A DNA stretch of 64,000 bases, taken from positions 1 through 64,000 of the IMG/VR virus record IMGVR_UViG_3300025121_000030. The stretch is one strand, 5' to 3'. Shown here piece by piece: positions 1 through 64,000 of the stretch. The notes beneath the pieces are model-generated. The model saw only the letters and a program-made list of their open reading frames with translations, ran no database searches and was not told the origin of the DNA. The stretch is from a virus. The translations under genes and the position numbers were made by a program. Within the stretch, counting starts at the first letter, position 1, and each line of letters starts with the position of its first letter.

Positions 1-10094: not shown

Positions 10095-10204
10095 CTTCTT
10101 TTCTTTGCATAATTTTCTAACGCCCTGCTGTCGTTCCTTACGTCACTCCGCACGCCGAAAGAAAATTTTTGTCGCCAAAGAAAAGAAGCAAAAGAAAGCG
10201 ACAA
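10095..10204. other. structured non-coding element (long hairpin with an alternative pairing)
   Basis: 13-bp IR 10095-10107/10176-10188, inner IR 10111-10118/10160-10167, competing IR 10169-10175/10198-10204; locally GC-rich. Confidence 0.55.
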
Positions 10205-10256
10205 TGGTATTTTTGTATTTTTTATAAATTTTATAGAATATTAATATAAATAAGTG

Positions 10257-10285
10257 TTGACATTTATTTTATTATTGTGTATAAT
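10257..10285 (+). promoter_or_regulatory. consensus sigma-A promoter
   Basis: TTGACA-17-TATAAT. Confidence 0.75.
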
Positions 10286-10557
10286 AAGGACAAGGTAAAA
10301 TTCAATAATAAATAATAAATAATAAAAAAGGGGTGAACAAGGTGTATTTAATTTCTGTATTAATTGGATTTTATTTTTTAGTATTTAAAAGATAATATTA
10401 TTTATTGATTAAATAGTTAACAAAGTATTAATATAATTGTGTTTGTAGTGTGTTGTAAAAAAGAGAAAGTTTCTATATAATATACTTCCTTATATAGAAA
10501 AAAACTCTTTCATAAAAAGTGTAATAAAATCAATAATAATAAGGAGTAGATGGTTAT

Positions 10558-11700
10558 TTGGCAAAGTTAAAAGTTGGAGAAATAGATATTAAGAAATTAG
10601 TAAATATATTTGGCACAGATAAACAAAAAGAAGGTTATAAAAAAGATAAAAAATTAAATAATAGAATAAAGGAAGGTATAATAAAAAAGGCAAGTAAATT
10701 TTGTGAGATAGAAGATTCTGGTCAAGGAATATTTAAAATACATAAAGTTTTTAATTTAGATATGGATAATGATGAATTAATATTTCCATTATTAAAAGGT
10801 TTATCTCAATATATAACTCCATTAATACTAACTAAATTATTAAATGAACAAGATGATAATTATAAAATAACATTATCTTTTATAAGTTGGGCACAAAAAT
10901 TTCAAATGATTAATGGTAATTATAATTTAATGAGATACCATCAAGAGAAAAGTAGTAAATATTTAAAAATAGATGAAAATACAATGTTTGACTATTTTAA
11001 TAAAATGGACGACTGTATTCGGTATTATTTGGAAAAAATTTTAAAGATCCTGAGTAATAAGAGTGGATTAGATTTAATAGAATTTGATTCAGTTACCAAG
11101 GTTAGAAAAATTATTCGCGATCAAAGTATTAAAGGTATTAAAATAAAATTTAAATGTAATTTCATAGATGAAGAAATTTCAGATGAAGATAGAAAATTTG
11201 TAATTGATTGTGAAAATAAAGCAAAAGAAGAAGCAGGTATAATTAATAATAAAGAAAAATTTTATGGCATTAAGGCAAAATTATATAAAGATAAATTAAG
11301 TGAATTGCTTATTGAAAAAGATATTTTATTTACATATCAAGCGTATAATATTTTTTGTAAAAATAAAAAAGAAGTTGAAAATGTATTATCTAAATTTGAA
11401 TCTATATTAGATTATAGAAGTGAAAATTTTATTGAAGAATTTAATAATATTTTTATGGATTATATTGAAAATAAAGCAATTAAAGTAAGTAAAAGAGAAC
11501 AGGATAAATTAAATAAATTATTAGCAGATTGTGAAAATCCAAGTGAAATAAAGTATAATAAACAATTTAGATTAGTTGAAGCATATGTAAAAGATTTTAA
11601 GATGTTATCAGAATTAACTGTACCTGCAAATGCTAAAGATTTAAGTAATGAAATAAAAATACATTTAGCAGAAAAATATCATGTTGATTTTGAAGAATAG
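10558..11700 (+). CDS. hypothetical protein (380 aa), possibly replication-related
   Basis: long ORF with AAGGAG RBS; preceded by IR 10470-10500; no recognised motif. Confidence 0.7.
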   Translation: MAKLKVGEIDIKKLVNIFGTDKQKEGYKKDKKLNNRIKEGIIKKASKFCEIEDSGQGIFKIHKVFNLDMDNDELIFPLLKGLSQYITPLILTKLLNEQDDNYKITLSFISWAQKFQMINGNYNLMRYHQEKSSKYLKIDENTMFDYFNKMDDCIRYYLEKILKILSNKSGLDLIEFDSVTKVRKIIRDQSIKGIKIKFKCNFIDEEISDEDRKFVIDCENKAKEEAGIINNKEKFYGIKAKLYKDKLSELLIEKDILFTYQAYNIFCKNKKEVENVLSKFESILDYRSENFIEEFNNIFMDYIENKAIKVSKREQDKLNKLLADCENPSEIKYNKQFRLVEAYVKDFKMLSELTVPANAKDLSNEIKIHLAEKYHVDFEE

Positions 11701-11736
11701 TAAAAATACAATATAATTAAAAAGGAGATTAATAAT

Positions 11737-13518
11737 TTGAAGAAAGCATTAAGTAAATATGGAAAATTAGTAGATATTATAGAATCTACTAAAGAAGAAA
11801 CATACATATGTCCAGTATGTAAAGAAGAATTAATAAGAAACTTTGGTATTAGTAGACAATATTTTTCTCATCCTAATGGGAGTGAAGATTGTGAATTAAA
11901 ATTTAATTTAATGTTAAAGAATAATGAAAAAATATTATCATCTAATGAAATAGATATTCTAAATAGAGAATATTATAATAAAACATTTGATGATGTACAT
12001 ATTGAATTATCAGATTACATGTCTGAGGAAGGTTATTATTTAACTCAGGAACAGAAAGATATTATATTTGCAAAAGAGGATAGGATAAAGATTGCAGCTT
12101 TAAGTGGTTCGTCGAAAAGTACGACTCTTTATTATTACGCTAAAACACGCCCCTTTAAAAAAATTCTCTACGTAGTATATAATAAAAGTATGCGTGAGGA
12201 AGCCGATAGATTATATTCTAAACTAAATAATGTTACTGTGAAAACTCAACATGGATTTGCCTATGGCATAGTAGGAAAATTTTACAAAAATAAATTAACA
12301 TTCAATTATGGAGTTGTAGATATTATTAAGGATTTAAAACTTGATTGGAATAAAGATATGGAATTAGCAGTTAAAATAGATGCAATGATGAAAAAATATA
12401 TGTTATCTGATAAAATTGAATTTGAAGAGATTGAATTATTTAAAGATGAAGATGGCAATACAACAAAACAAAGAGATTTGATTATACATAAATGTAAAAA
12501 ATTATGGGAATTAAAAAAGGATTATAAAAATTCAGTCAAGGTGGAACATGATTTTTATTTAAAACTCTTCCATCTTAGCAAAATGGATTTATCTAACAAA
12601 TTTGACATAATTATGGTAGATGAATGTCAAGATTTGTCGAAATTATTACTTGATATACTTAAATCATCTAATGTTAAAGGTATAGTAATTTGTGGTGATG
12701 TTTACCAAAGTTTATACAAGTGGAGAGATTCAACTAATATACTACCTTTATTTGAAGGTAAAGAATACAAATTAACCACTTCTTTTAGAGTAAGTCAGAA
12801 TATTGCTAATATTGCTAATCTTATAATTAAAGATATTTATAAAATTGATATTAATATGAAGGGATTTAATGACAAACAAAAAATTGTGGATAATATTGAT
12901 AAATCTAAACCTTATGTTTGTTTATGTAGAACTAATGCATTTATATTAGGTGAAGCAATTGAAGTTATTAGTGCTAATAAAAATGCTAAACTCTATTTTG
13001 AATCTGGTTTTTCTAGTTATAATTTTTCAGTTTTGAAAGATGCCTACTGGTTCTATAAAGGTCACAAAGTTAATAATCCTTTATTTAATAAATTTGAAGA
13101 TTATAATAAGATGATAAAATATGCTGATCGTGTAGGAGATATAGAGATTATTGCTATTAATAGAATGATTGAAAAGTATGGTAGTTTAATTCCTGATATT
13201 ATAGATAGAATAAAAAATAATACAACTAATGATACAAATAAAGCAAATGTTTTATTTAGTACCATACATAAATCTAAAGGAAAATCAATAACACTACCAA
13301 TTTATATTTCTGATGATATATTTGATCTTCCTACTGTTTTTAGAAAGGAATATATAAATAAAGGTGATGACATTGATTTTAAAATAGAAGATTTTTACGA
13401 AGAGGCAAATATTATATATGTTGGAATTACAAGGTCAAATTTTAGAATTTGTTTTAGCGAGAAACTTAAAGAATATTTAATTATGAGATATAAATTTTTT
13501 AAGAACAATAAAATATAA
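11737..13518 (+). CDS. SF1 (UvrD/Rep-like) helicase with N-terminal Zn finger
   Basis: CPVC..FSH..C N-terminus; ALSGSSKS (atypical Walker A), VDECQD, GDVYQSLY, LTTSFR, STIHKSKG, YVGITR. Confidence 0.9.
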   Translation: MKKALSKYGKLVDIIESTKEETYICPVCKEELIRNFGISRQYFSHPNGSEDCELKFNLMLKNNEKILSSNEIDILNREYYNKTFDDVHIELSDYMSEEGYYLTQEQKDIIFAKEDRIKIAALSGSSKSTTLYYYAKTRPFKKILYVVYNKSMREEADRLYSKLNNVTVKTQHGFAYGIVGKFYKNKLTFNYGVVDIIKDLKLDWNKDMELAVKIDAMMKKYMLSDKIEFEEIELFKDEDGNTTKQRDLIIHKCKKLWELKKDYKNSVKVEHDFYLKLFHLSKMDLSNKFDIIMVDECQDLSKLLLDILKSSNVKGIVICGDVYQSLYKWRDSTNILPLFEGKEYKLTTSFRVSQNIANIANLIIKDIYKIDINMKGFNDKQKIVDNIDKSKPYVCLCRTNAFILGEAIEVISANKNAKLYFESGFSSYNFSVLKDAYWFYKGHKVNNPLFNKFEDYNKMIKYADRVGDIEIIAINRMIEKYGSLIPDIIDRIKNNTTNDTNKANVLFSTIHKSKGKSITLPIYISDDIFDLPTVFRKEYINKGDDIDFKIEDFYEEANIIYVGITRSNFRICFSEKLKEYLIMRYKFFKNNKI

Positions 13519-13538
13519 TAATAAGAAGGAGGAATTAT

Positions 13539-14930
13539 ATGAGAAAAGTTTTCTTAGATGATTTACCTAAGAAATATGGTAAAGGTATGTATATTAATAA
13601 ATTATGTTATGATTGGAAGAATAGTGTAGGGTACAAATTAAAATTTATTTATGATAATATTGAAGACGAATTAGAAATTGTTAATTATTATAAAATAAAA
13701 TATCAAAATTATTTAGATATTAAATATAATGATAGAACAGTAAGTATAACTACTAATGTTTTTATTAATTGTGGATTGGGTAATTTATTAAATAAACATA
13801 TTCAAGATTATAAATATAATATTGGCGATATTATAGAAAACAAATTTAGTAAAATAGAAATAATAGAACAAATTAGAATTCCTCGTAAAATAGATATGCA
13901 AAAAGGTTATAAATATAAGTGTTTAAAATGCGGAAACGAAGATCAAATAAGTGAAAGTAAATTAGATGGTAAACGAGGTTGTAATGTTTGTTGTTTTCCC
14001 TCAAAGAAAGTTTTAAAAGGTTATAACGATCTTTGGACTACTCATCCACATATTGCAAAATTATTAAAGGATAAAGAATTAGGATATAAAATAAGTCAAG
14101 GAAAGCATAATTATGAATTATTTGTTTGTCCTAATTGTAGATATGAAAAATTATATCTTCCTTATAACATAATTAGATTTGGCTTTAGTTGTCCAAAATG
14201 CGGAGATGGAATTTCTTTTGCTAATAAAGTAGGATTTAATTTATTAGAGCAATTAGGAATTGACTTTATACCTGAACATAATTTTTATAATTATAGATTA
14301 GATTTTTATTTTGAATTAAATAATAAAAAGTATAATTTTGAAATGGATGGCGGTATAGGTCACGGGAATAAAAATACACTAATTAATAAAACAGCAGAAG
14401 AATCTAAAGAAGATGATAAACAAAGAGATATATTTATAAATCAGCATAATATAGAAGTAATAAGAATTGATTGTTTAAAAAGTGAATTAGAATATATAAA
14501 AACCAATATATTAAATAGTCAATTAAATAATTTGTTTGATTTATCCATAATAGACTGGAATAAATGTGAAGAATTTACTAATAAGAGTTTAGTAAAAATC
14601 GCATGTGATTATTGGAATAATGGTATCAAAAGTACAAAAGGAATAGCAAAATTAATGAAATTATGTCATGCTACTATTGTTTCATATTTAAACAAAGGTG
14701 TTAAATCAGGATTCTGTGATTATAATAAAGGTAAAAGAAAAGTTATTCAATTATTACTTGAAAATAAATTTATAAAAGAATGGGAAAGTATTACAAAGGC
14801 AGAAAAAGAGTTAAATATAAGAGGTATATCATTATGTTGTAGTGGCAAAGCTAAAACAGCAGGTAAATTCAAATGGATGTATAAAGAAGATTACGAAGAA
14901 ATGTTATTAGAATTAGAACAAATACGATAA
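13539..14930 (+). CDS. putative free-standing homing endonuclease (Zn ribbons + Vsr/PD-(D/E)xK-like + NUMOD1)
   Basis: multiple CxxC, GYNDLWTTHP, DFYF...EMDG..H, RIDC, C-terminal ISLCCSGKAKTAGKFKW. Confidence 0.8.
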   Translation: MRKVFLDDLPKKYGKGMYINKLCYDWKNSVGYKLKFIYDNIEDELEIVNYYKIKYQNYLDIKYNDRTVSITTNVFINCGLGNLLNKHIQDYKYNIGDIIENKFSKIEIIEQIRIPRKIDMQKGYKYKCLKCGNEDQISESKLDGKRGCNVCCFPSKKVLKGYNDLWTTHPHIAKLLKDKELGYKISQGKHNYELFVCPNCRYEKLYLPYNIIRFGFSCPKCGDGISFANKVGFNLLEQLGIDFIPEHNFYNYRLDFYFELNNKKYNFEMDGGIGHGNKNTLINKTAEESKEDDKQRDIFINQHNIEVIRIDCLKSELEYIKTNILNSQLNNLFDLSIIDWNKCEEFTNKSLVKIACDYWNNGIKSTKGIAKLMKLCHATIVSYLNKGVKSGFCDYNKGKRKVIQLLLENKFIKEWESITKAEKELNIRGISLCCSGKAKTAGKFKWMYKEDYEEMLLELEQIR

Positions 14931-15062
14931 AATATAAATATAAATTTTTTACATATACATATTTTTTGTTAATTCATATAATAAATAAACCAAAATATAA
15001 AAAGAGGACTCCCCTATTGCTACAACCTAAATAAAATCTATAATCAAGACTGTAAAGAAGGT

Positions 15063-17000
15063 ATGAAGTTACTACCAGATAATTCTATATCATCAATTGT
15101 CACCGACCCACCTTACGGATTATCTAAAGAGCCAAATATAGTAGAGGTTTTAACTAACTGGTTAAACAATGAAGAATACATACATAATTCAAAAGGATTT
15201 ATGAATGTCGCATGGGATTCATTTGTTCCCAATCCTTCTATATGGAAAGAAGCATATAGAGTATTAAAACCAGGAGGATACTTATTATGCTTTGCTGGAA
15301 CACGTACATATGATTTAATGTGTATAAGTTTAAGATTAGCAGTATTTGAAATTAGAGATCAAATTGACTGGATCTATTCGACTGGTTTTCCCAAATCAAT
15401 GAATATCTCAAAAGAAATGGAAAAAAGAAGATGTAAAGTTAATATAGGTGAATGGATTTTAAAAAGAATGGAATTATTAAATTTAGATAAAAAAGATGTT
15501 GCAAAACATTGTAATGTAACACCTAGACAAATAGATCATTGGATTGGTATTAATACTCCTTGTCCTCAAAATCCCAATGAAAAAAGATATTTATTGTTAG
15601 AAGAAATATTGCAGGACAAACCATATTTTAGAGAACAATTTATTAGCAAAAAAGGTAAAAAGATTGGTGAAATTGTGCATCAAAGAAGTGGTGGAAATGA
15701 TTTTGCTAAAATTGTTGGTTCACAATCAAATTCAAAAACAGAAGAATTATTTGATTTAGCAACAGAAGAAGCAAAGCAATGGTCTGGATACGGTACATCC
15801 CTTAAACCAGCACACGAACCAATTATAGTAGCAAGAAAACCTCTAAGTGAAAAAACTATAGTAGATAATGTTCTAAAATGGAACACTGGTGGAATTAATA
15901 TTGATGATTGTAGGGTTGAATATCAATCAGAAGAAGATTTAAAAATTGTTAAAGCAAAATGTAACTTTACTGAGAATTCTAAATCAATAGGATTTGGTAC
16001 ATCAGATACTTTATATGGTACAGGTAGTACACCATTAAACCAAGCAAGAGAATGTGTTAATAATGAAGGTAGATTCCCTGCAAATATAATTATGGACGAA
16101 GAAGCAGGGAAAATATTAGATTTGCAAAGTGGTATTACTAAAAGTGGAAAAGTAAAAGAAAATAAAGATGCTTATAAAGGAGAATCTAATACGGGATTTT
16201 TAAGAGGTAAATCAACATTACAAAATCAACATGGTGATACAGGTGGAGCAAGTAGATATTTTTTAAATATATTATATTGTGAGGATGATTATATATGTGG
16301 GAATATTATAGAAAATCTGAAGGTCGTTGGTACATTAAATGGCGTAATCCAGGAGATAGAAAAATTTATTCAAAACGTAGAGCAAGATATATATGGGAAC
16401 AAAACTATGGAGAAATTCCTGTTGGATTTGAAGTGCATCATATTAATAGTGACAAATCTGACGATAGAATTGAAAATTTGGAATTATTATCAAAATATAA
16501 ACATAATAAATTACATGGAGATGCAAGAAAAGATCATAAAATTATTGATGGAATTGAATATAGAAAATGTCAACACTGTGGAGAATATAAAAATATTAAT
16601 GAATTTTATAAAAGAAATGAATGTTATCAAGGATATTGTAAAAATTGTTCAAGAGAAAAATTACGAGAATGGAGATATATCAACAAAGAATCTAATAATA
16701 AATATCACAGAGAATATCAAAGAGAAAAAAGGAAATTATATTAATTTTATGTATTGTGCTAAAGCAAGTAAAAAGGAACGTGGTGAAGGAAATAATCATC
16801 CATGCGTCAAACCATTATCATTAATTAAATATTTAGTCACATTAGTTACTCCACCTAATGGTATATGCTTAGACCCATTTGAAGGTTCAGGTACAACATT
16901 TCTTGCTTGTCGAGAATCGGGTTTTGATCATATAGGATTTGAAATGAATAAGGATTATTGTGATATTGCAGAGAAAAGATTGAATAATAAAAATACATAA
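15063..17000 (+). CDS. beta-class N4/N6 DNA methyltransferase with an internal HTH and a ~160-aa insertion
   Basis: TDPPY, RVLKPGG, LKPAHEPI, GRFPAN, HPCVKP, DPFEGSGTT; the natural start is probably TTG 15017 with a 1-nt frameshift. Confidence 0.92.
   Translation: MKLLPDNSISSIVTDPPYGLSKEPNIVEVLTNWLNNEEYIHNSKGFMNVAWDSFVPNPSIWKEAYRVLKPGGYLLCFAGTRTYDLMCISLRLAVFEIRDQIDWIYSTGFPKSMNISKEMEKRRCKVNIGEWILKRMELLNLDKKDVAKHCNVTPRQIDHWIGINTPCPQNPNEKRYLLLEEILQDKPYFREQFISKKGKKIGEIVHQRSGGNDFAKIVGSQSNSKTEELFDLATEEAKQWSGYGTSLKPAHEPIIVARKPLSEKTIVDNVLKWNTGGINIDDCRVEYQSEEDLKIVKAKCNFTENSKSIGFGTSDTLYGTGSTPLNQARECVNNEGRFPANIIMDEEAGKILDLQSGITKSGKVKENKDAYKGESNTGFLRGKSTLQNQHGDTGGASRYFLNILYCEDDYICGNIIENLKVVGTLNGVIQEIEKFIQNVEQDIYGNKTMEKFLLDLKCIILIVTNLTIELKIWNYYQNINIINYMEMQEKIIKLLMELNIENVNTVENIKILMNFIKEMNVIKDIVKIVQEKNYENGDISTKNLIINITENIKEKKGNYINFMYCAKASKKERGEGNNHPCVKPLSLIKYLVTLVTPPNGICLDPFEGSGTTFLACRESGFDHIGFEMNKDYCDIAEKRLNNKNT
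16295..16744 (+). CDS. HNH endonuclease + Zn finger, nested out of frame inside the methyltransferase
   Basis: GEIPVGFEVHHINSDKSDDRIENL..H..LH; CQHC/CKNC; own GAGGA RBS at 16281. Confidence 0.85.
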   Translation: MWEYYRKSEGRWYIKWRNPGDRKIYSKRRARYIWEQNYGEIPVGFEVHHINSDKSDDRIENLELLSKYKHNKLHGDARKDHKIIDGIEYRKCQHCGEYKNINEFYKRNECYQGYCKNCSREKLREWRYINKESNNKYHREYQREKRKLY

Positions 17001-17037
17001 TAATTTAAAAATATTTAACATAATATAAAAATAATTA

Positions 17038-17067
17038 TTGACTTCTACCCTACTCTCATGCTATAAT
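17038..17067 (+). promoter_or_regulatory. sigma-A-type promoter
   Basis: TTGACT-18-TATAAT with extended TG. Confidence 0.65.
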
Positions 17068-17135
17068 ACAATTAATCAATAAACAAATACATAAACAAAA
17101 ATCTTAAAAGTAATACAAATCTTATAAGAAAGGAG

Positions 17136-17327
17136 GTGAAAAATCCCCATATGGGTAAATATGAATATAAAGTTGAGTTTGAAACTAATAATTCAAATCT
17201 AAATAATTCAAATGAAATAATTCCTATTATTCTTAATAAAATAACAGATATAATAAGATCAGAATTATTACAATATGTAAATAATCCTATGGTTACTTTT
17301 ACAATATTAGAAAATGATGAAGAATAA
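17136..17327 (+). CDS. hypothetical protein
   Basis: AGGAGG RBS; downstream of the promoter. Confidence 0.6.
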   Translation: MKNPHMGKYEYKVEFETNNSNLNNSNEIIPIILNKITDIIRSELLQYVNNPMVTFTILENDEE

Positions 17328-17381
17328 AAGTTTAATTTAATTTAAACTTATATAAAATCTATAAGAAAGGAGGTCTACCCT

Positions 17382-17768
17382 ATCCAGAAATACTTAGGAA
17401 TTTACAACATCTTTACAGAAAATTACTATAATACAAATGAAACAATAATAGACAAAATGACAAATGAAAAGAATCAATATCTTCAAGGAAATTCAGGTAC
17501 ATATATATACAGATACTCTAAAGACACACTGGCAATATATTTTCCTAGTAATCAAACCATCAATAAATTAGATGAACAAAATATTGAATATACTATCTTA
17601 GCACAAGGCGATACAGAATCTATTTTATTAGTAAATGAAAAATACATAGATAAATTGGATTTAGCACTTAAATTTAAAGTAAAAGGACGTTTAGAACAAT
17701 TAAAAGAATTTAAACGTCAACAAAAATTAGAGAAAAAGTTAGAAAAGGAAAGTAAGAAAATAGTATAA
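17382..17768 (+). CDS. hypothetical protein (probable ATC start; first ATG 17457)
   Basis: AGGAGG at 17368-17373, 8 nt before an in-frame ATC; open frame to 17457. Confidence 0.65.
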   Translation: MQKYLGIYNIFTENYYNTNETIIDKMTNEKNQYLQGNSGTYIYRYSKDTLAIYFPSNQTINKLDEQNIEYTILAQGDTESILLVNEKYIDKLDLALKFKVKGRLEQLKEFKRQQKLEKKLEKESKKIV

Positions 17769-18233
17769 TAAATTAGTATTATTATTTTTTAATTTTTGTT
17801 AGAAATTTTCATATTGATCTAAATTCAATTAATTTTAAAACTGCGATAAACCCTTATAAATCAGTAGTTTGTGGTAATATGCTATAAAGTCAATAATATT
17901 AATGTTTTGTAGCACTTTTAGGAATAATTGTGATTTAAAATTGAATTTCAGAGGTCATATTCAAGAGTTGTGTAAATTTTTATATAGTTATGGGCATAGA
18001 TTTTTAAAGAGCAAATTTGAGTGATAATTTTGCGTTTTAATTAAATTTTATATGAGAAATTTAATTACAAGAAATAGAAATTATATAGTAATGCAAAGTA
18101 GACCAACAAGATTATATTGGAATTTATTTAGGTTAGTGAATAATATAAATAGTATTAGATAGTTAATTGAACAATAAAATATAATATATTAATAAAATAA
18201 ATTAATAAATAATAAAAAGGAAGGTAAATATAT

Positions 18234-18617
18234 ATGAATAAAATAAATAATAATAAATTAAATAAAACTTTTACATATTCAGGAAAACTTACATATTCAG
18301 ATCGTGGTGACTACATCCTCTCTTCCCCTACCCAAACAACAAATATATCTACAATTCTAAAGAAAATAGATTGTTGGTATAGCAATCATATAGATATTAA
18401 GATTTTAAAAGGTTGTAAGATACTATATGATGAGCAGGATGGAAGATTGCTTAAAAAATTAGATAAGTATGGTTTAGATAGTTATCATGTAAATGGATTA
18501 GATTTAGAAGAAGTGCTTTTTAATTCGGTAGGATTAGATATTGATATAGAAATCAGTAGTAGTGCATTAGAGGAAATTGCAGGGTTAGGGGTAGATATTA
18601 TAGATGGGACAAAATAA
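18234..18617 (+). CDS. hypothetical protein
   Basis: ORF with RBS. Confidence 0.7.
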   Translation: MNKINNNKLNKTFTYSGKLTYSDRGDYILSSPTQTTNISTILKKIDCWYSNHIDIKILKGCKILYDEQDGRLLKKLDKYGLDSYHVNGLDLEEVLFNSVGLDIDIEISSSALEEIAGLGVDIIDGTK

Positions 18618-18804
18618 TATAAATGAAAGGAGTATGGATAACAAGAATAATATTATATATTGTTCTAATTGTTTGAGGGAATTGGATAGTAAGGATAAAG
18701 ACGTTGTGAAAGATGTAGATAATAATATTTTCTGTGATAAATGGTGCAAAGGGGAATTTTTAAGAGAGAATTATAAGTTGATTCTAGAAATTATAGGATA
18801 TTAA
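18604..18804 (+). CDS. small Zn-finger protein
   Basis: CSNC...FCDKWC. Confidence 0.65.
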   Translation: MGQNNINERSMDNKNNIIYCSNCLRELDSKDKDVVKDVDNNIFCDKWCKGEFLRENYKLILEIIGY

Positions 18805-18858
18805 GTAGTATTTACATATAAATTTAAATTAATAAATATAAATAAAGGAGATTATATT

Positions 18859-19293
18859 ATGAGTGATAACAGAGAGTTAATTTGGGTAACTAAAGGTCAA
18901 GCAGAAATGTTTAAAGAATTAAATTCAGAAGTCAGTCAGAATAATTTTGTTGATAAGTTAATTAAGGAAAGAAAATTAGATATTCAAAATAGTATTGAAA
19001 ATTTAGATGATGATTTATTAAGATTGAAATCATTTGGTTTAACTTATAAAACTGAACTTAAAAAAGTTTATGATGAGAAGATTTATGAATTGAAAAATAA
19101 GATTACACAATTAAAACCTGAATTAGAGAAAGCTACAAGTCAGGTTAAAGAAGTTAGTAATGCTTTAAGTGGTATATCGACATATTCTATTGAGAGATTG
19201 ATTGATGTTGTGTATAAAGTTAATAATATGAGTGAGAAAGATAAAAAGTTAATGATGGATTTGATTAGTTTAACGACAGATAAAACACTATAA
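18859..19293 (+). CDS. coiled-coil hypothetical protein
   Basis: AAGGAG RBS; heptad pattern. Confidence 0.7.
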   Translation: MSDNRELIWVTKGQAEMFKELNSEVSQNNFVDKLIKERKLDIQNSIENLDDDLLRLKSFGLTYKTELKKVYDEKIYELKNKITQLKPELEKATSQVKEVSNALSGISTYSIERLIDVVYKVNNMSEKDKKLMMDLISLTTDKTL

Positions 19294-19328
19294 AAATATA
19301 ATATAAATAATAAAGGAGAAATGATATT

Positions 19329-19769
19329 ATGAAAATTAGTAAAAATTTCATTGTATCTGAATATGATTTAGATGAAATTGAAGCAATTATGGAAGAAAAA
19401 TTACATAAATTTGTAGTAGAAACTTTTGGTGAAGAAAATTATAAAAATATAAAAGTTAAAGCAGAATACATAGAATACATGGATGATAATATGAGATGTT
19501 TTAAAGATGAATTTAGATGTGAATTATGGTTAGAAGTTATTTTCTCGCAATATAATTATTTAATTAAAGGTCATGGAGTTAGAAATGAGAGTATTAGTAT
19601 GATGTTGGAATATAATGGTAGCAAACCATTTTATATTGACGGCAAGTTTGAGAGTAGAAATGTTTTTGAATGGATACAAGGTGGAATTATACAGAAGTGT
19701 GAAAGTATATATGGGATAGATAAGGAAGATATTTATGAGAAGTTTAATGATTATATGATGGATTGTTAG
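19329..19769 (+). CDS. hypothetical protein
   Basis: AAGGAG RBS. Confidence 0.7.
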   Translation: MKISKNFIVSEYDLDEIEAIMEEKLHKFVVETFGEENYKNIKVKAEYIEYMDDNMRCFKDEFRCELWLEVIFSQYNYLIKGHGVRNESISMMLEYNGSKPFYIDGKFESRNVFEWIQGGIIQKCESIYGIDKEDIYEKFNDYMMDC

Positions 19770-19800
19770 TTAATTAGGTAAGTTATTACTGATAATTAGG

Positions 19801-19835
19801 GATTAGTATAAGAATATTTAATTCTTATACTAATC
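19801..19835. terminator. hairpin / putative terminator
   Basis: gattagtataagaat/attcttatactaatc perfect IR. Confidence 0.5.
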
Positions 19836-19863
19836 AAAATAAAATAATATTTATAAAAGGAGA

Positions 19864-20352
19864 ATGATAATTATGAAAGTAAAAGAATTATTTGAAACAC
19901 TTAAAGGTAAAGAAGATTATGATATTAATATTAATTATAATCTTTATGATGATTTTGAATTAGAAACTAATGATGAACTAAAAGAAGTAAATATTATATT
20001 AATTGATGAAGATGAAAATTATGAAGATGACGATAATGAATACGAAGAAGATCAAATAGAAGATTATTTATATAATTTTAACGAAGATGATTTAATCGAA
20101 TTAGTAAATAAATTAGATATTGAACATGACACTTCTGATAATTTATCAAAAAATGATTTAATATCTAAAATAATTAATTCTGAAGATGAAGATATTATAA
20201 AAGATACTTGTGAAGATTTATTTAATTATAGTTATGATGATTTTATAATTGACAATAATTGGAGACATAGCAATTATGAATCAAAAGATATTAATGATTG
20301 GGATGTAGATGATCATTTAGCTGCTTGGTATGACCATATGATGGAAAAATAA
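19864..20352 (+). CDS. highly acidic hypothetical protein
   Basis: D/E-rich 162-aa ORF with RBS. Confidence 0.7.
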   Translation: MIIMKVKELFETLKGKEDYDININYNLYDDFELETNDELKEVNIILIDEDENYEDDDNEYEEDQIEDYLYNFNEDDLIELVNKLDIEHDTSDNLSKNDLISKIINSEDEDIIKDTCEDLFNYSYDDFIIDNNWRHSNYESKDINDWDVDDHLAAWYDHMMEK

Positions 20353-20386
20353 ATAATAATGTAATTATTAAAGGAGGATTAATTTA

Positions 20387-22060
20387 TTGTCAAATTACCC
20401 ACCACAAAGATACATATATAAAATTAATTCTACTAGATTAAGAAAATCAAAATGGAATTTAAATATTAGTATTGATGAAGCATCTGATAAAAATGAATTA
20501 GTTTCTTTGGCAGAAAGTGCATTAATTAGATTTATAGATATTATAAATAAAGTTAACACTAAATCTATATATGAAAAAGTTAATAATGTTTATAGGGATA
20601 TAAGCAAGATAAAAAAACTACCTACTTCTATTGATAATCGTAGAAAAATTAAATCATTATATAATAAAATATATGATTTATTATTGATAAAGGATTATGT
20701 TTGTATAGTAATAGATAACAATAAAGATTTTGATAGAATGAATAGTAAGAAAGGATTTTATATTAACGGTGTTAAATTTAAACATCTACTAGGCACTCCT
20801 GGAGGAGTAAAAAAATATACAATAACTTATGTTAGTGAAAATGTTTATGAAGATTTAGAAAATAAAATAGATAATGGTAGAAATATGAATAATAATTTTA
20901 TACCTGCAAAACTAGAATCATATAAATCTTTAGTTACTTCTTCTAGTATTCCTGTATCAGATCCAAAAGGAATACTAGTTGTAAATGACTGTATAACAAA
21001 TTTTAAAGCAAATGTAATTAAAATAGATGATACTATATCAGAGTATCCTGATATTGTATATGAAAAAGATTATCCTATTGAATTAAATGATAGTGATGGG
21101 TATGGTATTATCTCACCTGAATTAAGTAGAAGATGGATAAAAGAAATTAATAATGATAAAAGTATTGATGAAGAAGATAAAGAATATTTTATACCTAGTG
21201 GATATTGTCTGCGTAATTCTTTCTGTAAAGGCATGATTTTTTCGTTTAATTTCCAAGATTTTGCAAAAAATATAGCAAATAAAAAATATATAGTTAAGGA
21301 TGTTTGGAATGAAGATAGAGACATTAGAAATATAGAATTAATTTTAACAACCTCAATGCTTAAACTTTGGGATTCTTATGATTCACTTGAACATTATCTA
21401 TCTTGTTGTAAAAATAATGGATATTCATTTAGTATTACAAAACATACACCTAAAGTATTGGAAAATGAACGACATACAAATTACCAATTTTTGCAATCTT
21501 TATACTTAAATACTGAAGGTATTGAACAGTTAATTAAACCAACGACAGAAGAAATACATGATATTATTAGTAAGGATTATAGAAAAAGTATATTATTTCT
21601 TAAAGGTATACATTTAGATAAAATTAATTTTAATAATGAAGAAAATGATTTTATTAAAGCGTTAATGATTGATAAAAGAATGATAGATGATTCTTTTGTC
21701 AAAAATAAAATACATAATACGATTAAAAAAAGAATTAAAGATGCTAAGATAGGTGTATTAAAGACAAAGGCAAATTACTCTATTGTTTCAGGTGATATTT
21801 TTAGTTTATGTCAAAATATATTTGGAATGGAAGTAACAGGTTTGTTAAAAGAAGGAGAATTTTATTCTAAATATTGGAATGATTTAGATGTAGATAAAGT
21901 TGCTTGTTTTCGTGCTCCTATGACTTGTCACAATAATATTAGAATATTAAATTTGAAGAATACAGAAGATATGCGAAAATGGTATAAATATATGAATACA
22001 ATTACAATTTTTAATTCATGGGATACTACTGCTCATGCTTTAAATGGTTTAGATAAGGAT
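20387..22060 (+). CDS. yonO: YonO-like single-subunit RNA polymerase, exon 1
   Basis: PAKLESY, SDGYG, RNSFCKGM, TTSMLKLW, TNYQFLQ, CFRAP, ends LNGLDKD; position ahead of the SPbeta-like late genes. Confidence 0.88.
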
Positions 22061-23100
22061 TGATTACAGTCCCTTATGTTAGTAATAACATATGAAAAAT
22101 CCGGTGAACTTGCAGAGCAAGGTGTCACATTGACTTAATTGTTTGTAGTAGGAAATGACTACTTAACAATGTGGCTAACAGGGGAAGTCTAAGTGTGTGT
22201 TTATAATCAAGGAGGAATAAAATATAGAAGTTTGGAAAAATATTAATATAAATGGTCTGGATTATGAGGTTAGTAATTATGGTAATATTATAGGAGTTAG
22301 TTCTGGAAAATTATTAAAAACTAGATTAAATAAAGATGGATATGTTTGTGTAACTGTTGGGAAAAATGATTGTAGAATAACTGAAAGATTACATAGATTG
22401 GTTGCAAAATTATTTATTAATAATATTAATAATTATCCAGAAGTTAATCATAAAGATTTTGATAGAACTAATAATCATGTCGATAATTTAGAGTGGGAAA
22501 CACATGAATATAATATTAAATATACAGTTTTACATAATAGACATATTGCAAGAGATGGAAGAATGAAAGGTGAAAATAATCCAAATTATAACAATAATAG
22601 TTTAAAATTAAAATACATGAATAATCCAGAATTAGCAAAACTAAATAATTCTAGACCAAAAGAGCAAAATGGCAGAGCAAGAAAAATACAATTATATGAT
22701 ATTAATAATAATTATATAGATACTTTTGAATATATAGGTGCTTGTGCAGAATATTTAAGGGATAATAATTTTACAAAAGCAAAAGTTGATTCTATAAGAG
22801 GTAATATAATACTAAGTATTAATAATAATAAATCATATTTAAAACATTATTATAAATTTGTTAGTTAAATTAATATAAATAAACACACATATGATAATCC
22901 TGTGCGAAATCTTAATAATTATTAAGATAATCGTTAAACGACTATCCTGAAATAGTGGTGAAATTCCACAATAGGAGTAGGACTGTAGCGATACAGTGGG
23001 TGAAATTCCCTTAAATCGAAGTGCCGGACTCCTTAATTTTTTAAGGATGATGATATAGTCTAGTCCCTTTTGAAATACTGCGAAAGCAGGGGTACAATCG
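22061..23100 (+). mobile_element. group I intron carrying a homing endonuclease
   Basis: P1 ggaU/Gucc with U-G at 22060; P3 tccgg/ccgga; P7 gactat/atagtc; terminal G 23100; splicing restores the frame (DKD|SDCVFTTNN). Confidence 0.92.
22224..22868 (+). CDS. intron-encoded NUMOD4-HNH homing endonuclease (probable ATA start)
   Basis: EVWKNI..YEVSNYG..GY..V..HRLVA..F..EVNHKD..NN...NLEW; AGGAGG 8 nt upstream; enclosed by stem gtgtgtttat/ataaacacac. Confidence 0.88.
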   Translation: MEVWKNININGLDYEVSNYGNIIGVSSGKLLKTRLNKDGYVCVTVGKNDCRITERLHRLVAKLFINNINNYPEVNHKDFDRTNNHVDNLEWETHEYNIKYTVLHNRHIARDGRMKGENNPNYNNNSLKLKYMNNPELAKLNNSRPKEQNGRARKIQLYDINNNYIDTFEYIGACAEYLRDNNFTKAKVDSIRGNIILSINNNKSYLKHYYKFVS

Positions 23101-24174
23101 AGTGATTGTGTATTTACAACTAATAATTCTACGATACTTAATTCCATTAAAGAAACAGATGCAATATTTTGTGTGCAAAAAACAGCAGATAAAATAATTC
23201 CTAAGAAAAAAGATTTTATAAAATCAAATAAAGATGGATTTGGAGATGATATAGGTGTAACAACAAATCATATCACTTCAATGTTTGATGTATTAGTAAA
23301 ATTTAAAGAAGATAGTAAAGAATATAAAGAAGTATTAAATAGAATTATGTGTGGGCAAAATTATCAACAAAATGCGATAGATAAAATTAAAGGTATAGTT
23401 AGTAAAAAAATACCTAAAGAATGGTATGATTATCGTTCTGCTATTAGTGATTTTGATAAGAGTATTGTAGCAAATAAAAAACCTTATTTTTTTAATTATA
23501 TATATCCATATAGGAAGAAAGTATATGATAGATATATAAACCAAACTAAAAATACTTGTCTTATGAGATTCGGTATAACCATAGATGAGTTAATAAGTTT
23601 AGAAAATAAAACAGAGGAACAAATTGAATATCTTAAATGGTATTATATTAAAATGCCTGTATCTATAAGTAAATCTGTGATGAATCGTATTTGTTGGAGA
23701 ATTGAAAAAGAGTTTGATAATTATAATATAATTAATAATAATGATTTTGATTATTCAATACTAATGACAAATAGTAAATATTCTAAAGGTAGATACAATG
23801 CTATTAATAAATTATATCAAGATTATACTGAAAAAACACAACAATATTCTCAAAATATAAAAAGTAAAAGAATTGATAATGAAGAAAATAAAATACATAG
23901 ACAAATTTTAAAAGATACTTTTAAGAAAAAAGCATATGAATTATGTAGTAATGCTGAAGAATTATGTAATATTGTAATTAGTATTTGCTACAAGAATAAT
24001 AATTCTAAACAATTTGCATGGGATATTTGTGGAGATATAATTATTAACAATTTATTAAAAAATAATAATTATATTGTATCATACCCTATTTTAAATAAAT
24101 TTGGTGATATTGAGTTTGGTGGTAATAAATTTTCGATGTTTACGGAGGATATTAATGAAAATAATATTGAATGA
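23101..24174 (+). CDS. yonO: YonO-like RNA polymerase, exon 2 (spliced product ~915 aa)
   Basis: SDCVFTTNN..., IGVTTNHITS, QQNAIDKIKG, KKPYFF. Confidence 0.88.
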   Translation, partial: SDCVFTTNNSTILNSIKETDAIFCVQKTADKIIPKKKDFIKSNKDGFGDDIGVTTNHITSMFDVLVKFKEDSKEYKEVLNRIMCGQNYQQNAIDKIKGIVSKKIPKEWYDYRSAISDFDKSIVANKKPYFFNYIYPYRKKVYDRYINQTKNTCLMRFGITIDELISLENKTEEQIEYLKWYYIKMPVSISKSVMNRICWRIEKEFDNYNIINNNDFDYSILMTNSKYSKGRYNAINKLYQDYTEKTQQYSQNIKSKRIDNEENKIHRQILKDTFKKKAYELCSNAEELCNIVISICYKNNNSKQFAWDICGDIIINNLLKNNNYIVSYPILNKFGDIEFGGNKFSMFTEDINENNIE

Positions 24175-24949
24175 AAAAGTATTATTAAATAAATCATTAA
24201 ATGATGGATATGTTGATGATAAACCAAGTATCACAATAAAATTATTAGCAAAACATTTTTTTAAGATTGGTCAAGATAAGGAACAAGTTATTGATTCTAT
24301 TGATAATTTTATGAGCAATAATTATAAGAAATATAATTTTATGAATTGGAAAAATACCATTGAGAATATTGTAAAACAAGTTAGTAATTTATCTGATTAT
24401 GAATTTTTTTATATTATAAATATATTAGTATATGAAGATGAACTAGAAATTATAAATAGTATTAATAATTTAAGATTAGAAAAATTAGCTTTTGTCTTAC
24501 TTGTTTATTCTAAAATATATAATCAAATGAATAAAAATAAAGCTAATTGGGTTAATTCAAGTTTAAAAGATATTTTTAGTGATACAAAAATGGCAATAAG
24601 TAAAAAAGATCAAGGTTTAATGATTAATAAATTAAAAGATATGGAATTAATAGAGGTGTCAAGAAAAGTTGAATGTACTAATATGAAAGTTTTATTTGCA
24701 AAAGATGAAGGTAAAGTTGCTATTGAAATTATTGATTTTATAGATTTTATATATGAATATTTAGATTGGAAAGGTTATAGAATTGATGTTTGTGAAGGAA
24801 ATAATTGTTGTAGATTAATTATAATGAGAAATAATAAAAATAAATATTGTAGTGATTGTGCTAAAATAAATAAATTAGAACAAAATAAGTTGTGGAAAAG
24901 AGAATATGATAAAAGTAGGAAAATAGAAAATAGTAATAAACCATTATAA
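24155..24949 (+). CDS. phage protein with a C-terminal Cys cluster, overlapping the RNAP end
   Basis: GGAGG RBS, ATG 24155 (MKIILNEK); C..CC...YCSDC. Confidence 0.75.
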   Translation: MKIILNEKVLLNKSLNDGYVDDKPSITIKLLAKHFFKIGQDKEQVIDSIDNFMSNNYKKYNFMNWKNTIENIVKQVSNLSDYEFFYIINILVYEDELEIINSINNLRLEKLAFVLLVYSKIYNQMNKNKANWVNSSLKDIFSDTKMAISKKDQGLMINKLKDMELIEVSRKVECTNMKVLFAKDEGKVAIEIIDFIDFIYEYLDWKGYRIDVCEGNNCCRLIIMRNNKNKYCSDCAKINKLEQNKLWKREYDKSRKIENSNKPL

Positions 24950-25015
24950 ATAAAGAGTTTTATAACTATATATAAGAAAAATCTTATATGGAAACTATAA
25001 GTAATCACGGTGGAT

Positions 25016-25064
25016 GTCTTCGGACTACACTTTAGAGAGTTAGGATGCGTCCTGCTCTCTTTTT
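25016..25064 (+). terminator. UUCG hairpin followed by a terminator-like stem-loop
   Basis: gtc-ttcg-gac at 25016-25025; agagag..agga..tcct..ctctct+tttt at 25034-25064. Confidence 0.5.
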
Positions 25065-25161
25065 AATTTCCTCATTCGTTTTCTATTTTCGTTTCCTATT
25101 AAAAAATTTGAAATACAATAAACTAAATAAAATAAACTACAAAAGGAGAATCAACGTAACA

Positions 25162-25353
25162 TTGAAACAAATCAGTCAACAAGAAAAAGAATGGTTAATC
25201 TCTAAAAAAATTTTAAAAATGGAAGGTGGGAAGTATCCTGATTTGTCTGGTACTTCAAAAAAGAAGAAAAGTAAAAGGAAAAAGATTTTAGTACCTGATT
25301 GGATGGCAGATAGAGTTTTTAAGGATATGTATAAGAAAGATGTTATAGAATAG
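25162..25353 (+). CDS. small basic protein
   Basis: AAGGAG RBS then TTG; Lys-rich; the longer 25045 start lacks an RBS. Confidence 0.55.
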   Translation: MKQISQQEKEWLISKKILKMEGGKYPDLSGTSKKKKSKRKKILVPDWMADRVFKDMYKKDVIE

Positions 25354-25390
25354 TAAGCAACAAAAATTTTCCGAGAGGAATTGATATCTT

Positions 25391-26611
25391 ATGAAAGAAT
25401 TAAAAAAGATTTTTGTAGATACAAATGTACTCTTAAGTCCAAAATTTAATTTTGATAATTATTCTCGTATATATATAAGTATTGTCTCAATTGAAGAATT
25501 AGACAAACTTAAAAGAGATGAACGAATATCATATCAAGCAAGACAAGCAATTAAAAATATTAATTCTGCTGATAATGTAGATATTATAATGAATGGTGTT
25601 AATATTTGTGGTGTAATGTTTTCTAATCAAAGTAATGATAATATGATACTGTCTATGGCATATACTACTTATGAAAATAATGATAAAGATATGATTTTTA
25701 TTTCAGATGATTACAATTTAATTGTTAAAGCACAAGCATTAGGATTACCATGTAAAATGTTTGAGTTTGAAGATGGTAAGAGTAATGATAAATATAATGG
25801 CATTAGAAAACTAACTTTGACAGAGCAAGAATATGTTAATTTACTTGAAAATCCTAATTTATATAATTTTCAACCTAATGAATATATAATAATTCATAAT
25901 ACAACATCTAATGATGAATATTTATTTACATGGAATAAGTATTTTGAAGAAGTAAAAATTAAACCAATAATAAATAAATATGTAAATAAAATTGTACCAT
26001 TAGATATTTATCAAAAAGCATTTATACATATGCTTCAAAATGATAATATAAAAATTAAAATAACTGATTCAAAATATGGCGTAGGTAAAAGTTTTTTGAT
26101 GATACATTGGGCATTGCAAATGTTAGACAAAGAAAAAGTTGATAAGTTATATTTTGTAAAAAGTGATTCACCACCTAAAGGAAGAAGAGAATTTCCTGCA
26201 ATCCCAGGAGATGTAGTAGAAAAGACATCTCCTCTACTTGGTGTTTTATGTGATACCACCTCGGAAGATAATATAATGGATATATTACTTAGAAATAATA
26301 GATTAGAAATTTTACCTATTCAATTTGCTAAAGGTAGATCACTTCGTAACTCTATATTGTATATAAATGAGGCACAAGATTTTACACCTTCTGAAATGGA
26401 AAGATTACTTTCTAGAATTGGTGAAGGAACATTTGTATTATTAGATGGTTCTACTATGCAGATTGATAATAGATACTGTTTAAATAGAAATGGATTAACT
26501 GTTACAAGCAATAATTTCAAAGATAAATATATTGCAGGGCAAGTTAATATGATAGAAGATCATAGAAGTGAAATTAGTAAAATGGTAAGTGAAATGGATT
26601 GGAAGGATTAA
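25391..26611 (+). CDS. phoH: PIN-PhoH family protein
   Basis: FVDTNVLL PIN motif, ND..IL, SDDYNL; GVGKS, KGRSL, INEAQD, SRIGE, GS..QID. Confidence 0.92.
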   Translation: MKELKKIFVDTNVLLSPKFNFDNYSRIYISIVSIEELDKLKRDERISYQARQAIKNINSADNVDIIMNGVNICGVMFSNQSNDNMILSMAYTTYENNDKDMIFISDDYNLIVKAQALGLPCKMFEFEDGKSNDKYNGIRKLTLTEQEYVNLLENPNLYNFQPNEYIIIHNTTSNDEYLFTWNKYFEEVKIKPIINKYVNKIVPLDIYQKAFIHMLQNDNIKIKITDSKYGVGKSFLMIHWALQMLDKEKVDKLYFVKSDSPPKGRREFPAIPGDVVEKTSPLLGVLCDTTSEDNIMDILLRNNRLEILPIQFAKGRSLRNSILYINEAQDFTPSEMERLLSRIGEGTFVLLDGSTMQIDNRYCLNRNGLTVTSNNFKDKYIAGQVNMIEDHRSEISKMVSEMDWKD

Positions 26612-26674
26612 AAAGAATAATGGTCGATATTCTATACCTCTTCTACACTATTTTAAATTGAATTGAGGAATTGT

Positions 26675-27877
26675 ATGGAACATTTAAGAAAAGATAACGA
26701 ATCAGATTATGATTATATAATTAGACTTATTGAAGGTAAATCAAATGGAATTTATGATATTGATTATGTTGAATTATTTAAATTAGCATTTGGGGTAACA
26801 TTGAATTCTGATGAATGTAGGAAAAGGTATTATGGTTTAAAAATGCTTCTTCCTTATCTTGATAAAGAAAAGATAATTAATATTAGTGATGATAAGATAT
26901 TGAATGAGTATGAGCAAAAATTACAAGAATTACAAAAAGAAAAAATAAAAGTTCAAACAGAAAAAGCAGTATTATCACAATTATTAAGAGAGGATGCAAG
27001 ATTTGAATTATTTACTGAAAGAGCAATTCAAGCAATAAAAGAAATTCAACCTCTTCCATCCCCTATTAAAATTATTAATAATAAAAATAAAACAGAAGGA
27101 TTGTTGTGTATTTCTGATGCACATTTTGGAAAAGAAATTTTAATTAAAGGACTTAAAGGTGAGATTATTAATGAATATAATGAAGATATATTTAAACAAA
27201 GAATGTATAAACTACTTGATAAAACTATAGAAATTTGTAAAAAAGAAAATTTAACAGAAATACATATAATGAATCTTGGTGATGAATTAGATGGATTAAT
27301 TCATCTAGGACAACTTATAAATTTAAAATATGGTGTTATTGAATCAGCAATTAAATATTCTTATTTCATAGCAACATGGTTAAATTTATTAAGTGAAAAT
27401 GTTAAAATAAAATTTTATTCTACATGTGGAAACCATACAGACTTGAGATTGTTAGGTACTAAAAAAGGGGAATTGCCACATGAAAATATTAGCAAAGTAA
27501 TTTTTGTTTTAACAAAAGAAATATTAAAAGATAATCCTAATATTGAATGTATGGAAAATGAAACGGAAATGATATATACACAAATTGCAGGATTTAATGT
27601 TTTAGGTACTCATGGTGAAGAAAAAGATGTTCAACAATCAATTAGAGATTATTCATATATGTATAATGAAGATATTTCTTACCTTGTAACTGGTCATAAA
27701 CATCATGCAAATAGTATAAATTTAGGTGTTTCTAAAGGTACTATTGGTGTTGGTTCAATCTGTGGATTAGATGATTTTAGTTTAAAAATTAAAAAGATTT
27801 CTGAAGCAAGTTCTACATTTGTTGTTTTTGAAGAATGTGTTGGTAAAACAATTGAATATAATATTAGTTTGAATTAA
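26675..27877 (+). CDS. metallophosphoesterase (SPbeta YonJ-like)
   Basis: SDAHFG, LGDELDG, GNH, HG, GHKHH. Confidence 0.88.
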   Translation: MEHLRKDNESDYDYIIRLIEGKSNGIYDIDYVELFKLAFGVTLNSDECRKRYYGLKMLLPYLDKEKIINISDDKILNEYEQKLQELQKEKIKVQTEKAVLSQLLREDARFELFTERAIQAIKEIQPLPSPIKIINNKNKTEGLLCISDAHFGKEILIKGLKGEIINEYNEDIFKQRMYKLLDKTIEICKKENLTEIHIMNLGDELDGLIHLGQLINLKYGVIESAIKYSYFIATWLNLLSENVKIKFYSTCGNHTDLRLLGTKKGELPHENISKVIFVLTKEILKDNPNIECMENETEMIYTQIAGFNVLGTHGEEKDVQQSIRDYSYMYNEDISYLVTGHKHHANSINLGVSKGTIGVGSICGLDDFSLKIKKISEASSTFVVFEECVGKTIEYNISLN

Positions 27878-27883
27878 AATAAA

Positions 27884-28489
27884 ATGCCGAAAGGTAATAT
27901 ATACATGGAATATTTAATACCAAATGATAGAATAATGGATGAAATGCGTATTAACTCTGCTATGAGAGACAGACGTATTCTATTTTCTGAGGAAATAGAA
28001 CGAGATTCTATTTTTAAGGTAATGTATTGGCTAGATAGACTTAAATTACTTGACAAGAAAAATAATACTAAAGAACCAATAGAAATAGTTTTAGACACAT
28101 ATGGTGGTGATGCGTACTCAACAATTGCTTTATGCTCCAAAATAAAAAGTATGATTAATGAAGGATATAATATTATCATAACAGTTCATACTACAGCTTT
28201 TTCTGGTGGATTTTGGTTGCTTATATGTGGTTCAGAACGTAGAGCATTACCTGATTCTAGAATTATGGTTCATAGTATTATATCAGGTTCATTTGGTAAA
28301 CATCAAGAAATGATTGATGATATGGAAGAAACTAATACTATGTGGAAAAAGTTAAAAGAGATAGTTATTAATAATACTAATATAACTGAAGAAAGATTAG
28401 AAGAAATTAAGAAATTAAAATATGATTGGTACTTTTGGGGAAGCGAAGCATGTCAAGACAATCTAAAAGTAGTTGATTATTTAATTTAA
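27884..28489 (+). CDS. clpP: ClpP-family protease
   Basis: RRILF, TYGGD, AFSGG (Ser), IMVH (His), DWYF (Asp). Confidence 0.88.
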   Translation: MPKGNIYMEYLIPNDRIMDEMRINSAMRDRRILFSEEIERDSIFKVMYWLDRLKLLDKKNNTKEPIEIVLDTYGGDAYSTIALCSKIKSMINEGYNIIITVHTTAFSGGFWLLICGSERRALPDSRIMVHSIISGSFGKHQEMIDDMEETNTMWKKLKEIVINNTNITEERLEEIKKLKYDWYFWGSEACQDNLKVVDYLI

Positions 28490-28500
28490 GGAGAAAACAT

Positions 28501-28875
28501 ATGAACGATAAAACAAAAACAATATCTCAAACACAAATACAAGAACAAGAATTAAATACCACTCCCCTACTCTCTTCTACATCAGAAGTGATTCTATTCT
28601 TTGAACCATTAGAGATATCAACTGATAATCTAGCAGAAGATACTAATATTCAATTAGATTTAGATGAATTTAAAAGAGGATTAAAAGATTCTTCATATTA
28701 TTCTGGTTTTTACACAGGTTTAATTAATTCAGGTATTTCAATGGATGATTCTATTACGTTAATTCTGAATAAAATGAATGTCGATCATAGTGTACAAATA
28801 ACTAATATAAATGCTAATGCTACTATTGAGAGTTCTAAAAATGCGACAATATTAAAGGAAAAAGATATGTTGTAA
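28501..28875 (+). CDS. hypothetical protein
   Basis: AAGGAG RBS. Confidence 0.7.
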   Translation: MNDKTKTISQTQIQEQELNTTPLLSSTSEVILFFEPLEISTDNLAEDTNIQLDLDEFKRGLKDSSYYSGFYTGLINSGISMDDSITLILNKMNVDHSVQITNINANATIESSKNATILKEKDML

Positions 28876-28939
28876 TAATTAAATTATATTTATTACAATT
28901 ATAAAATAATAATATAAATTTAAAGGAGAATATTAAAAC

Positions 28940-29620
28940 ATGCAACTAACAACCAAACATTACTATGATGATGAAACTTTTGAACACGTAAAAAGTAAGT
29001 TTTATATTGATGGTGAAGAAGTTGATTTTGAATCTTATCAAGATTTTGTTGGTGGTTTAAGTGAATATAATAAAGAAGAAGTAAAAAAAATAAATGATAG
29101 TCCTTATACATACGATGACGATGAAGTTTGTGATTGTTGTGAAGATTGCGAAGGATGTAAAGAAGATGAATTTGATTACGGAGAATTGTTAGAATTATTT
29201 GCTAAGAGAATTCAAGAGACAAATGGAAATAAAATTTCTATTAAATCTATTTTAGACGAATTTGCGGATAATTTTATTGAAGATTATGATGAGGAATCAG
29301 TTGATAAATGTGATGATTGTGAAAATAAAGATATATGCTTAGATATTAGTATTATTGAAGAATTTTATGATCGAATTGAAAACTTAGATTGTGATTGTAG
29401 TTCATGTATAAAAAATGTTTTATATGAATTGTTTATGTTGGGTAAGGAAATTGGATGGAACGATTGTGAAAAGGAATTTGTTAATGATACAAATAAAAAT
29501 GAAAAAGAATCTAAAACTAATATTACATGTAATTTAACTGTTAATAATACAAAAGATGATATGAATAAAGTTGCTGAACAAATACTTAACATGATTAATA
29601 ATTCTACTAGATGGGGTTAG
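28940..29620 (+). CDS. acidic Cys-rich hypothetical protein
   Basis: CDCCEDCEGC, CDDC, CDCSSC; AAGGAG RBS. Confidence 0.7.
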   Translation: MQLTTKHYYDDETFEHVKSKFYIDGEEVDFESYQDFVGGLSEYNKEEVKKINDSPYTYDDDEVCDCCEDCEGCKEDEFDYGELLELFAKRIQETNGNKISIKSILDEFADNFIEDYDEESVDKCDDCENKDICLDISIIEEFYDRIENLDCDCSSCIKNVLYELFMLGKEIGWNDCEKEFVNDTNKNEKESKTNITCNLTVNNTKDDMNKVAEQILNMINNSTRWG

Positions 29621-29652
29621 ATAGTCGGAAGGACAATTAAATAATCATAGAT

Positions 29653-29684
29653 AAAACCCATTAATTATTATCTTAATGGGTTTT
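29653..29684. terminator. intrinsic terminator (possibly bidirectional)
   Basis: aaaacccattaa/ttaatgggtttt IR. Confidence 0.6.
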
Positions 29685-30005
29685 AATGTGTGTTTATTAT
29701 TTAGTATAGAAGTGAGATTTGGTTGTAATATTTTTTAGGTTAGTATTAGATTATAAATATAATAATTTTAAATATGTTTATTTTAAGAAGTTAAGTAATT
29801 GGGAATTAGCTATTCCCTCTCTACACATCCTAATTTCTATTTTATTTTTATATGCGTGGAGAAATGGAGGATAAATTTAAAAATATTTGTGTAACGGTAA
29901 TTTAATAATTGATAAAGATAATTTTAATAAATATTATAATTTTAAATTTGATAATTTATTAGATAATGAATACAAGTATATTACTTTAAAAGGAGATGAT
30001 GCCAG

Positions 30006-30968
30006 ATGCCAAGATTAACTAAAACTATTAAGAATATTAAAGAAGTTAAAACTGTATCTGGAGAAGGTTATTGTAGAATTTGTATGAAAATGCATCCTAT
30101 ATCTTATTTTTATGAATGTACAAATCCAAATATAGATAAAAATGGTTATCTTTCAATTTGTCGAGATCATTGTAATGAGATTTTCGATAATTATTTCTCA
30201 ATACATAATAATATAGATATTGCTTTAAAATTAACATGTAGAGATTTAGATGTAAGGTATAGCGAAGAAGCGTTAAAACAAGCACAATCGCATGTAGAAA
30301 ATTTAATGTCTAAAGGTAAAAAAGCAAGTAAATTATTTGGATATTATAAAAGTAAACTTGGGTCCACAAGTAAGAATAATGAAAAATTAGAATCATTTAG
30401 ATTTAAAGATAGTGAATTTGAAAATATTATTAATGATCAAGTTGAAGAAGAAATTGATGATGATTTAGTTTTATTTTGGGGAAGAGGATTTTCATTAGAT
30501 GATTATATATTTTTAGAATTAGAATTGTCAAATTGGAAACAAACACATAAATGTGATAATCAAGCTGAAATAACATTACTGAAAGAAATTTGTGTAAAAA
30601 TATTAATAATAAGAAATAAACGTGCAGATAAAGAAGGCGTATCACAAGATGTAAAAGAATTACAAGAACTTTTTAAAACAGCATCAGTTGATCCTGCAAA
30701 AGCTAATCAAGCAAGTGCTGGAAAATCACATGAAGCATTTGGTTTATGGGTAAAAGATATTGAACAATTTAGACCAGCAGAATGGTATGAACAACAAGAT
30801 AAATATAAAGATATAGATGGATTTAAACCATATCTGAAAAATTATATTTCTCGTCCCATTGAAAATTTTCTTACAGGTGTTAGAAATTTCTTTGTTGATG
30901 ATAATATTGATGCTGATTTAGATAGTGTTGATGTTGGGAAAATTGATGGTGATTTTAATGGGTCGTAG
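30006..30968 (+). CDS. Zn-finger protein, putative terminase small subunit (YonG position)
   Basis: CRIC..ICRDHC; FWGRGF...DY.FLE; overlaps the TerL start. Confidence 0.65.
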   Translation: MPRLTKTIKNIKEVKTVSGEGYCRICMKMHPISYFYECTNPNIDKNGYLSICRDHCNEIFDNYFSIHNNIDIALKLTCRDLDVRYSEEALKQAQSHVENLMSKGKKASKLFGYYKSKLGSTSKNNEKLESFRFKDSEFENIINDQVEEEIDDDLVLFWGRGFSLDDYIFLELELSNWKQTHKCDNQAEITLLKEICVKILIIRNKRADKEGVSQDVKELQELFKTASVDPAKANQASAGKSHEAFGLWVKDIEQFRPAEWYEQQDKYKDIDGFKPYLKNYISRPIENFLTGVRNFFVDDNIDADLDSVDVGKIDGDFNGS

Positions 30969-32796
30969 TTATAATAATTATCAAAATAATCATAGTAAGT
31001 ATTCTGGACATAGTAATCAATTTAAAGCACCTAAGTCAATGATAAAAGATAAAGATAGAAATGAACAATGGCAAGAAAATTTAATTGATTGGACTACTTT
31101 TTATCGACGTAATATTCATAGATTTATTCAACATTATTTTGGAGTACAATTATATTGGTATCAAATAATTTGGATATATTTTATGAGTATATGTGAAAGT
31201 TTTGTTACAATTGCAAGTAGAGCAGCAGCAAAGTCATGGTTAATTGCTTTATTGGCTTATGCTAGAGGTGTACTTTATCCAAATAGTGAAATTGTAATTG
31301 TAGCAGCCTCAATGAAACAGGCAGGTATTATATTTGGTAAAATGTCAAGATTAAAAGATGACTATCCAAATATTTCTAGAGAAGTAAAAGATTTTTCAGA
31401 TACTCAAAATAATTGTAGTTGTACTTTACAAAATGGAACAACTATTAAGGTTGTAGCTTGTCAGGAAAGTGGGAGAGGAGAAAGATCTACTTTCACAATT
31501 GGTGAAGAATTTCGTATAATGGACAAAACAAAATTTGATGCGATAGTAAAACCATTTTCATATGCTAGACAAACACCATATTTAATGAAACCAGAATATG
31601 CAAATGAAAAAATTTTAATTGAAGAACCAAGACAAGTTCTTATATCTTCTGCTTATCATAAAGGATTATGGTGGTATAAAGAAACTTTAGACACTATAAA
31701 AATGATGTTAGAAGGAAAAGATGCAGGTTTTATTGCTTTTGATTATTTAATTGCTATTAAACATAATATTAAAACTAAAAAAGCAATAGCAAGAGACAGA
31801 TCGACTATGGATGCAATAACTTTTTTAGAAGAATATGAAAATATCCCATTTGGAGAGAACAGTAATTCTTATTTTAAATTAGATATGTTTCAAAAAAATA
31901 GAAAATTAAAGAAGTCGTTTTATCCTTTAAGACATGATATATTAAATAAAAAGAAAAATCCAAATGAAATAAAAAGAGTAGATGGAGAAATTAGAATTGT
32001 TTCAGTAGATATTGCTGCAAGAAAAGGTCAGAAAAATGACAATACAATTATTACTTGTATAAGAGCATTACCTACATTAAAAGGATATCACCGTGAATAT
32101 GTTTATATGGAATCAAAACAAGGTGAGCATACCGAAAAACAAGCATTACGAATAAAACAAATTTATCATGATTTTGAAGCAGATTATATTGTACTTGATT
32201 TACATAACGTAGGTATTACAATTTTCGAGAGACTTGCAACAGTAACAAAAGATGATGAACGTGGAATTGAATATGATGCTTTTACAGTATATGAACATAA
32301 ATCTCTCGATAAATCATTGATTGATGAATTAAAAGAAAAAACTTTAGCAGCAAAAGCAAAACCTGTTATATATCCTGTTTTAGCTAATGCTAGATTAAAT
32401 AGTGATATTGCAGTAGATTTTAAAGATAAACTACAAAGAAATATGTGTAATTTCCTTATTGATGAAAATGATGGTGAAGAATATCTAAATAAAACAAATA
32501 AAGATTTTTCTCGCAATCAAGATATTAATTTAACTGTATGGTATATTCATCCATATAGACAATTTTCAGAAATGGTTAATGAGACTATTAATTTAGAATA
32601 TACCATACTTAATGGAAATATTAAATTAGAAACAATTGGTACAGCAAGGAAAGATAGGTATACAAGTTGCAGTTATGGAGGGTATTTTATTTCTTTATTA
32701 GAACAAGATTTATTAAAAGAAAAAGAAGAAGATGATCTTGAAAATTTCTTTATTGCTCCAACATCAAAACCTTGGGAAAAATTTTCAAATTACTAA
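30958..32796 (+). CDS. terL: terminase large subunit (YonF-like)
   Basis: ASRAAAKSW Walker A, RGER, IGEEFR Walker B, ISSA, VSVDIA and VLD nuclease residues, RKDRYTS. Confidence 0.9.
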   Translation: MGRSYNNYQNNHSKYSGHSNQFKAPKSMIKDKDRNEQWQENLIDWTTFYRRNIHRFIQHYFGVQLYWYQIIWIYFMSICESFVTIASRAAAKSWLIALLAYARGVLYPNSEIVIVAASMKQAGIIFGKMSRLKDDYPNISREVKDFSDTQNNCSCTLQNGTTIKVVACQESGRGERSTFTIGEEFRIMDKTKFDAIVKPFSYARQTPYLMKPEYANEKILIEEPRQVLISSAYHKGLWWYKETLDTIKMMLEGKDAGFIAFDYLIAIKHNIKTKKAIARDRSTMDAITFLEEYENIPFGENSNSYFKLDMFQKNRKLKKSFYPLRHDILNKKKNPNEIKRVDGEIRIVSVDIAARKGQKNDNTIITCIRALPTLKGYHREYVYMESKQGEHTEKQALRIKQIYHDFEADYIVLDLHNVGITIFERLATVTKDDERGIEYDAFTVYEHKSLDKSLIDELKEKTLAAKAKPVIYPVLANARLNSDIAVDFKDKLQRNMCNFLIDENDGEEYLNKTNKDFSRNQDINLTVWYIHPYRQFSEMVNETINLEYTILNGNIKLETIGTARKDRYTSCSYGGYFISLLEQDLLKEKEEDDLENFFIAPTSKPWEKFSNY

Positions 32797-32820
32797 TTAA
32801 TCACTTAAAAAAGTAGGCAG

Positions 32821-34434
32821 GTGAAATATTTGGCAAGAAAAAAGCAAAAATCACTTTCTGTTACAACAAATAGTAATAATAATATAAATAGTAATATAAA
32901 CAGTGATATATCAAATACAGATATGTCACCAGATAAATTTTTAGAAACATATTCTAATACATTATATAGTTTGTTAAGAAAGATAAATAATAATCAAGGA
33001 TACTATCCACATTATAGTAACTCTTTGATGAAAGATATAAATATATCTCCATATAAACCTACTTCTCAAGAGATTGAGAAATGGTTATTACAACCTCATA
33101 GATATGAACAACAATTAAGTAATTTGTCACAGTATCTTGAGGGGGTATCTTTACAATTTGAACGTGTAGTTTATCATTTTGCATCTAATCTTGATTTTTA
33201 TTATTACATTTATCCTATCACTCCCGTTCCCGATCCTAAAAAAGATAAAAAAGCGTTTGCTACATATAAAAACTCTAAAAAGAAAGCATTAGATTTTTTA
33301 ACGAAACTTAGAATTCAAGAACAATTTTTTAATATAACTTTAGGTGTCATACGTGAGGGTGGAAAATTTTACTATTTAAGAGAAGCGGATAATTATATTG
33401 ATTATCAAGAAATGCCTTCTGGAGATAATAGATGTATTATAAATGGAAGAACAAGTTTAGGATACACATATGCCTTTGACATGACGTTTTTCCTTCGTAC
33501 ACCACAATCACTTAATGATTATGCTTCTGAATTTACTGATTGGTTTGAAGATTTTTATGAGGATATTAAGACTAATCAAAATTATTTTATACAAATGCCA
33601 CCTAAAAAATCGGTAGTGTTTCTTTTTGATGACACCAAGGCTGCTAGATTGAATCCTTTAAGGGGTTTGTTTAGAGATGTGTTAGGAATAGATGAATATC
33701 GTCAACTCTTGAAGACCAAAACGATGTTAGACACATTTAAATTAATATATTTACAAGCACCACTGGATAAAGATGGAAAACCTTCCATAGATTTCAATAC
33801 TACTGCCAAATGGGTGGCGGCTTGTCAAGCTGGCTTAAATTTCGGAACTACAGTATTTTCCTCTCCAATGAGTGCCACAGAAATCAAGACCTCTGACAAT
33901 CAAAGTATAGCAGCAATTTCAAGTATAGTGGGAAATAGTATGTGGCAAAATTCTGGTATATCACCGTTAACATATGGTTCAGCAGATGGTAAATCTGGTT
34001 CTGCTGTTAAAAATAGTAATACTACTGATATGCAATTTATAAATCATATGTACAGACAATATACTAAAAATATAAATTATCAATTAGCACAAAGAACGGG
34101 TTCTTATAAATTTGGGATTAAGATGTTCGGGGACTCATTTAGTCGTGAAGAAGTTTCGAATAGGTATAAGAACGCTGCAACCCTTGGCGTGTGTCGTAAA
34201 GAATATCTCGCTTCTTTGGGAAAATTACCAGAAGAATATGAAATGCAGATGGATGATGAGACACTATATAGTTGGGACACGCAACAATTCATTCCTTTTA
34301 GTACGTCTTATACTCAAAGCGGAAGCAATCCTAGTAATTTAGGTGGTAGGGAGAAAAAACCTGATGACCAGCTAAATGACGGAGGAGCCACTACTAGGGA
34401 CTACGACTCAAACGATGGAAAAGTTATAAGCTAA
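32821..34434 (+). CDS. portal protein (YonE-like)
   Basis: follows TerL, 537 aa; REG..Y, YAFDMTFF, C-terminal TSYTQSG...GGR. Confidence 0.8.
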   Translation: MKYLARKKQKSLSVTTNSNNNINSNINSDISNTDMSPDKFLETYSNTLYSLLRKINNNQGYYPHYSNSLMKDINISPYKPTSQEIEKWLLQPHRYEQQLSNLSQYLEGVSLQFERVVYHFASNLDFYYYIYPITPVPDPKKDKKAFATYKNSKKKALDFLTKLRIQEQFFNITLGVIREGGKFYYLREADNYIDYQEMPSGDNRCIINGRTSLGYTYAFDMTFFLRTPQSLNDYASEFTDWFEDFYEDIKTNQNYFIQMPPKKSVVFLFDDTKAARLNPLRGLFRDVLGIDEYRQLLKTKTMLDTFKLIYLQAPLDKDGKPSIDFNTTAKWVAACQAGLNFGTTVFSSPMSATEIKTSDNQSIAAISSIVGNSMWQNSGISPLTYGSADGKSGSAVKNSNTTDMQFINHMYRQYTKNINYQLAQRTGSYKFGIKMFGDSFSREEVSNRYKNAATLGVCRKEYLASLGKLPEEYEMQMDDETLYSWDTQQFIPFSTSYTQSGSNPSNLGGREKKPDDQLNDGGATTRDYDSNDGKVIS

Positions 34435-34455
34435 TTAAATTAAATATAAATATTA

Positions 34456-34484
34456 TTGACAAAGTTATAAAATAATAGTATAAT
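34456..34484 (+). promoter_or_regulatory. consensus sigma-A promoter driving leader RNA plus endonuclease
   Basis: TTGACA-17-TATAAT; predicted +1 near 34491. Confidence 0.8.
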
Positions 34485-34490
34485 AATATT

Positions 34491-34591
34491 GGGATAGATA
34501 AGGAAGTCATGAGCCTTATTGATAAGAGAATATCCGAGTTCTTTTCCCTTATTTAAAATTCTCGGAAAATAAAAATAATTGCTGTCGGAGG
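34491..34591 (+). ncRNA. structured 5' leader, copy A (three-way junction + pseudoknot)
   Basis: P1 ggga/tccc, P2 gataagg/ccttatt, P3 aagagaa/ttctttt; loop tccgag pairs with ctcgga at 34561. Confidence 0.65.
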
Positions 34592-34600
34592 TAATAATTA

Positions 34601-36259
34601 ATGTTGCTAACAAAAGAAGTAGAAATTGGCTTAAGTGGAAGACATATTAAATGGTATAAAAATAAAGGATATATAATACCAAGGGAAAAAGATAATCAAG
34701 GAAGGTTGTCAGTTCCACAGAATACAAAAATATTAGTTAAAGTAGAGGATTTATTAGATAGTTATAAGGTGCAAGTTGATATTGGATGTGATGAGTGTGG
34801 AGAATATTTAAAAACAATAGCATTGAATGATTATCGAAAATATATTAAAGACGATGAACAACATTATTGTATAAATTGTTTTAATTCATTATATATTAAT
34901 GGAATTAAAGCACAAGAAGTTAAGCAAATAATTAATAATAACTTAGGAGATACTTGGAAATTACTTAATGTTAAAATAATAAATACTCAAATTAATGTAG
35001 ATTTAATTAATTCGGATGGATATATGTATAGTAAAATTAAAATTTCCAGCATAAAAAAAGGTTATATACCACAAGGGTTTTATAAATCTAATATATACAT
35101 ATATCAAAATATTAATAATTGGTGTAAAATAAATAATTATAATATTAGATTGAGTGATGAGTACATTGGCTATGATGTAAAACTTAAATGGGAATGTTTA
35201 GACTGTAATCATATATTTGAAAGAAGTATGAATGCTATTACACGTGGGCAAGTGGGATGTTCTATTTGTGGAGATAATATTTCATACCCCAATAAGTTTG
35301 GACGTAATTTATTAAACCAATTAAATAATACATACAAATTAAAATATATAAAATTCGAATATTCACCGGATTGGATTAAACCTAAGAGATATGATAGTTA
35401 TTTTGAATTTAATAATAAAAAATATATAATTGAAATGGATAGAGCATTGGGACATGGTAATAAAAAAACATTAGATGGAACCACCCCTGAAGAATCTCAA
35501 GCTATAGATGATTATAAAGATAAAAAAGCAAAAGAACATAATATTAAGATGATTAGAATTGATTGTGTAAAATCAGATATGAAATATATTAGAGATAATA
35601 TTTTAGTTAGTGGATTAGCACAGATATTTGATTTATCTAATATTGATTGGTTAAAATGTCATGAGTTTGCTTGTAACAATTTAGTAAAAGAAACATCTAA
35701 ATTATGGAATGCTGGAATTAAAAATTCATCAGAAATTAGTGTTATTCTGAACTTAGGAAAGAGAACAGTTATAAGATATCTTAATGAATGTAGTAAATTG
35801 GGGTGGTGTGATTATGATGCCAATGAAATACAAAAAGCAAGTGGGGTAAGATTAGGAAAATCAGGGGCGAAACCAGTTGTTCAATTGTCGTTAAGTGGTG
35901 AATATGTTCAAGAATATAGTAGCATGGTTGAAGCTGAAAAACAAACAGGAATTATTATTATGAGTATTTCATCTTGTTGCAGAGGTAAATTAAAATCTGC
36001 TGGTGGATATCAATGGATGTTTCTTTCAGATTATAATAAAAGCGAAATAAAACAATATAAAAAATCTCCATATGTTAAAAAAGTTGTTCAACTATCACTA
36101 AATAAAGAATATATTTCGGAGTTTGATAGTATTATTGAAGCAGAAAGACAATTAAAAATAAATCATTCAAATATTTCTTCTTGTTGTCTTGGTAAATATA
36201 ATCATGCAGGTGGTTTTAAATGGATGTACAAATCAGATTATGAAAAATTAGTTGGATAG
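34601..36259 (+). CDS. putative free-standing homing endonuclease (Zn ribbons, Vsr-like, two NUMOD1)
   Basis: paralogous to 13539 (ISYPNK, RYD.YF, EMD..GH, RIDC); ISSCC.GK..SAGG.W x2. Confidence 0.8.
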   Translation: MLLTKEVEIGLSGRHIKWYKNKGYIIPREKDNQGRLSVPQNTKILVKVEDLLDSYKVQVDIGCDECGEYLKTIALNDYRKYIKDDEQHYCINCFNSLYINGIKAQEVKQIINNNLGDTWKLLNVKIINTQINVDLINSDGYMYSKIKISSIKKGYIPQGFYKSNIYIYQNINNWCKINNYNIRLSDEYIGYDVKLKWECLDCNHIFERSMNAITRGQVGCSICGDNISYPNKFGRNLLNQLNNTYKLKYIKFEYSPDWIKPKRYDSYFEFNNKKYIIEMDRALGHGNKKTLDGTTPEESQAIDDYKDKKAKEHNIKMIRIDCVKSDMKYIRDNILVSGLAQIFDLSNIDWLKCHEFACNNLVKETSKLWNAGIKNSSEISVILNLGKRTVIRYLNECSKLGWCDYDANEIQKASGVRLGKSGAKPVVQLSLSGEYVQEYSSMVEAEKQTGIIIMSISSCCRGKLKSAGGYQWMFLSDYNKSEIKQYKKSPYVKKVVQLSLNKEYISEFDSIIEAERQLKINHSNISSCCLGKYNHAGGFKWMYKSDYEKLVG

Positions 36260-36289
36260 AATAAAAATACAATAATATAAAAGTAAGTT

Positions 36290-36316
36290 AAAGACTATAT
36301 GTTTATAGTCTTTTTT
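36290..36316 (+). terminator. intrinsic terminator
   Basis: aaagactata/tatagtcttt plus T tract. Confidence 0.65.
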
Positions 36317-36355
36317 ATTTGTAATAAATAACAACAAAAAGTGAGTTGATAATAT

Positions 36356-36550
36356 ATGTACATAAAAAATGCAGAACAAATATTTTCTAAAGATGAACTT
36401 TATTATTGTTATGATATTAAAATTAAAAATTTCTTATGTAATGTAAAAAATATTCAATATATAAAAAAAAGTAAAGGAGAAGGTAAATTTTATTGGATAT
36501 TTTTGATGAGTGATGAATTAGAAATTTATTTAAAGGAATGGAATAGTTAG
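36356..36550 (+). CDS. small hypothetical protein (DUF5659-like)
   Basis: YYCYD..IKNFL...FYWIF..SDEL...L.EW. Confidence 0.55.
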   Translation: MYIKNAEQIFSKDELYYCYDIKIKNFLCNVKNIQYIKKSKGEGKFYWIFLMSDELEIYLKEWNS

Positions 36551-36647
36551 AAAAAATAATTTTAAAGAAGTTAAAACTAAATTAACTTCTTTTTTTATTG
36601 ATAATTTTAATTTCGATTTAACCAATTTAAAGGAGGTGAGTTAATTT

Positions 36648-38609
36648 GTGAGTGAAATAGTAAAATTTAATTGTGATAAATTTACTATAATAAGAGATGA
36701 TCCTAGATTTTTGGTTTGTAAATTTTTCTTTGGACTTATCGGTTCTAACTATAATGGTAGTGTAATCGAAAAGGAAGATTATGAAAATAATAAAAATTTT
36801 ATAGGATACACGCCGATTTGTGGTAAATTTAAAAATGGAGATTTTAAAGAACATGAAATTGATGAATATCCGTTAGGTAGTATATTAAGTTTAGAAGATT
36901 GTGAATATGGGTATGAAATATATGAAAATCTTGAGTATGCCACAGCATTAGGCGTGATCCAAAAAGAATACCTCACAAAGGAATCCGAGAATATTCTCAA
37001 AAGTGGCACAAAAAAAATAAGTATAGAAATTGAAGTTCTTAAAAAAGAAAAACTATCTAGTGGTAAGTTTAGGTTTAAGGAGTGGATTTATCAGTGTATA
37101 ACTATTCTAGGAGATAAACTAGAAATAGCAACTGGTATGAAAAACGCACATCTTGAAGTTTTAAATAAACCAAGAGAAGCATATGCAAGTTTTTGTAAAA
37201 GTACAATAGAAACTTTTGCAAAACAAGACACAGACAATAAATTTCAGTTAGGTGATTCCGTAATACCAACAGAATTACACATGCCAGAACACGAAGGTAA
37301 AACAGGAATAATTTCAGAAGTAAAAAATGGCTATTATTATGCAATTAAATTTATTGGCGATGAAGAACAGCATGAGTGGTATGCAGAAGATGAATTAAAA
37401 ATTTTTAAGAATGAAGAATTTTCAGTTGGAATTGAATTAGGTAAATCTAATTCAATTGAAATAAAAAATGATAAAGATAATTCTGTTGTTGGTGATTGGG
37501 AAGATCCTGGAGCGAAGATGTTAAATAGTCTACTTAAAGCAAGCAATCATGCTTCGCTTATAAAAGAAGCATATTTAATTATTGATGAAAATGTAGATAA
37601 TGATTTATCTGTTAATAATGTCCATTATCCACATCATATTATAAATGATGGTAATTTAGTGGTACATTATAGGGGAATTCAATCTGCATTAAGCAGAGCA
37701 AGAGCACAAGGTATAACTGGTAGTCCTATATCACATTTAAAAAAACATTATAAACAATTGGGTCTTAATATGGATAACTTTGAAAAATTTAATTTAACTA
37801 AAGAAGATTATAGTTATCTATTTGAAGATATAAATAATTTTAAAGAAAGTGAGGTAGATAAGGTGGTATTTAATAAGGAAGAGTTTGCAAAAAATTTTAA
37901 TGCAGTAGCAAATGAAATGTGGGGTAATATAGTCAATGCTAGTGAAATAAAAGCAGAAGATTTAAAGGCATTTGCAAAAGAAATTCTTACTGAAGAATTT
38001 AATAGTTTTGCTAAAATAAAAGTAGATGAAAAAAATGTGGAATTTATTCAAGAAAAAGAAACTTTACAATCTACTTTTGAATCTGAAAAAGAAACTATTA
38101 AAGCAGAATTTATTACTAAATCAGAAGAATTTACTACACAATTAGCGGAATTCACCACTCAATTAGAAGAAAAACAAAATTCTATTGTTTCTTTAGGTCA
38201 AGAACTAGATGGTTTAAAAGAACAATATTCTGCCAAAGAAACAGAAATTGAAACTTTTAAATCTGAAGTTGAGACTTATAAAACAGAGAATGAGATTCTT
38301 AAAACTGATATTGTTAATTTTGCTAAAGAAAAGAAAGAAACTCAAGCAGAAATTATTCTTTCTAAATTCGCAAAGAAAATTAATGAAGATGAAAGAAAAG
38401 ATTTATTTGGTAAACTTGAAAAATTTAATACTGTTGAAGAATTTGAGAAAGAAGTTAAAGCTTTTGTTTGTGATAAATATGAAGCTGAAACTAAAGGAAA
38501 GAAAGATTTTGCAAGTTATTCTCGTATGGGAATTGTTGTAACAAATGAAACTAAGCCTGAAGGTGAACATTGGACTGATTATGTAAAAGATTATCAAGAA
38601 AAAAATTAA
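36648..38609 (+). CDS. prohead protease/scaffold (YonD-like) with inserted domains
   Basis: NYNGS.I, TPICG, HE, ISIEI, ITILG protease-like N-terminus; acidic coiled-coil C-terminus; position before the capsid genes. Confidence 0.78.
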   Translation: MSEIVKFNCDKFTIIRDDPRFLVCKFFFGLIGSNYNGSVIEKEDYENNKNFIGYTPICGKFKNGDFKEHEIDEYPLGSILSLEDCEYGYEIYENLEYATALGVIQKEYLTKESENILKSGTKKISIEIEVLKKEKLSSGKFRFKEWIYQCITILGDKLEIATGMKNAHLEVLNKPREAYASFCKSTIETFAKQDTDNKFQLGDSVIPTELHMPEHEGKTGIISEVKNGYYYAIKFIGDEEQHEWYAEDELKIFKNEEFSVGIELGKSNSIEIKNDKDNSVVGDWEDPGAKMLNSLLKASNHASLIKEAYLIIDENVDNDLSVNNVHYPHHIINDGNLVVHYRGIQSALSRARAQGITGSPISHLKKHYKQLGLNMDNFEKFNLTKEDYSYLFEDINNFKESEVDKVVFNKEEFAKNFNAVANEMWGNIVNASEIKAEDLKAFAKEILTEEFNSFAKIKVDEKNVEFIQEKETLQSTFESEKETIKAEFITKSEEFTTQLAEFTTQLEEKQNSIVSLGQELDGLKEQYSAKETEIETFKSEVETYKTENEILKTDIVNFAKEKKETQAEIILSKFAKKINEDERKDLFGKLEKFNTVEEFEKEVKAFVCDKYEAETKGKKDFASYSRMGIVVTNETKPEGEHWTDYVKDYQEKN

Positions 38610-38635
38610 ATTAATATTTAAAGGAGGAATTTTTA

Positions 38636-39151
38636 GTGAGCAATATATGTGAATTTATGAATGAGGCAATTTTTGATGCTGATGTATTAAGTGTACAACA
38701 TGCTTCAACAGCACTCGATGATGGTTATGTAGGTGAATTAACTGGTTTAGTATCTGGAGAAAGAGATTTATATGCAATTGCTACTGCTACTGCTGTAACT
38801 ACTAATGAAGTAGTAATGGTTGTTGGTGCAGAAGTCCATATTGATGCATTTGGGTTTAGAACTCCGGTACATAATAAGGCAACTTTTACTTATATCGCAG
38901 GGATGCCAGTCCGTGCTTATAGAATGAGAGTTGGTATGAGATTTAAAATTAATACTTCTGCTATTAGTGGCACTCCTGTTGTTGGACAGTATGTAATTCC
39001 TGCTAATGGAACTTTTACACTTGCTTCTGCTGCTACTTTAGCTGGCGGAACAAGATTGGCATTTGTAGTTGAAGAAACTGGTTCTACTTGTAATATTTTT
39101 ACTGGAAAGACTGCTATTCCAGCTACAATTATTCGCGTAATTAAAGACTAA
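38636..39151 (+). CDS. capsid-associated/decoration protein (YonC position)
   Basis: small beta-rich protein between scaffold and MCP. Confidence 0.65.
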   Translation: MSNICEFMNEAIFDADVLSVQHASTALDDGYVGELTGLVSGERDLYAIATATAVTTNEVVMVVGAEVHIDAFGFRTPVHNKATFTYIAGMPVRAYRMRVGMRFKINTSAISGTPVVGQYVIPANGTFTLASAATLAGGTRLAFVVEETGSTCNIFTGKTAIPATIIRVIKD

Positions 39152-39186
39152 ATAAAAATATAAAAAGGAAAGGATGAAAAATAATA

Positions 39187-40296
39187 ATGAATATACTTAC
39201 TAAGTTTTCTAAGAAACAAATTGCTACGGTTGATTTAGGTGTAGAATTATACAAACATTATCTTTATGAAAGAGAAAATAATTTAGGACAATATAGTAGA
39301 TTTGCTACTTTTGCTAATACTACTGATAATAGTGGTCATGTAATTTCTTTTAAAGATAAAAATAATATTTTTAGTAATATGCTTGCTGATGAGGCTTATG
39401 AGATTTCTGGTTTGGATAAAGAACGTTTTGGAATTAGAGATGCTTTTGCTTTTCAAACTTTTGAAAGAGCATATTTTTCTGTAGTAGAAGCAGTTATTAA
39501 TAAAATTAACGCAAAAACAGAAATTGAATCAGCTTTAAATTTTGCAGAGGTAAAATCTATTGCGGATGGAGATAGTTTAACTTTCCACATTCCGTCAAAC
39601 CATTTATTGTCTGTATCTACTGTTGCTAATGGTGTGAGAAGTGTACATTTCCAAAACCTCTGGGAAGAAGATATTACTTTAAATCCTAAAAGAAAGAAAA
39701 TTGGCGTAAAGATTGATACATATCGTCTTGCAACAGGAATGTATGATTGGGGTTGGTTGTTGAATCAGGTAGTTAAATCTTTTAGAACTAAGTTGCAACA
39801 AGAAGTAATTAATATTATTTATGGTGCATATTCCACTCTTGCAACTAATTTTAAAGAAACTACTTATGCTCAAGATTCATATATTCGTTTAGCAGAAAGA
39901 GTTGCTGCTGCTAATGGTGGTATAACTGCAACTTCTGTAGGTACAAAAACTGCTCTAAATAAGATTTTACCTACTAATGACTATATGAAAATGCCTATAG
40001 GCAGAGAATATGTAGACGTTGGTTATATTCAAGCTCCATTCGGAATTCCTACTTTGAAATTAGAGCAATCCATTAACCCAAACAGTGCTTATGATTTTGC
40101 TTTAGATAATAATTATGTGATACTTATGTCTATTGCTACTGATAAATTGGTAAAAATTGGTACTGAGGGACGTTCTACTATAAGGGCATCAAAAGAATAC
40201 GAAACTAGTGACGGCACGAATTCTTATACTATTACAGATAGTTGGGATCTCAAGATTATTTCGATGGCATATTTTGGGATAGTAAAAGTGAGCTAG
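39187..40296 (+). CDS. major capsid protein (YonB-like)
   Basis: 369 aa, synteny; FAEVKSIADGD, GT..AL.KI, downstream terminator. Confidence 0.8.
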   Translation: MNILTKFSKKQIATVDLGVELYKHYLYERENNLGQYSRFATFANTTDNSGHVISFKDKNNIFSNMLADEAYEISGLDKERFGIRDAFAFQTFERAYFSVVEAVINKINAKTEIESALNFAEVKSIADGDSLTFHIPSNHLLSVSTVANGVRSVHFQNLWEEDITLNPKRKKIGVKIDTYRLATGMYDWGWLLNQVVKSFRTKLQQEVINIIYGAYSTLATNFKETTYAQDSYIRLAERVAAANGGITATSVGTKTALNKILPTNDYMKMPIGREYVDVGYIQAPFGIPTLKLEQSINPNSAYDFALDNNYVILMSIATDKLVKIGTEGRSTIRASKEYETSDGTNSYTITDSWDLKIISMAYFGIVKVS

Positions 40297-40365
40297 TAAT
40301 TTATAATTTTATTTTAGAATAATAATATAATTCTTTATAGGTATTGAAAATTTAATAAATATAAT

Positions 40366-40393
40366 AAAAGAGATATATTTATATATCTCTTTT
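40366..40393 (+). terminator. intrinsic terminator after the MCP gene
   Basis: aaaagagatata/tatatctctttt. Confidence 0.65.
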
Positions 40394-40472
40394 ATTTATT
40401 ATTTAAGAAAATAATATATATAATTAACTAATCATTAATAAATCAATATATCGGAGGCATTAAAAACAATTT

Positions 40473-41222
40473 ATGGCAAAATCAAAAAGTGAAAATAAAT
40501 TAGATTCTAATTTAGATAATATAATTAATGAAGAAACTAATCAAATTAATTCTAATTCAATTGATATTTCAGAAGAATTAAAGAAAGAATTAGAATTAAC
40601 AAATCAAAAAAATAAAGATCTTGAAGATAAAATTAATAATATTACTATTATGATGGAAAAACTATTAGAATCACAAAATAAAATAAATGAAAATAAATCT
40701 GATATAGAAACAATAAAATCTGAAACAAATAAAGGATTTAAATCTTATGTGACGATAGATCCTACAAAGAGAGTATTGTTAATGCAAATGGAACATGCAG
40801 GAGGTAGTTTTTTTACTCATAACAATAAACTTATTAGATTTAATAACTATGGACATATAAATCCTGTGCGTTTTGAAGATGTTGAAAGTTTAGTATCTAG
40901 ATATCGCGATCATTTTGAAAATCTTGAAATTAGAATATTAAACGATGATGATGTAATTGATACTTTATATCTTAGAGAAAATTATAAAAAATATGATATT
41001 TCAAAAGAAGAAATTGATAATATTATAGAATTAGATACAAATAAATTAATAGAAAAAATAAAGTCATTGTCAAAACCACTGCAAGAATCAGTGTTAGCAT
41101 TAATCATTTCAAATGTAGCTAAAAACAATCCAAAATATTTAGATAAAAATAAATGGGAAGTTTTAAATAATGTTTTTAATATTAATATTCAAGAATTTTC
41201 AAATAAATATGTGATTAATTAA
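40473..41222 (+). CDS. phage protein (YonA position)
   Basis: coiled-coil N-terminus; synteny. Confidence 0.65.
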   Translation: MAKSKSENKLDSNLDNIINEETNQINSNSIDISEELKKELELTNQKNKDLEDKINNITIMMEKLLESQNKINENKSDIETIKSETNKGFKSYVTIDPTKRVLLMQMEHAGGSFFTHNNKLIRFNNYGHINPVRFEDVESLVSRYRDHFENLEIRILNDDDVIDTLYLRENYKKYDISKEEIDNIIELDTNKLIEKIKSLSKPLQESVLALIISNVAKNNPKYLDKNKWEVLNNVFNINIQEFSNKYVIN

Positions 41223-41238
41223 GAAAGGAGAAATATAT

Positions 41239-41718
41239 TTGGCTACCTCCTTTGAATTACCATTTGAACAATTTCTGTTGATTATAGATGATCCTAAATT
41301 TATCAATAATTATACAGAAGATAATTTAGCAATTGAATTGTCTAAGTATATATATAGGTCAATAGGTATATGTAGAAATTATTTAATTCCAAGAGTTGAT
41401 ATAAATAATTATACAAAAACAAGTTCTGATGGAATAACAATAGGTAATTTTACTGATGATTTAAATGATCAAGAAATTACTTATATTGCAAGAGGAATGA
41501 CTGTGCCATATCTTGAATTTCAGTTACAAAAGCAAAAACATTTAAATCAGTTAGTATATGGTAGGGATTATCAAGTACATAGTCAAGCAAATCATATGAA
41601 AGAGGTTAGAGAAACTATAAAAAATGTTAGAGAAGAATTAATTCAAGATATGGTTATGAATTCATATCAACAAGATAGTGATGAATTAAAGGGTTCTAGT
41701 GGTGCAAATTCGTTGTGA
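41239..41718 (+). CDS. head-tail adaptor (YomZ-like)
   Basis: MATSF..F...I.D; DL.DQEI..IA..M; DY..HSQANHM. Confidence 0.7.
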   Translation: MATSFELPFEQFLLIIDDPKFINNYTEDNLAIELSKYIYRSIGICRNYLIPRVDINNYTKTSSDGITIGNFTDDLNDQEITYIARGMTVPYLEFQLQKQKHLNQLVYGRDYQVHSQANHMKEVRETIKNVREELIQDMVMNSYQQDSDELKGSSGANSL

Positions 41719-41808
41719 TAATGTTTATGATTTAATTAATTATAAACATGATTATTATGATTATTGTAGTTTTGACATTATATAATAGTTAAGAAGGAGT
41801 GGATAGTT

Positions 41809-43044
41809 TTGAGTTTTTCTGATATTGTAAATAGTTATAAGTCAAGATTATCTATTGATGGATTAACTATTAGGGATGAATATATTAATTCTATTACAGA
41901 TAGTTTTACTGATAGTTTTGATTACAATGTAAGTTATAAAGAAGTTTCTTATAAAAAAAGGAATGAATTAAATTATACTACTGGTGTAAAGATACATGTA
42001 TTTCAGGCTAAGAAAGATACTGAGAAAATTGCGCTTGATGATGTGAAACGAGTAGTTTTTAAGGATTTAGATTTTGTGTGTGAATCTGGTGATTTATTAC
42101 AATTTGATAGTAATACGTGGTTAGTAACGTCAACAAATAATATAGATCATATAAAAAGTTGTGTAGTGCAACAATGTAATAATAATTTAAAGTTTGTTAA
42201 AAATCATATTTCATATACAATTCCATGTGTAATTTCAACAGTTGGAAACAGTATGGGGCTAGGTATTGATGAAATGAAATATGTTTCCGATATTGATGAT
42301 TTTATTATAGTAAGAGTTGTTAACAATGTGGATTCTCAATTAATTTCAATTAATGATATATTTAAACTTGGGAACAAATGGAATTGGAGAGTAGAAAATA
42401 TATCTGATGTAATTGATAATGGTATATTAGTACTTAAACTCAAGTGGGTTGCTGAGAGTGCTGAAAGTGCTAACTATGTATTGACAATCACCAATGGAAA
42501 TTCGCTACAAATTGGCAGAACGCAACCATTAACTATTAATGCAGAATTAAAAGATAATGATATAGTTGTGTCTAGTCCACAACTTACATATTCCAGTTCA
42601 AATACAAGTGTGGCTACAATCAACAGCACTACTGGAGTTGTAACAATTTTAACTGCTGATAGTGTTATATTTACTGTCGCTTTAACTTCTGATAATAGTA
42701 TAAAGGATACTATAAATGTTGAAATAATAGAAAGTACACAAACAAATTATACTTATGAACTTGTGGCAAATATGCTTCCGAGCAATGAGGTTAAGTACAA
42801 TCAGACTAAGGTATTTACAGCATCTCGTTACAAAAATGGAGTTTTAGAAACAAGAGTTAACTTTACATTTGAGGTCATTCCAGATACGACACCAACAAAT
42901 AAATATGAATTTCTAACACTCACAGGGAATACAACATCTTTGAAAGCACTTGGATATAGCTATTTCGTGGATTTAAAAGCTACTGATGTGGAATTTCCAA
43001 CGAATAGTGTGCAGGTTAATGTTAAGTTGAGGTCAGTATTGTAA
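41809..43044 (+). CDS. head-closure protein with an Ig-like domain
   Basis: GD.L....WLV...QCNN.LK; YSSSNTSVATI...G.VT Ig-like motif. Confidence 0.7.
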   Translation: MSFSDIVNSYKSRLSIDGLTIRDEYINSITDSFTDSFDYNVSYKEVSYKKRNELNYTTGVKIHVFQAKKDTEKIALDDVKRVVFKDLDFVCESGDLLQFDSNTWLVTSTNNIDHIKSCVVQQCNNNLKFVKNHISYTIPCVISTVGNSMGLGIDEMKYVSDIDDFIIVRVVNNVDSQLISINDIFKLGNKWNWRVENISDVIDNGILVLKLKWVAESAESANYVLTITNGNSLQIGRTQPLTINAELKDNDIVVSSPQLTYSSSNTSVATINSTTGVVTILTADSVIFTVALTSDNSIKDTINVEIIESTQTNYTYELVANMLPSNEVKYNQTKVFTASRYKNGVLETRVNFTFEVIPDTTPTNKYEFLTLTGNTTSLKALGYSYFVDLKATDVEFPTNSVQVNVKLRSVL

Positions 43045-43053
43045 GGAGAATGT

Positions 43054-43212
43054 ATGAAAATATTTAATATTGAACAGGCAGACGTTTTTATTAAACATGG
43101 TGCAATTCCTATAAGTTGTGGTTTAGGAAATAAATGCAAAACTTATATTGAGTTTGAAGAAAATCAAATATTTAAAGAATTATTAAAAAAGTGGTTAAAT
43201 AGAGAAATTTAA
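43054..43212 (+). CDS. small hypothetical protein (52 aa; below the ORF-track cutoff)
   Basis: AAGGAG RBS; MKIFNIEQADVFIKHG...LLKKWLNREI. Confidence 0.6.
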   Translation: MKIFNIEQADVFIKHGAIPISCGLGNKCKTYIEFEENQIFKELLKKWLNREI

Positions 43213-43256
43213 TTACTTATTTTTATATTTCAAAGATTAAAGGAGGATTAATATTT

Positions 43257-44579
43257 ATGGGATTGATAAATGAAACAGTGTTAGTTAAGATGAATGGGGT
43301 AAATACAAAACATTATGAAAATTTAGGATATATAATTCCGAAGAAAAAACATTCTCAACGAAAAAATATTTTAGTATATGATACTACAAACCCCATATTG
43401 GTAAAAATTGAAGATTTATTAGATAATAGTCATGCTTTAGTAAATATTGAATGTGATGATTGTGGGAGAAAAATAGAAAATGTTATATGGCAAGCATATA
43501 AAAGATATGTTGGAGAAAATGGTGTATATTATTGTCAAAAATGTGCCAATAAATTATTTAGAAGACCAACATATAAAAAAACTAAATTAAAAAACAGCAA
43601 ATCTTTTGAGCAATGGTGTATTGAAAATAATAAACAGGATATTCTTTTACGTTGGGATTATGAATTAAATGATTGCAAGCACAGTGAAATTACATATGGG
43701 GTGGATAAAAAATATTATTTTAAATGCCCAATGGGAATACATAAAAGCGAATTAAAACAAATTAATTGTTTAACAAGTGGACAAGAAGGAAGTATGGATT
43801 GTAAACTATGTAATTCCTTTGCTCAATGGGGAATTGATAATTTAGGCGTTGATTTCTTCGAGAAGTATTGGGATTGTGAGAAAAATACAATTAATCCTTG
43901 GGATATAAGTAAATGTAATAATACAAGAAAAGTTTGGATAAGATGTCAAGAAAAAAAATATCATAATAATTATGATATAAGTTGTTATCGATTTATTATG
44001 GGTGACAGATGTTCTTATTGTAGTAAACGTGGAGGCAAGGTACATTCATTAGATAGCTTAGGTACATTATTTCCAAAATCTTTAGAATTATGGTCTGATA
44101 AAAATAAAAAATCGCCATATGAGTATGCACCTAAAAGTGATAAAGAAGTATATTGGAAATGTCCTAATGGAAAACATGATGATTATATTAGAGATATTTG
44201 TAATTCTAATAAATGTGATTTTAGATGCCCAGAGTGTGCATATTCCAAAGGTGAAGAAAGAATTAGTAATTATTTTATAAATAAAAATATAAACTATATT
44301 CCACAAAAAGAATTTGATGGTTTAGTTGGATTAAACAATGGTTTATTATCTTATGATTTTTATTTACCAGAATATGGTCTTATAGAATATCAAGGCGAAC
44401 AACATGAGAGATATATAAAAGGTTTCCATAAGTCAAAAAAGGATTTTGAAAAACAATTAGAGCATGATAGAAGAAAAAGACAATATTGTGTTGATAACAA
44501 TATAAAATTATTAGAAATTTGGTATTATGACTTTGACAACATCGAATCTATTCTTCAAAGAGAATTAAATTTACAATAA
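43257..44579 (+). CDS. putative homing endonuclease (Zn-ribbon repeats + Vsr-like domain)
   Basis: WDYELN/WKC..GH repeats; SKGEERI, LSYDFY, IEYQGEQH, HD.RK..YC..NNIKLLEIWY. Confidence 0.82.
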   Translation: MGLINETVLVKMNGVNTKHYENLGYIIPKKKHSQRKNILVYDTTNPILVKIEDLLDNSHALVNIECDDCGRKIENVIWQAYKRYVGENGVYYCQKCANKLFRRPTYKKTKLKNSKSFEQWCIENNKQDILLRWDYELNDCKHSEITYGVDKKYYFKCPMGIHKSELKQINCLTSGQEGSMDCKLCNSFAQWGIDNLGVDFFEKYWDCEKNTINPWDISKCNNTRKVWIRCQEKKYHNNYDISCYRFIMGDRCSYCSKRGGKVHSLDSLGTLFPKSLELWSDKNKKSPYEYAPKSDKEVYWKCPNGKHDDYIRDICNSNKCDFRCPECAYSKGEERISNYFINKNINYIPQKEFDGLVGLNNGLLSYDFYLPEYGLIEYQGEQHERYIKGFHKSKKDFEKQLEHDRRKRQYCVDNNIKLLEIWYYDFDNIESILQRELNLQ

Positions 44580-44594
44580 AAGGAGGCGATTAAT

Positions 44595-45083
44595 ATTGCC
44601 AATAGATTTGAAGACCTTAGCATCAACAAAATAAAATTAATGGAAGCAATTTATAACAATGATAATATAACTAAAGCTTTATTATATCGAAAAGATACGT
44701 CTAGTTTTCTTGATAGAGTTATACCACCAGAATTTGATCGTACATCACTCCTTTATTCTCAGATATGGCCTTGGAAATATATTCCTCAGATAACCGATGA
44801 AGCAAATATACATATCACCAGTAATTTTGTTTTCAAACCTCATGATAATATGTATAAAGTTTCAAACTTTTATTTATATGTTATTTCTCACAAATCGCTA
44901 ATGAGTTGTGATCAAGGACTTGTAAATGACTTCATCATATCGGAAATGGATAAGATTTTTAACCAAACCCGTTTGGTGGGTATAGGACGAGTTCAGTTTG
45001 AGGGCATGTATGAATTTACTACAGATAATTCATCAACTTTTTTGGGGAGTTGCATTGAATTTAAAACTTACGAGTTCAATTAG
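44595..45083 (+). CDS. tail terminator/completion protein (probable ATT start)
   Basis: AGGAGG 8 nt before an in-frame ATT; IWPWKYIP, D.I..E.DK.FN..R..GIG; synteny. Confidence 0.65.
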   Translation: MANRFEDLSINKIKLMEAIYNNDNITKALLYRKDTSSFLDRVIPPEFDRTSLLYSQIWPWKYIPQITDEANIHITSNFVFKPHDNMYKVSNFYLYVISHKSLMSCDQGLVNDFIISEMDKIFNQTRLVGIGRVQFEGMYEFTTDNSSTFLGSCIEFKTYEFN

Positions 45084-45141
45084 CCAATTAATTCAATTAA
45101 TCTTAACAAAATTAAAATCAATTAATCGAGGTGAAAACAAA

Positions 45142-45942
45142 ATTGCAAACAATACTAACAACAAAATTAACGACAAAGACTTAAACTTACGTTTACTAGG
45201 AAATTTACCAATAGAAATTAAAGATGTTGGTAAAATATATTCTCCAAAGTTAATTGAAATTGCTGAAATTGGTGAATTAGAATATAATAATTATCTTGGT
45301 CTAATAAGTTTAGATAAAGATTATTTTAAAAAAAATAACAATTTAAATAATGAGTTATCTTTTGAAGAAAGAGAAGAATTTGAAAAAGAAATAAATAAAC
45401 TAAGTATTTTTCAGTTTATTTATATTAGTTTATATCAAAATATTCATTTGAGACAAAGTTATTTGGATGCTTTGTCTTTTTTCTTTAAAGAGAAAGTTTA
45501 TTTTTATGAGAATGGATTTTTACACATTGATACGATTGACAAAGATAAAATTATTTCTGATAATAATTTTGATTTAATAATTGAAACAATAAAAAAATCA
45601 AATTGCTTAAAAACAAACAATGAAGATGATGATTATAATCCAGCAAATGACAAGGCAAAAGAAATTGCTGATAAAATAAGAAAATCAAGAGAGAAAGTTA
45701 ATAAATTAAAAGCAAAAAATAATGAATCACTTGATTTATTTGATATAATTTCTGCTTTTTCTACTTATCAGAAAATAGATTTAGATAGGGTTTATGAAAT
45801 GACAATATTTAGATTTTATGATCAGTTTAAGCGAATGCAAAAAATTAATGAATATGACATTAGTATTCAAAGTTTATTACATGGAGCAGATCCTAAAAAA
45901 GTTGAGATTAAGAATTTTGTTTGTAGGTTGGGGAATGATTGA
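45142..45942 (+). CDS. tail-region protein (YomV position; probable ATT start)
   Basis: GAGGTG 8 nt before an in-frame ATT; IYSPKL.EI..G, MTIF.FYDQFKR. Confidence 0.65.
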   Translation: MANNTNNKINDKDLNLRLLGNLPIEIKDVGKIYSPKLIEIAEIGELEYNNYLGLISLDKDYFKKNNNLNNELSFEEREEFEKEINKLSIFQFIYISLYQNIHLRQSYLDALSFFFKEKVYFYENGFLHIDTIDKDKIISDNNFDLIIETIKKSNCLKTNNEDDDYNPANDKAKEIADKIRKSREKVNKLKAKNNESLDLFDIISAFSTYQKIDLDRVYEMTIFRFYDQFKRMQKINEYDISIQSLLHGADPKKVEIKNFVCRLGND

Positions 45943-46057
45943 GATAATTTTGGTTGGTTTAAGTTAATATTTTCATTAATATTAATAGTAGCTATCTTTT
46001 TAGGTAGTGATTTTTTAATTATATAAAACAAAGAAAAAATAAAAAGGAGTGATTATT

Positions 46058-46756
46058 TTGTCAAGATACGGTATTCGGGAAATTGCAAATGTAGTATTTA
46101 GAGATATTACTACTTTAAAACCTGTGCTTTATTTGGAGACATTAAAAACTAGTTCGACAGAAGTAACAGCAGATGCGGTATATGCTCGTGGAGGAGCTGG
46201 AAATCCCAAACGCCTCATGTGGGAATCTAACAAAGAAGTAAAATTTAATATGTCCGATGCTCTTATTTCTGCTCAAAGTTTTGCAATTTTGTCAGGAACA
46301 GCAGTAGTTACAAAACAAGTAAAAGTACATAAAAAGGAAGTTTTGACTTTAAATTCTTCTTTACAAGTTACTTTGACTCAAACACCAGTTATTGATGCAA
46401 CTAATCCAATGTTTGTATTTATAACTGAAAGTGGTGACACATCTGCTATTGGAACCACAGTACCTAGTAATGCTACAAATGGTTATCAATTAGCAACTCC
46501 TACAATTACATTTGCTGGAACTGTAGGCGGTCATCTTATGGCAGTAGGGGATGTAGTAATTGTAGATTATTATTATAATTCTGCTACTACAGCAAAAGAA
46601 TTTGTAATTGATAGCGGTAAATTTAGCGGTTACTTTAGAATTGAGGCCGATTGTCTCTGGAGAAGAGAATCCGATGGTGTAGACTTACCAGCTAAATTTA
46701 TCATGCCCAGATCGAAGATGGCTTCAAACTTTACTATTACGATGGCTAGTGAGGGT
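46058..46756 (+). CDS. major tail tube protein, exon 1
   Basis: YGIREIANV, ETLKTSS.E, ARGG.GNP, D.GKF.G..RIEA; ends TMASEG. Confidence 0.82.
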
Positions 46757-47088
46757 AAGAAGGATTGCCCCCTTGTAGCGTGAGTTACAAGTAAACATCG
46801 AGCAAAATCGGTGAAAGGTGAGATATGGACTTAATACATATGTTTTTAAGTTCTCCCAATACCGAGGTAAAGCACATTTTAAAATATGTGGCTTACCGTA
46901 ACGCATAGGAGATGAAACTTTATTAAATATTTAATAAAGAATATAATTCTCGTGTCTAAGACACTACTTAATTTATTAAGTACCACGAGTGCTCGACAAC
47001 TCTAAGAGTTGAAAATATATGCTGAACTTATAGGAATATGAACTATAAGAACTAGAGGATAAAAAGCTTCTAGGATAACAAATTTTTG
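46757..47088 (+). ncRNA. ORF-less group I intron (332 nt)
   Basis: P1 gggU/Gccc; P3 tcgagca/tgctcga; P4 tcggt/accga; P7 gcata/tatgc; terminal G 47088; P10 agaagg/ccttct; splicing gives MASEG|DPSVFDF. Confidence 0.9.
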
Positions 47089-47169
47089 GACCCTTCTGTT
47101 TTTGACTTCGTAGCAGAATGTTTCCCAGATGCTTCCAATCAAATGGTAATTATTGATGTGATTGAGTAA
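47089..47169 (+). CDS. major tail tube protein, exon 2 (spliced product ~259 aa)
   Basis: DPSVFDFVAECFPDASNQMVIIDVIE*. Confidence 0.82.
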   Translation, partial: DPSVFDFVAECFPDASNQMVIIDVIE

Positions 47170-47207
47170 GCAATAGTTAAATTAAATACAGTATAAAAAC
47201 AATTAAT

Positions 47208-47312
47208 AAATAAACAGGGATAGTTAAGAGTTGTGATTTTAATGATAAGAGTGTATCGCAACCTCTCTTCTCTGTTTATTTGTTTTTTGTTGCGAAACAC
47301 TAGTTGTGAGGT
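47208..47312 (+). ncRNA. structured 5' leader, copy B
   Basis: P1 aaataaacaggga/tctctgtttattt, P2 gttaaga/ttttaat; loop tcgcaac pairs with gttgcga at 47289. Confidence 0.65.
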
Positions 47313-47334
47313 GATTATTAATGAGTAATTATTA

Positions 47335-48498
47335 ATGAGTAATTATGTAAAAAGAGATCAAAATGAATATGATAATAATTTTAAAAACATTATTGAAAAA
47401 TATACTGATCCAAAATATTTAACAACAAAAGGGTTTAGTAGTATGTCTGAAATTTCATCCCATAGTTATACTGTAGTTTTTAAGACTAATTGGTATGATT
47501 TATTAAAAAAATATGGTGAATTTGACAGGCTTTATCAATATGTTAAAAATGAATTTATTGAGTTTGCAAAATTAACAAAAATTACAAGTTTAGATAAATT
47601 TGTTCAACAGCATACTTGTTTGACTAAAGATTTTTTAAGGTATATAGATAATAAATTATTTAAAGATGAATGTAAAGTTTCTAAAAAATACACAAAAGAA
47701 ATGTTGGAAGATAATTTTTCAGATGTAAGGAATAAATTAGGAAGAGTTCCAAATCATTCTGAGTTTATTAAAATGAGTAAAATACATCCAAAAACATATA
47801 GGCAATTTTTTAATTTGTCTGGTCAAGTATGGGAAGATATTTTAAGGTATTTTGTTTCTGAAGAAGAAATTAATGAGTTTAATACATATCAAGCAGAATA
47901 CAGAAAACAAATTGCTATTGCAGCTTCACAAAAGGAATATATTTATTCTAATGAAGAATTAGAGAAAGAATTAAAAATAATTTTTGATTATTATTACAAA
48001 GAATTTAATGTATATCCTAGTAGAAGACTATTTAATAAGATATCTAAATTCCATGATTTACTATATCGTGAAAGATTTAATATGAAATGGTCAGAAGTAT
48101 GTAAAATGTATGGATATGAAATAGATACAAATAACAGCAAGTCAGAGAAAATATTTTTACAATTGGTTGATGAATTATTAAAAAGTAAGAATAAAACACA
48201 GAAAACCTTTGATTGGTTAAGAAATGAAGCAGGAAACAAATTAAAAATAGATGGATTCTATCAAGATTATAATCTTGCAATAGAGTTTGATGGTGTTCAT
48301 CATAGGAAGCCAGTGGCAAATTATGGTGGTATGGAGAGATACTTAAAGCAAGTTGCTAATGACAAAATAAAAGATGATTTAATTCCACAACATGGATTAA
48401 AATTAATTCGTATTGACAGTCGTGAATCTTGGCATGACAAAGATTATCTTAAACAAAGATTAATAGATGCTGGAATAGAGATTCCACAAATAGCATAA
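47335..48498 (+). CDS. putative homing endonuclease (helical repeats + Vsr-like nuclease)
   Basis: YTKEML...LGRVP...F repeats; SKSE, QKTFDWL, LKIDG, AIEFDGVHH, D.IKD. Confidence 0.8.
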   Translation: MSNYVKRDQNEYDNNFKNIIEKYTDPKYLTTKGFSSMSEISSHSYTVVFKTNWYDLLKKYGEFDRLYQYVKNEFIEFAKLTKITSLDKFVQQHTCLTKDFLRYIDNKLFKDECKVSKKYTKEMLEDNFSDVRNKLGRVPNHSEFIKMSKIHPKTYRQFFNLSGQVWEDILRYFVSEEEINEFNTYQAEYRKQIAIAASQKEYIYSNEELEKELKIIFDYYYKEFNVYPSRRLFNKISKFHDLLYRERFNMKWSEVCKMYGYEIDTNNSKSEKIFLQLVDELLKSKNKTQKTFDWLRNEAGNKLKIDGFYQDYNLAIEFDGVHHRKPVANYGGMERYLKQVANDKIKDDLIPQHGLKLIRIDSRESWHDKDYLKQRLIDAGIEIPQIA

Positions 48499-48519
48499 TT
48501 AAAAAAAAGAGGTGACAAT

Positions 48520-48738
48520 GTGGCATTAACTGATGAAAAGGATATAAAAATTGACATAAAAAAAGAGGAAGCAAAGACATCAAAAAAAGGCAAATTTGAC
48601 ATTATAGAAGCATTTGAAAATAGTGCCTATGTACTTATTGATGGTCAAGTAAGAGTAGTTGACAAAAAAGTAAAAAAAGGTCAGAAGAAAATTGAGCTAG
48701 AATATGAAATAATTGATGGTGATTATAAGTTCAAATAA
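48520..48738 (+). CDS. hypothetical protein
   Basis: GAGGTG RBS. Confidence 0.6.
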   Translation: MALTDEKDIKIDIKKEEAKTSKKGKFDIIEAFENSAYVLIDGQVRVVDKKVKKGQKKIELEYEIIDGDYKFK

Positions 48739-48750
48739 TAATAATAAAAC

Positions 48751-48820
48751 AAAAATAAGGAGAAAGGCAAAAGGGAAGCTAAATAAAGGCTTGTTCAAAA
48801 GCCTTTTCTCCTTATTTTTT
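48751..48820 (+). terminator. long hairpin / terminator
   Basis: aaaaataaggagaaaggc/gccttttctccttatttttt. Confidence 0.5.
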
Positions 48821-48963
48821 GCTGTTTTAATATTAAAAAATTAACCAAATAATACTAAAAGCTAAAGTAAAAATAAAAATTATTAGTTAAATACTGAGAT
48901 AATTTAGGAGAAAATAATTTTCTCCTTTTTATAATATTAAAAATTGAAAGGAATGATTATAAA

Positions 48964-49413
48964 ATGGCACATTTAAATTTACACAAGGCCAGCGACAATT
49001 CAATAATTTCAACAACCGGAACTTTAACAAATGCTGTAGAATTTACATTAAGAGCAGATTTGAGTGAAACAGGGGAAATTAGATTATATGCAATGACAGA
49101 CTTTGGATATGAGACAACTAGTACAGTGATATCATTTGTAGACAGTGAATTTAGGAAAGATCCTGGTGAAGCTATTAGAGCTAAAGATGGTGGAGACGGA
49201 ATTGCAACTACTAGTAGTTGGGCGTTAGCTCCAGATGTAGCAGGAGTAGCTGGAACTTACGGTGCTTATGGTGCATCGTTGTCATTAGGTCTAGTAGGTA
49301 ACGACACTGGGAAAGTTTTCTTCTGGAGTAAAGCTAAGGCTGAAACGACAGAAGAGGCAATTCAGGATGTAAGTTGTGCAATCAAAGCAGAAGGAATTGA
49401 AAGAGCTACCTAA
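48964..49413 (+). CDS. virion-accessory protein, divergent member of the domain-A family
   Basis: WALAPD..G..G.YG..L, FFWSKAKA...E..QD.S shared with 55062/57550/59652. Confidence 0.7.
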   Translation: MAHLNLHKASDNSIISTTGTLTNAVEFTLRADLSETGEIRLYAMTDFGYETTSTVISFVDSEFRKDPGEAIRAKDGGDGIATTSSWALAPDVAGVAGTYGAYGASLSLGLVGNDTGKVFFWSKAKAETTEEAIQDVSCAIKAEGIERAT

Positions 49414-49440
49414 ACTAGCTTAGAAAGGTAGGTAGCTCAT

Positions 49441-50868
49441 ATGGCAATAAATTACTATGTTTCAGTTCAAAGAGGGTCAGATTCTAATGATGGACTATCA
49501 CAGACATCCCCATTTCTCACAATTAGTAAAGCAGTAACTATGGTAACAGCAGGGTCTATAGTATATATAGGATCTGGTTGCTATAAAGAAAGAATAACAC
49601 TTCAAACAGCAGGAAGTACGTTTTCTAAGATATATTGGATGCCAGATTTTGATTCTAAATATTTAACAGATGATAAATCTGGCATTATTAGAATAACTGG
49701 ATGCGACGAAAATGAACAACCAACAAGTGGAATTGTTTGGAATTTTAATGGTAAAAATTATAACTATATTGGTAATACAAAAACGTATGGTAGAGTTTAT
49801 ATAGATGGTTCTAGTGATAATTATGCTTTATATATGGGAGGTACTACCACAACATATGGGTATGGAGTTGTTGCTACTAGTTACAATGGAATATATAGTG
49901 GACACTGTGAAAATTGTATTTCGATGGTTGCTAATATAGGATTTAGTAGTAATATTAATTATGATTGCATCTCAATAAGTGGAAATATTGGATTTAATTT
50001 AGGATTTAATATGAACTGCATTTCCATGAGTGGAAACTATGGGTTTTTTGGGAGTCCAAGAACAGATATAAATTCTACTGCTATCGGATGTATGAATGGG
50101 TTTTATACTGATAATGCAGTATCAACTAGCACGAATTGTTTATCGTTAAATAGTCAATATGGTTTTAATATGAATAGCTTGTCAACACTTAATTATTGTC
50201 GCGCAATAAATTGTATAACTGGGTTTTATGGAACATCAACTACAAATGTGTTAAATACCTCTACATGTAGTGCTATTTATTGTAGTGGTAAGCAAAGAAC
50301 TACAGGATTTCCTACTCCAGTGGATTATTATGAAACAGTTGAAGTTTCAAATGCAAAACATTATTCCTATTATCCAGTAGATTTAATTAAAGCACTTATG
50401 CCTATATTAGAATTTAATTATACTGGTGGAAGCAATTTAGGGGTAGGGTACAGTTTTTATGATATTATGGGAAATGGAAGAGCGTTGATTGATGGTATAT
50501 GTCATTATGGTGCTCATGAATTTTCTAGAGTTAGTATGGATTTTAATAATTATCATACTTATGTTCCATCTATAAAAGTTGAAAGAGCAGGAATGCAAAA
50601 ATTTACTTTTTTTACTAATGGAGGAGAAGAATTTAGAAAGTCTGTATGGGTTAAATGGATAAACGTTGCTGATGCAAACAAACCTAGAATAACAGTTAAA
50701 AGTACAGGTTATTTTGTTCCAATAACAGTTACAGCTACGTCTGATGGTACAAATTGGGAATATTTATTAATAACTGCTACTCCAACTGGTGATTGTGAGG
50801 TAGAATTATATTTATATGCGGTAGACACAGGAGAAAATGCAGTAGTATATTTTAGTGATTTAAATTAA
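49441..50868 (+). CDS. right-handed beta-helix (pectin-lyase-like) protein
   Basis: YYVS...GSDSNDG.S...PF.TISKA, G.Y.E; NCIS/GF repeats; YGAHEF. Confidence 0.75.
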   Translation: MAINYYVSVQRGSDSNDGLSQTSPFLTISKAVTMVTAGSIVYIGSGCYKERITLQTAGSTFSKIYWMPDFDSKYLTDDKSGIIRITGCDENEQPTSGIVWNFNGKNYNYIGNTKTYGRVYIDGSSDNYALYMGGTTTTYGYGVVATSYNGIYSGHCENCISMVANIGFSSNINYDCISISGNIGFNLGFNMNCISMSGNYGFFGSPRTDINSTAIGCMNGFYTDNAVSTSTNCLSLNSQYGFNMNSLSTLNYCRAINCITGFYGTSTTNVLNTSTCSAIYCSGKQRTTGFPTPVDYYETVEVSNAKHYSYYPVDLIKALMPILEFNYTGGSNLGVGYSFYDIMGNGRALIDGICHYGAHEFSRVSMDFNNYHTYVPSIKVERAGMQKFTFFTNGGEEFRKSVWVKWINVADANKPRITVKSTGYFVPITVTATSDGTNWEYLLITATPTGDCEVELYLYAVDTGENAVVYFSDLN

Positions 50869-50892
50869 TTTAGAGATATTAATTTTAAGGCG

Positions 50893-53800
50893 GTGATGGC
50901 AGATATGAAATTAGATAAAGGCAGACTATATTCACGTCTGCCAAACAATACTTATACTTCTTCATTATTAAGGGGGACTATATATACTTTTATTTGGCAT
51001 AAAATTGAAGTGACTTTTTTTACACAAACAAATAAAAAAGTTACAAAAACGATATCGGTATTAAGGCAAACATTTAGAAGGATTTTTGATATTTTTAAAG
51101 GAAAGACTATTAGAAGACTTACTCAAGAAATATCAAATACAAATCAAACCAATAGAATTAACGATATCTTGTCAGACACTTCAATACAAACTCATAAGAA
51201 CAATGTTGGTTTTGTCACATTTTTTGGTAGTAATTATAGAAAAATAATACAATTAATTTTACATACATATCAAACTGTAAAGTCAAATAATAAATTGGTT
51301 GATTTTATAAGTCAAACATACCGTAAAATTCCATATATATTTAAAGGAAAAACGATAAGAAAATTAACGCAACAGATATTTATTACTAGACAAACTAATA
51401 AAATTAATAATAAATTACTTACTATGTTTATGCAAACTAAAAGGAATAATAATATTTTATATAATATTGTAAAAAATACAAGTAGGAAAATTATTTCTTT
51501 ATCATCTAAAATAAGTCAAAATATAAGAATAGTTACAAAAATATTACATAAATATTTTCAAACAAATCGTAGAGTAAACTATATTAATATTTTTATTGGT
51601 AATGGTTATAGAAAGTTAATTAATTTAGTTTTAAGGCATAATCAAACTATAAAAATTAACAATAAACTAATTGATATATTGCAACAAACATATCGTAAAA
51701 TACCTGATATATTTTTTGGAGATACATTTAGAAAATTAACACAAATAGATTCATCTTTGTTTCAAACTAATAAAAATATAAATAAAACGTCTGTAGTTTT
51801 ATCTCAATCTAAACGCAATATTATAGGGCTGATTAGTAATAAGATACAAAATAATAGAAGTATTGTTAAATTGAATTATATTGGTAGTCAAATAAAAAGG
51901 AATATTATAGAATTAAGTGAATCAACAAAGCAGACATATAGAAGAATTAACAACATATTTGTATTTAGCATACAAACAAATAGAAAAATTAATAGTTTGG
52001 TTATTTTTTATGTTCAATCAAACAAAAAAATAAATAAATTAATTAGTTCATTTCATCAATCTGTAAGATATAATATGATCATAGTTTATTGTATTAATCA
52101 AATTAAAAGAGATATAAATAAATTATATTTTATTAATAAGCAGATAAAAAGGAATATTTTAGAGTTTATTGTTAATATTGTTCATACTAAGAGAAATATT
52201 AATAAGATTATCATTATTATGAATCAGTTGAATAGGAATATTGAATTATTTAAAGTATTGTTAAAACAAACTTATAGAATGATAACATTATTATATTTAA
52301 ATAAATATCAAACTATAAAAACCAATAATAAATTAATTAATATATTGAGGCAAACATACAGGAAGATTCCAGATGTGTTTTCAGGAGACACAATAAGAAG
52401 ATTAACAAAACCAAGTTCAGTTTTATTGCAAACAAGTAAAAATATTGAAAAGATTTTTATAATTTCATCTCAGACTAAGCGAAATATTGTAAAATTACTT
52501 AGTAATAAAACACAACACAATAGAGGAATTATTAACAAAATAAGTATTAGCAAACAAACTAAACGTAATATTACTAAATTGATAAGTACGAGCATGGTTA
52601 GTGTATATGGGCAATTAATTCGTAAGGTTAATGAATTGGTTGATTACTTTAGTCATGGTAAGCGTAATATTTTGAATATCGTATGTGTTTATTGGCAGAC
52701 AAAAAGAAATAATGGTGTATTGAGTTATTATACTATCCAAAGCAAGAGAAATATTTATAAATTAGCAAGTTATGTCAGTCAAGTTTGTAGAATTATTTCA
52801 AAAGATATTAATATCATCAATCAATTAAACAGGCATATTAATAAATTAGAAGATTTTATTGGTAATAATTTAAGAAAAATCAATAAAGCATCTTATAATA
52901 TTGGACAAATGAATAGACAAATTATTTCATTTATATCTAATAACATCCAATTAAATAGAAATATAAATAAGATAATCAATATTAGTAAGCAAGTGTTTAG
53001 AAATATTGTTGAATTAATTGTAGTTATTAAGCAAACTAATATGAAAAACGTTATATTTATAGCATTAAATAAACAAACAAGTAGAATATTGAATAAAATT
53101 TCTATTGTTAATAAACAAATTATTAGAAATATTTATGATTTAACATTAATCAGTAAACAAACTAATAGAAAAACTACTTTGTTTACTGATTTAAATAAGC
53201 AAATTAATAGGATAGTTAATAAATTAGTAAGTAGTAAGAATCAAACTAAACGAGATATAAATAAGATTTATGATTATATTGTTCAAGTGAATAGAAATAT
53301 TACAAAATTCTTATCTGAAATTTATATACAACTTGAGAGATTTCTTTTAATTAAAGTTGAATCTATAAAGCAAACTAAGCGAAGTATTACTAGATTAATA
53401 AGTAATTATGAAATTACAAAGGTGCTTATTCAGATTGTTAGAAAAGTTGAACCATTAGTTTCATATATTGGACAGAGTAAGCTAAATATTATTAAAATGA
53501 TTAGTGATATTAGACAACAGAATAGATTAATAAATAAACTAGAAAGTTTTGTTTATCAAAGCAAAAGAGCAAGAATTTTGTTAACTGAAACAAAGAAGCA
53601 GAGTTTAAGAAATATTTTATTATTGGTATATTCTATTAATCAAAGTTGGAGAAACGTTTTAAAAATTACAGTAAAGTTATATCAGAAGAAGCGCAATATT
53701 ATTAAACTAGTTAAATACAACTTACAAAGTAATAGAGATATTATTAAACTAAAGTTTAAAGTATGGCAAACAAACAGAGATATTATTAAATTGTTTGGGC

Positions 53801-54747
53801 GTGTAAAACAAAGCATTAGAGATATTATAAAAATATCTTCTATTAAAGGACAACAAAAAAGAAATGTAATTAGATTTGAGGAGTATTTAAAACAGATCGA
53901 AAGGAATGTAATAAAATTAACTGTTTTTATAAAACAGAATTATCGTAAAATATTCAAATTAGAATTTATTACAAAAGGAAGCAAACGAGACATAATTAAG
54001 TTGGTTAAATATAATGGTCAGTCAAATAGAGATGTTAGGAAAATTGTGTCAGATTATTATACTCAAATCAAACGTAATATTATTGAATTGATAAGTTTTA
54101 AAAATCAGACTAATAGAAAAATTAATAAGATTTCGAGTTACATTACACAAACCAAGAGAAATATAAACGAATTTATTATTTCTACAATTCAAACAAATAG
54201 AGATATTATAAAAATTTTATTAATTTCTGTTCATTTTAAAAGAAATATTTTAAAAATTATTTATATTAGTAAGCAAATAAAGAGGAATATTATTGTATTA
54301 ATTAGTGCTGATGCGATTGTTGAAGCATTTATTCAATTGATTAGGAAAATTAATAAGATAGTATTTAATGTAGTACAAAGTAAACGAAATATTATTAAAT
54401 TATATGATATTAATAAACAAACGAAAACTAATATAAATAAACTACAAAGTTTTATTAAACAACAAAGAAGAAATATTGTTTTATTGGTAATAAGAGAATA
54501 TCAAACTAATAGAAATATTTTATTATTGGTAGAGATTTTAAAACAAAGCAAGAGAAATATATTAAAACTAATTTCACCAATTCGTCAATTAATCAGAAAG
54601 CTTATAACTATATGGGATGTATTTGATTTTGATTTGTTTGATGTGGTAGAGTTGGAGTTAGATTTTTATGTTGAAGAATTAAAGTTGGATTTATGTATGT
54701 ATGAAATTCCTCTTGATATTGAAGTTGAGGAGGTTAAAAGGTTATGA
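50893..54747 (+). CDS. 1284-aa basic protein of ~14-aa tandem repeats with an acidic C-terminal tip
   Basis: Q-[TS]-x-R-[NK]-I repeated about every 14 aa over ~1200 aa. Confidence 0.8.
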   Translation: MMADMKLDKGRLYSRLPNNTYTSSLLRGTIYTFIWHKIEVTFFTQTNKKVTKTISVLRQTFRRIFDIFKGKTIRRLTQEISNTNQTNRINDILSDTSIQTHKNNVGFVTFFGSNYRKIIQLILHTYQTVKSNNKLVDFISQTYRKIPYIFKGKTIRKLTQQIFITRQTNKINNKLLTMFMQTKRNNNILYNIVKNTSRKIISLSSKISQNIRIVTKILHKYFQTNRRVNYINIFIGNGYRKLINLVLRHNQTIKINNKLIDILQQTYRKIPDIFFGDTFRKLTQIDSSLFQTNKNINKTSVVLSQSKRNIIGLISNKIQNNRSIVKLNYIGSQIKRNIIELSESTKQTYRRINNIFVFSIQTNRKINSLVIFYVQSNKKINKLISSFHQSVRYNMIIVYCINQIKRDINKLYFINKQIKRNILEFIVNIVHTKRNINKIIIIMNQLNRNIELFKVLLKQTYRMITLLYLNKYQTIKTNNKLINILRQTYRKIPDVFSGDTIRRLTKPSSVLLQTSKNIEKIFIISSQTKRNIVKLLSNKTQHNRGIINKISISKQTKRNITKLISTSMVSVYGQLIRKVNELVDYFSHGKRNILNIVCVYWQTKRNNGVLSYYTIQSKRNIYKLASYVSQVCRIISKDINIINQLNRHINKLEDFIGNNLRKINKASYNIGQMNRQIISFISNNIQLNRNINKIINISKQVFRNIVELIVVIKQTNMKNVIFIALNKQTSRILNKISIVNKQIIRNIYDLTLISKQTNRKTTLFTDLNKQINRIVNKLVSSKNQTKRDINKIYDYIVQVNRNITKFLSEIYIQLERFLLIKVESIKQTKRSITRLISNYEITKVLIQIVRKVEPLVSYIGQSKLNIIKMISDIRQQNRLINKLESFVYQSKRARILLTETKKQSLRNILLLVYSINQSWRNVLKITVKLYQKKRNIIKLVKYNLQSNRDIIKLKFKVWQTNRDIIKLFGRVKQSIRDIIKISSIKGQQKRNVIRFEEYLKQIERNVIKLTVFIKQNYRKIFKLEFITKGSKRDIIKLVKYNGQSNRDVRKIVSDYYTQIKRNIIELISFKNQTNRKINKISSYITQTKRNINEFIISTIQTNRDIIKILLISVHFKRNILKIIYISKQIKRNIIVLISADAIVEAFIQLIRKINKIVFNVVQSKRNIIKLYDINKQTKTNINKLQSFIKQQRRNIVLLVIREYQTNRNILLLVEILKQSKRNILKLISPIRQLIRKLITIWDVFDFDLFDVVELELDFYVEELKLDLCMYEIPLDIEVEEVKRL

Positions 54748-55034
54748 TAGAGTTATATAAGGGAGAGAAGCGTTTATGTGGAATGTCTGTCAAAAGTAGA
54801 AGTGGTAAAAGTTTTTTAATAGAGAGTGTTTCATGCAAGGTGGTTGACAATGTAGGAACTACTATTCAAGAAGATGAAGAAGGAACAGTTGAAGATCATT
54901 CAGTTTTTTGCTTGGTTGATACTACATTGGATGGGTATGTTTATAGTAAAGGATATATATTGCAATTTAGTATCGTTCTGAAAGATGTGCCTAAAATAAT
55001 TATGGGGAAGTTAAGTATTAAAATAAAGAAATAG
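54744..55034 (+). CDS. small beta-sandwich-like protein
   Basis: GAGGAGG RBS; overlaps the upstream stop. Confidence 0.65.
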   Translation: MIELYKGEKRLCGMSVKSRSGKSFLIESVSCKVVDNVGTTIQEDEEGTVEDHSVFCLVDTTLDGYVYSKGYILQFSIVLKDVPKIIMGKLSIKIKK

Positions 55035-55061
55035 TTTAATTATGAGAGGAGTGATATAAAT

Positions 55062-56174
55062 TTGGCTTCAATTAAAATATATAAAAATCCAACAGGAGAT
55101 ATTGATGGCGATTTAGTCAGTACGGAAGACTGGACATCGCCAGTAGATTCTGGATTTCTCCTTATCCCAGAAACAGGATCAGAAAGCGTAATTGGAGAAT
55201 GGAAAAAATGTGCTTTAAGGTGTAATGAAGGTCTCCAGACGATAAATGACCTAAACAGAAATTGCAGACTGACGTTAGAAGGATTAAAATCCACATGCTG
55301 GCAACTTGCGAGTGATATCAATGGTTTTCCAAATTCTACCCCTTCTGATTGGGGTCAACCATTAGATATAGTGTCTGATAAAATTTATGATAAAAATTAC
55401 ATTTTTTGGGTAAGAGCCTGTACTGATGTGGGTGATATCGTAGAGAACGACAAAACTACTAAACTTGTGGCTCAAGCTCTTGTAGGATTACCGTGGACTT
55501 TAGACATAGATGATATGATTTCCGAACCTGATGTAAATGTAGTTTTTTCAAACATAGTAACAATTCCAGAAGACTGTATTATATATGCGTTAAATGTAGA
55601 TGCTACCAATCCGGCTTATATTCTTAAATACATTATAAATGGTGAAGAGTTAACAATAGGTCATATGGGAGATCCTACTTTCGAATGGATTCATCAAGCA
55701 TTAAGTGTTTCTAAAGATTCAACTTTTCAAATATATTTAGGTGGAGTTTTTGGGAATGAAATAGGTGGGGATTTAAAACTATTTTTAAATAATGAGAATG
55801 GAAAAGAACTATCTTATTTTCATTGGTATGTTTATGCTTGTTATCTTACTACAGCATGTGTTAAATATAAAGGATTAGAGGATGATTGTTCTGAGTTGAC
55901 TGCAATGAGGTTATTAAGAGAGCATTATATTAATGATCCTGAATATAGAGAATTAATTAGAGAATATTATCAATTGGCTTCTCAAATTGTTAAAGCTATA
56001 GACCAAGAAGATGATCCTAGTTTGGTTTATGAACAAATTTATCAGAGTGTTAAGATTTGTGAAAATGCAGTTAATAGTGGAGATTGGCAAACTGCTAGAG
56101 ATGAATATTTGAGTATGTATTATGAGTTGGCAGAGACTTATATAGAGGATTATATTAGGTTGATGGTTTTGTAG
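55062..56174 (+). CDS. domain A + domain B + CFI-box-CTERM-like protein
   Basis: IYKNPT..DG.LVS, ALRC, WQLA.D, IFWVRA; CYLTTACV..GL.DDC.EL..MR.LR. Confidence 0.75.
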   Translation: MASIKIYKNPTGDIDGDLVSTEDWTSPVDSGFLLIPETGSESVIGEWKKCALRCNEGLQTINDLNRNCRLTLEGLKSTCWQLASDINGFPNSTPSDWGQPLDIVSDKIYDKNYIFWVRACTDVGDIVENDKTTKLVAQALVGLPWTLDIDDMISEPDVNVVFSNIVTIPEDCIIYALNVDATNPAYILKYIINGEELTIGHMGDPTFEWIHQALSVSKDSTFQIYLGGVFGNEIGGDLKLFLNNENGKELSYFHWYVYACYLTTACVKYKGLEDDCSELTAMRLLREHYINDPEYRELIREYYQLASQIVKAIDQEDDPSLVYEQIYQSVKICENAVNSGDWQTARDEYLSMYYELAETYIEDYIRLMVL

Positions 56175-56203
56175 TAAGTTTAATTAAATATAAAGTTTAT
56201 TTT

Positions 56204-56311
56204 TAGAAGGGTAAGTTCGGGAGTTATAAACCTGAATGAATCGCAAAACTCCGATTGCGATACCCCTTCTATTTTTATTTGTCTATTTATCGGAGAAAAT
56301 TAAGACGGAGG
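56204..56311 (+). ncRNA. structured 5' leader, copy C
   Basis: P1 tagaaggg/cccttcta, P2 gttcggg/cctgaat, P3 atcgcaa/ttgcgat; loop ctccga pairs with tcggag at 56290. Confidence 0.7.
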
Positions 56312-56319
56312 TTGATTAA

Positions 56320-57510
56320 GTGAGTGATGAATTAAAGGGTAAAAGTGGTATTTATAAGATTGTAAATTTGGTTAATGGAAAGTTATATGTTGGGAGTACA
56401 GTTAATTTATATAATAGAAAATCTCAGCATTTTAGTAGTCTTATGACAAATTGTCATAAAAATCCGTATTTACAAAATGCATTTAATAAATATGGAATTA
56501 ATACTTTTAAATTTGAAGTATTAGAATATGTAGAAGATGTTGATAAGTTAATAGAACGAGAACAATATTATTTAGATATTTATTTTGATAATAAAAATAA
56601 GTGTTATAATGTTTTACCAACGGCAGGTTCCCCATTGGGTGTAAAACATTCTGATGAAACGAAATTAAAGTTAGCAATTACTGGAGGAGCAAAACCTTTT
56701 TATGTTTTTAAAGACAGAGAGTTTATAGGAGAATGGATAAATTCATCAGAATGCAGTAGAAATTTAGATATAAATTATTCTGGTTATATTCGTAAGTGTT
56801 TAAAAGGTAAACAAAATATGTTTAATGGTTATATTTTTATTTATAAGGATGAATATAACGAAGATAAATTAAAAGAAATTTATGAAATGGTTGAGTCAAA
56901 ACCGTTTTTAGTTTTTGAAAAATATACAGAAAATTTTATTGGAGAATATGACACAATAAATAAATGCATGATAGATTTAAATATAAATATAAAAAGCGAT
57001 GGTGATATTAGGAAATATTTAAAAGATAAAACTTATTCTGTGAATAATTATATTTTTATATATAAACATGAATATGCAGAAGATAAAGTAAAAGAATTAT
57101 GTAATATAAACTTAAATGCCAAGCCATTTTATGTTTATAAAAAAGATGATAAAAAATTTGTTGGTAAGTTTAGTTTGCAACAAGAATGCGCAAAAGAATT
57201 AAATATAGACGCATCTAATATTAGTGGTTGTTTAAGAAAAAAACATTATTTTGCAAAAGGATATGTTTTTATTTATGAAGAAGATTATTCTGAAGAAAAA
57301 TTAAATGAATTATGTAATAAAACTCAAAGTTTAAAATTTTTGAAATATGAATTTGAGGTACATGAAAAAAATACAAACAAATTTATAGGTATTTATGATA
57401 GCCAAGTAGATTGCGCTAATGAATTAGGATTAAACCATAAAAGTATTAGTAATTGCCTTTGTGGAAAACAAATATCAACTGGTGGTTATATTTTTGAAAA
57501 AGTTTCTTAA
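56320..57510 (+). CDS. GIY-YIG homing endonuclease with NUMOD3/NUMOD1-like repeats
   Basis: SGIYKIVNLVNGKLYVGS, REQYYLD, YN..PTAGS.LG.KHS.ETK; four KPF.V...GYIF repeats. Confidence 0.9.
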   Translation: MSDELKGKSGIYKIVNLVNGKLYVGSTVNLYNRKSQHFSSLMTNCHKNPYLQNAFNKYGINTFKFEVLEYVEDVDKLIEREQYYLDIYFDNKNKCYNVLPTAGSPLGVKHSDETKLKLAITGGAKPFYVFKDREFIGEWINSSECSRNLDINYSGYIRKCLKGKQNMFNGYIFIYKDEYNEDKLKEIYEMVESKPFLVFEKYTENFIGEYDTINKCMIDLNINIKSDGDIRKYLKDKTYSVNNYIFIYKHEYAEDKVKELCNINLNAKPFYVYKKDDKKFVGKFSLQQECAKELNIDASNISGCLRKKHYFAKGYVFIYEEDYSEEKLNELCNKTQSLKFLKYEFEVHEKNTNKFIGIYDSQVDCANELGLNHKSISNCLCGKQISTGGYIFEKVS

Positions 57511-57549
57511 TTAAGATATAAAAATAAATTTGAGAGGAGTGAAATAAAT

Positions 57550-58311
57550 TTGGCTTATCATATAGCAATTTATCGTGACAATCCTACCGTAAACTTAACT
57601 GATGGAACAATAGTTTCAGAGAATGATTTTTCTAACCCGGTTGATTCAAATCACATATCTATTCCAGCAACAGGGAGTACAAATGGTAACTGGGTGAAAC
57701 TTGCTGTACGTTGCGATGAAGGAACAGAAACTATTTTTGACTTAAATCGTCACGCTAGGATCAGTTTAGATGGTTCTGGCAATACAAATTGGCAACTAGC
57801 TGAAGATAATAGTGGTTCTCCATCAAGTACACCACTAGATTGGGGATTACCTTTAGACATAACAGAAATTATAACTGATACTAACTATATATTCTGGACT
57901 CGTGCAAAAGCAAATTCCACTGAAAGCGTTTCTAATGACACTTCAATTGAAATAATTGCACAGGCTTTAGTAGGTAATCAGCCTTGGACTTGGAACATAT
58001 CTGACATGAGTGTAGTAGAAGGGATAGGAGAAGCAACTGAGTCTATTATAATACCAGAAGATTGTACTTTATATTATACTGTAACAGGGGATATGCCAAC
58101 TTTTGCAGTTTATACTGTTGGTGGAGATGCATTAAATGGTTGGATAATATGGATTTCTAATTACGATGTTAGAACATTTAGTTTTATTAAAGATCAAGTG
58201 GTTGCTGTATCAATATTATATTCTAATTCTGGAACTACTGGTACTCATATAATAAGAGAAAACGATGAGAATGGAAGAATAATTGCACAGTTTAATGTAA
58301 CATGTACATAA
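57550..58311 (+). CDS. domain A + domain B protein
   Basis: paralog of 55062 lacking the C-terminal domain. Confidence 0.75.
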   Translation: MAYHIAIYRDNPTVNLTDGTIVSENDFSNPVDSNHISIPATGSTNGNWVKLAVRCDEGTETIFDLNRHARISLDGSGNTNWQLAEDNSGSPSSTPLDWGLPLDITEIITDTNYIFWTRAKANSTESVSNDTSIEIIAQALVGNQPWTWNISDMSVVEGIGEATESIIIPEDCTLYYTVTGDMPTFAVYTVGGDALNGWIIWISNYDVRTFSFIKDQVVAVSILYSNSGTTGTHIIRENDENGRIIAQFNVTCT

Positions 58312-58345
58312 AAAATATTGAAAACAGAATATAAAAGTTTATTTT

Positions 58346-58462
58346 TAGAAGGGTAAGTTTGAGATTAGCTGTCTTAGACGATGCACAAAACTCCAATTGT
58401 GTCCCTTCTATTTTTATTTGTGTAAAAATATGTGAGTTTTGGAGAAATCAAATTTATGGAGG
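58346..58462 (+). ncRNA. structured 5' leader, copy D
   Basis: P1 tagaaggg/cccttcta, P2 gtttgaga/tcttagac, P3 gcacaa/ttgtgt; loop ctccaa pairs with ttggag at 58439. Confidence 0.7.
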
Positions 58463-58475
58463 TTGATTGTATTAA

Positions 58476-59609
58476 ATGAGTGATGAAGTAATGTTTGGTA
58501 GTATTTATAAGATAACTAATAAAATAAATAATAAGGTTTATATTGGGCAAACTGTACAGCCATTAAATTATAGATGGACAGGACATTGTTCTAATGCAAA
58601 TATGGGAATAGATACTCATTTTTGTCGTGCAATACGCAAATATGGTAAAGATAATTTTATAATTGAAGAAATTGAAAAAGTTTCTATCGACCAATTAGAT
58701 GATGTAGAAATAAAATGGATTGCTTATTATGATAGTTATAATAATGGTTATAACAGTACATTAGGTGGTGGAGGCAATAAGGGTTGTGACTTAGATGAAT
58801 CTGAAGTTATTGATCATTATTTAAAATGTAAAAATGCGTATATAACAGCGGAGTTTTTTGGATGTAGCATAAGTCCAATATATAGTATATTACGTAAAAA
58901 TGGTATTAAAAATAAAGATTTAGACCATGATGAAGTGATTAAATATTATTTAGATTGTAGGTCAACTTTTAAAACAGCAGAGTTTTTTGGTGTTAATGAT
59001 GAAACAATTCGTAAAATTCTTGTTAAAAATGATATAAAAAGAGATGGTCATACTAGATATGATTTAGATGAAGAAGAGATAATAAATTATTATTTGGAAT
59101 GTAAATCAATAGAAGATACTGTAAAACATTTTGGGCACTATCATGAAGCTATAAGTAAAATTCTTAATAATAATAATATTGAAAGACTTAGAAAAACACG
59201 ATCACGTTTCATATGGGATGAAAATGGAAATAAAAAATATCTAAATGAAGAAGAAGTGATTAATTATTATCTTGATTGTAGATTAATATATAAAACTGCT
59301 GAATATTTTAAATGTTGTTTAAAAGCTGTAAGTGATATTCTCAACAATAATAATGTAGACAGATCAGAAGATTCTATATCAGTATATGCCATAGATAAAA
59401 ATGGTAATAGATATGATTTTGATGATATTAAAGATGCTGTTGATTATTTAATTAAAAATGGTAATTCAAAGATTATTAGTAGACCAAAAGAGAATGCATA
59501 TAAACAAGCAATTAATAAAACCGCAAGAGGAGAAAAGAAAACTGCATATGGTTTAAAGTGGTATTACAAAGAAAATAATGAAGATACTTTATTAGAAAAT
59601 GTAATTTGA
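58476..59609 (+). CDS. GIY-YIG homing endonuclease with four HTH repeats
   Basis: SIYKITNKINNKVYIGQT, GYNSTLGG; LD..EVI.YYL.C...TAEFFG repeats; KTAYGLKW. Confidence 0.9.
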   Translation: MSDEVMFGSIYKITNKINNKVYIGQTVQPLNYRWTGHCSNANMGIDTHFCRAIRKYGKDNFIIEEIEKVSIDQLDDVEIKWIAYYDSYNNGYNSTLGGGGNKGCDLDESEVIDHYLKCKNAYITAEFFGCSISPIYSILRKNGIKNKDLDHDEVIKYYLDCRSTFKTAEFFGVNDETIRKILVKNDIKRDGHTRYDLDEEEIINYYLECKSIEDTVKHFGHYHEAISKILNNNNIERLRKTRSRFIWDENGNKKYLNEEEVINYYLDCRLIYKTAEYFKCCLKAVSDILNNNNVDRSEDSISVYAIDKNGNRYDFDDIKDAVDYLIKNGNSKIISRPKENAYKQAINKTARGEKKTAYGLKWYYKENNEDTLLENVI

Positions 59610-59651
59610 TTACATATTAAAAAATATATTAAGAAAGGAATGATTTAAATT

Positions 59652-60089
59652 ATGGCTTTAATTAATATTTATAAAGGCACAGATATTACTTCTGGAGGCA
59701 CTGAGGGAACTCTTGTGTCTAGCGGGGATAATAGCAATTCAATAGAAACTGGATATATTAAGATTCCAGCATCTGGTTTTACTGAATCAGAATGGGTAAA
59801 AATTGGGATTCGTTGCACAACAGGACATAAGACAATTCTTGAAAACTCTAGACACGCTAGAGTATCTATAACCGATTCAGGAGATGTAACTCGTTGGCAG
59901 TTAGCTTTAGATGATTCGGGAAGTCCTTCAGGTTCACCATCTGCATATGGAAGTCCTTTAGATTTTACTAGTGAGATAGGGAGTACAAATGTAATTTTCT
60001 GGATAAGAGCTAAGGCTGAATCAAGTGAGGTTCCAGTTAACTCAACGCAAGTCAAGGTAACTTTATCAGCGACCATAGGTGCTGTGTAA
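59652..60089 (+). CDS. domain-A-only protein
   Basis: paralog of the N-termini of 55062 and 57550. Confidence 0.75.
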   Translation: MALINIYKGTDITSGGTEGTLVSSGDNSNSIETGYIKIPASGFTESEWVKIGIRCTTGHKTILENSRHARVSITDSGDVTRWQLALDDSGSPSGSPSAYGSPLDFTSEIGSTNVIFWIRAKAESSEVPVNSTQVKVTLSATIGAV

Positions 60090-60101
60090 GGAGTTGATTA
60101 A

Positions 60102-60881
60102 ATGTCAATCATCACAACTTTAACTCCAACTAACATAGCAAAAACATCTATAACTTTTCATGGTAATGCAGTAATTTGGACATTGCCATTTGATGGAACT
60201 AATCAACCAGGTGTTGAAATAGACGAAGTAATTACTAACACATTAACAATTCCTGCAAATTGTGTATTATATATGGAATGCACTGGTAATTCTGGCTTTA
60301 TTAATTGGTCTAAAAACAATGAAGATACTTGGGCATGGGGACCGTATCAAGAAGATCCAGAAGATCCAGAGAGTCCTGTCATATGGATATGGTATAATCA
60401 AACACTTTCTTTTAATGAAAATGATACACTAGCTATAAAAATAAATAATTTCCTTGGCGGCCCGATGGATGGCGATATCACCATTAAATTAAATACTGTA
60501 TCTGGTCGCACATTATCTCAATTTCATTATGCCGCAGAAGGTTCTTGTTACCTTACAACATCTTGTGTTGGATATAAAGGATTACCTGATAATTGCTCTG
60601 AATTAACAGCAATGCGTTTATTGAGAGAACATTATATTAATGAACCAGAATATATCGCATTAATTTCAGAGTATAATCAATTATCAAGACAGATTATAAA
60701 TATGGTAAATCAAGAAATAAATCCAGATATAATTTACGAACAAATATATCAAAGTGTGAAAATTTGTGAAACAGCAATAAATAATGAAGATTGGCAGACT
60801 GCTCGTAACGAATATTTGGGCATGTATTATCAATTAGCAGAAACTTATATTCCTAATTATCAAAGATTAATGCCTTTATGA
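60102..60881 (+). CDS. FN3-like N-terminal strands + domain B + CFI-box-CTERM-like domain
   Basis: ITTLTPTNIAKTSITFHG; TIPANC; CYLTTSCV..GLPDNC.EL, closely similar to the 55062 C-terminus. Confidence 0.75.
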   Translation: MSIITTLTPTNIAKTSITFHGNAVIWTLPFDGTNQPGVEIDEVITNTLTIPANCVLYMECTGNSGFINWSKNNEDTWAWGPYQEDPEDPESPVIWIWYNQTLSFNENDTLAIKINNFLGGPMDGDITIKLNTVSGRTLSQFHYAAEGSCYLTTSCVGYKGLPDNCSELTAMRLLREHYINEPEYIALISEYNQLSRQIINMVNQEINPDIIYEQIYQSVKICETAINNEDWQTARNEYLGMYYQLAETYIPNYQRLMPL

Positions 60882-60897
60882 AAGGCTGGTGAAATAA

Positions 60898-61914
60898 ATG
60901 GCAACACAAGTTTATTTTGAATATAAAATACAAGGTGGATCAACATGGACTGAAACTACTAAACAAACAATAACTGTAACTCAAGATTATGAATTAGATA
61001 TGTCTAATTTGGATATGGGAACTAACTATGAGTATCGTGCGATTGTAAATGATGATGGTTGCATTAATAGTGGCGAAACAATGACTTTTTTTACATGGTC
61101 AGAAGAGATTAATAGTTTTGATTCACTGAGAAGATTATTGTTAGATGATATTTATAATGGTGACAGTTTAAGAAAACTATCTTTGGATGAAATTATTAAT
61201 GGAGATACATTAAGAAAATTAATTTTATCAGAAACTACAAACTTTGATACTCTTAGAAAAATTGCTTATGGTGGTTATTTTAGTGGAAAAACTTATCGTA
61301 GTATTGTTAAATATTATGAAGAATTATTTGATTCATTGAGAAAGTTAGCAATAGATGAGAATATTAATTTTGATTCATTGAGAGCATTAATTTTATCAGA
61401 GGTTGTTGATTTTGATAGTTTGAGATTGTTGATTATGGAAGACAGTGCTAACTTTGATACGTTACGGAAATTAGTAGTTTTGGATGAAAGTGATTATGAT
61501 ACATTAAGAAAATTAATTGACGATAGTAAATTTTCTACTGGTCTACTTAGAATATTGAGATCCGCAACGGCTGAAGAAGATGAAGAAGAAATGGAAACTT
61601 GCTTTGTGTTTTTTAATTCAGAAGAGTCAATAGTTGGAGAAGAATTGGATGTAACAGGGTATTCAGATTGTCTTGTTGAAGTATATTCAAAATTTGGTTC
61701 AACATTTGAGACAATTTTTGAAGGCACAATAGATCAAAATTTTTATCCAATTATGGCTATAAAGTCAAGCGATTTAAGTTTAATTAATAATCCTACTAGT
61801 ATAGGTACACATAATTTAGATGTTACGGGTTTAAAGAAAATCAGATGTTCTCTTAATTCTGTTTTATTTGATAAAATAAGAATGGTAGGAAACTTATTTA
61901 AAGAGAAAGATTAA
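60898..61914 (+). CDS. FN3-like fragment + acidic 14-aa repeats + C-terminal beta domain
   Basis: VYFEY..W.ET..NL..GTNYEYRA..G...TF.T; FD[ST]LRKL repeats; C-terminus resembles the 61990 ORF. Confidence 0.75.
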   Translation: MATQVYFEYKIQGGSTWTETTKQTITVTQDYELDMSNLDMGTNYEYRAIVNDDGCINSGETMTFFTWSEEINSFDSLRRLLLDDIYNGDSLRKLSLDEIINGDTLRKLILSETTNFDTLRKIAYGGYFSGKTYRSIVKYYEELFDSLRKLAIDENINFDSLRALILSEVVDFDSLRLLIMEDSANFDTLRKLVVLDESDYDTLRKLIDDSKFSTGLLRILRSATAEEDEEEMETCFVFFNSEESIVGEELDVTGYSDCLVEVYSKFGSTFETIFEGTIDQNFYPIMAIKSSDLSLINNPTSIGTHNLDVTGLKKIRCSLNSVLFDKIRMVGNLFKEKD

Positions 61915-61989
61915 AACAATAAAATAATATTTTAAATAATTATGCTCTACTTTATTAGAGTGTTTTTATTTTAAGGGGTGAATAATTAA

Positions 61990-62322
61990 ATGGGTAATTT
62001 CCCTGTAAAAATACATTATTTCCATAGTAAAGAAGATTCAGCGGTGAACGGAGAAGAATTGGTTGTAGAAAGTGGAATGGAAGTAATTGATGTAGAAATT
62101 ATTAATGATGGAGCCACATTTTTGGTACAGTTTGAAGGATCACTTGATGGTATTAATTGGTATTTATTAAATTGTATTAATTTATCAACATTAGGGACTT
62201 TAACACAAATTATTGTCTCTGGTCTTTTCCAGGTGGATCTATCTGGTTTACATCGTCTTCGTTGCAAAATTAATTCTATCTCGGTTGGCGATATAACTGT
62301 AGTTGGCAGAGCTGTCAATTAG
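61990..62322 (+). CDS. small beta-rich protein, paralog of the 60898 C-terminus
   Basis: GEEL.V, FEGS.DG, D.SGL..LRC. Confidence 0.7.
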   Translation: MGNFPVKIHYFHSKEDSAVNGEELVVESGMEVIDVEIINDGATFLVQFEGSLDGINWYLLNCINLSTLGTLTQIIVSGLFQVDLSGLHRLRCKINSISVGDITVVGRAVN

Positions 62323-62392
62323 TTAATTTTTTAATGAGAGGAATGACTTAAATGATATATATATTAAATAAATCTTCAGGTGGTGATACCTA

Positions 62393-63718
62393 TTGAAAAC
62401 TGGAAATTATATAATGGCGTTATTAAAAAAAGCTCAAGAAGGTGGTGGTACTCCATCAAATCTTCCTAATTATTTACCAAGTCAAGAAGATTTTGATAAT
62501 TCTGGAATATTACTTAAGACATATGATGTTACACCTTTAAATGGAGATCGGCGTTTGCGTGAAAACGTAGATAAAATTATTTGGGAAAAATTCTATGATC
62601 CATTGGGTGCTACAGCATATGCATGGCATCAAGTTTCAGATATAGAAATACCAGATGTCACAACATCTAATGATGTTCATTTTATATATTTACGAGGTGA
62701 TGCAGATACAGAAGATAGTGTTAGATTTATGCTTGATAATGGTACTACAAAAATACAAAAATTAGTTGATTCTATTTGGGTTGACGCTTCATTTACTTCT
62801 GGTAGTGCTACTATTAATTTTAGCAATGATGTATCAGTTGGTTCTGTTGGACACCATTTAAATATTTCTTCTAAGTCAACGGGCGAAAAATATTTTGCTA
62901 TACAAATACCATTTAATGATGATGGAACAAAAGATGTAGGCACTCCAAAATTAGGAACAAAAATATTTCGTTCAATTATACAACCAGATGAATCAGGTGA
63001 ATGGATTGGAACTACGTTACGATATGATAGACCAATTACTTCTCAGTTTATATATGATAAATTATATTTTAAAGTAGGTTCTGTAATAGCAACAAAACAT
63101 ATCCGAATACGATTGTATCGTAATATTGAAGATCGTGATCATTTATTTTATGATGAAACATTTAATTATTCTACATTTAGTCCTGCGAATGCTGAAATAA
63201 GTATTAATGTAAAACAAGATGTCTCATATATAAAAGGAATTAATATTATTGCAGTATATGAAAGTGAAGAACCATTTAGTTTTAAAACAAATGTAGATGG
63301 TACAATCCCTTGGATTGCAATGGATCAATGGCTTGAACATCATGAGTACATTCCTAGTTGGGACACATGGGAAGAAAAAACATGGAATACTAATGAAGCC
63401 ATAGTAAAAAATGGGATACTTTATATTTGTCAAGAAAGTGGTTCTCAAACTGGAACTTTTGATAGTAATATATCTGCTGGTAAATGGAAATCTTTAGAAG
63501 ATGTATTGAGTGGAATTGGTGAGAGTAGTAGTGATGATAGTAAAGATTTAGTTGTTAATTACGGAGTTAGTGGCGGTGCTATTACTGATGTGTATAGTAG
63601 TGATTCTTCATCTTTAAATGGTGGTTTATTGAGTGAAGATAATAGTGAGTTTTATATTATAAATGGTGGTACACTAGACAATGATTTTAATTTCCAGTTA
63701 GACGGGGGTACGTTCTAA
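62393..63718 (+). CDS. putative tail/receptor-binding accessory protein
   Basis: beta-rich; W...AIV.NG.LY.C small module; DGGT repeats at the C-terminus. Confidence 0.55.
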   Translation: MKTGNYIMALLKKAQEGGGTPSNLPNYLPSQEDFDNSGILLKTYDVTPLNGDRRLRENVDKIIWEKFYDPLGATAYAWHQVSDIEIPDVTTSNDVHFIYLRGDADTEDSVRFMLDNGTTKIQKLVDSIWVDASFTSGSATINFSNDVSVGSVGHHLNISSKSTGEKYFAIQIPFNDDGTKDVGTPKLGTKIFRSIIQPDESGEWIGTTLRYDRPITSQFIYDKLYFKVGSVIATKHIRIRLYRNIEDRDHLFYDETFNYSTFSPANAEISINVKQDVSYIKGINIIAVYESEEPFSFKTNVDGTIPWIAMDQWLEHHEYIPSWDTWEEKTWNTNEAIVKNGILYICQESGSQTGTFDSNISAGKWKSLEDVLSGIGESSSDDSKDLVVNYGVSGGAITDVYSSDSSSLNGGLLSEDNSEFYIINGGTLDNDFNFQLDGGTF

Positions 63719-63862
63719 AGTTAATGTAAAGGAATGAAGTAAAATTAAATATGGTTTCTGTATGAGGTTCTAAACTTATATAGAGTAAAACGAAGACACT
63801 GTACTGCTTTACAGTGTCTTTATCCATTTGTAAATCTTTTTATGCAGAAAAGGAGAATGAAT

Positions 63863-64000
63863 ATGGGATTGATAACTAAAACTGTAATGGTAAAATGAAA
63901 TGTTAGGAATAAGCAATGGTATGAGTCTAAAGAATATATTTTTACTAAATGGAAAGATGAATTTGAAGTAAAAGTTGAAGATTTAACTAGTGGAAGCACT
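63863..64000 (+). pseudogene. homing-endonuclease-like gene with an early stop, truncated by the window edge
   Basis: MGLITKTVMVK*NVRNKQWYESKEY...VKVEDL resembles the N-termini of 43257 and 34601; TGA at 63896. Confidence 0.65.

Follow-up and report, generated by a model that had tools for sequence, protein, structure and literature searches.

A low-GC phage lineage of HNH endonuclease genes nested out of frame within an uninterrupted DNA methylase gene

The ShiLan domain is a hidden, out-of-frame HNH endonuclease gene within gp65, a DNA methylase of Mycobacterium phage ShiLan (PMC9957025; PMC11855218), and the arrangement was first published under this name in 2025 for mycobacteriophage methylases (PMC11855218). 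A second hidden HNH-like ORF was described in Pacc40 gp60, a divergent actinophage methylase (PMC11855218), which shows that the strategy has arisen separately at more than one methylase site. The published cases amount to about 10 actinophage genes. Such read-through nesting represents a third way, beside introns and inteins, for a homing endonuclease to reside inside an essential-looking frame without killing it. The window analysed here, 64,000 nucleotides of viral DNA (positions 1 to 64,000 of IMG/VR record IMGVR_UViG_3300025121_000030), contains a new lineage of this published arrangement, with a different HNH lineage, a different insertion site, and low-GC phages as carriers.

Other known systems share part of this organization. 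The HNH ORFs of group I introns (I-HmuI, I-PfoP3I) likewise lie inside phage genes of DNA metabolism, whereas the window has neither a ribozyme nor space for one, and its host frame remains open. Inteins with homing endonuclease domains are also in-frame insertions translated with the host protein, but the nuclease in the window is encoded in a different frame and protein splicing would not be expected. Split-gene homing endonucleases, such as that dividing T4 gene 39/60 ('genes in pieces'; PMC5009743), resemble the present element as intron-less and intein-less insertions within a coding region; in the window, however, the host is unsplit and one continuous ORF spans the nuclease gene.

The host gene is a DNA methylase ORF at positions 15063..17000 (plus strand, as are all features below), which comprises 645 codons counted from the first in-frame ATG at 15063 and passes without a stop through the complete nested HNH gene. 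It matched PF01555 (N6_N4_Mtase) in Pfam at 2e-30, with 106.8 bits against a cut-off of 26.7. The motif order, with DPPY in the N-terminal part and FxGxG (DPFEGSGTT) in the C-terminal part, is that of the beta class, and its relatives in the PDB include DpnA, CcrM, and M.MboIIA. The GGASRFF block precedes the insert, and the YCAKAS-ER-HPxxKP block follows it. The C-terminal part (16752..17000) contains YCAKASKKER, NNHPCVKP, and the SAM-binding motif DPFEGSGTT (16872-16898), which was thus found downstream of the insert, where the initial annotation had placed it. Another endonuclease-like gene, free-standing and outside the cassette, was observed directly upstream of the methylase (13539..14930; phrog_4538 and phrog_9084, 'homing endonuclease').

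The nested gene (16295..16744) encodes an HNH_3 endonuclease of 149 aa and is one base out of step with the host. It matched PF13392 in Pfam with 57.2 bits against a cut-off of 24.8 as well as HNH families of PHROG, and the C-terminus of the protein carries a CxxC...CxxC zinc-finger region. The ATG is preceded by a GAGGA ribosome-binding site nine bases upstream (16281-16285). Both ORFs, a ribosome-binding site for the nested one, and the identity of the product as an HNH protein with a zinc finger, all proposed initially from the sequence, were therefore borne out. The HNH gene starts at position 3 of a host codon, which makes the host frame +1 relative to the HNH gene, and the host-frame reading of the insert (16293..16742) consists of 150 codons without a stop. 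The gene is flanked by a leader (16263..16294; LNILYCEDDY-I in the host frame), which holds the Shine-Dalgarno sequence, and by a trailer (16745..16751), where the host codons ATT AAT provide the HNH stop TAA. In the host frame the trailer reads INFM, the counterpart of a duplicated (S)RFF in other lineages. The leader is missing from the minimal allele P0009 (GGASRFF|YCAKAS) and differs from the matching stretch of the insert-free loci L165-L169. Where the insert begins and ends varies with the reference: it spans 16293-16739 in comparison with the closest insert-free alleles and 16263-16751 in comparison with minimal alleles, P0009 among them. The host-frame reading of the insert matched no Pfam domain, and structure prediction placed three long low-confidence helices between well-modelled parts of the methylase. 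No promoter-like site stood out upstream of the HNH gene (18 seen, 15.9 expected).

Comparison with the ShiLan phage sequence (JN020143) showed that gp65 and the window methylase belong to the same subfamily and that their conserved blocks are collinear. In both, an HNH gene with zinc fingers lies in an alternative frame of a stop-free host frame, starts at host codon position 3, and stops in the last bases of the insert, where the host-frame reading ends in Asn. Neither shows intron or intein signals, both are distributed patchily across divergent methylases, and for each a low-confidence helical hairpin is predicted from the host-frame reading (for ShiLan, PMC11855218). The sites differ, however, the ShiLan insertion lying inside ALKPxxEP|IVVARKP and the window insertion at GGASRFF|YCAKAS, some 150 residues farther downstream. 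The HNH proteins (149 aa in the window, 195 aa in ShiLan) are of different lineages, with 31% identity over 77 aa of the core only. The window gene starts with ATG after a Shine-Dalgarno sequence, whereas ShiLan uses GTG without a ribosome-binding site; the window lineage is carried by uncultured or clostridial-type phages of 24-54% GC, the ShiLan type by high-GC actinophages. The window element thus falls outside the ShiLan domain proper (other site, core-only HNH similarity, no tblastn match of the host-frame reading among cultured phages) and shares with the ShiLan type the insertion, the stop-free host frame, the complete nested HNH gene, the lack of detectable intron or intein features, and the disjunct distribution. 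Pacc40 gp60, by its description, is set apart from the window by its methylase family, site, and nuclease. The reading of the locus agrees with that published for the ShiLan domain (PMC11855218) and is thus right, though not novel.

The host-frame reading of the insert was matched by 45 representatives of 50%-identity protein clusters, mostly over nearly full length, and PF01555 was present in 44 of 48 aligned proteins with the read-through insert. Loci were then retrieved with the HNH protein alone, a search that is blind to the host frame, yielding 23 loci (21 distinct sequences, GC 0.24-0.54). In all 23 the host frame was free of stops, and the third frame held 14-28. Homologous inserts commonly carrying host-frame stops, which the initial annotation had named as evidence against its reading, were not seen in these loci, and the stop avoidance that it had proposed to look for in phage methylases was confirmed. 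A GGASRFF-type block lies upstream of the HNH gene in 22 of the 23 (L095 lacks the stretch up to the block), and YxAKAS-ER follows the insert wherever the locus extends far enough. The close HNH relatives that were detected (55-94% identity) were all nested at this methylase site; some family members have no visible Shine-Dalgarno sequence before the HNH ATG. In L096, L098, and L099 the HNH frame is interrupted by a stop while the host frame is still open; HNH coding therefore does not produce the open host frame as a side effect. Constraint on the HNH frame was also detected: variability at its three codon positions was 0.70, 0.49, and 0.88, and of the 18 differences between the window and L085, 8 were synonymous for the HNH protein and 0 for the host, indicating that amino acids are constrained in the HNH frame only. 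No relative of the cassette was detected among 50,697 records of cultured phages, whether by blastn with the gene or by tblastn with the host-frame insert, and tblastn of the HNH protein found only distant free-standing HNH genes (28-51% identity).

Alignment with insert-free methylase homologues, which had been suggested at the outset, showed that the insert is absent from the close homologues P0002-P0005, P0009, and L165-L169, and that the insertion site is variable in length among insert-free homologues. L165-L169 came from the same sample series as the insert-bearing L001, and L166 and L168 from one sample. By sequence comparison, one and the same cassette and insertion site recur in methylases that share only about 40-50% identity. 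This patchy distribution across divergent methylases appears to be a signature of homing, as cleavage by the HNH protein followed by repair copying would explain it.

The locus is probably best read as a mobile HNH cassette that resides in a length-variable surface region of the methylase, is translated through, expresses its HNH protein by internal initiation, and spreads by homing. The cassette would consist of the short leader with its own Shine-Dalgarno sequence, the ORF for the 149-aa HNH_3 and zinc-finger protein, and the short trailer, and the host would be a phage beta-class N6/N4 DNA methylase. The cassette presumably stays in the mRNA, and the methylase would be translated straight through it in the host frame, acquiring about 150-163 residues of filler that are predicted to be helical at low confidence. 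The insert-bearing methylase presumably keeps its activity despite 150 residues just before the ER-HPxxKP block. Translation of the HNH protein would start internally on the same mRNA, at the ribosome-binding site of the HNH gene. Selection on the host gene would purge stop codons from the host frame, and selection on the HNH gene would act on the amino acids in its own frame. The HNH protein presumably has a cleavage specificity for insert-free alleles, into which the cassette would be copied by repair, as its distribution suggests. The splicing-free insertion of a homing endonuclease into a tolerant loop with the host frame kept open, as first put forward from the sequence, is supported by the 23 open loci, the three decayed HNH genes, the variable length of the site, and the lack of intron and intein signals.

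The window copy itself differs from its relatives at the 5' end of the methylase. Aligning its DNA to L001 and L165-L169 located the native ribosome-binding site (AGAGGA) and TTG start at 15003..15019; relatives start the methylase at the same TTG (or ATG) after GGAGGA, and the proteins P0001, P0002, and P0003 begin with (L/M)LQLNKIYN. At methylase codon 4 the window has CC (15026..15027) where six relatives have a single base, and because of this extra C the native TTG is out of frame, its ORF ending after 5 codons at TAA 15032-15034, and the downstream frame is open from 15018 to 17000. The extra C is either a sequencing or assembly error or a very recent frameshift; the window copy may be defective, its translation may begin at the poorly placed ATG 15063, or the extra base may have been introduced by assembly. 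Conceivably, then, the methylase of the window is already dead or dying and its open frame was inherited from a recently functional ancestor, a reading to which we assign a minor but appreciable probability. It agrees with the early stop of the TTG ORF and with the poor spacing of GAAGG, just 1-2 nt upstream of ATG 15063, but the change from C to CC is a single base that could arise in assembly, and the cluster representative P0001 is otherwise identical and has no shift. Any inactivation must be very recent, since 660 codons are still open at 25% GC. Moreover, the frameshift concerns this copy only and leaves the mechanism at the level of the family uncontradicted.

It is improbable that the cassette is removed from the RNA by an unrecognised self-splicing or host-assisted mechanism, the open frame being incidental or serving another purpose. 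HNH genes are often carried in group I introns, and the leader begins much like the sequence found 3' of the site (LNILYC and NFMYC), a feature that has been discussed for ShiLan too. However, a cmscan search of positions 14500-17600 against Rfam at E-values up to 10 detected no intron, giving only two chance matches, neither of them to an intron family. A group I ribozyme core (P3-P9) was not detected, and there is no room for one because only about 32 nt and 7 nt flank the HNH ORF. A spliced element needs no open host frame, yet all 23 loci keep one, three of them with a dead HNH gene. An intein was also considered and rejected: the host-frame reading contains no Hint or other Pfam domain, it lacks a terminal His-Asn (ending in ...GNYIN(FM)), and the insert is followed by C, V, or T depending on the lineage. 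The host-frame insert begins with Cys-Gly simply because the HNH ATG-TGG (Met-Trp) is read one base later. The initial statement that neither a group I core nor intein termini are present was thus upheld by the Rfam search and by the lack of an intein domain in the host-frame reading.

The stop-free host frame could also be a chance by-product of an HNH protein rich in K, E, N, R, and Y, with few hydrophobic codons. Across the HNH gene of the window, the host frame contains 0 stops and the third frame 29. When synonymous codons of the HNH protein were resampled with the codon usage of the window, 5.3 host-frame stops were expected and the probability of none was 4.5e-4; shuffling the order of the HNH codons gave 8.5e-4. 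The initial annotation had put this probability near 1e-6, which proved too low because the HNH gene has T at the second position in only 22 of its 149 codons, although the resampled value is still significant. This scarcity of T, together with the probability of 0.01 obtained by permuting the gene's own synonymous codons, fits the chance reading. Codon choice is also skewed, however: ATT or ATC account for 10 of 11 Ile codons, against a share of 39% for ATA in the genes of the window, and the base after each of the five TTA codons is T or C. Among 77 distant HNH_3 genes used as controls, the +1 frame held 5.9 stops per 100 codons and only 2 had none, both being themselves nested in larger ORFs. 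Taken with the 23 of 23 relatives open over a wide range of GC, these controls effectively refute the chance reading, which we regard as extremely unlikely.

Equally hard to credit is ribosomal bypassing of the insert in the manner of T4 gene 60, which is associated with a homing-endonuclease cassette (PMC5009743), as ribosomes would have to cross a stop-free gap of 477 nt from the TAT-TGT codons at 16275 to their match at 16752, compared with 50 nt in T4, and bypassing would make needless an open frame that is conserved across the family. The in-frame TATTGTG repeat on which this alternative had been based is present at both positions, but its significance was not upheld: the window contains 15 copies of the 7-mer where 15.9 are expected, including a third one at 16956, and neither the repeat nor the matched codons are conserved in other lineages. 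TATTGTG was accordingly rejected as a meaningful boundary of the insert.

Under the preferred reading of a translated-through mobile cassette, the lineage adds to the published cases a quantitative test of selection for an open host frame, decayed HNH copies in which the two selective pressures can be told apart, and dozens of divergent carriers in low-GC and environmental phages. A more speculative extension, which we consider doubtful, is that this methylase family is a hotspot in which read-through nesting arose independently on two or more occasions (the ShiLan site and GGASRFF|YCAKAS), alongside an intein and gene-splitting HNH genes. Insert-free alleles that retain remnants of leader and trailer would then be scars left after excision (KQCNYDDSDYEVINFM in L165-L169; SRFF-LNIEGEEPPT-RFF in P0075), and the family would display the full cycle of invasion, decay, and loss of a splicing-free element. 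In a bolder version, the predicted three-helix read-through peptide might have been co-opted as a functional arm of the methylase.

Gene callers overlook the nested HNH gene almost everywhere, its homologues having been called as genes only on contigs of about 1 kb or shorter, and they report a methylase that is about 150 residues too long. Two further kinds of insertion were observed in the methylase family. L001 and P0020 contain an intein at a different position, DWI(Y/F)G|C, where ShiLan gp65 also has one, and in L090 the methylase is cut into three ORFs by two other HNH genes.

The window, from a tailed phage of 25% GC, encodes terminase and portal proteins; it also contains a polymerase-like ORF of the YonO type and several free-standing genes for homing-endonuclease-like proteins. 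Its methylase ORF (15063-17000; 645 codons counted from the first ATG) was assigned to the PF01555 N6/N4 DNA methylases (2e-30), with DPPY close to the N-terminus and DPFEGSGTT (16872-16898) close to the C-terminus; the related solved structures are beta-class enzymes, e.g. DpnA, CcrM and M.MboIIA. A complete 149-aa ORF (16295-16744), one base out of step with the methylase frame, lies inside this gene with GAGGA nine bases 5' of its ATG. It encodes an HNH_3 endonuclease (57 bits vs a cut-off of 24.8), the C-terminal part of which contains a CxxC...CxxC region. Across the HNH ORF, no stops were found in the methylase (host) frame and 29 in the third frame, which confirmed the initial annotation of a complete HNH gene within an unbroken methylase frame. 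The host-frame reading of the insert matched no Pfam family.

The limits of the insert were determined by alignment with insert-free homologues, an approach that the initial annotation had proposed. The closest of these, proteins P0002-P0005 and DNA loci L165-L169, read GGASRFF-KQCNYDD(S/N)DYE(V/A)(I)NFM-YCAKAS at the site, and against them the insert spans 16293-16739, almost exactly the HNH ORF, the stop of which is supplied by the host codons ATT AAT. Against the minimal allele, protein P0009 (GGASRFF|YCAKAS), it spans 16263-16751, or 163 codons. Occupied and empty alleles diverge over the left 30 nt, where the Shine-Dalgarno site lies, and thus 16263-16294 was treated as the leader of the cassette. 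In other lineages, the cassette is flanked by SRFF ... (S)RFF-Y, and INFM in the window is the degenerate equivalent of the (S)RFF bracket; empty alleles may therefore have retained their short linker from a cassette that once occupied the site. This linker of 14-16 residues (KQCNYDDSDYEVINFM), kept by the insert-free L165-L169 (about 2488-2601), resembles cassette leader plus trailer, and P0075, a protein likewise free of the insert, reads SRFF-LNIEGEEPPT-RFF with an internal duplication. Either stretch may be the scar that a lost cassette left behind.

All of 1.84 billion cluster representatives were scanned with HMMER, the query being the insert read in the host frame. The scan detected 45 proteins, most of them matched over nearly the full length of the query. 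PF01555 methylases accounted for 44 of the 48 proteins with a host-frame insert match, and the methylase parts of the insert-bearing proteins were only about 40-50% identical to that of the window. Only 8 close homologues of the HNH protein had been called as genes, none of them on a contig longer than 1.1 kb, as expected if gene callers suppress the HNH ORF under the longer host ORF. DNA was therefore retrieved by alignment to the HNH protein only, which avoids a bias towards open frames. This yielded 23 loci with an HNH relative (55-94% identity; 21 distinct sequences; GC 0.24-0.54). The host frame contained no stop in any of the 23, and the third frame contained 14-28. The cassette lay downstream of a GGASRFF-type block in all loci except L095, and (S)RFFYxAKAS-ER followed it 3' wherever the locus extended that far. 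In L095 (131-2077), the whole ARKP-to-SRFF stretch is missing and ...VLARKPYIKKGTIKKQYIQPKEKE precedes the cassette; it appears to be a methylase from which the variable (target-recognition) part was deleted.

Stop avoidance in such inserts, raised in the initial annotation, was evident against a control set of 77 HNH_3 genes, more distantly related and taken from viral contigs, whose +1 frame, the counterpart of the host frame, held 5.9 stops per 100 codons. All but two of these controls had +1-frame stops, and the two exceptions are nested themselves: L037 (1701-3767) carries its HNH_3 in a C5 cytosine methylase, and L009 (1680-3887) in a 735-aa terminase-like ORF, in a stretch with an intein-like start (CFVADTMIST...). 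An open host frame could also be a side effect of HNH coding; however, three loci (L096, L098 and L099) have a stop inside the HNH frame yet an open host frame. The two pressures are thereby distinguished, and openness is maintained for the host gene rather than resulting from HNH coding. Site variability within the family at HNH codon positions 1, 2 and 3 was 0.70, 0.49 and 0.88, respectively, and of the 18 differences between the window and L085, a locus of the same family, 8 are HNH-silent and none host-silent. These results indicate amino-acid constraint on the HNH frame, with the host frame merely kept open.

The +1 frame of the window's long ORFs contained 9.2 stops per 100 codons. Because the HNH gene has few codons with T at position 2, a fair test of chance must be conditioned on its protein sequence. 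Resampling of synonymous codons with the codon usage of the window gave 5.3 expected stops and a probability of none of 4.5e-4; shuffling of codon order gave P = 8.5e-4, and permutation restricted to the gene's own synonymous codons gave P = 0.01. The signature can also be seen by eye: of the 11 Ile codons, ten use ATT or ATC, although ATA accounts for 39% of the Ile codons across the window's genes, and T or C follows all five TTA codons.

Alternatively, the insert could be spliced out or bypassed rather than translated through. A search of Rfam with hits allowed up to E = 10 detected no intron, no group I core included, and the host-frame reading of the insert contained no intein domain, in agreement with the initial annotation; the insert extends just 32 nt and 7 nt beyond the two ends of the HNH ORF. 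The leading Cys-Gly of the host-frame insert is not intein-like, being simply ATG-TGG read one base later. Ribosomal bypassing between copies of the TATTGTG repeat had been suggested. The repeat is real, but it is no more frequent than chance predicts (15 seen vs 15.9 expected), has a third copy at 16956 and is not conserved elsewhere; neither the repeat nor bypassing is supported. The stop-free host frame is the conserved feature, yet a spliced or bypassed element would not need one. The comparative evidence strongly supports a splicing-free insertion that keeps the host frame open with predicted read-through, a kind of element already published (PMC11855218); read-through translation, methylase activity and homing are putative for the insert-bearing gene. 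When the family alignment was supplied to AlphaFold2, the N- and C-terminal methylase parts were modelled with confidence and the insert as three long helices with low confidence (pLDDT 30-58), a result that fits a tolerated, loosely attached appendage.

The published case is the ShiLan domain of mycobacteriophage methylases (Arsenault, Gosselin and Gogarten 2025, PMC11855218, following Gosselin et al. 2023, PMC9957025), an insertion without host-frame stops or intron/intein features that holds an out-of-frame HNH with zinc fingers and was proposed to remain in the protein (PMC11855218). Comparison with ShiLan gp65 (JN020143) revealed the same methylase subfamily, collinear conserved blocks and the same HNH-to-host frame relation. 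However, the ShiLan insert interrupts ALKPxxEP|IVVARKP, and the site used in the window is about 150 residues further downstream. Similarity between the two HNHs is confined to the core motif (31% over 77 residues); the window HNH starts at ATG with a Shine-Dalgarno site, that of ShiLan at GTG without a ribosome-binding site. Since the sites differ and only the core motif is shared, the window element is an independent lineage of the ShiLan type at a new site.

ShiLan gp65 (L199:2786-6059) ends shortly past GGASRFF..YEAKAPGAER, without the HPxxKP and DPFxGSG half, and a second gene about 140 nt further on, gp67, encodes a 'DNA methylase' of 83 aa. The published ShiLan methylase, too, may therefore be in pieces, with the break near the position of the window's HNH. 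Its intein, at WxYG|C, shares its site with those of L001 (995-3703) and protein P0020, which carry a LAGLIDADG-type intein at DWI(Y/F)G|C...GN|SGFPKS; L001 has both intein and hidden HNH (902 aa). In L090 (82-4866), a related methylase with many selfish elements, the gene consists of three ORFs, separated by free-standing HNH genes at 1622-2206 and 3096-3779. The first piece holds an intein and a second nested out-of-frame HNH-like ORF (242-1090), and the middle piece the window-family read-through HNH (2501-2947).

In six relatives, the methylase starts with TTG or ATG after GGAGGA and reads (M/L)LQLNKIYN. Within 15017-15034 of the window, TTGCTACAA is followed by one additional C (CC at 15026-15027), so that the TTG ORF is only five codons long. 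The sole start left for the long frame is ATG 15063, which would cost 15 conserved residues and is poorly spaced from any Shine-Dalgarno site. The 660-codon frame behind the extra C is still open; the extra C may have arisen in assembly or, very recently, as an inactivating mutation.

After GFPKS, the methylase contains a second module that is lineage-specific and about 115 residues long (..RRCKVNIGEWILKRMELLNLDKKDVAKHCNVTPRQIDHW..; about 15414-15758). It is common to P0002 and P0009, absent from P0003-P0005, and by eye looks like a helix-turn-helix. Three paralogous free-standing homing-endonuclease-like genes with treble-clef zinc fingers (13539-14930, 34601-36259 and 43257-44579; phrog_4538, phrog_9084 and phrog_559) were found, one directly 5' of the methylase. 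A 558-aa ORF (20387-22063) with a weak Pfam RdRP match (PF05183) and a full-length phrog_25339 match would fit a YonO-like two-barrel RNA polymerase.

Follow-up and report, generated by a model that had tools for sequence, protein, structure and literature searches.

A predicted three-armed leader RNA of phage nuclease genes and its kinship with int-alpA

The candidate RNA int-alpA (Rfam RF02996) was described as an orphan by Weinberg et al. 2017 (PMC5737381), and its Rfam entry is typed 'sRNA' with function unknown. Our literature search found no published function for int-alpA, and the motif name is absent from the main text of PMC5737381. RNA structures that sequester the ribosome-binding site (RBS) are known for homing-endonuclease genes of T-even phages and Aeh1, namely I-TevI, I-TevII, I-TevIII, segB, and mobE (PMC3014915).

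Here we analyzed a window of 64,000 nt from a groundwater phage (IMG/VR record IMGVR_UViG_3300025121_000030, positions 1-64,000). A preliminary description of this DNA had placed four leaders of one three-way-junction fold, with differing stem sequences, at 34491-34591, 47208-47312, 56204-56311, and 58346-58462 (copies A to D), ahead of unrelated nuclease families in late operons. All four were recovered at these coordinates and the common fold was borne out in each. The structural (late) module was confirmed as well, with a portal gene directly upstream of copy A and virion-protein genes around copies B, C, and D.

Four leaders in one phage

The four leaders present the same order of elements: P1 ending in GGG, a 3-nt linker (AUA in copies A and B, UAA in copies C and D), a P2 hairpin, a GAU or GA linker, a P3 hairpin, and CCC closing P1. 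In each copy, the P3 loop is complementary to two downstream sites, one proximal (the decoy) and one distal (at the RBS). The earlier claim that loop, decoy, and RBS site change together also stood, and both sites were identified in copies A to D. The features of copy A are as follows.

34456-34484, + strand, promoter TTGACA-17 nt-TATAAT; copy A begins 6 nt behind it
34491-34548, + strand, three-way junction of copy A (model R3, 57.2 bits, E=1e-13)
34561-34566, + strand, proximal site (decoy) CTCGGA, complement of the P3 loop (duplex -8.0 kcal/mol)
34584-34591, + strand, distal site GTCGGAGG, overlapping the SD GGAGG (duplex -5.4 kcal/mol), with ATG at 34601
34601-36259, + strand, gene A, 552 aa, NUMOD1 / I-HmuI-like NUMOD and treble-clef domains (PHROG homing-endonuclease families)

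The promoter, previously called perfect, indeed matches at 12/12 positions, and the RNA should start about 6 nt past it, at GGG 34491. P1 of copy A is GGG/CCC; AUA is followed by P2 (34497-34520, loop AAGUCAUGAG), and GAU by P3 (34524-34545), whose loop carries UCCGAG (TCCGAG) at 34533-34538.

47205-47284, + strand, three-way junction of copy B (model R3, 25 bits, E=1e-4)
47289-47295, + strand, proximal site GTTGCGA (duplex -8.8 kcal/mol)
47303-47311, + strand, distal site GTTGTGAGG, overlapping the SD (duplex -6.9 kcal/mol)
47335-48498, + strand, gene B, 387 aa, weak HNH_repeat match (PHROG homing-endonuclease families)

In copy B, P1 is extended to 15 bp (47205-47219 / 47270-47284). The loop hexamer of its P2 (47223-47243), UUGUGA, is self-complementary via wobble pairs, and the P3-loop segment is UCGCAAC (TCGCAAC) at 47256-47262. 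The PHROG families matched by genes A and B are annotated 'HNH endonuclease' and 'homing endonuclease'; the Vsr-like type given to these genes in the preliminary description is putative.

56166-57530, + strand, block with leader C and gene C, absent from contigs of a related phage population (metagenomic allele)
56204-56271, + strand, three-way junction of copy C, which the minimum-energy fold also yields
56289-56295, + strand, proximal site ATCGGAG (duplex -9.1 kcal/mol)
56305-56311, + strand, distal site ACGGAGG (SD; duplex -6.1 kcal/mol), with a GTG start at 56320
56320-57510, + strand, gene C, 396 aa, GIY-YIG and NUMOD homing endonuclease
58346-58410, + strand, three-way junction of copy D, a paralogue of copy C
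58439-58444, + strand, proximal site TTGGAG
58456-58462, + strand, distal site ATGGAGG (SD), with ATG at 58476
58476-59609, + strand, gene D, 377 aa, GIY-YIG and HTH homing endonuclease

Copy C has a P1 of 8 bp (56204-56211 / 56264-56271), UAA, P2 at 56215-56237 with loop AGUUAUAAA, GA, and P3 at 56240-56261 with the loop segment CUCCGAU (CTCCGAT) at 56249-56255. Copy D, with which it has the 5' 30 nt and the loop in common, also has a P1 of 8 bp (58346-58353 / 58403-58410) and UAA; its P2 (58357-58379) is a 9-bp stem with the pentaloop UAGCU, a class also found in L308, L060, and L396. GAU and P3 (58383-58402) follow, with the loop segment CUCCAA (CTCCAA) at 58391-58396. Genes C and D are the two GIY-YIG genes announced in the preliminary description; their 36% identity is confined to the catalytic domain.

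In run X12, position 57531 follows 56165 or 56170, from which it is separated by 9 or 4 other letters (depth 5-8). The absence of 56166-57530 marks the limits of a mobile cassette, in which the leader travels with its gene.

Homologues, covariation and int-alpA

A covariance model built from four sequences, all from other contigs (R1), matched copy A (E=1.8e-9), copy B (E=3.2e-10), and copy C (E=0.011). A second model (R3), whose 46 source sequences all lie outside the window, detected copies A and B. Among 42 distinct homologues, 95.7% of paired cells were canonical versus 66.2% in shuffles, in alignments fitted to the model and from sequence sets gathered by patterns that fix part of the motif. 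When partners were slid, canonical cells dropped to 33-54%. Double changes were seen in 12 of the 15 pairs, with 174 compensatory cells. As models from other contigs find copies A and B and canonical pairing lies far above shuffles, this sequence analysis indicates that the three-way fold is not due to chance.

By the same comparisons, the three-armed leader RNA is a real and very widespread family. Across hosts from about eight phyla, the helices are free to vary, but junction nucleotides and a 14-nt P2 hairpin (GGAAGUCAUGAGCC) are invariant. Distances from the end of TATAAT-like boxes to the core are 6-8 or 11-12 nt, and Bacteroidota-type TAnnTTTG motifs end 4-5 nt ahead of P1. Cultured examples are Bacillus phage Thrax2 and Sporosarcina phage Lietuvens, where the leader stands directly before an annotated HNH endonuclease. 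Downstream genes (n=60) include HNH/NUMOD4, GIY-YIG, LAGLIDADG, treble-clef, DUF1376, and integrase types. The reported association with endonucleases thus stands insofar as nuclease genes follow the leaders, but it is not exclusive, since DUF1376 replication genes (11/60) and integrases (3/60) are also headed by the family.

The preliminary description could assign no named family. The window's four copies had no match to the RF02996 model even at E<=10, but intermediate sequences do score: long-P2 leaders with the P2 hairpin of copy A reach 28-35 bits (gathering score 35.8). In the R3 search, two bona fide int-alpA copies rank directly behind the four long-P2 leaders recovered (E about 0.08). 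The two-site design also occurs ahead of an HNH endonuclease in a bona fide int-alpA copy (L182:8769-8835, 39 bits), and an int-alpA-like copy (32.4 bits) occurs in the same phage outside the window. According to our sequence comparisons, the leader family is a divergent, previously unrecognised long-P2 branch of RF02996. It resembles int-alpA in P1, (C/A)UA, P2, GA(A/U)AAG, P3, P1', a U-rich tail, and a P3-loop-complementary stretch in the consensus. The window copies differ in having either a long P2 whose 9-10-nt loop carries a self-complementary hexamer or a long stem with a pentaloop, in their AUA/UAA and GAU/GA linkers, in being very AT-rich, and in hosts that are not Proteobacteria. In contrast to the leaders described here, the Rfam int-alpA model has no pseudoknot or RBS site marked.

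Two sites for the P3 loop and their possible role

Two sites (≥6 and ≥5 bp) were present in 70% of 64 distinct members versus 10% of mismatched loop/downstream pairings (maximum 22%); about 30% do not have two clear sites. The mean best helix was 6.9, compared to 4.8 for mismatched pairings (200 permutations, maximum 5.2). The loop covaries with both sites; for instance, GTCAAC/GTTGAC, ACTGAG/CTCAGT, and CCTCAC/GTGAGG each occur twice. The proximal site lies a median of 13 nt behind P1 and always starts just past a U-rich tract. Between the end of the distal site and the start codon lies a median of 5 nt (12 nt or less in 48/55), a position also kept in phages of Bacteroidota type, whose distal site does not resemble an SD.

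We assign a probability of about 0.55 to the reading in which the element, as the 5' leader of a nuclease mRNA, acts on translation in cis via two mutually exclusive pseudoknots. The compact junction would start at, or a few bases from, the 5' end of the transcript. Pairing of the P3 loop with the proximal site, about 13 nt behind P1, would leave the RBS free, whereas pairing with the distal near-copy, ending about 5 nt before the start codon, would mask it. The balance of the two pseudoknots would then set the output of nuclease, replication initiator, or integrase. Candidate triggers for a shift are dimerisation of two RNAs via the self-complementary P2 loop, a universal host factor, and a small ligand. 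We infer from sequence that the pairings form in vivo and alter translation, and the triggers are inferred likewise.

The decoy helix, which is also nearer, exceeds the RBS helix in stability in 42/56 members (mean -8.2 vs -6.4 kcal/mol). A simple equilibrium would thus seldom mask the RBS, which is probably open by default. The cis switch limiting toxic translation, as previously proposed, retains its loop, decoy, and RBS design, but with the stronger decoy helix the brake would require some trigger or a second RNA. In a plain cis brake, a decoy would be superfluous and would weaken the effect.

The cis reading also leaves the self-complementary P2 loop and the U-rich tract behind P1 without explanation. 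The window also has a fifth homing-endonuclease-like gene (43257-44579); no leader was found for it, which speaks against the cis reading.

The foremost competitor, though unlikely in our estimate, takes up this loop and tract. The junction and U tract would end some transcripts before the proximal site and release a 60-75-nt RNA with its P3 loop free. This small RNA would dock on full-length mRNA by the P2 loops; as the mRNA's own loop occupies the proximal site, the incoming loop would mask the RBS site, and output would fall as dose rises. The tract indeed follows P1 immediately (mean 4.5 U in 8 nt vs 2.3 background; at least 5 U in 55% vs 5%) with the proximal site just beyond, two sites suit two loops, and Rfam types int-alpA as an sRNA gene. 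Moreover, the 9-10-nt P2 loops consist of purines, a hexamer, and a purine, and all eight different hexamers are self-complementary. However, kissing through all-A/U hexamers such as UAAUUA would be weak, and in some members P2 is a pentaloop or GNRA (GAAA) hairpin without palindrome. P1 measures only 3-4 bp in 30/64 members, and branched structures are poorly suited to intrinsic termination; a terminator scan at the leaders, for simple hairpins only, found nothing. These replaceable P2 hairpins also weigh against a riboswitch-like sensor, an explanation we place behind the small RNA as doubtful. There, the junction and proximal pseudoknot would form an aptamer whose binding keeps the RBS open, the loop otherwise swapping to the RBS site. 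The layout of three-way junction, pseudoknot, and competing RBS copy is the one usual for riboswitches, and the invariance of junction and P2 hairpin across phyla points either to a partner that all hosts possess or to a tertiary fold that is self-contained. On the other hand, nucleases, replication initiators, and integrases share no metabolic theme hinting at a ligand, and palindromic P2-loop covariation favours RNA-RNA pairing over a ligand pocket.

A structural 5' cap or insulator without any switch appears quite improbable. Like exonuclease-resistant three-way junctions whose loop forms a pseudoknot with downstream sequence, the knot would block 5'-end-dependent RNases or end the upstream transcript, the RBS copy being a by-product of cassette evolution. 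This agrees with a fold beginning at the 5' end, with the stronger proximal pseudoknot, and with the terminator-like P1 and U tract behind upstream genes in copies B, C, and D. Yet the distal site covaries with the loop as the proximal site does and is fixed near the start codon even without SD character, which is not expected of a by-product. The location of copies B, C, and D within an operon would also suit a self-cleaving ribozyme or RNase processing site freeing the nuclease mRNA from a late polycistronic transcript, as would a small, highly conserved junction and pseudoknot in phages, near genes where known small ribozymes are frequent. We regard this as very improbable: most members start at their own promoter and so have nothing upstream to cleave off, and no Rfam ribozyme family was matched, the sole match being to the hairpin ribozyme on the wrong strand (16.8 bits vs gathering score 65). 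Least probable of all is a DNA-level or antisense element, i.e., a homing or recombination site, a cruciform, or an antisense RNA. The element does move together with its gene, and the P2 hexamers are DNA palindromes, but these differ in sequence and are thus not a single protein's site. The promoter lies upstream on the sense strand, and loop-to-RBS complementarity would be meaningless in DNA. Canonical pairing is 96.8% on the sense strand vs 90.1% in the antisense reading, and G-U outnumbers A-C 105 to 22, favouring sense RNA.

Comparison with known systems

In hok mRNA (tac/ucb/dcb/fbi) and in the leader of the MS2 maturation gene, one segment has two possible partners and the choice decides RBS opening, triggered by 3' processing or folding time. 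The leaders described here resemble them in their predicted mutually exclusive long-range pairing, but not in sequence or fold. The HIV-1 SL1/DIS kissing loop is 9-10 nt long, with purines, a six-nt self-complementary word that varies, and a purine. The P2 loop is similar, as its hexamer changes among members while self-complementarity is kept, although the dimer is putative here. Unlike in the DIS, several words are all-A/U, the loop is absent in some members, and it belongs to an mRNA leader instead of a packaging signal.

Like the T-even and Aeh1 hairpins, our leaders are RNA structures located where translation of phage homing-endonuclease genes begins, and in those phages the hairpins lower it (PMC3014915). 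Those are local hairpins without conserved sequence, relieved by a shorter transcript from a late promoter inside the hairpin (PMC3014915). Here, by contrast, a conserved junction stands at the very 5' end with the promoter upstream of the whole fold, and masking would use a long-range pseudoknot and a competing decoy.

Four leaders within a structural module

The source virus is an uncultured record of 98,268 bp with 26.6% G+C, of which the window is the first 64 kb, and the public DNA runs that contain it are groundwater, soil and sediment metagenomes. According to our reading of the window sequence, the four leaders reported in the preliminary description (copies A to D, each heading one of the nuclease genes A to D) all have exactly the layout given there: P1 ending in GGG, a 3-base linker (AUA in copies A and B, UAA in copies C and D), P2, a GAU or GA linker, P3, and a CCC that closes P1. 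As proposed, part of the P3 loop finds its complement in a downstream site (the proximal site, 12-33 nt behind the core) and a second near-copy of this site (the distal site) overlaps the Shine-Dalgarno sequence (SD) in all four copies. The promoter claimed for copy A is present as TTGACA-17-TATAAT with 12/12 matches, 6 nt ahead of the leader. Copies B, C and D just have a -10-like TATAAA, 7-9 nt ahead of a longer P1 (8-15 bp), and in this AT-rich DNA our promoter scan was at chance level. The cassettes were also said to lie in late operons, and the surrounding genes, which encode the portal protein and virion proteins, do place them in the structural module.

The gene families first suggested stood for genes C and D, which are GIY-YIG nucleases, but the Vsr-like assignment of genes A and B was not confirmed; neither protein found a match in a sequence search of the PDB. 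Both match PHROG families labelled 'HNH endonuclease' and 'homing endonuclease'. The identity between genes C and D (36%) is confined to the catalytic domain, and leaders C and D resemble each other more than their proteins do. Megablast of the C-D region against named phages gave no match.

Run X12, a metagenome, includes contigs in which position 56165 or 56170 is joined to 57531, separated by 9 or 4 other letters. This allele is missing leader C together with gene C, as one block. Its break points coincide with the end of the upstream gene and with a position 19 nt ahead of the next gene. The allele fits leader C being part of a mobile unit, though as modest evidence, because it comes from metagenomic contigs at a depth of 5-8. 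The genes flanking cassette C (55062-56174 and 57550-58311) are paralogues, both of phrog_23562, and cassette D comes after the second of them; thus both GIY-YIG cassettes sit directly behind a copy of the same gene.

Other details of the window were recorded on the way. One further homing-endonuclease-like gene, the fifth, lies at 43257-44579 and falls in the families of genes A and B (phrog_559 / phrog_9084). Its RBS is an ordinary AAAGGAGG, no three-way-junction leader stands ahead of it, and a 52-aa ORF (43054-43212) precedes it. A stretch of 14 nt (AATGAGTAATTAT plus T or G) is tandemly duplicated at 47320-47347, which yields a four-codon mini-ORF (ATG at 47321, MSNY, stop TAA at 47333-47335) suitably spaced from the SD. 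The stop of this mini-ORF overlaps the ATG of gene B (47335) as TAATG, so that gene B may depend on termination-reinitiation. An ORF of 15 codons starting at an AUG in the P2 loop of copy A was considered as a leader peptide and rejected, since it is not conserved in relatives.

An RNA family and its probable kinship with int-alpA

Three pattern scans of IMG/VR, based on the linkers plus the P3 foot, on the P2 hairpin GGAAGTCATGAGCC and on P3 plus P1, each returned dozens of contigs with the same layout and different letters in the parts that the pattern left unfixed. Covariance models built from other contigs recover the window copies: R1, made from four sequences, detects copies A, B and C, and R3, made from 46 sequences with none from the window, detects copy A at E=1e-13 and copy B at 1e-4. 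Modeling started from four sequences of equal length, as a MAFFT alignment of 16 cores had misaligned the 3' halves. A loose hairpin descriptor run on the genome and the retrieved loci was dropped in favor of these models, as it gave many false positives in AT-rich DNA.

The claim that one fold persists despite differing stems is well supported by the 42 distinct sequences aligned, where 12 of 15 pairs change on both sides. Canonical cells amount to 95.7%, against 66.2% after shuffling and 33-54% when the partners are slid, figures that are somewhat inflated by the model-fitted alignment, although the slid controls carry the same bias and yet fail. G-U pairs exceed A-C pairs by 105 to 22 in the family alignment, which places the fold on the sense strand. 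The second base pair of P3 is mostly A-U; 11 of the 42 distinct sequences have A.C in its place and a few have G.U. The A.C form occurs in GC-rich members (L157, L150, L146 and L182, among the retrieved loci). As A.C and G.U are isosteric wobbles, the foot of P3 may contain a protonated A+.C pair or make a tertiary contact.

The family is not confined to uncultured viruses. Bacillus phage vB_BanS-Thrax2 (ON548418, about 18.48-18.58 kb) and Sporosarcina phage Lietuvens (MT104122, about 3.19-3.29 kb) both carry a member immediately upstream of an annotated HNH endonuclease, that of Lietuvens between the terminase and portal genes, and a blastn match points to a possible third one, in Bacillus phage KoopaTroopa. 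Scanning a single genome for each prokaryotic species gave about 27 true copies, all with an identical P2 hairpin, in hosts that include Prevotella, Lysinibacillus, Mesobacillus, Fictibacillus, Clostridia, Acetobacterium, Burkholderiaceae, Desulfobacterota, Planctomycetota, Spirochaetota, Elusimicrobiales and others. Altogether, phages and prophages with the element range over Bacillota, Bacteroidota, Pseudomonadota, Desulfobacterota, Planctomycetota, Spirochaetota, Elusimicrobiota and others. Six Pseudomonas and about 16 other matches of the genome scan were set aside as chance, as they lie in conserved coding DNA or have no junction. When named phages and E. coli genomes were searched by blastn with a DUF1376-type leader, no match came up. 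The match GGAAGTAATGAGCC in Staphylococcus phage DELF3 is not a member either: it has neither junction nor palindrome and lies amid group I intron pieces. This look-alike hairpin, GGAAGUAAUGAGCC (L391:1501-1524; vB_SauH_DELF3, LC576631), is flanked by Rfam Intron_gpI matches at 1465-1497 and 1834-2222, and its resemblance to the P2 hairpin may be chance.

The genes behind the leaders were assigned to Pfam families for 60 loci. The link to unrelated endonuclease families is real but not exclusive, with DUF1376 (11/60) and integrases (3/60) also among them.

Pfam families of 60 genes downstream of the leaders
DUF1376: 11 of 60
HNH_3: 7 of 60
NUMOD4: 6 of 60 (mostly the same genes as HNH_3)
Treble-clef DUF4379: 5 of 60
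GIY-YIG: 3 of 60
HNH: 3 of 60
HNH_2: 3 of 60
Phage integrase: 3 of 60
LAGLIDADG: 2 of 60
HNH_repeat: 2 of 60

The preliminary description assigned the fold to no named family. In Rfam, the window copies give nothing with RF02996 (int-alpA, an orphan motif) at its gathering score of 35.8 bits, nor at E<=10 in 25 kb or in 594 nt cut around the four leaders, and chance-level matches to PK-HAV, mir-43_2, the hairpin ribozyme and snoRNAs were rejected. The copies are thus unmatched by RF02996, but we read them as belonging to an int-alpA superfamily, of which RF02996 would be the short-P2, GC-richer branch and the window copies long-P2 and pentaloop AT-rich branches. RF02996 scores 28.1-34.9 bits on the long-P2 leaders L182, L146, L167, L135 and L168, all below gathering, and 39 and 40.3 bits on bona fide copies elsewhere in L182 and L200. 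Conversely, R3 gives both of these bona fide copies 14.9 bits (E ~0.08, sub-threshold) and ranks them next after the four long-P2 leaders recovered in the same search. The window copies also follow the int-alpA order of P1, UA-type linker, P2, GA-rich linker, P3 and P1', then a U-rich tail. In the bona fide copy L182:8769-8835, the loop is CUCAUCAC and its sites are GUGAUGA (proximal) and UGAUGAGG (distal), the latter lying at the SD of an HNH endonuclease. On this reading the RNA family is already known as an Rfam orphan, and its window branch is unrecognised by that model, which is why AT-rich long-P2 leaders go unmarked in annotation.

Outside the window, RF02996 finds a sub-threshold match of 32.4 bits at 78807-78875 of the same genome (L396:1501-1569), which would be a fifth superfamily member in this phage. 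It is of the short type, with a pentaloop P2 (GGG-UCGCU-CCC) and the linker GAAAAG, and its loop AUCCUUA matches UAAGGA and AAAGGAG (SD). The long ORF that follows gave no Pfam match over its first 200 aa.

Loop, complementary sites and the P2 hairpin

Loop and downstream sites were compared in 64 distinct members. The best helix between them averages 6.9, against 4.8 when loops are set against the downstream DNA of other members (200 permutations, maximum 5.2). Two non-overlapping sites for one loop segment (>=6 bp and >=5 bp) are found in 70% of real and 10% of mismatched combinations (maximum 22%). Their sequences are arbitrary across members and, as had been noted for the window, change together: GTCAAC/GTTGAC and ACTGAG/CTCAGT each occur twice, and CCAACTCA goes with TGAGTTGG and GAGTTGG.

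Median distances are 13 nt from the core to the start of the proximal site, 9 nt between the two sites, and 5 nt from the end of the distal site to the start codon (<=12 nt in 48/55). The distal site has the same position in Bacteroidota-type phages, where it has no SD character; the conserved feature is thus the predicted masking of the ribosome landing region and not the SD motif. Of 56 members, 42 have the more stable helix at the proximal site and 11 at the distal site, and in 3 the two are equal; the means are -8.2 kcal/mol for proximal and -6.4 kcal/mol for distal helices. Two loci, L318:1217-1268 and L009:3952-4004, have one P3 loop (ACCGAAG) and one pair of CTTCGG sites in common ahead of unrelated genes, a NUMOD4-HNH nuclease in L009 and an ORF starting MSNKGFIKMYRDIW in L318, which argues that the leader and both sites are exchanged as a module whose joint is the start codon.

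The P2 loop (9-10 nt) consists of purines, a six-base word and one more base, usually a purine. The words are Watson-Crick self-complementary (UCAUGA, by far the commonest, UAAUUA, UUAUAA, UUGCAA, UAGCUA, UGAUCA and UCGCGA), and UUGUGA of copy B is so with wobble pairs. Exceptions are the long-stem pentaloop class (copy D, L308, L060 and L396), one GAAA loop and one AAAAGCGCAC loop. As the two central bases are adjacent and unable to pair within one loop, this covariation points to loop-to-loop pairing between two RNAs. Behind P1, a U-rich tract holds a mean of 4.5 U in 8 nt against 2.3 in the background; at least 5 U in 8 nt are present in 55% of members against 5%, and the U share of the linker is 53% against 29%. 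On the 5' side, promoter motifs keep a short, constant distance from P1: the Bacteroidota TAnnTTTG motif ends 4-5 nt ahead of it, and TATAAT-like boxes end 6-8 nt before the core in the Firmicute type and 11-12 nt in the proteobacterial type. P1 has just 3-4 bp in 30 of 64 members.

Candidate mechanism and known systems

We favor, at a probability of about 0.55, a leader that would control translation in cis through two exclusive pseudoknots. The P3 loop would pair with either the proximal or the distal site, each pseudoknot excluding the other. Because the decoy helix is stronger and nearer, the RBS would probably be open by default, and the masking state would need a push.

The self-complementary P2 loop and the U tract are unexplained by a plain cis brake. 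They are tied together with the two sites, the U tract lying just ahead of the proximal one, by a self-titrating riboregulator acting in trans, which we nevertheless hold to be unlikely. Here, a share of transcripts would end at the U tract, short of the proximal site, and so yield a small RNA with an unoccupied P3 loop. P2 loops would dock it on full-length mRNAs whose own loop holds the proximal site, and the incoming P3 loop would mask the RBS site, so that output of nuclease, replication initiator or integrase is throttled by the concentration of its own transcript; a private loop/site 'address' for each cassette would prevent cross-talk. A leader sensing a ligand or a factor is slightly more doubtful: like a riboswitch, the family has invariant junction nucleotides and a P2 hairpin kept across phyla, and decoy and RBS sites compete for one loop, but the genes it precedes (nucleases, DUF1376, integrases) have no metabolic theme.

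The remaining readings are less likely. A pure 5' stabiliser or terminator would leave the distal site a by-product, which does not fit the way this site covaries with the loop and keeps its place ahead of the start codon. Self-cleavage finds no counterpart in covariance models of small ribozymes (hammerhead, twister, twister-sister, pistol, hatchet, hairpin, HDV-like), none of which matches the leaders; the sole hit, to the hairpin ribozyme, scores 16.8 bits (gathering score 65) and lies on copy B's minus strand. The excess of G-U pairs on the sense strand speaks against a DNA or antisense element. Readings as a k-turn, a hammerhead core or an anticodon-loop mimic were dropped, as their defining nucleotides are not kept across variants.

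The family is far larger than catalogued, and one 14-nt hairpin stays unchanged throughout its host phyla. If the cis reading is right, int-alpA would gain a function and a testable mechanism. The leader would be a general and portable expression control for selfish nucleases, phage replication initiators and integrases, moving as a cassette with its gene, and its 'programmable' design (one loop and two matching sites of any sequence) could serve as an orthogonal part for translational control. Were the trans model true, it would be an RNA-only dosage sensor across many bacterial phyla, and a self-complementary loop that truly dimerises RNA would be rare among bacterial and phage messages.

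Literature searches covering the motif and its sequence, RNA linked to DUF1376, and kissing loops in connection with homing endonucleases did not find the element or a paper assigning int-alpA a function. Neither did they turn up an account of the two sites and the anchoring of one of them at the start codon, of the self-complementary loop and the U tract, or of so wide a range of hosts and gene families. As its name suggests, int-alpA is associated with integrase or alpA genes of proteobacterial prophages, whereas the window copies precede homing endonucleases in a phage of 26.6% GC. The junction recurs in the Rfam consensus, together with the GAAAAG linker, a U tail and a tail segment matching the P3 loop. 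The RBS-sequestering hairpins of T-even and Aeh1 homing-endonuclease genes are a precedent for the distal site, which overlaps the SD in all four copies as a pairing potential only. Unlike the leaders, T-even hairpins are relieved by a promoter inside the structure that gives a shorter, open transcript; the promoter motifs of the leaders lie upstream of the whole fold and end 4-12 nt ahead of P1. The HIV-1 dimerisation initiation site joins two RNAs loop to loop through a self-complementary loop, and the P2 word of the leaders, in its 9-10-nt loop, likewise stays self-complementary through sequence change.
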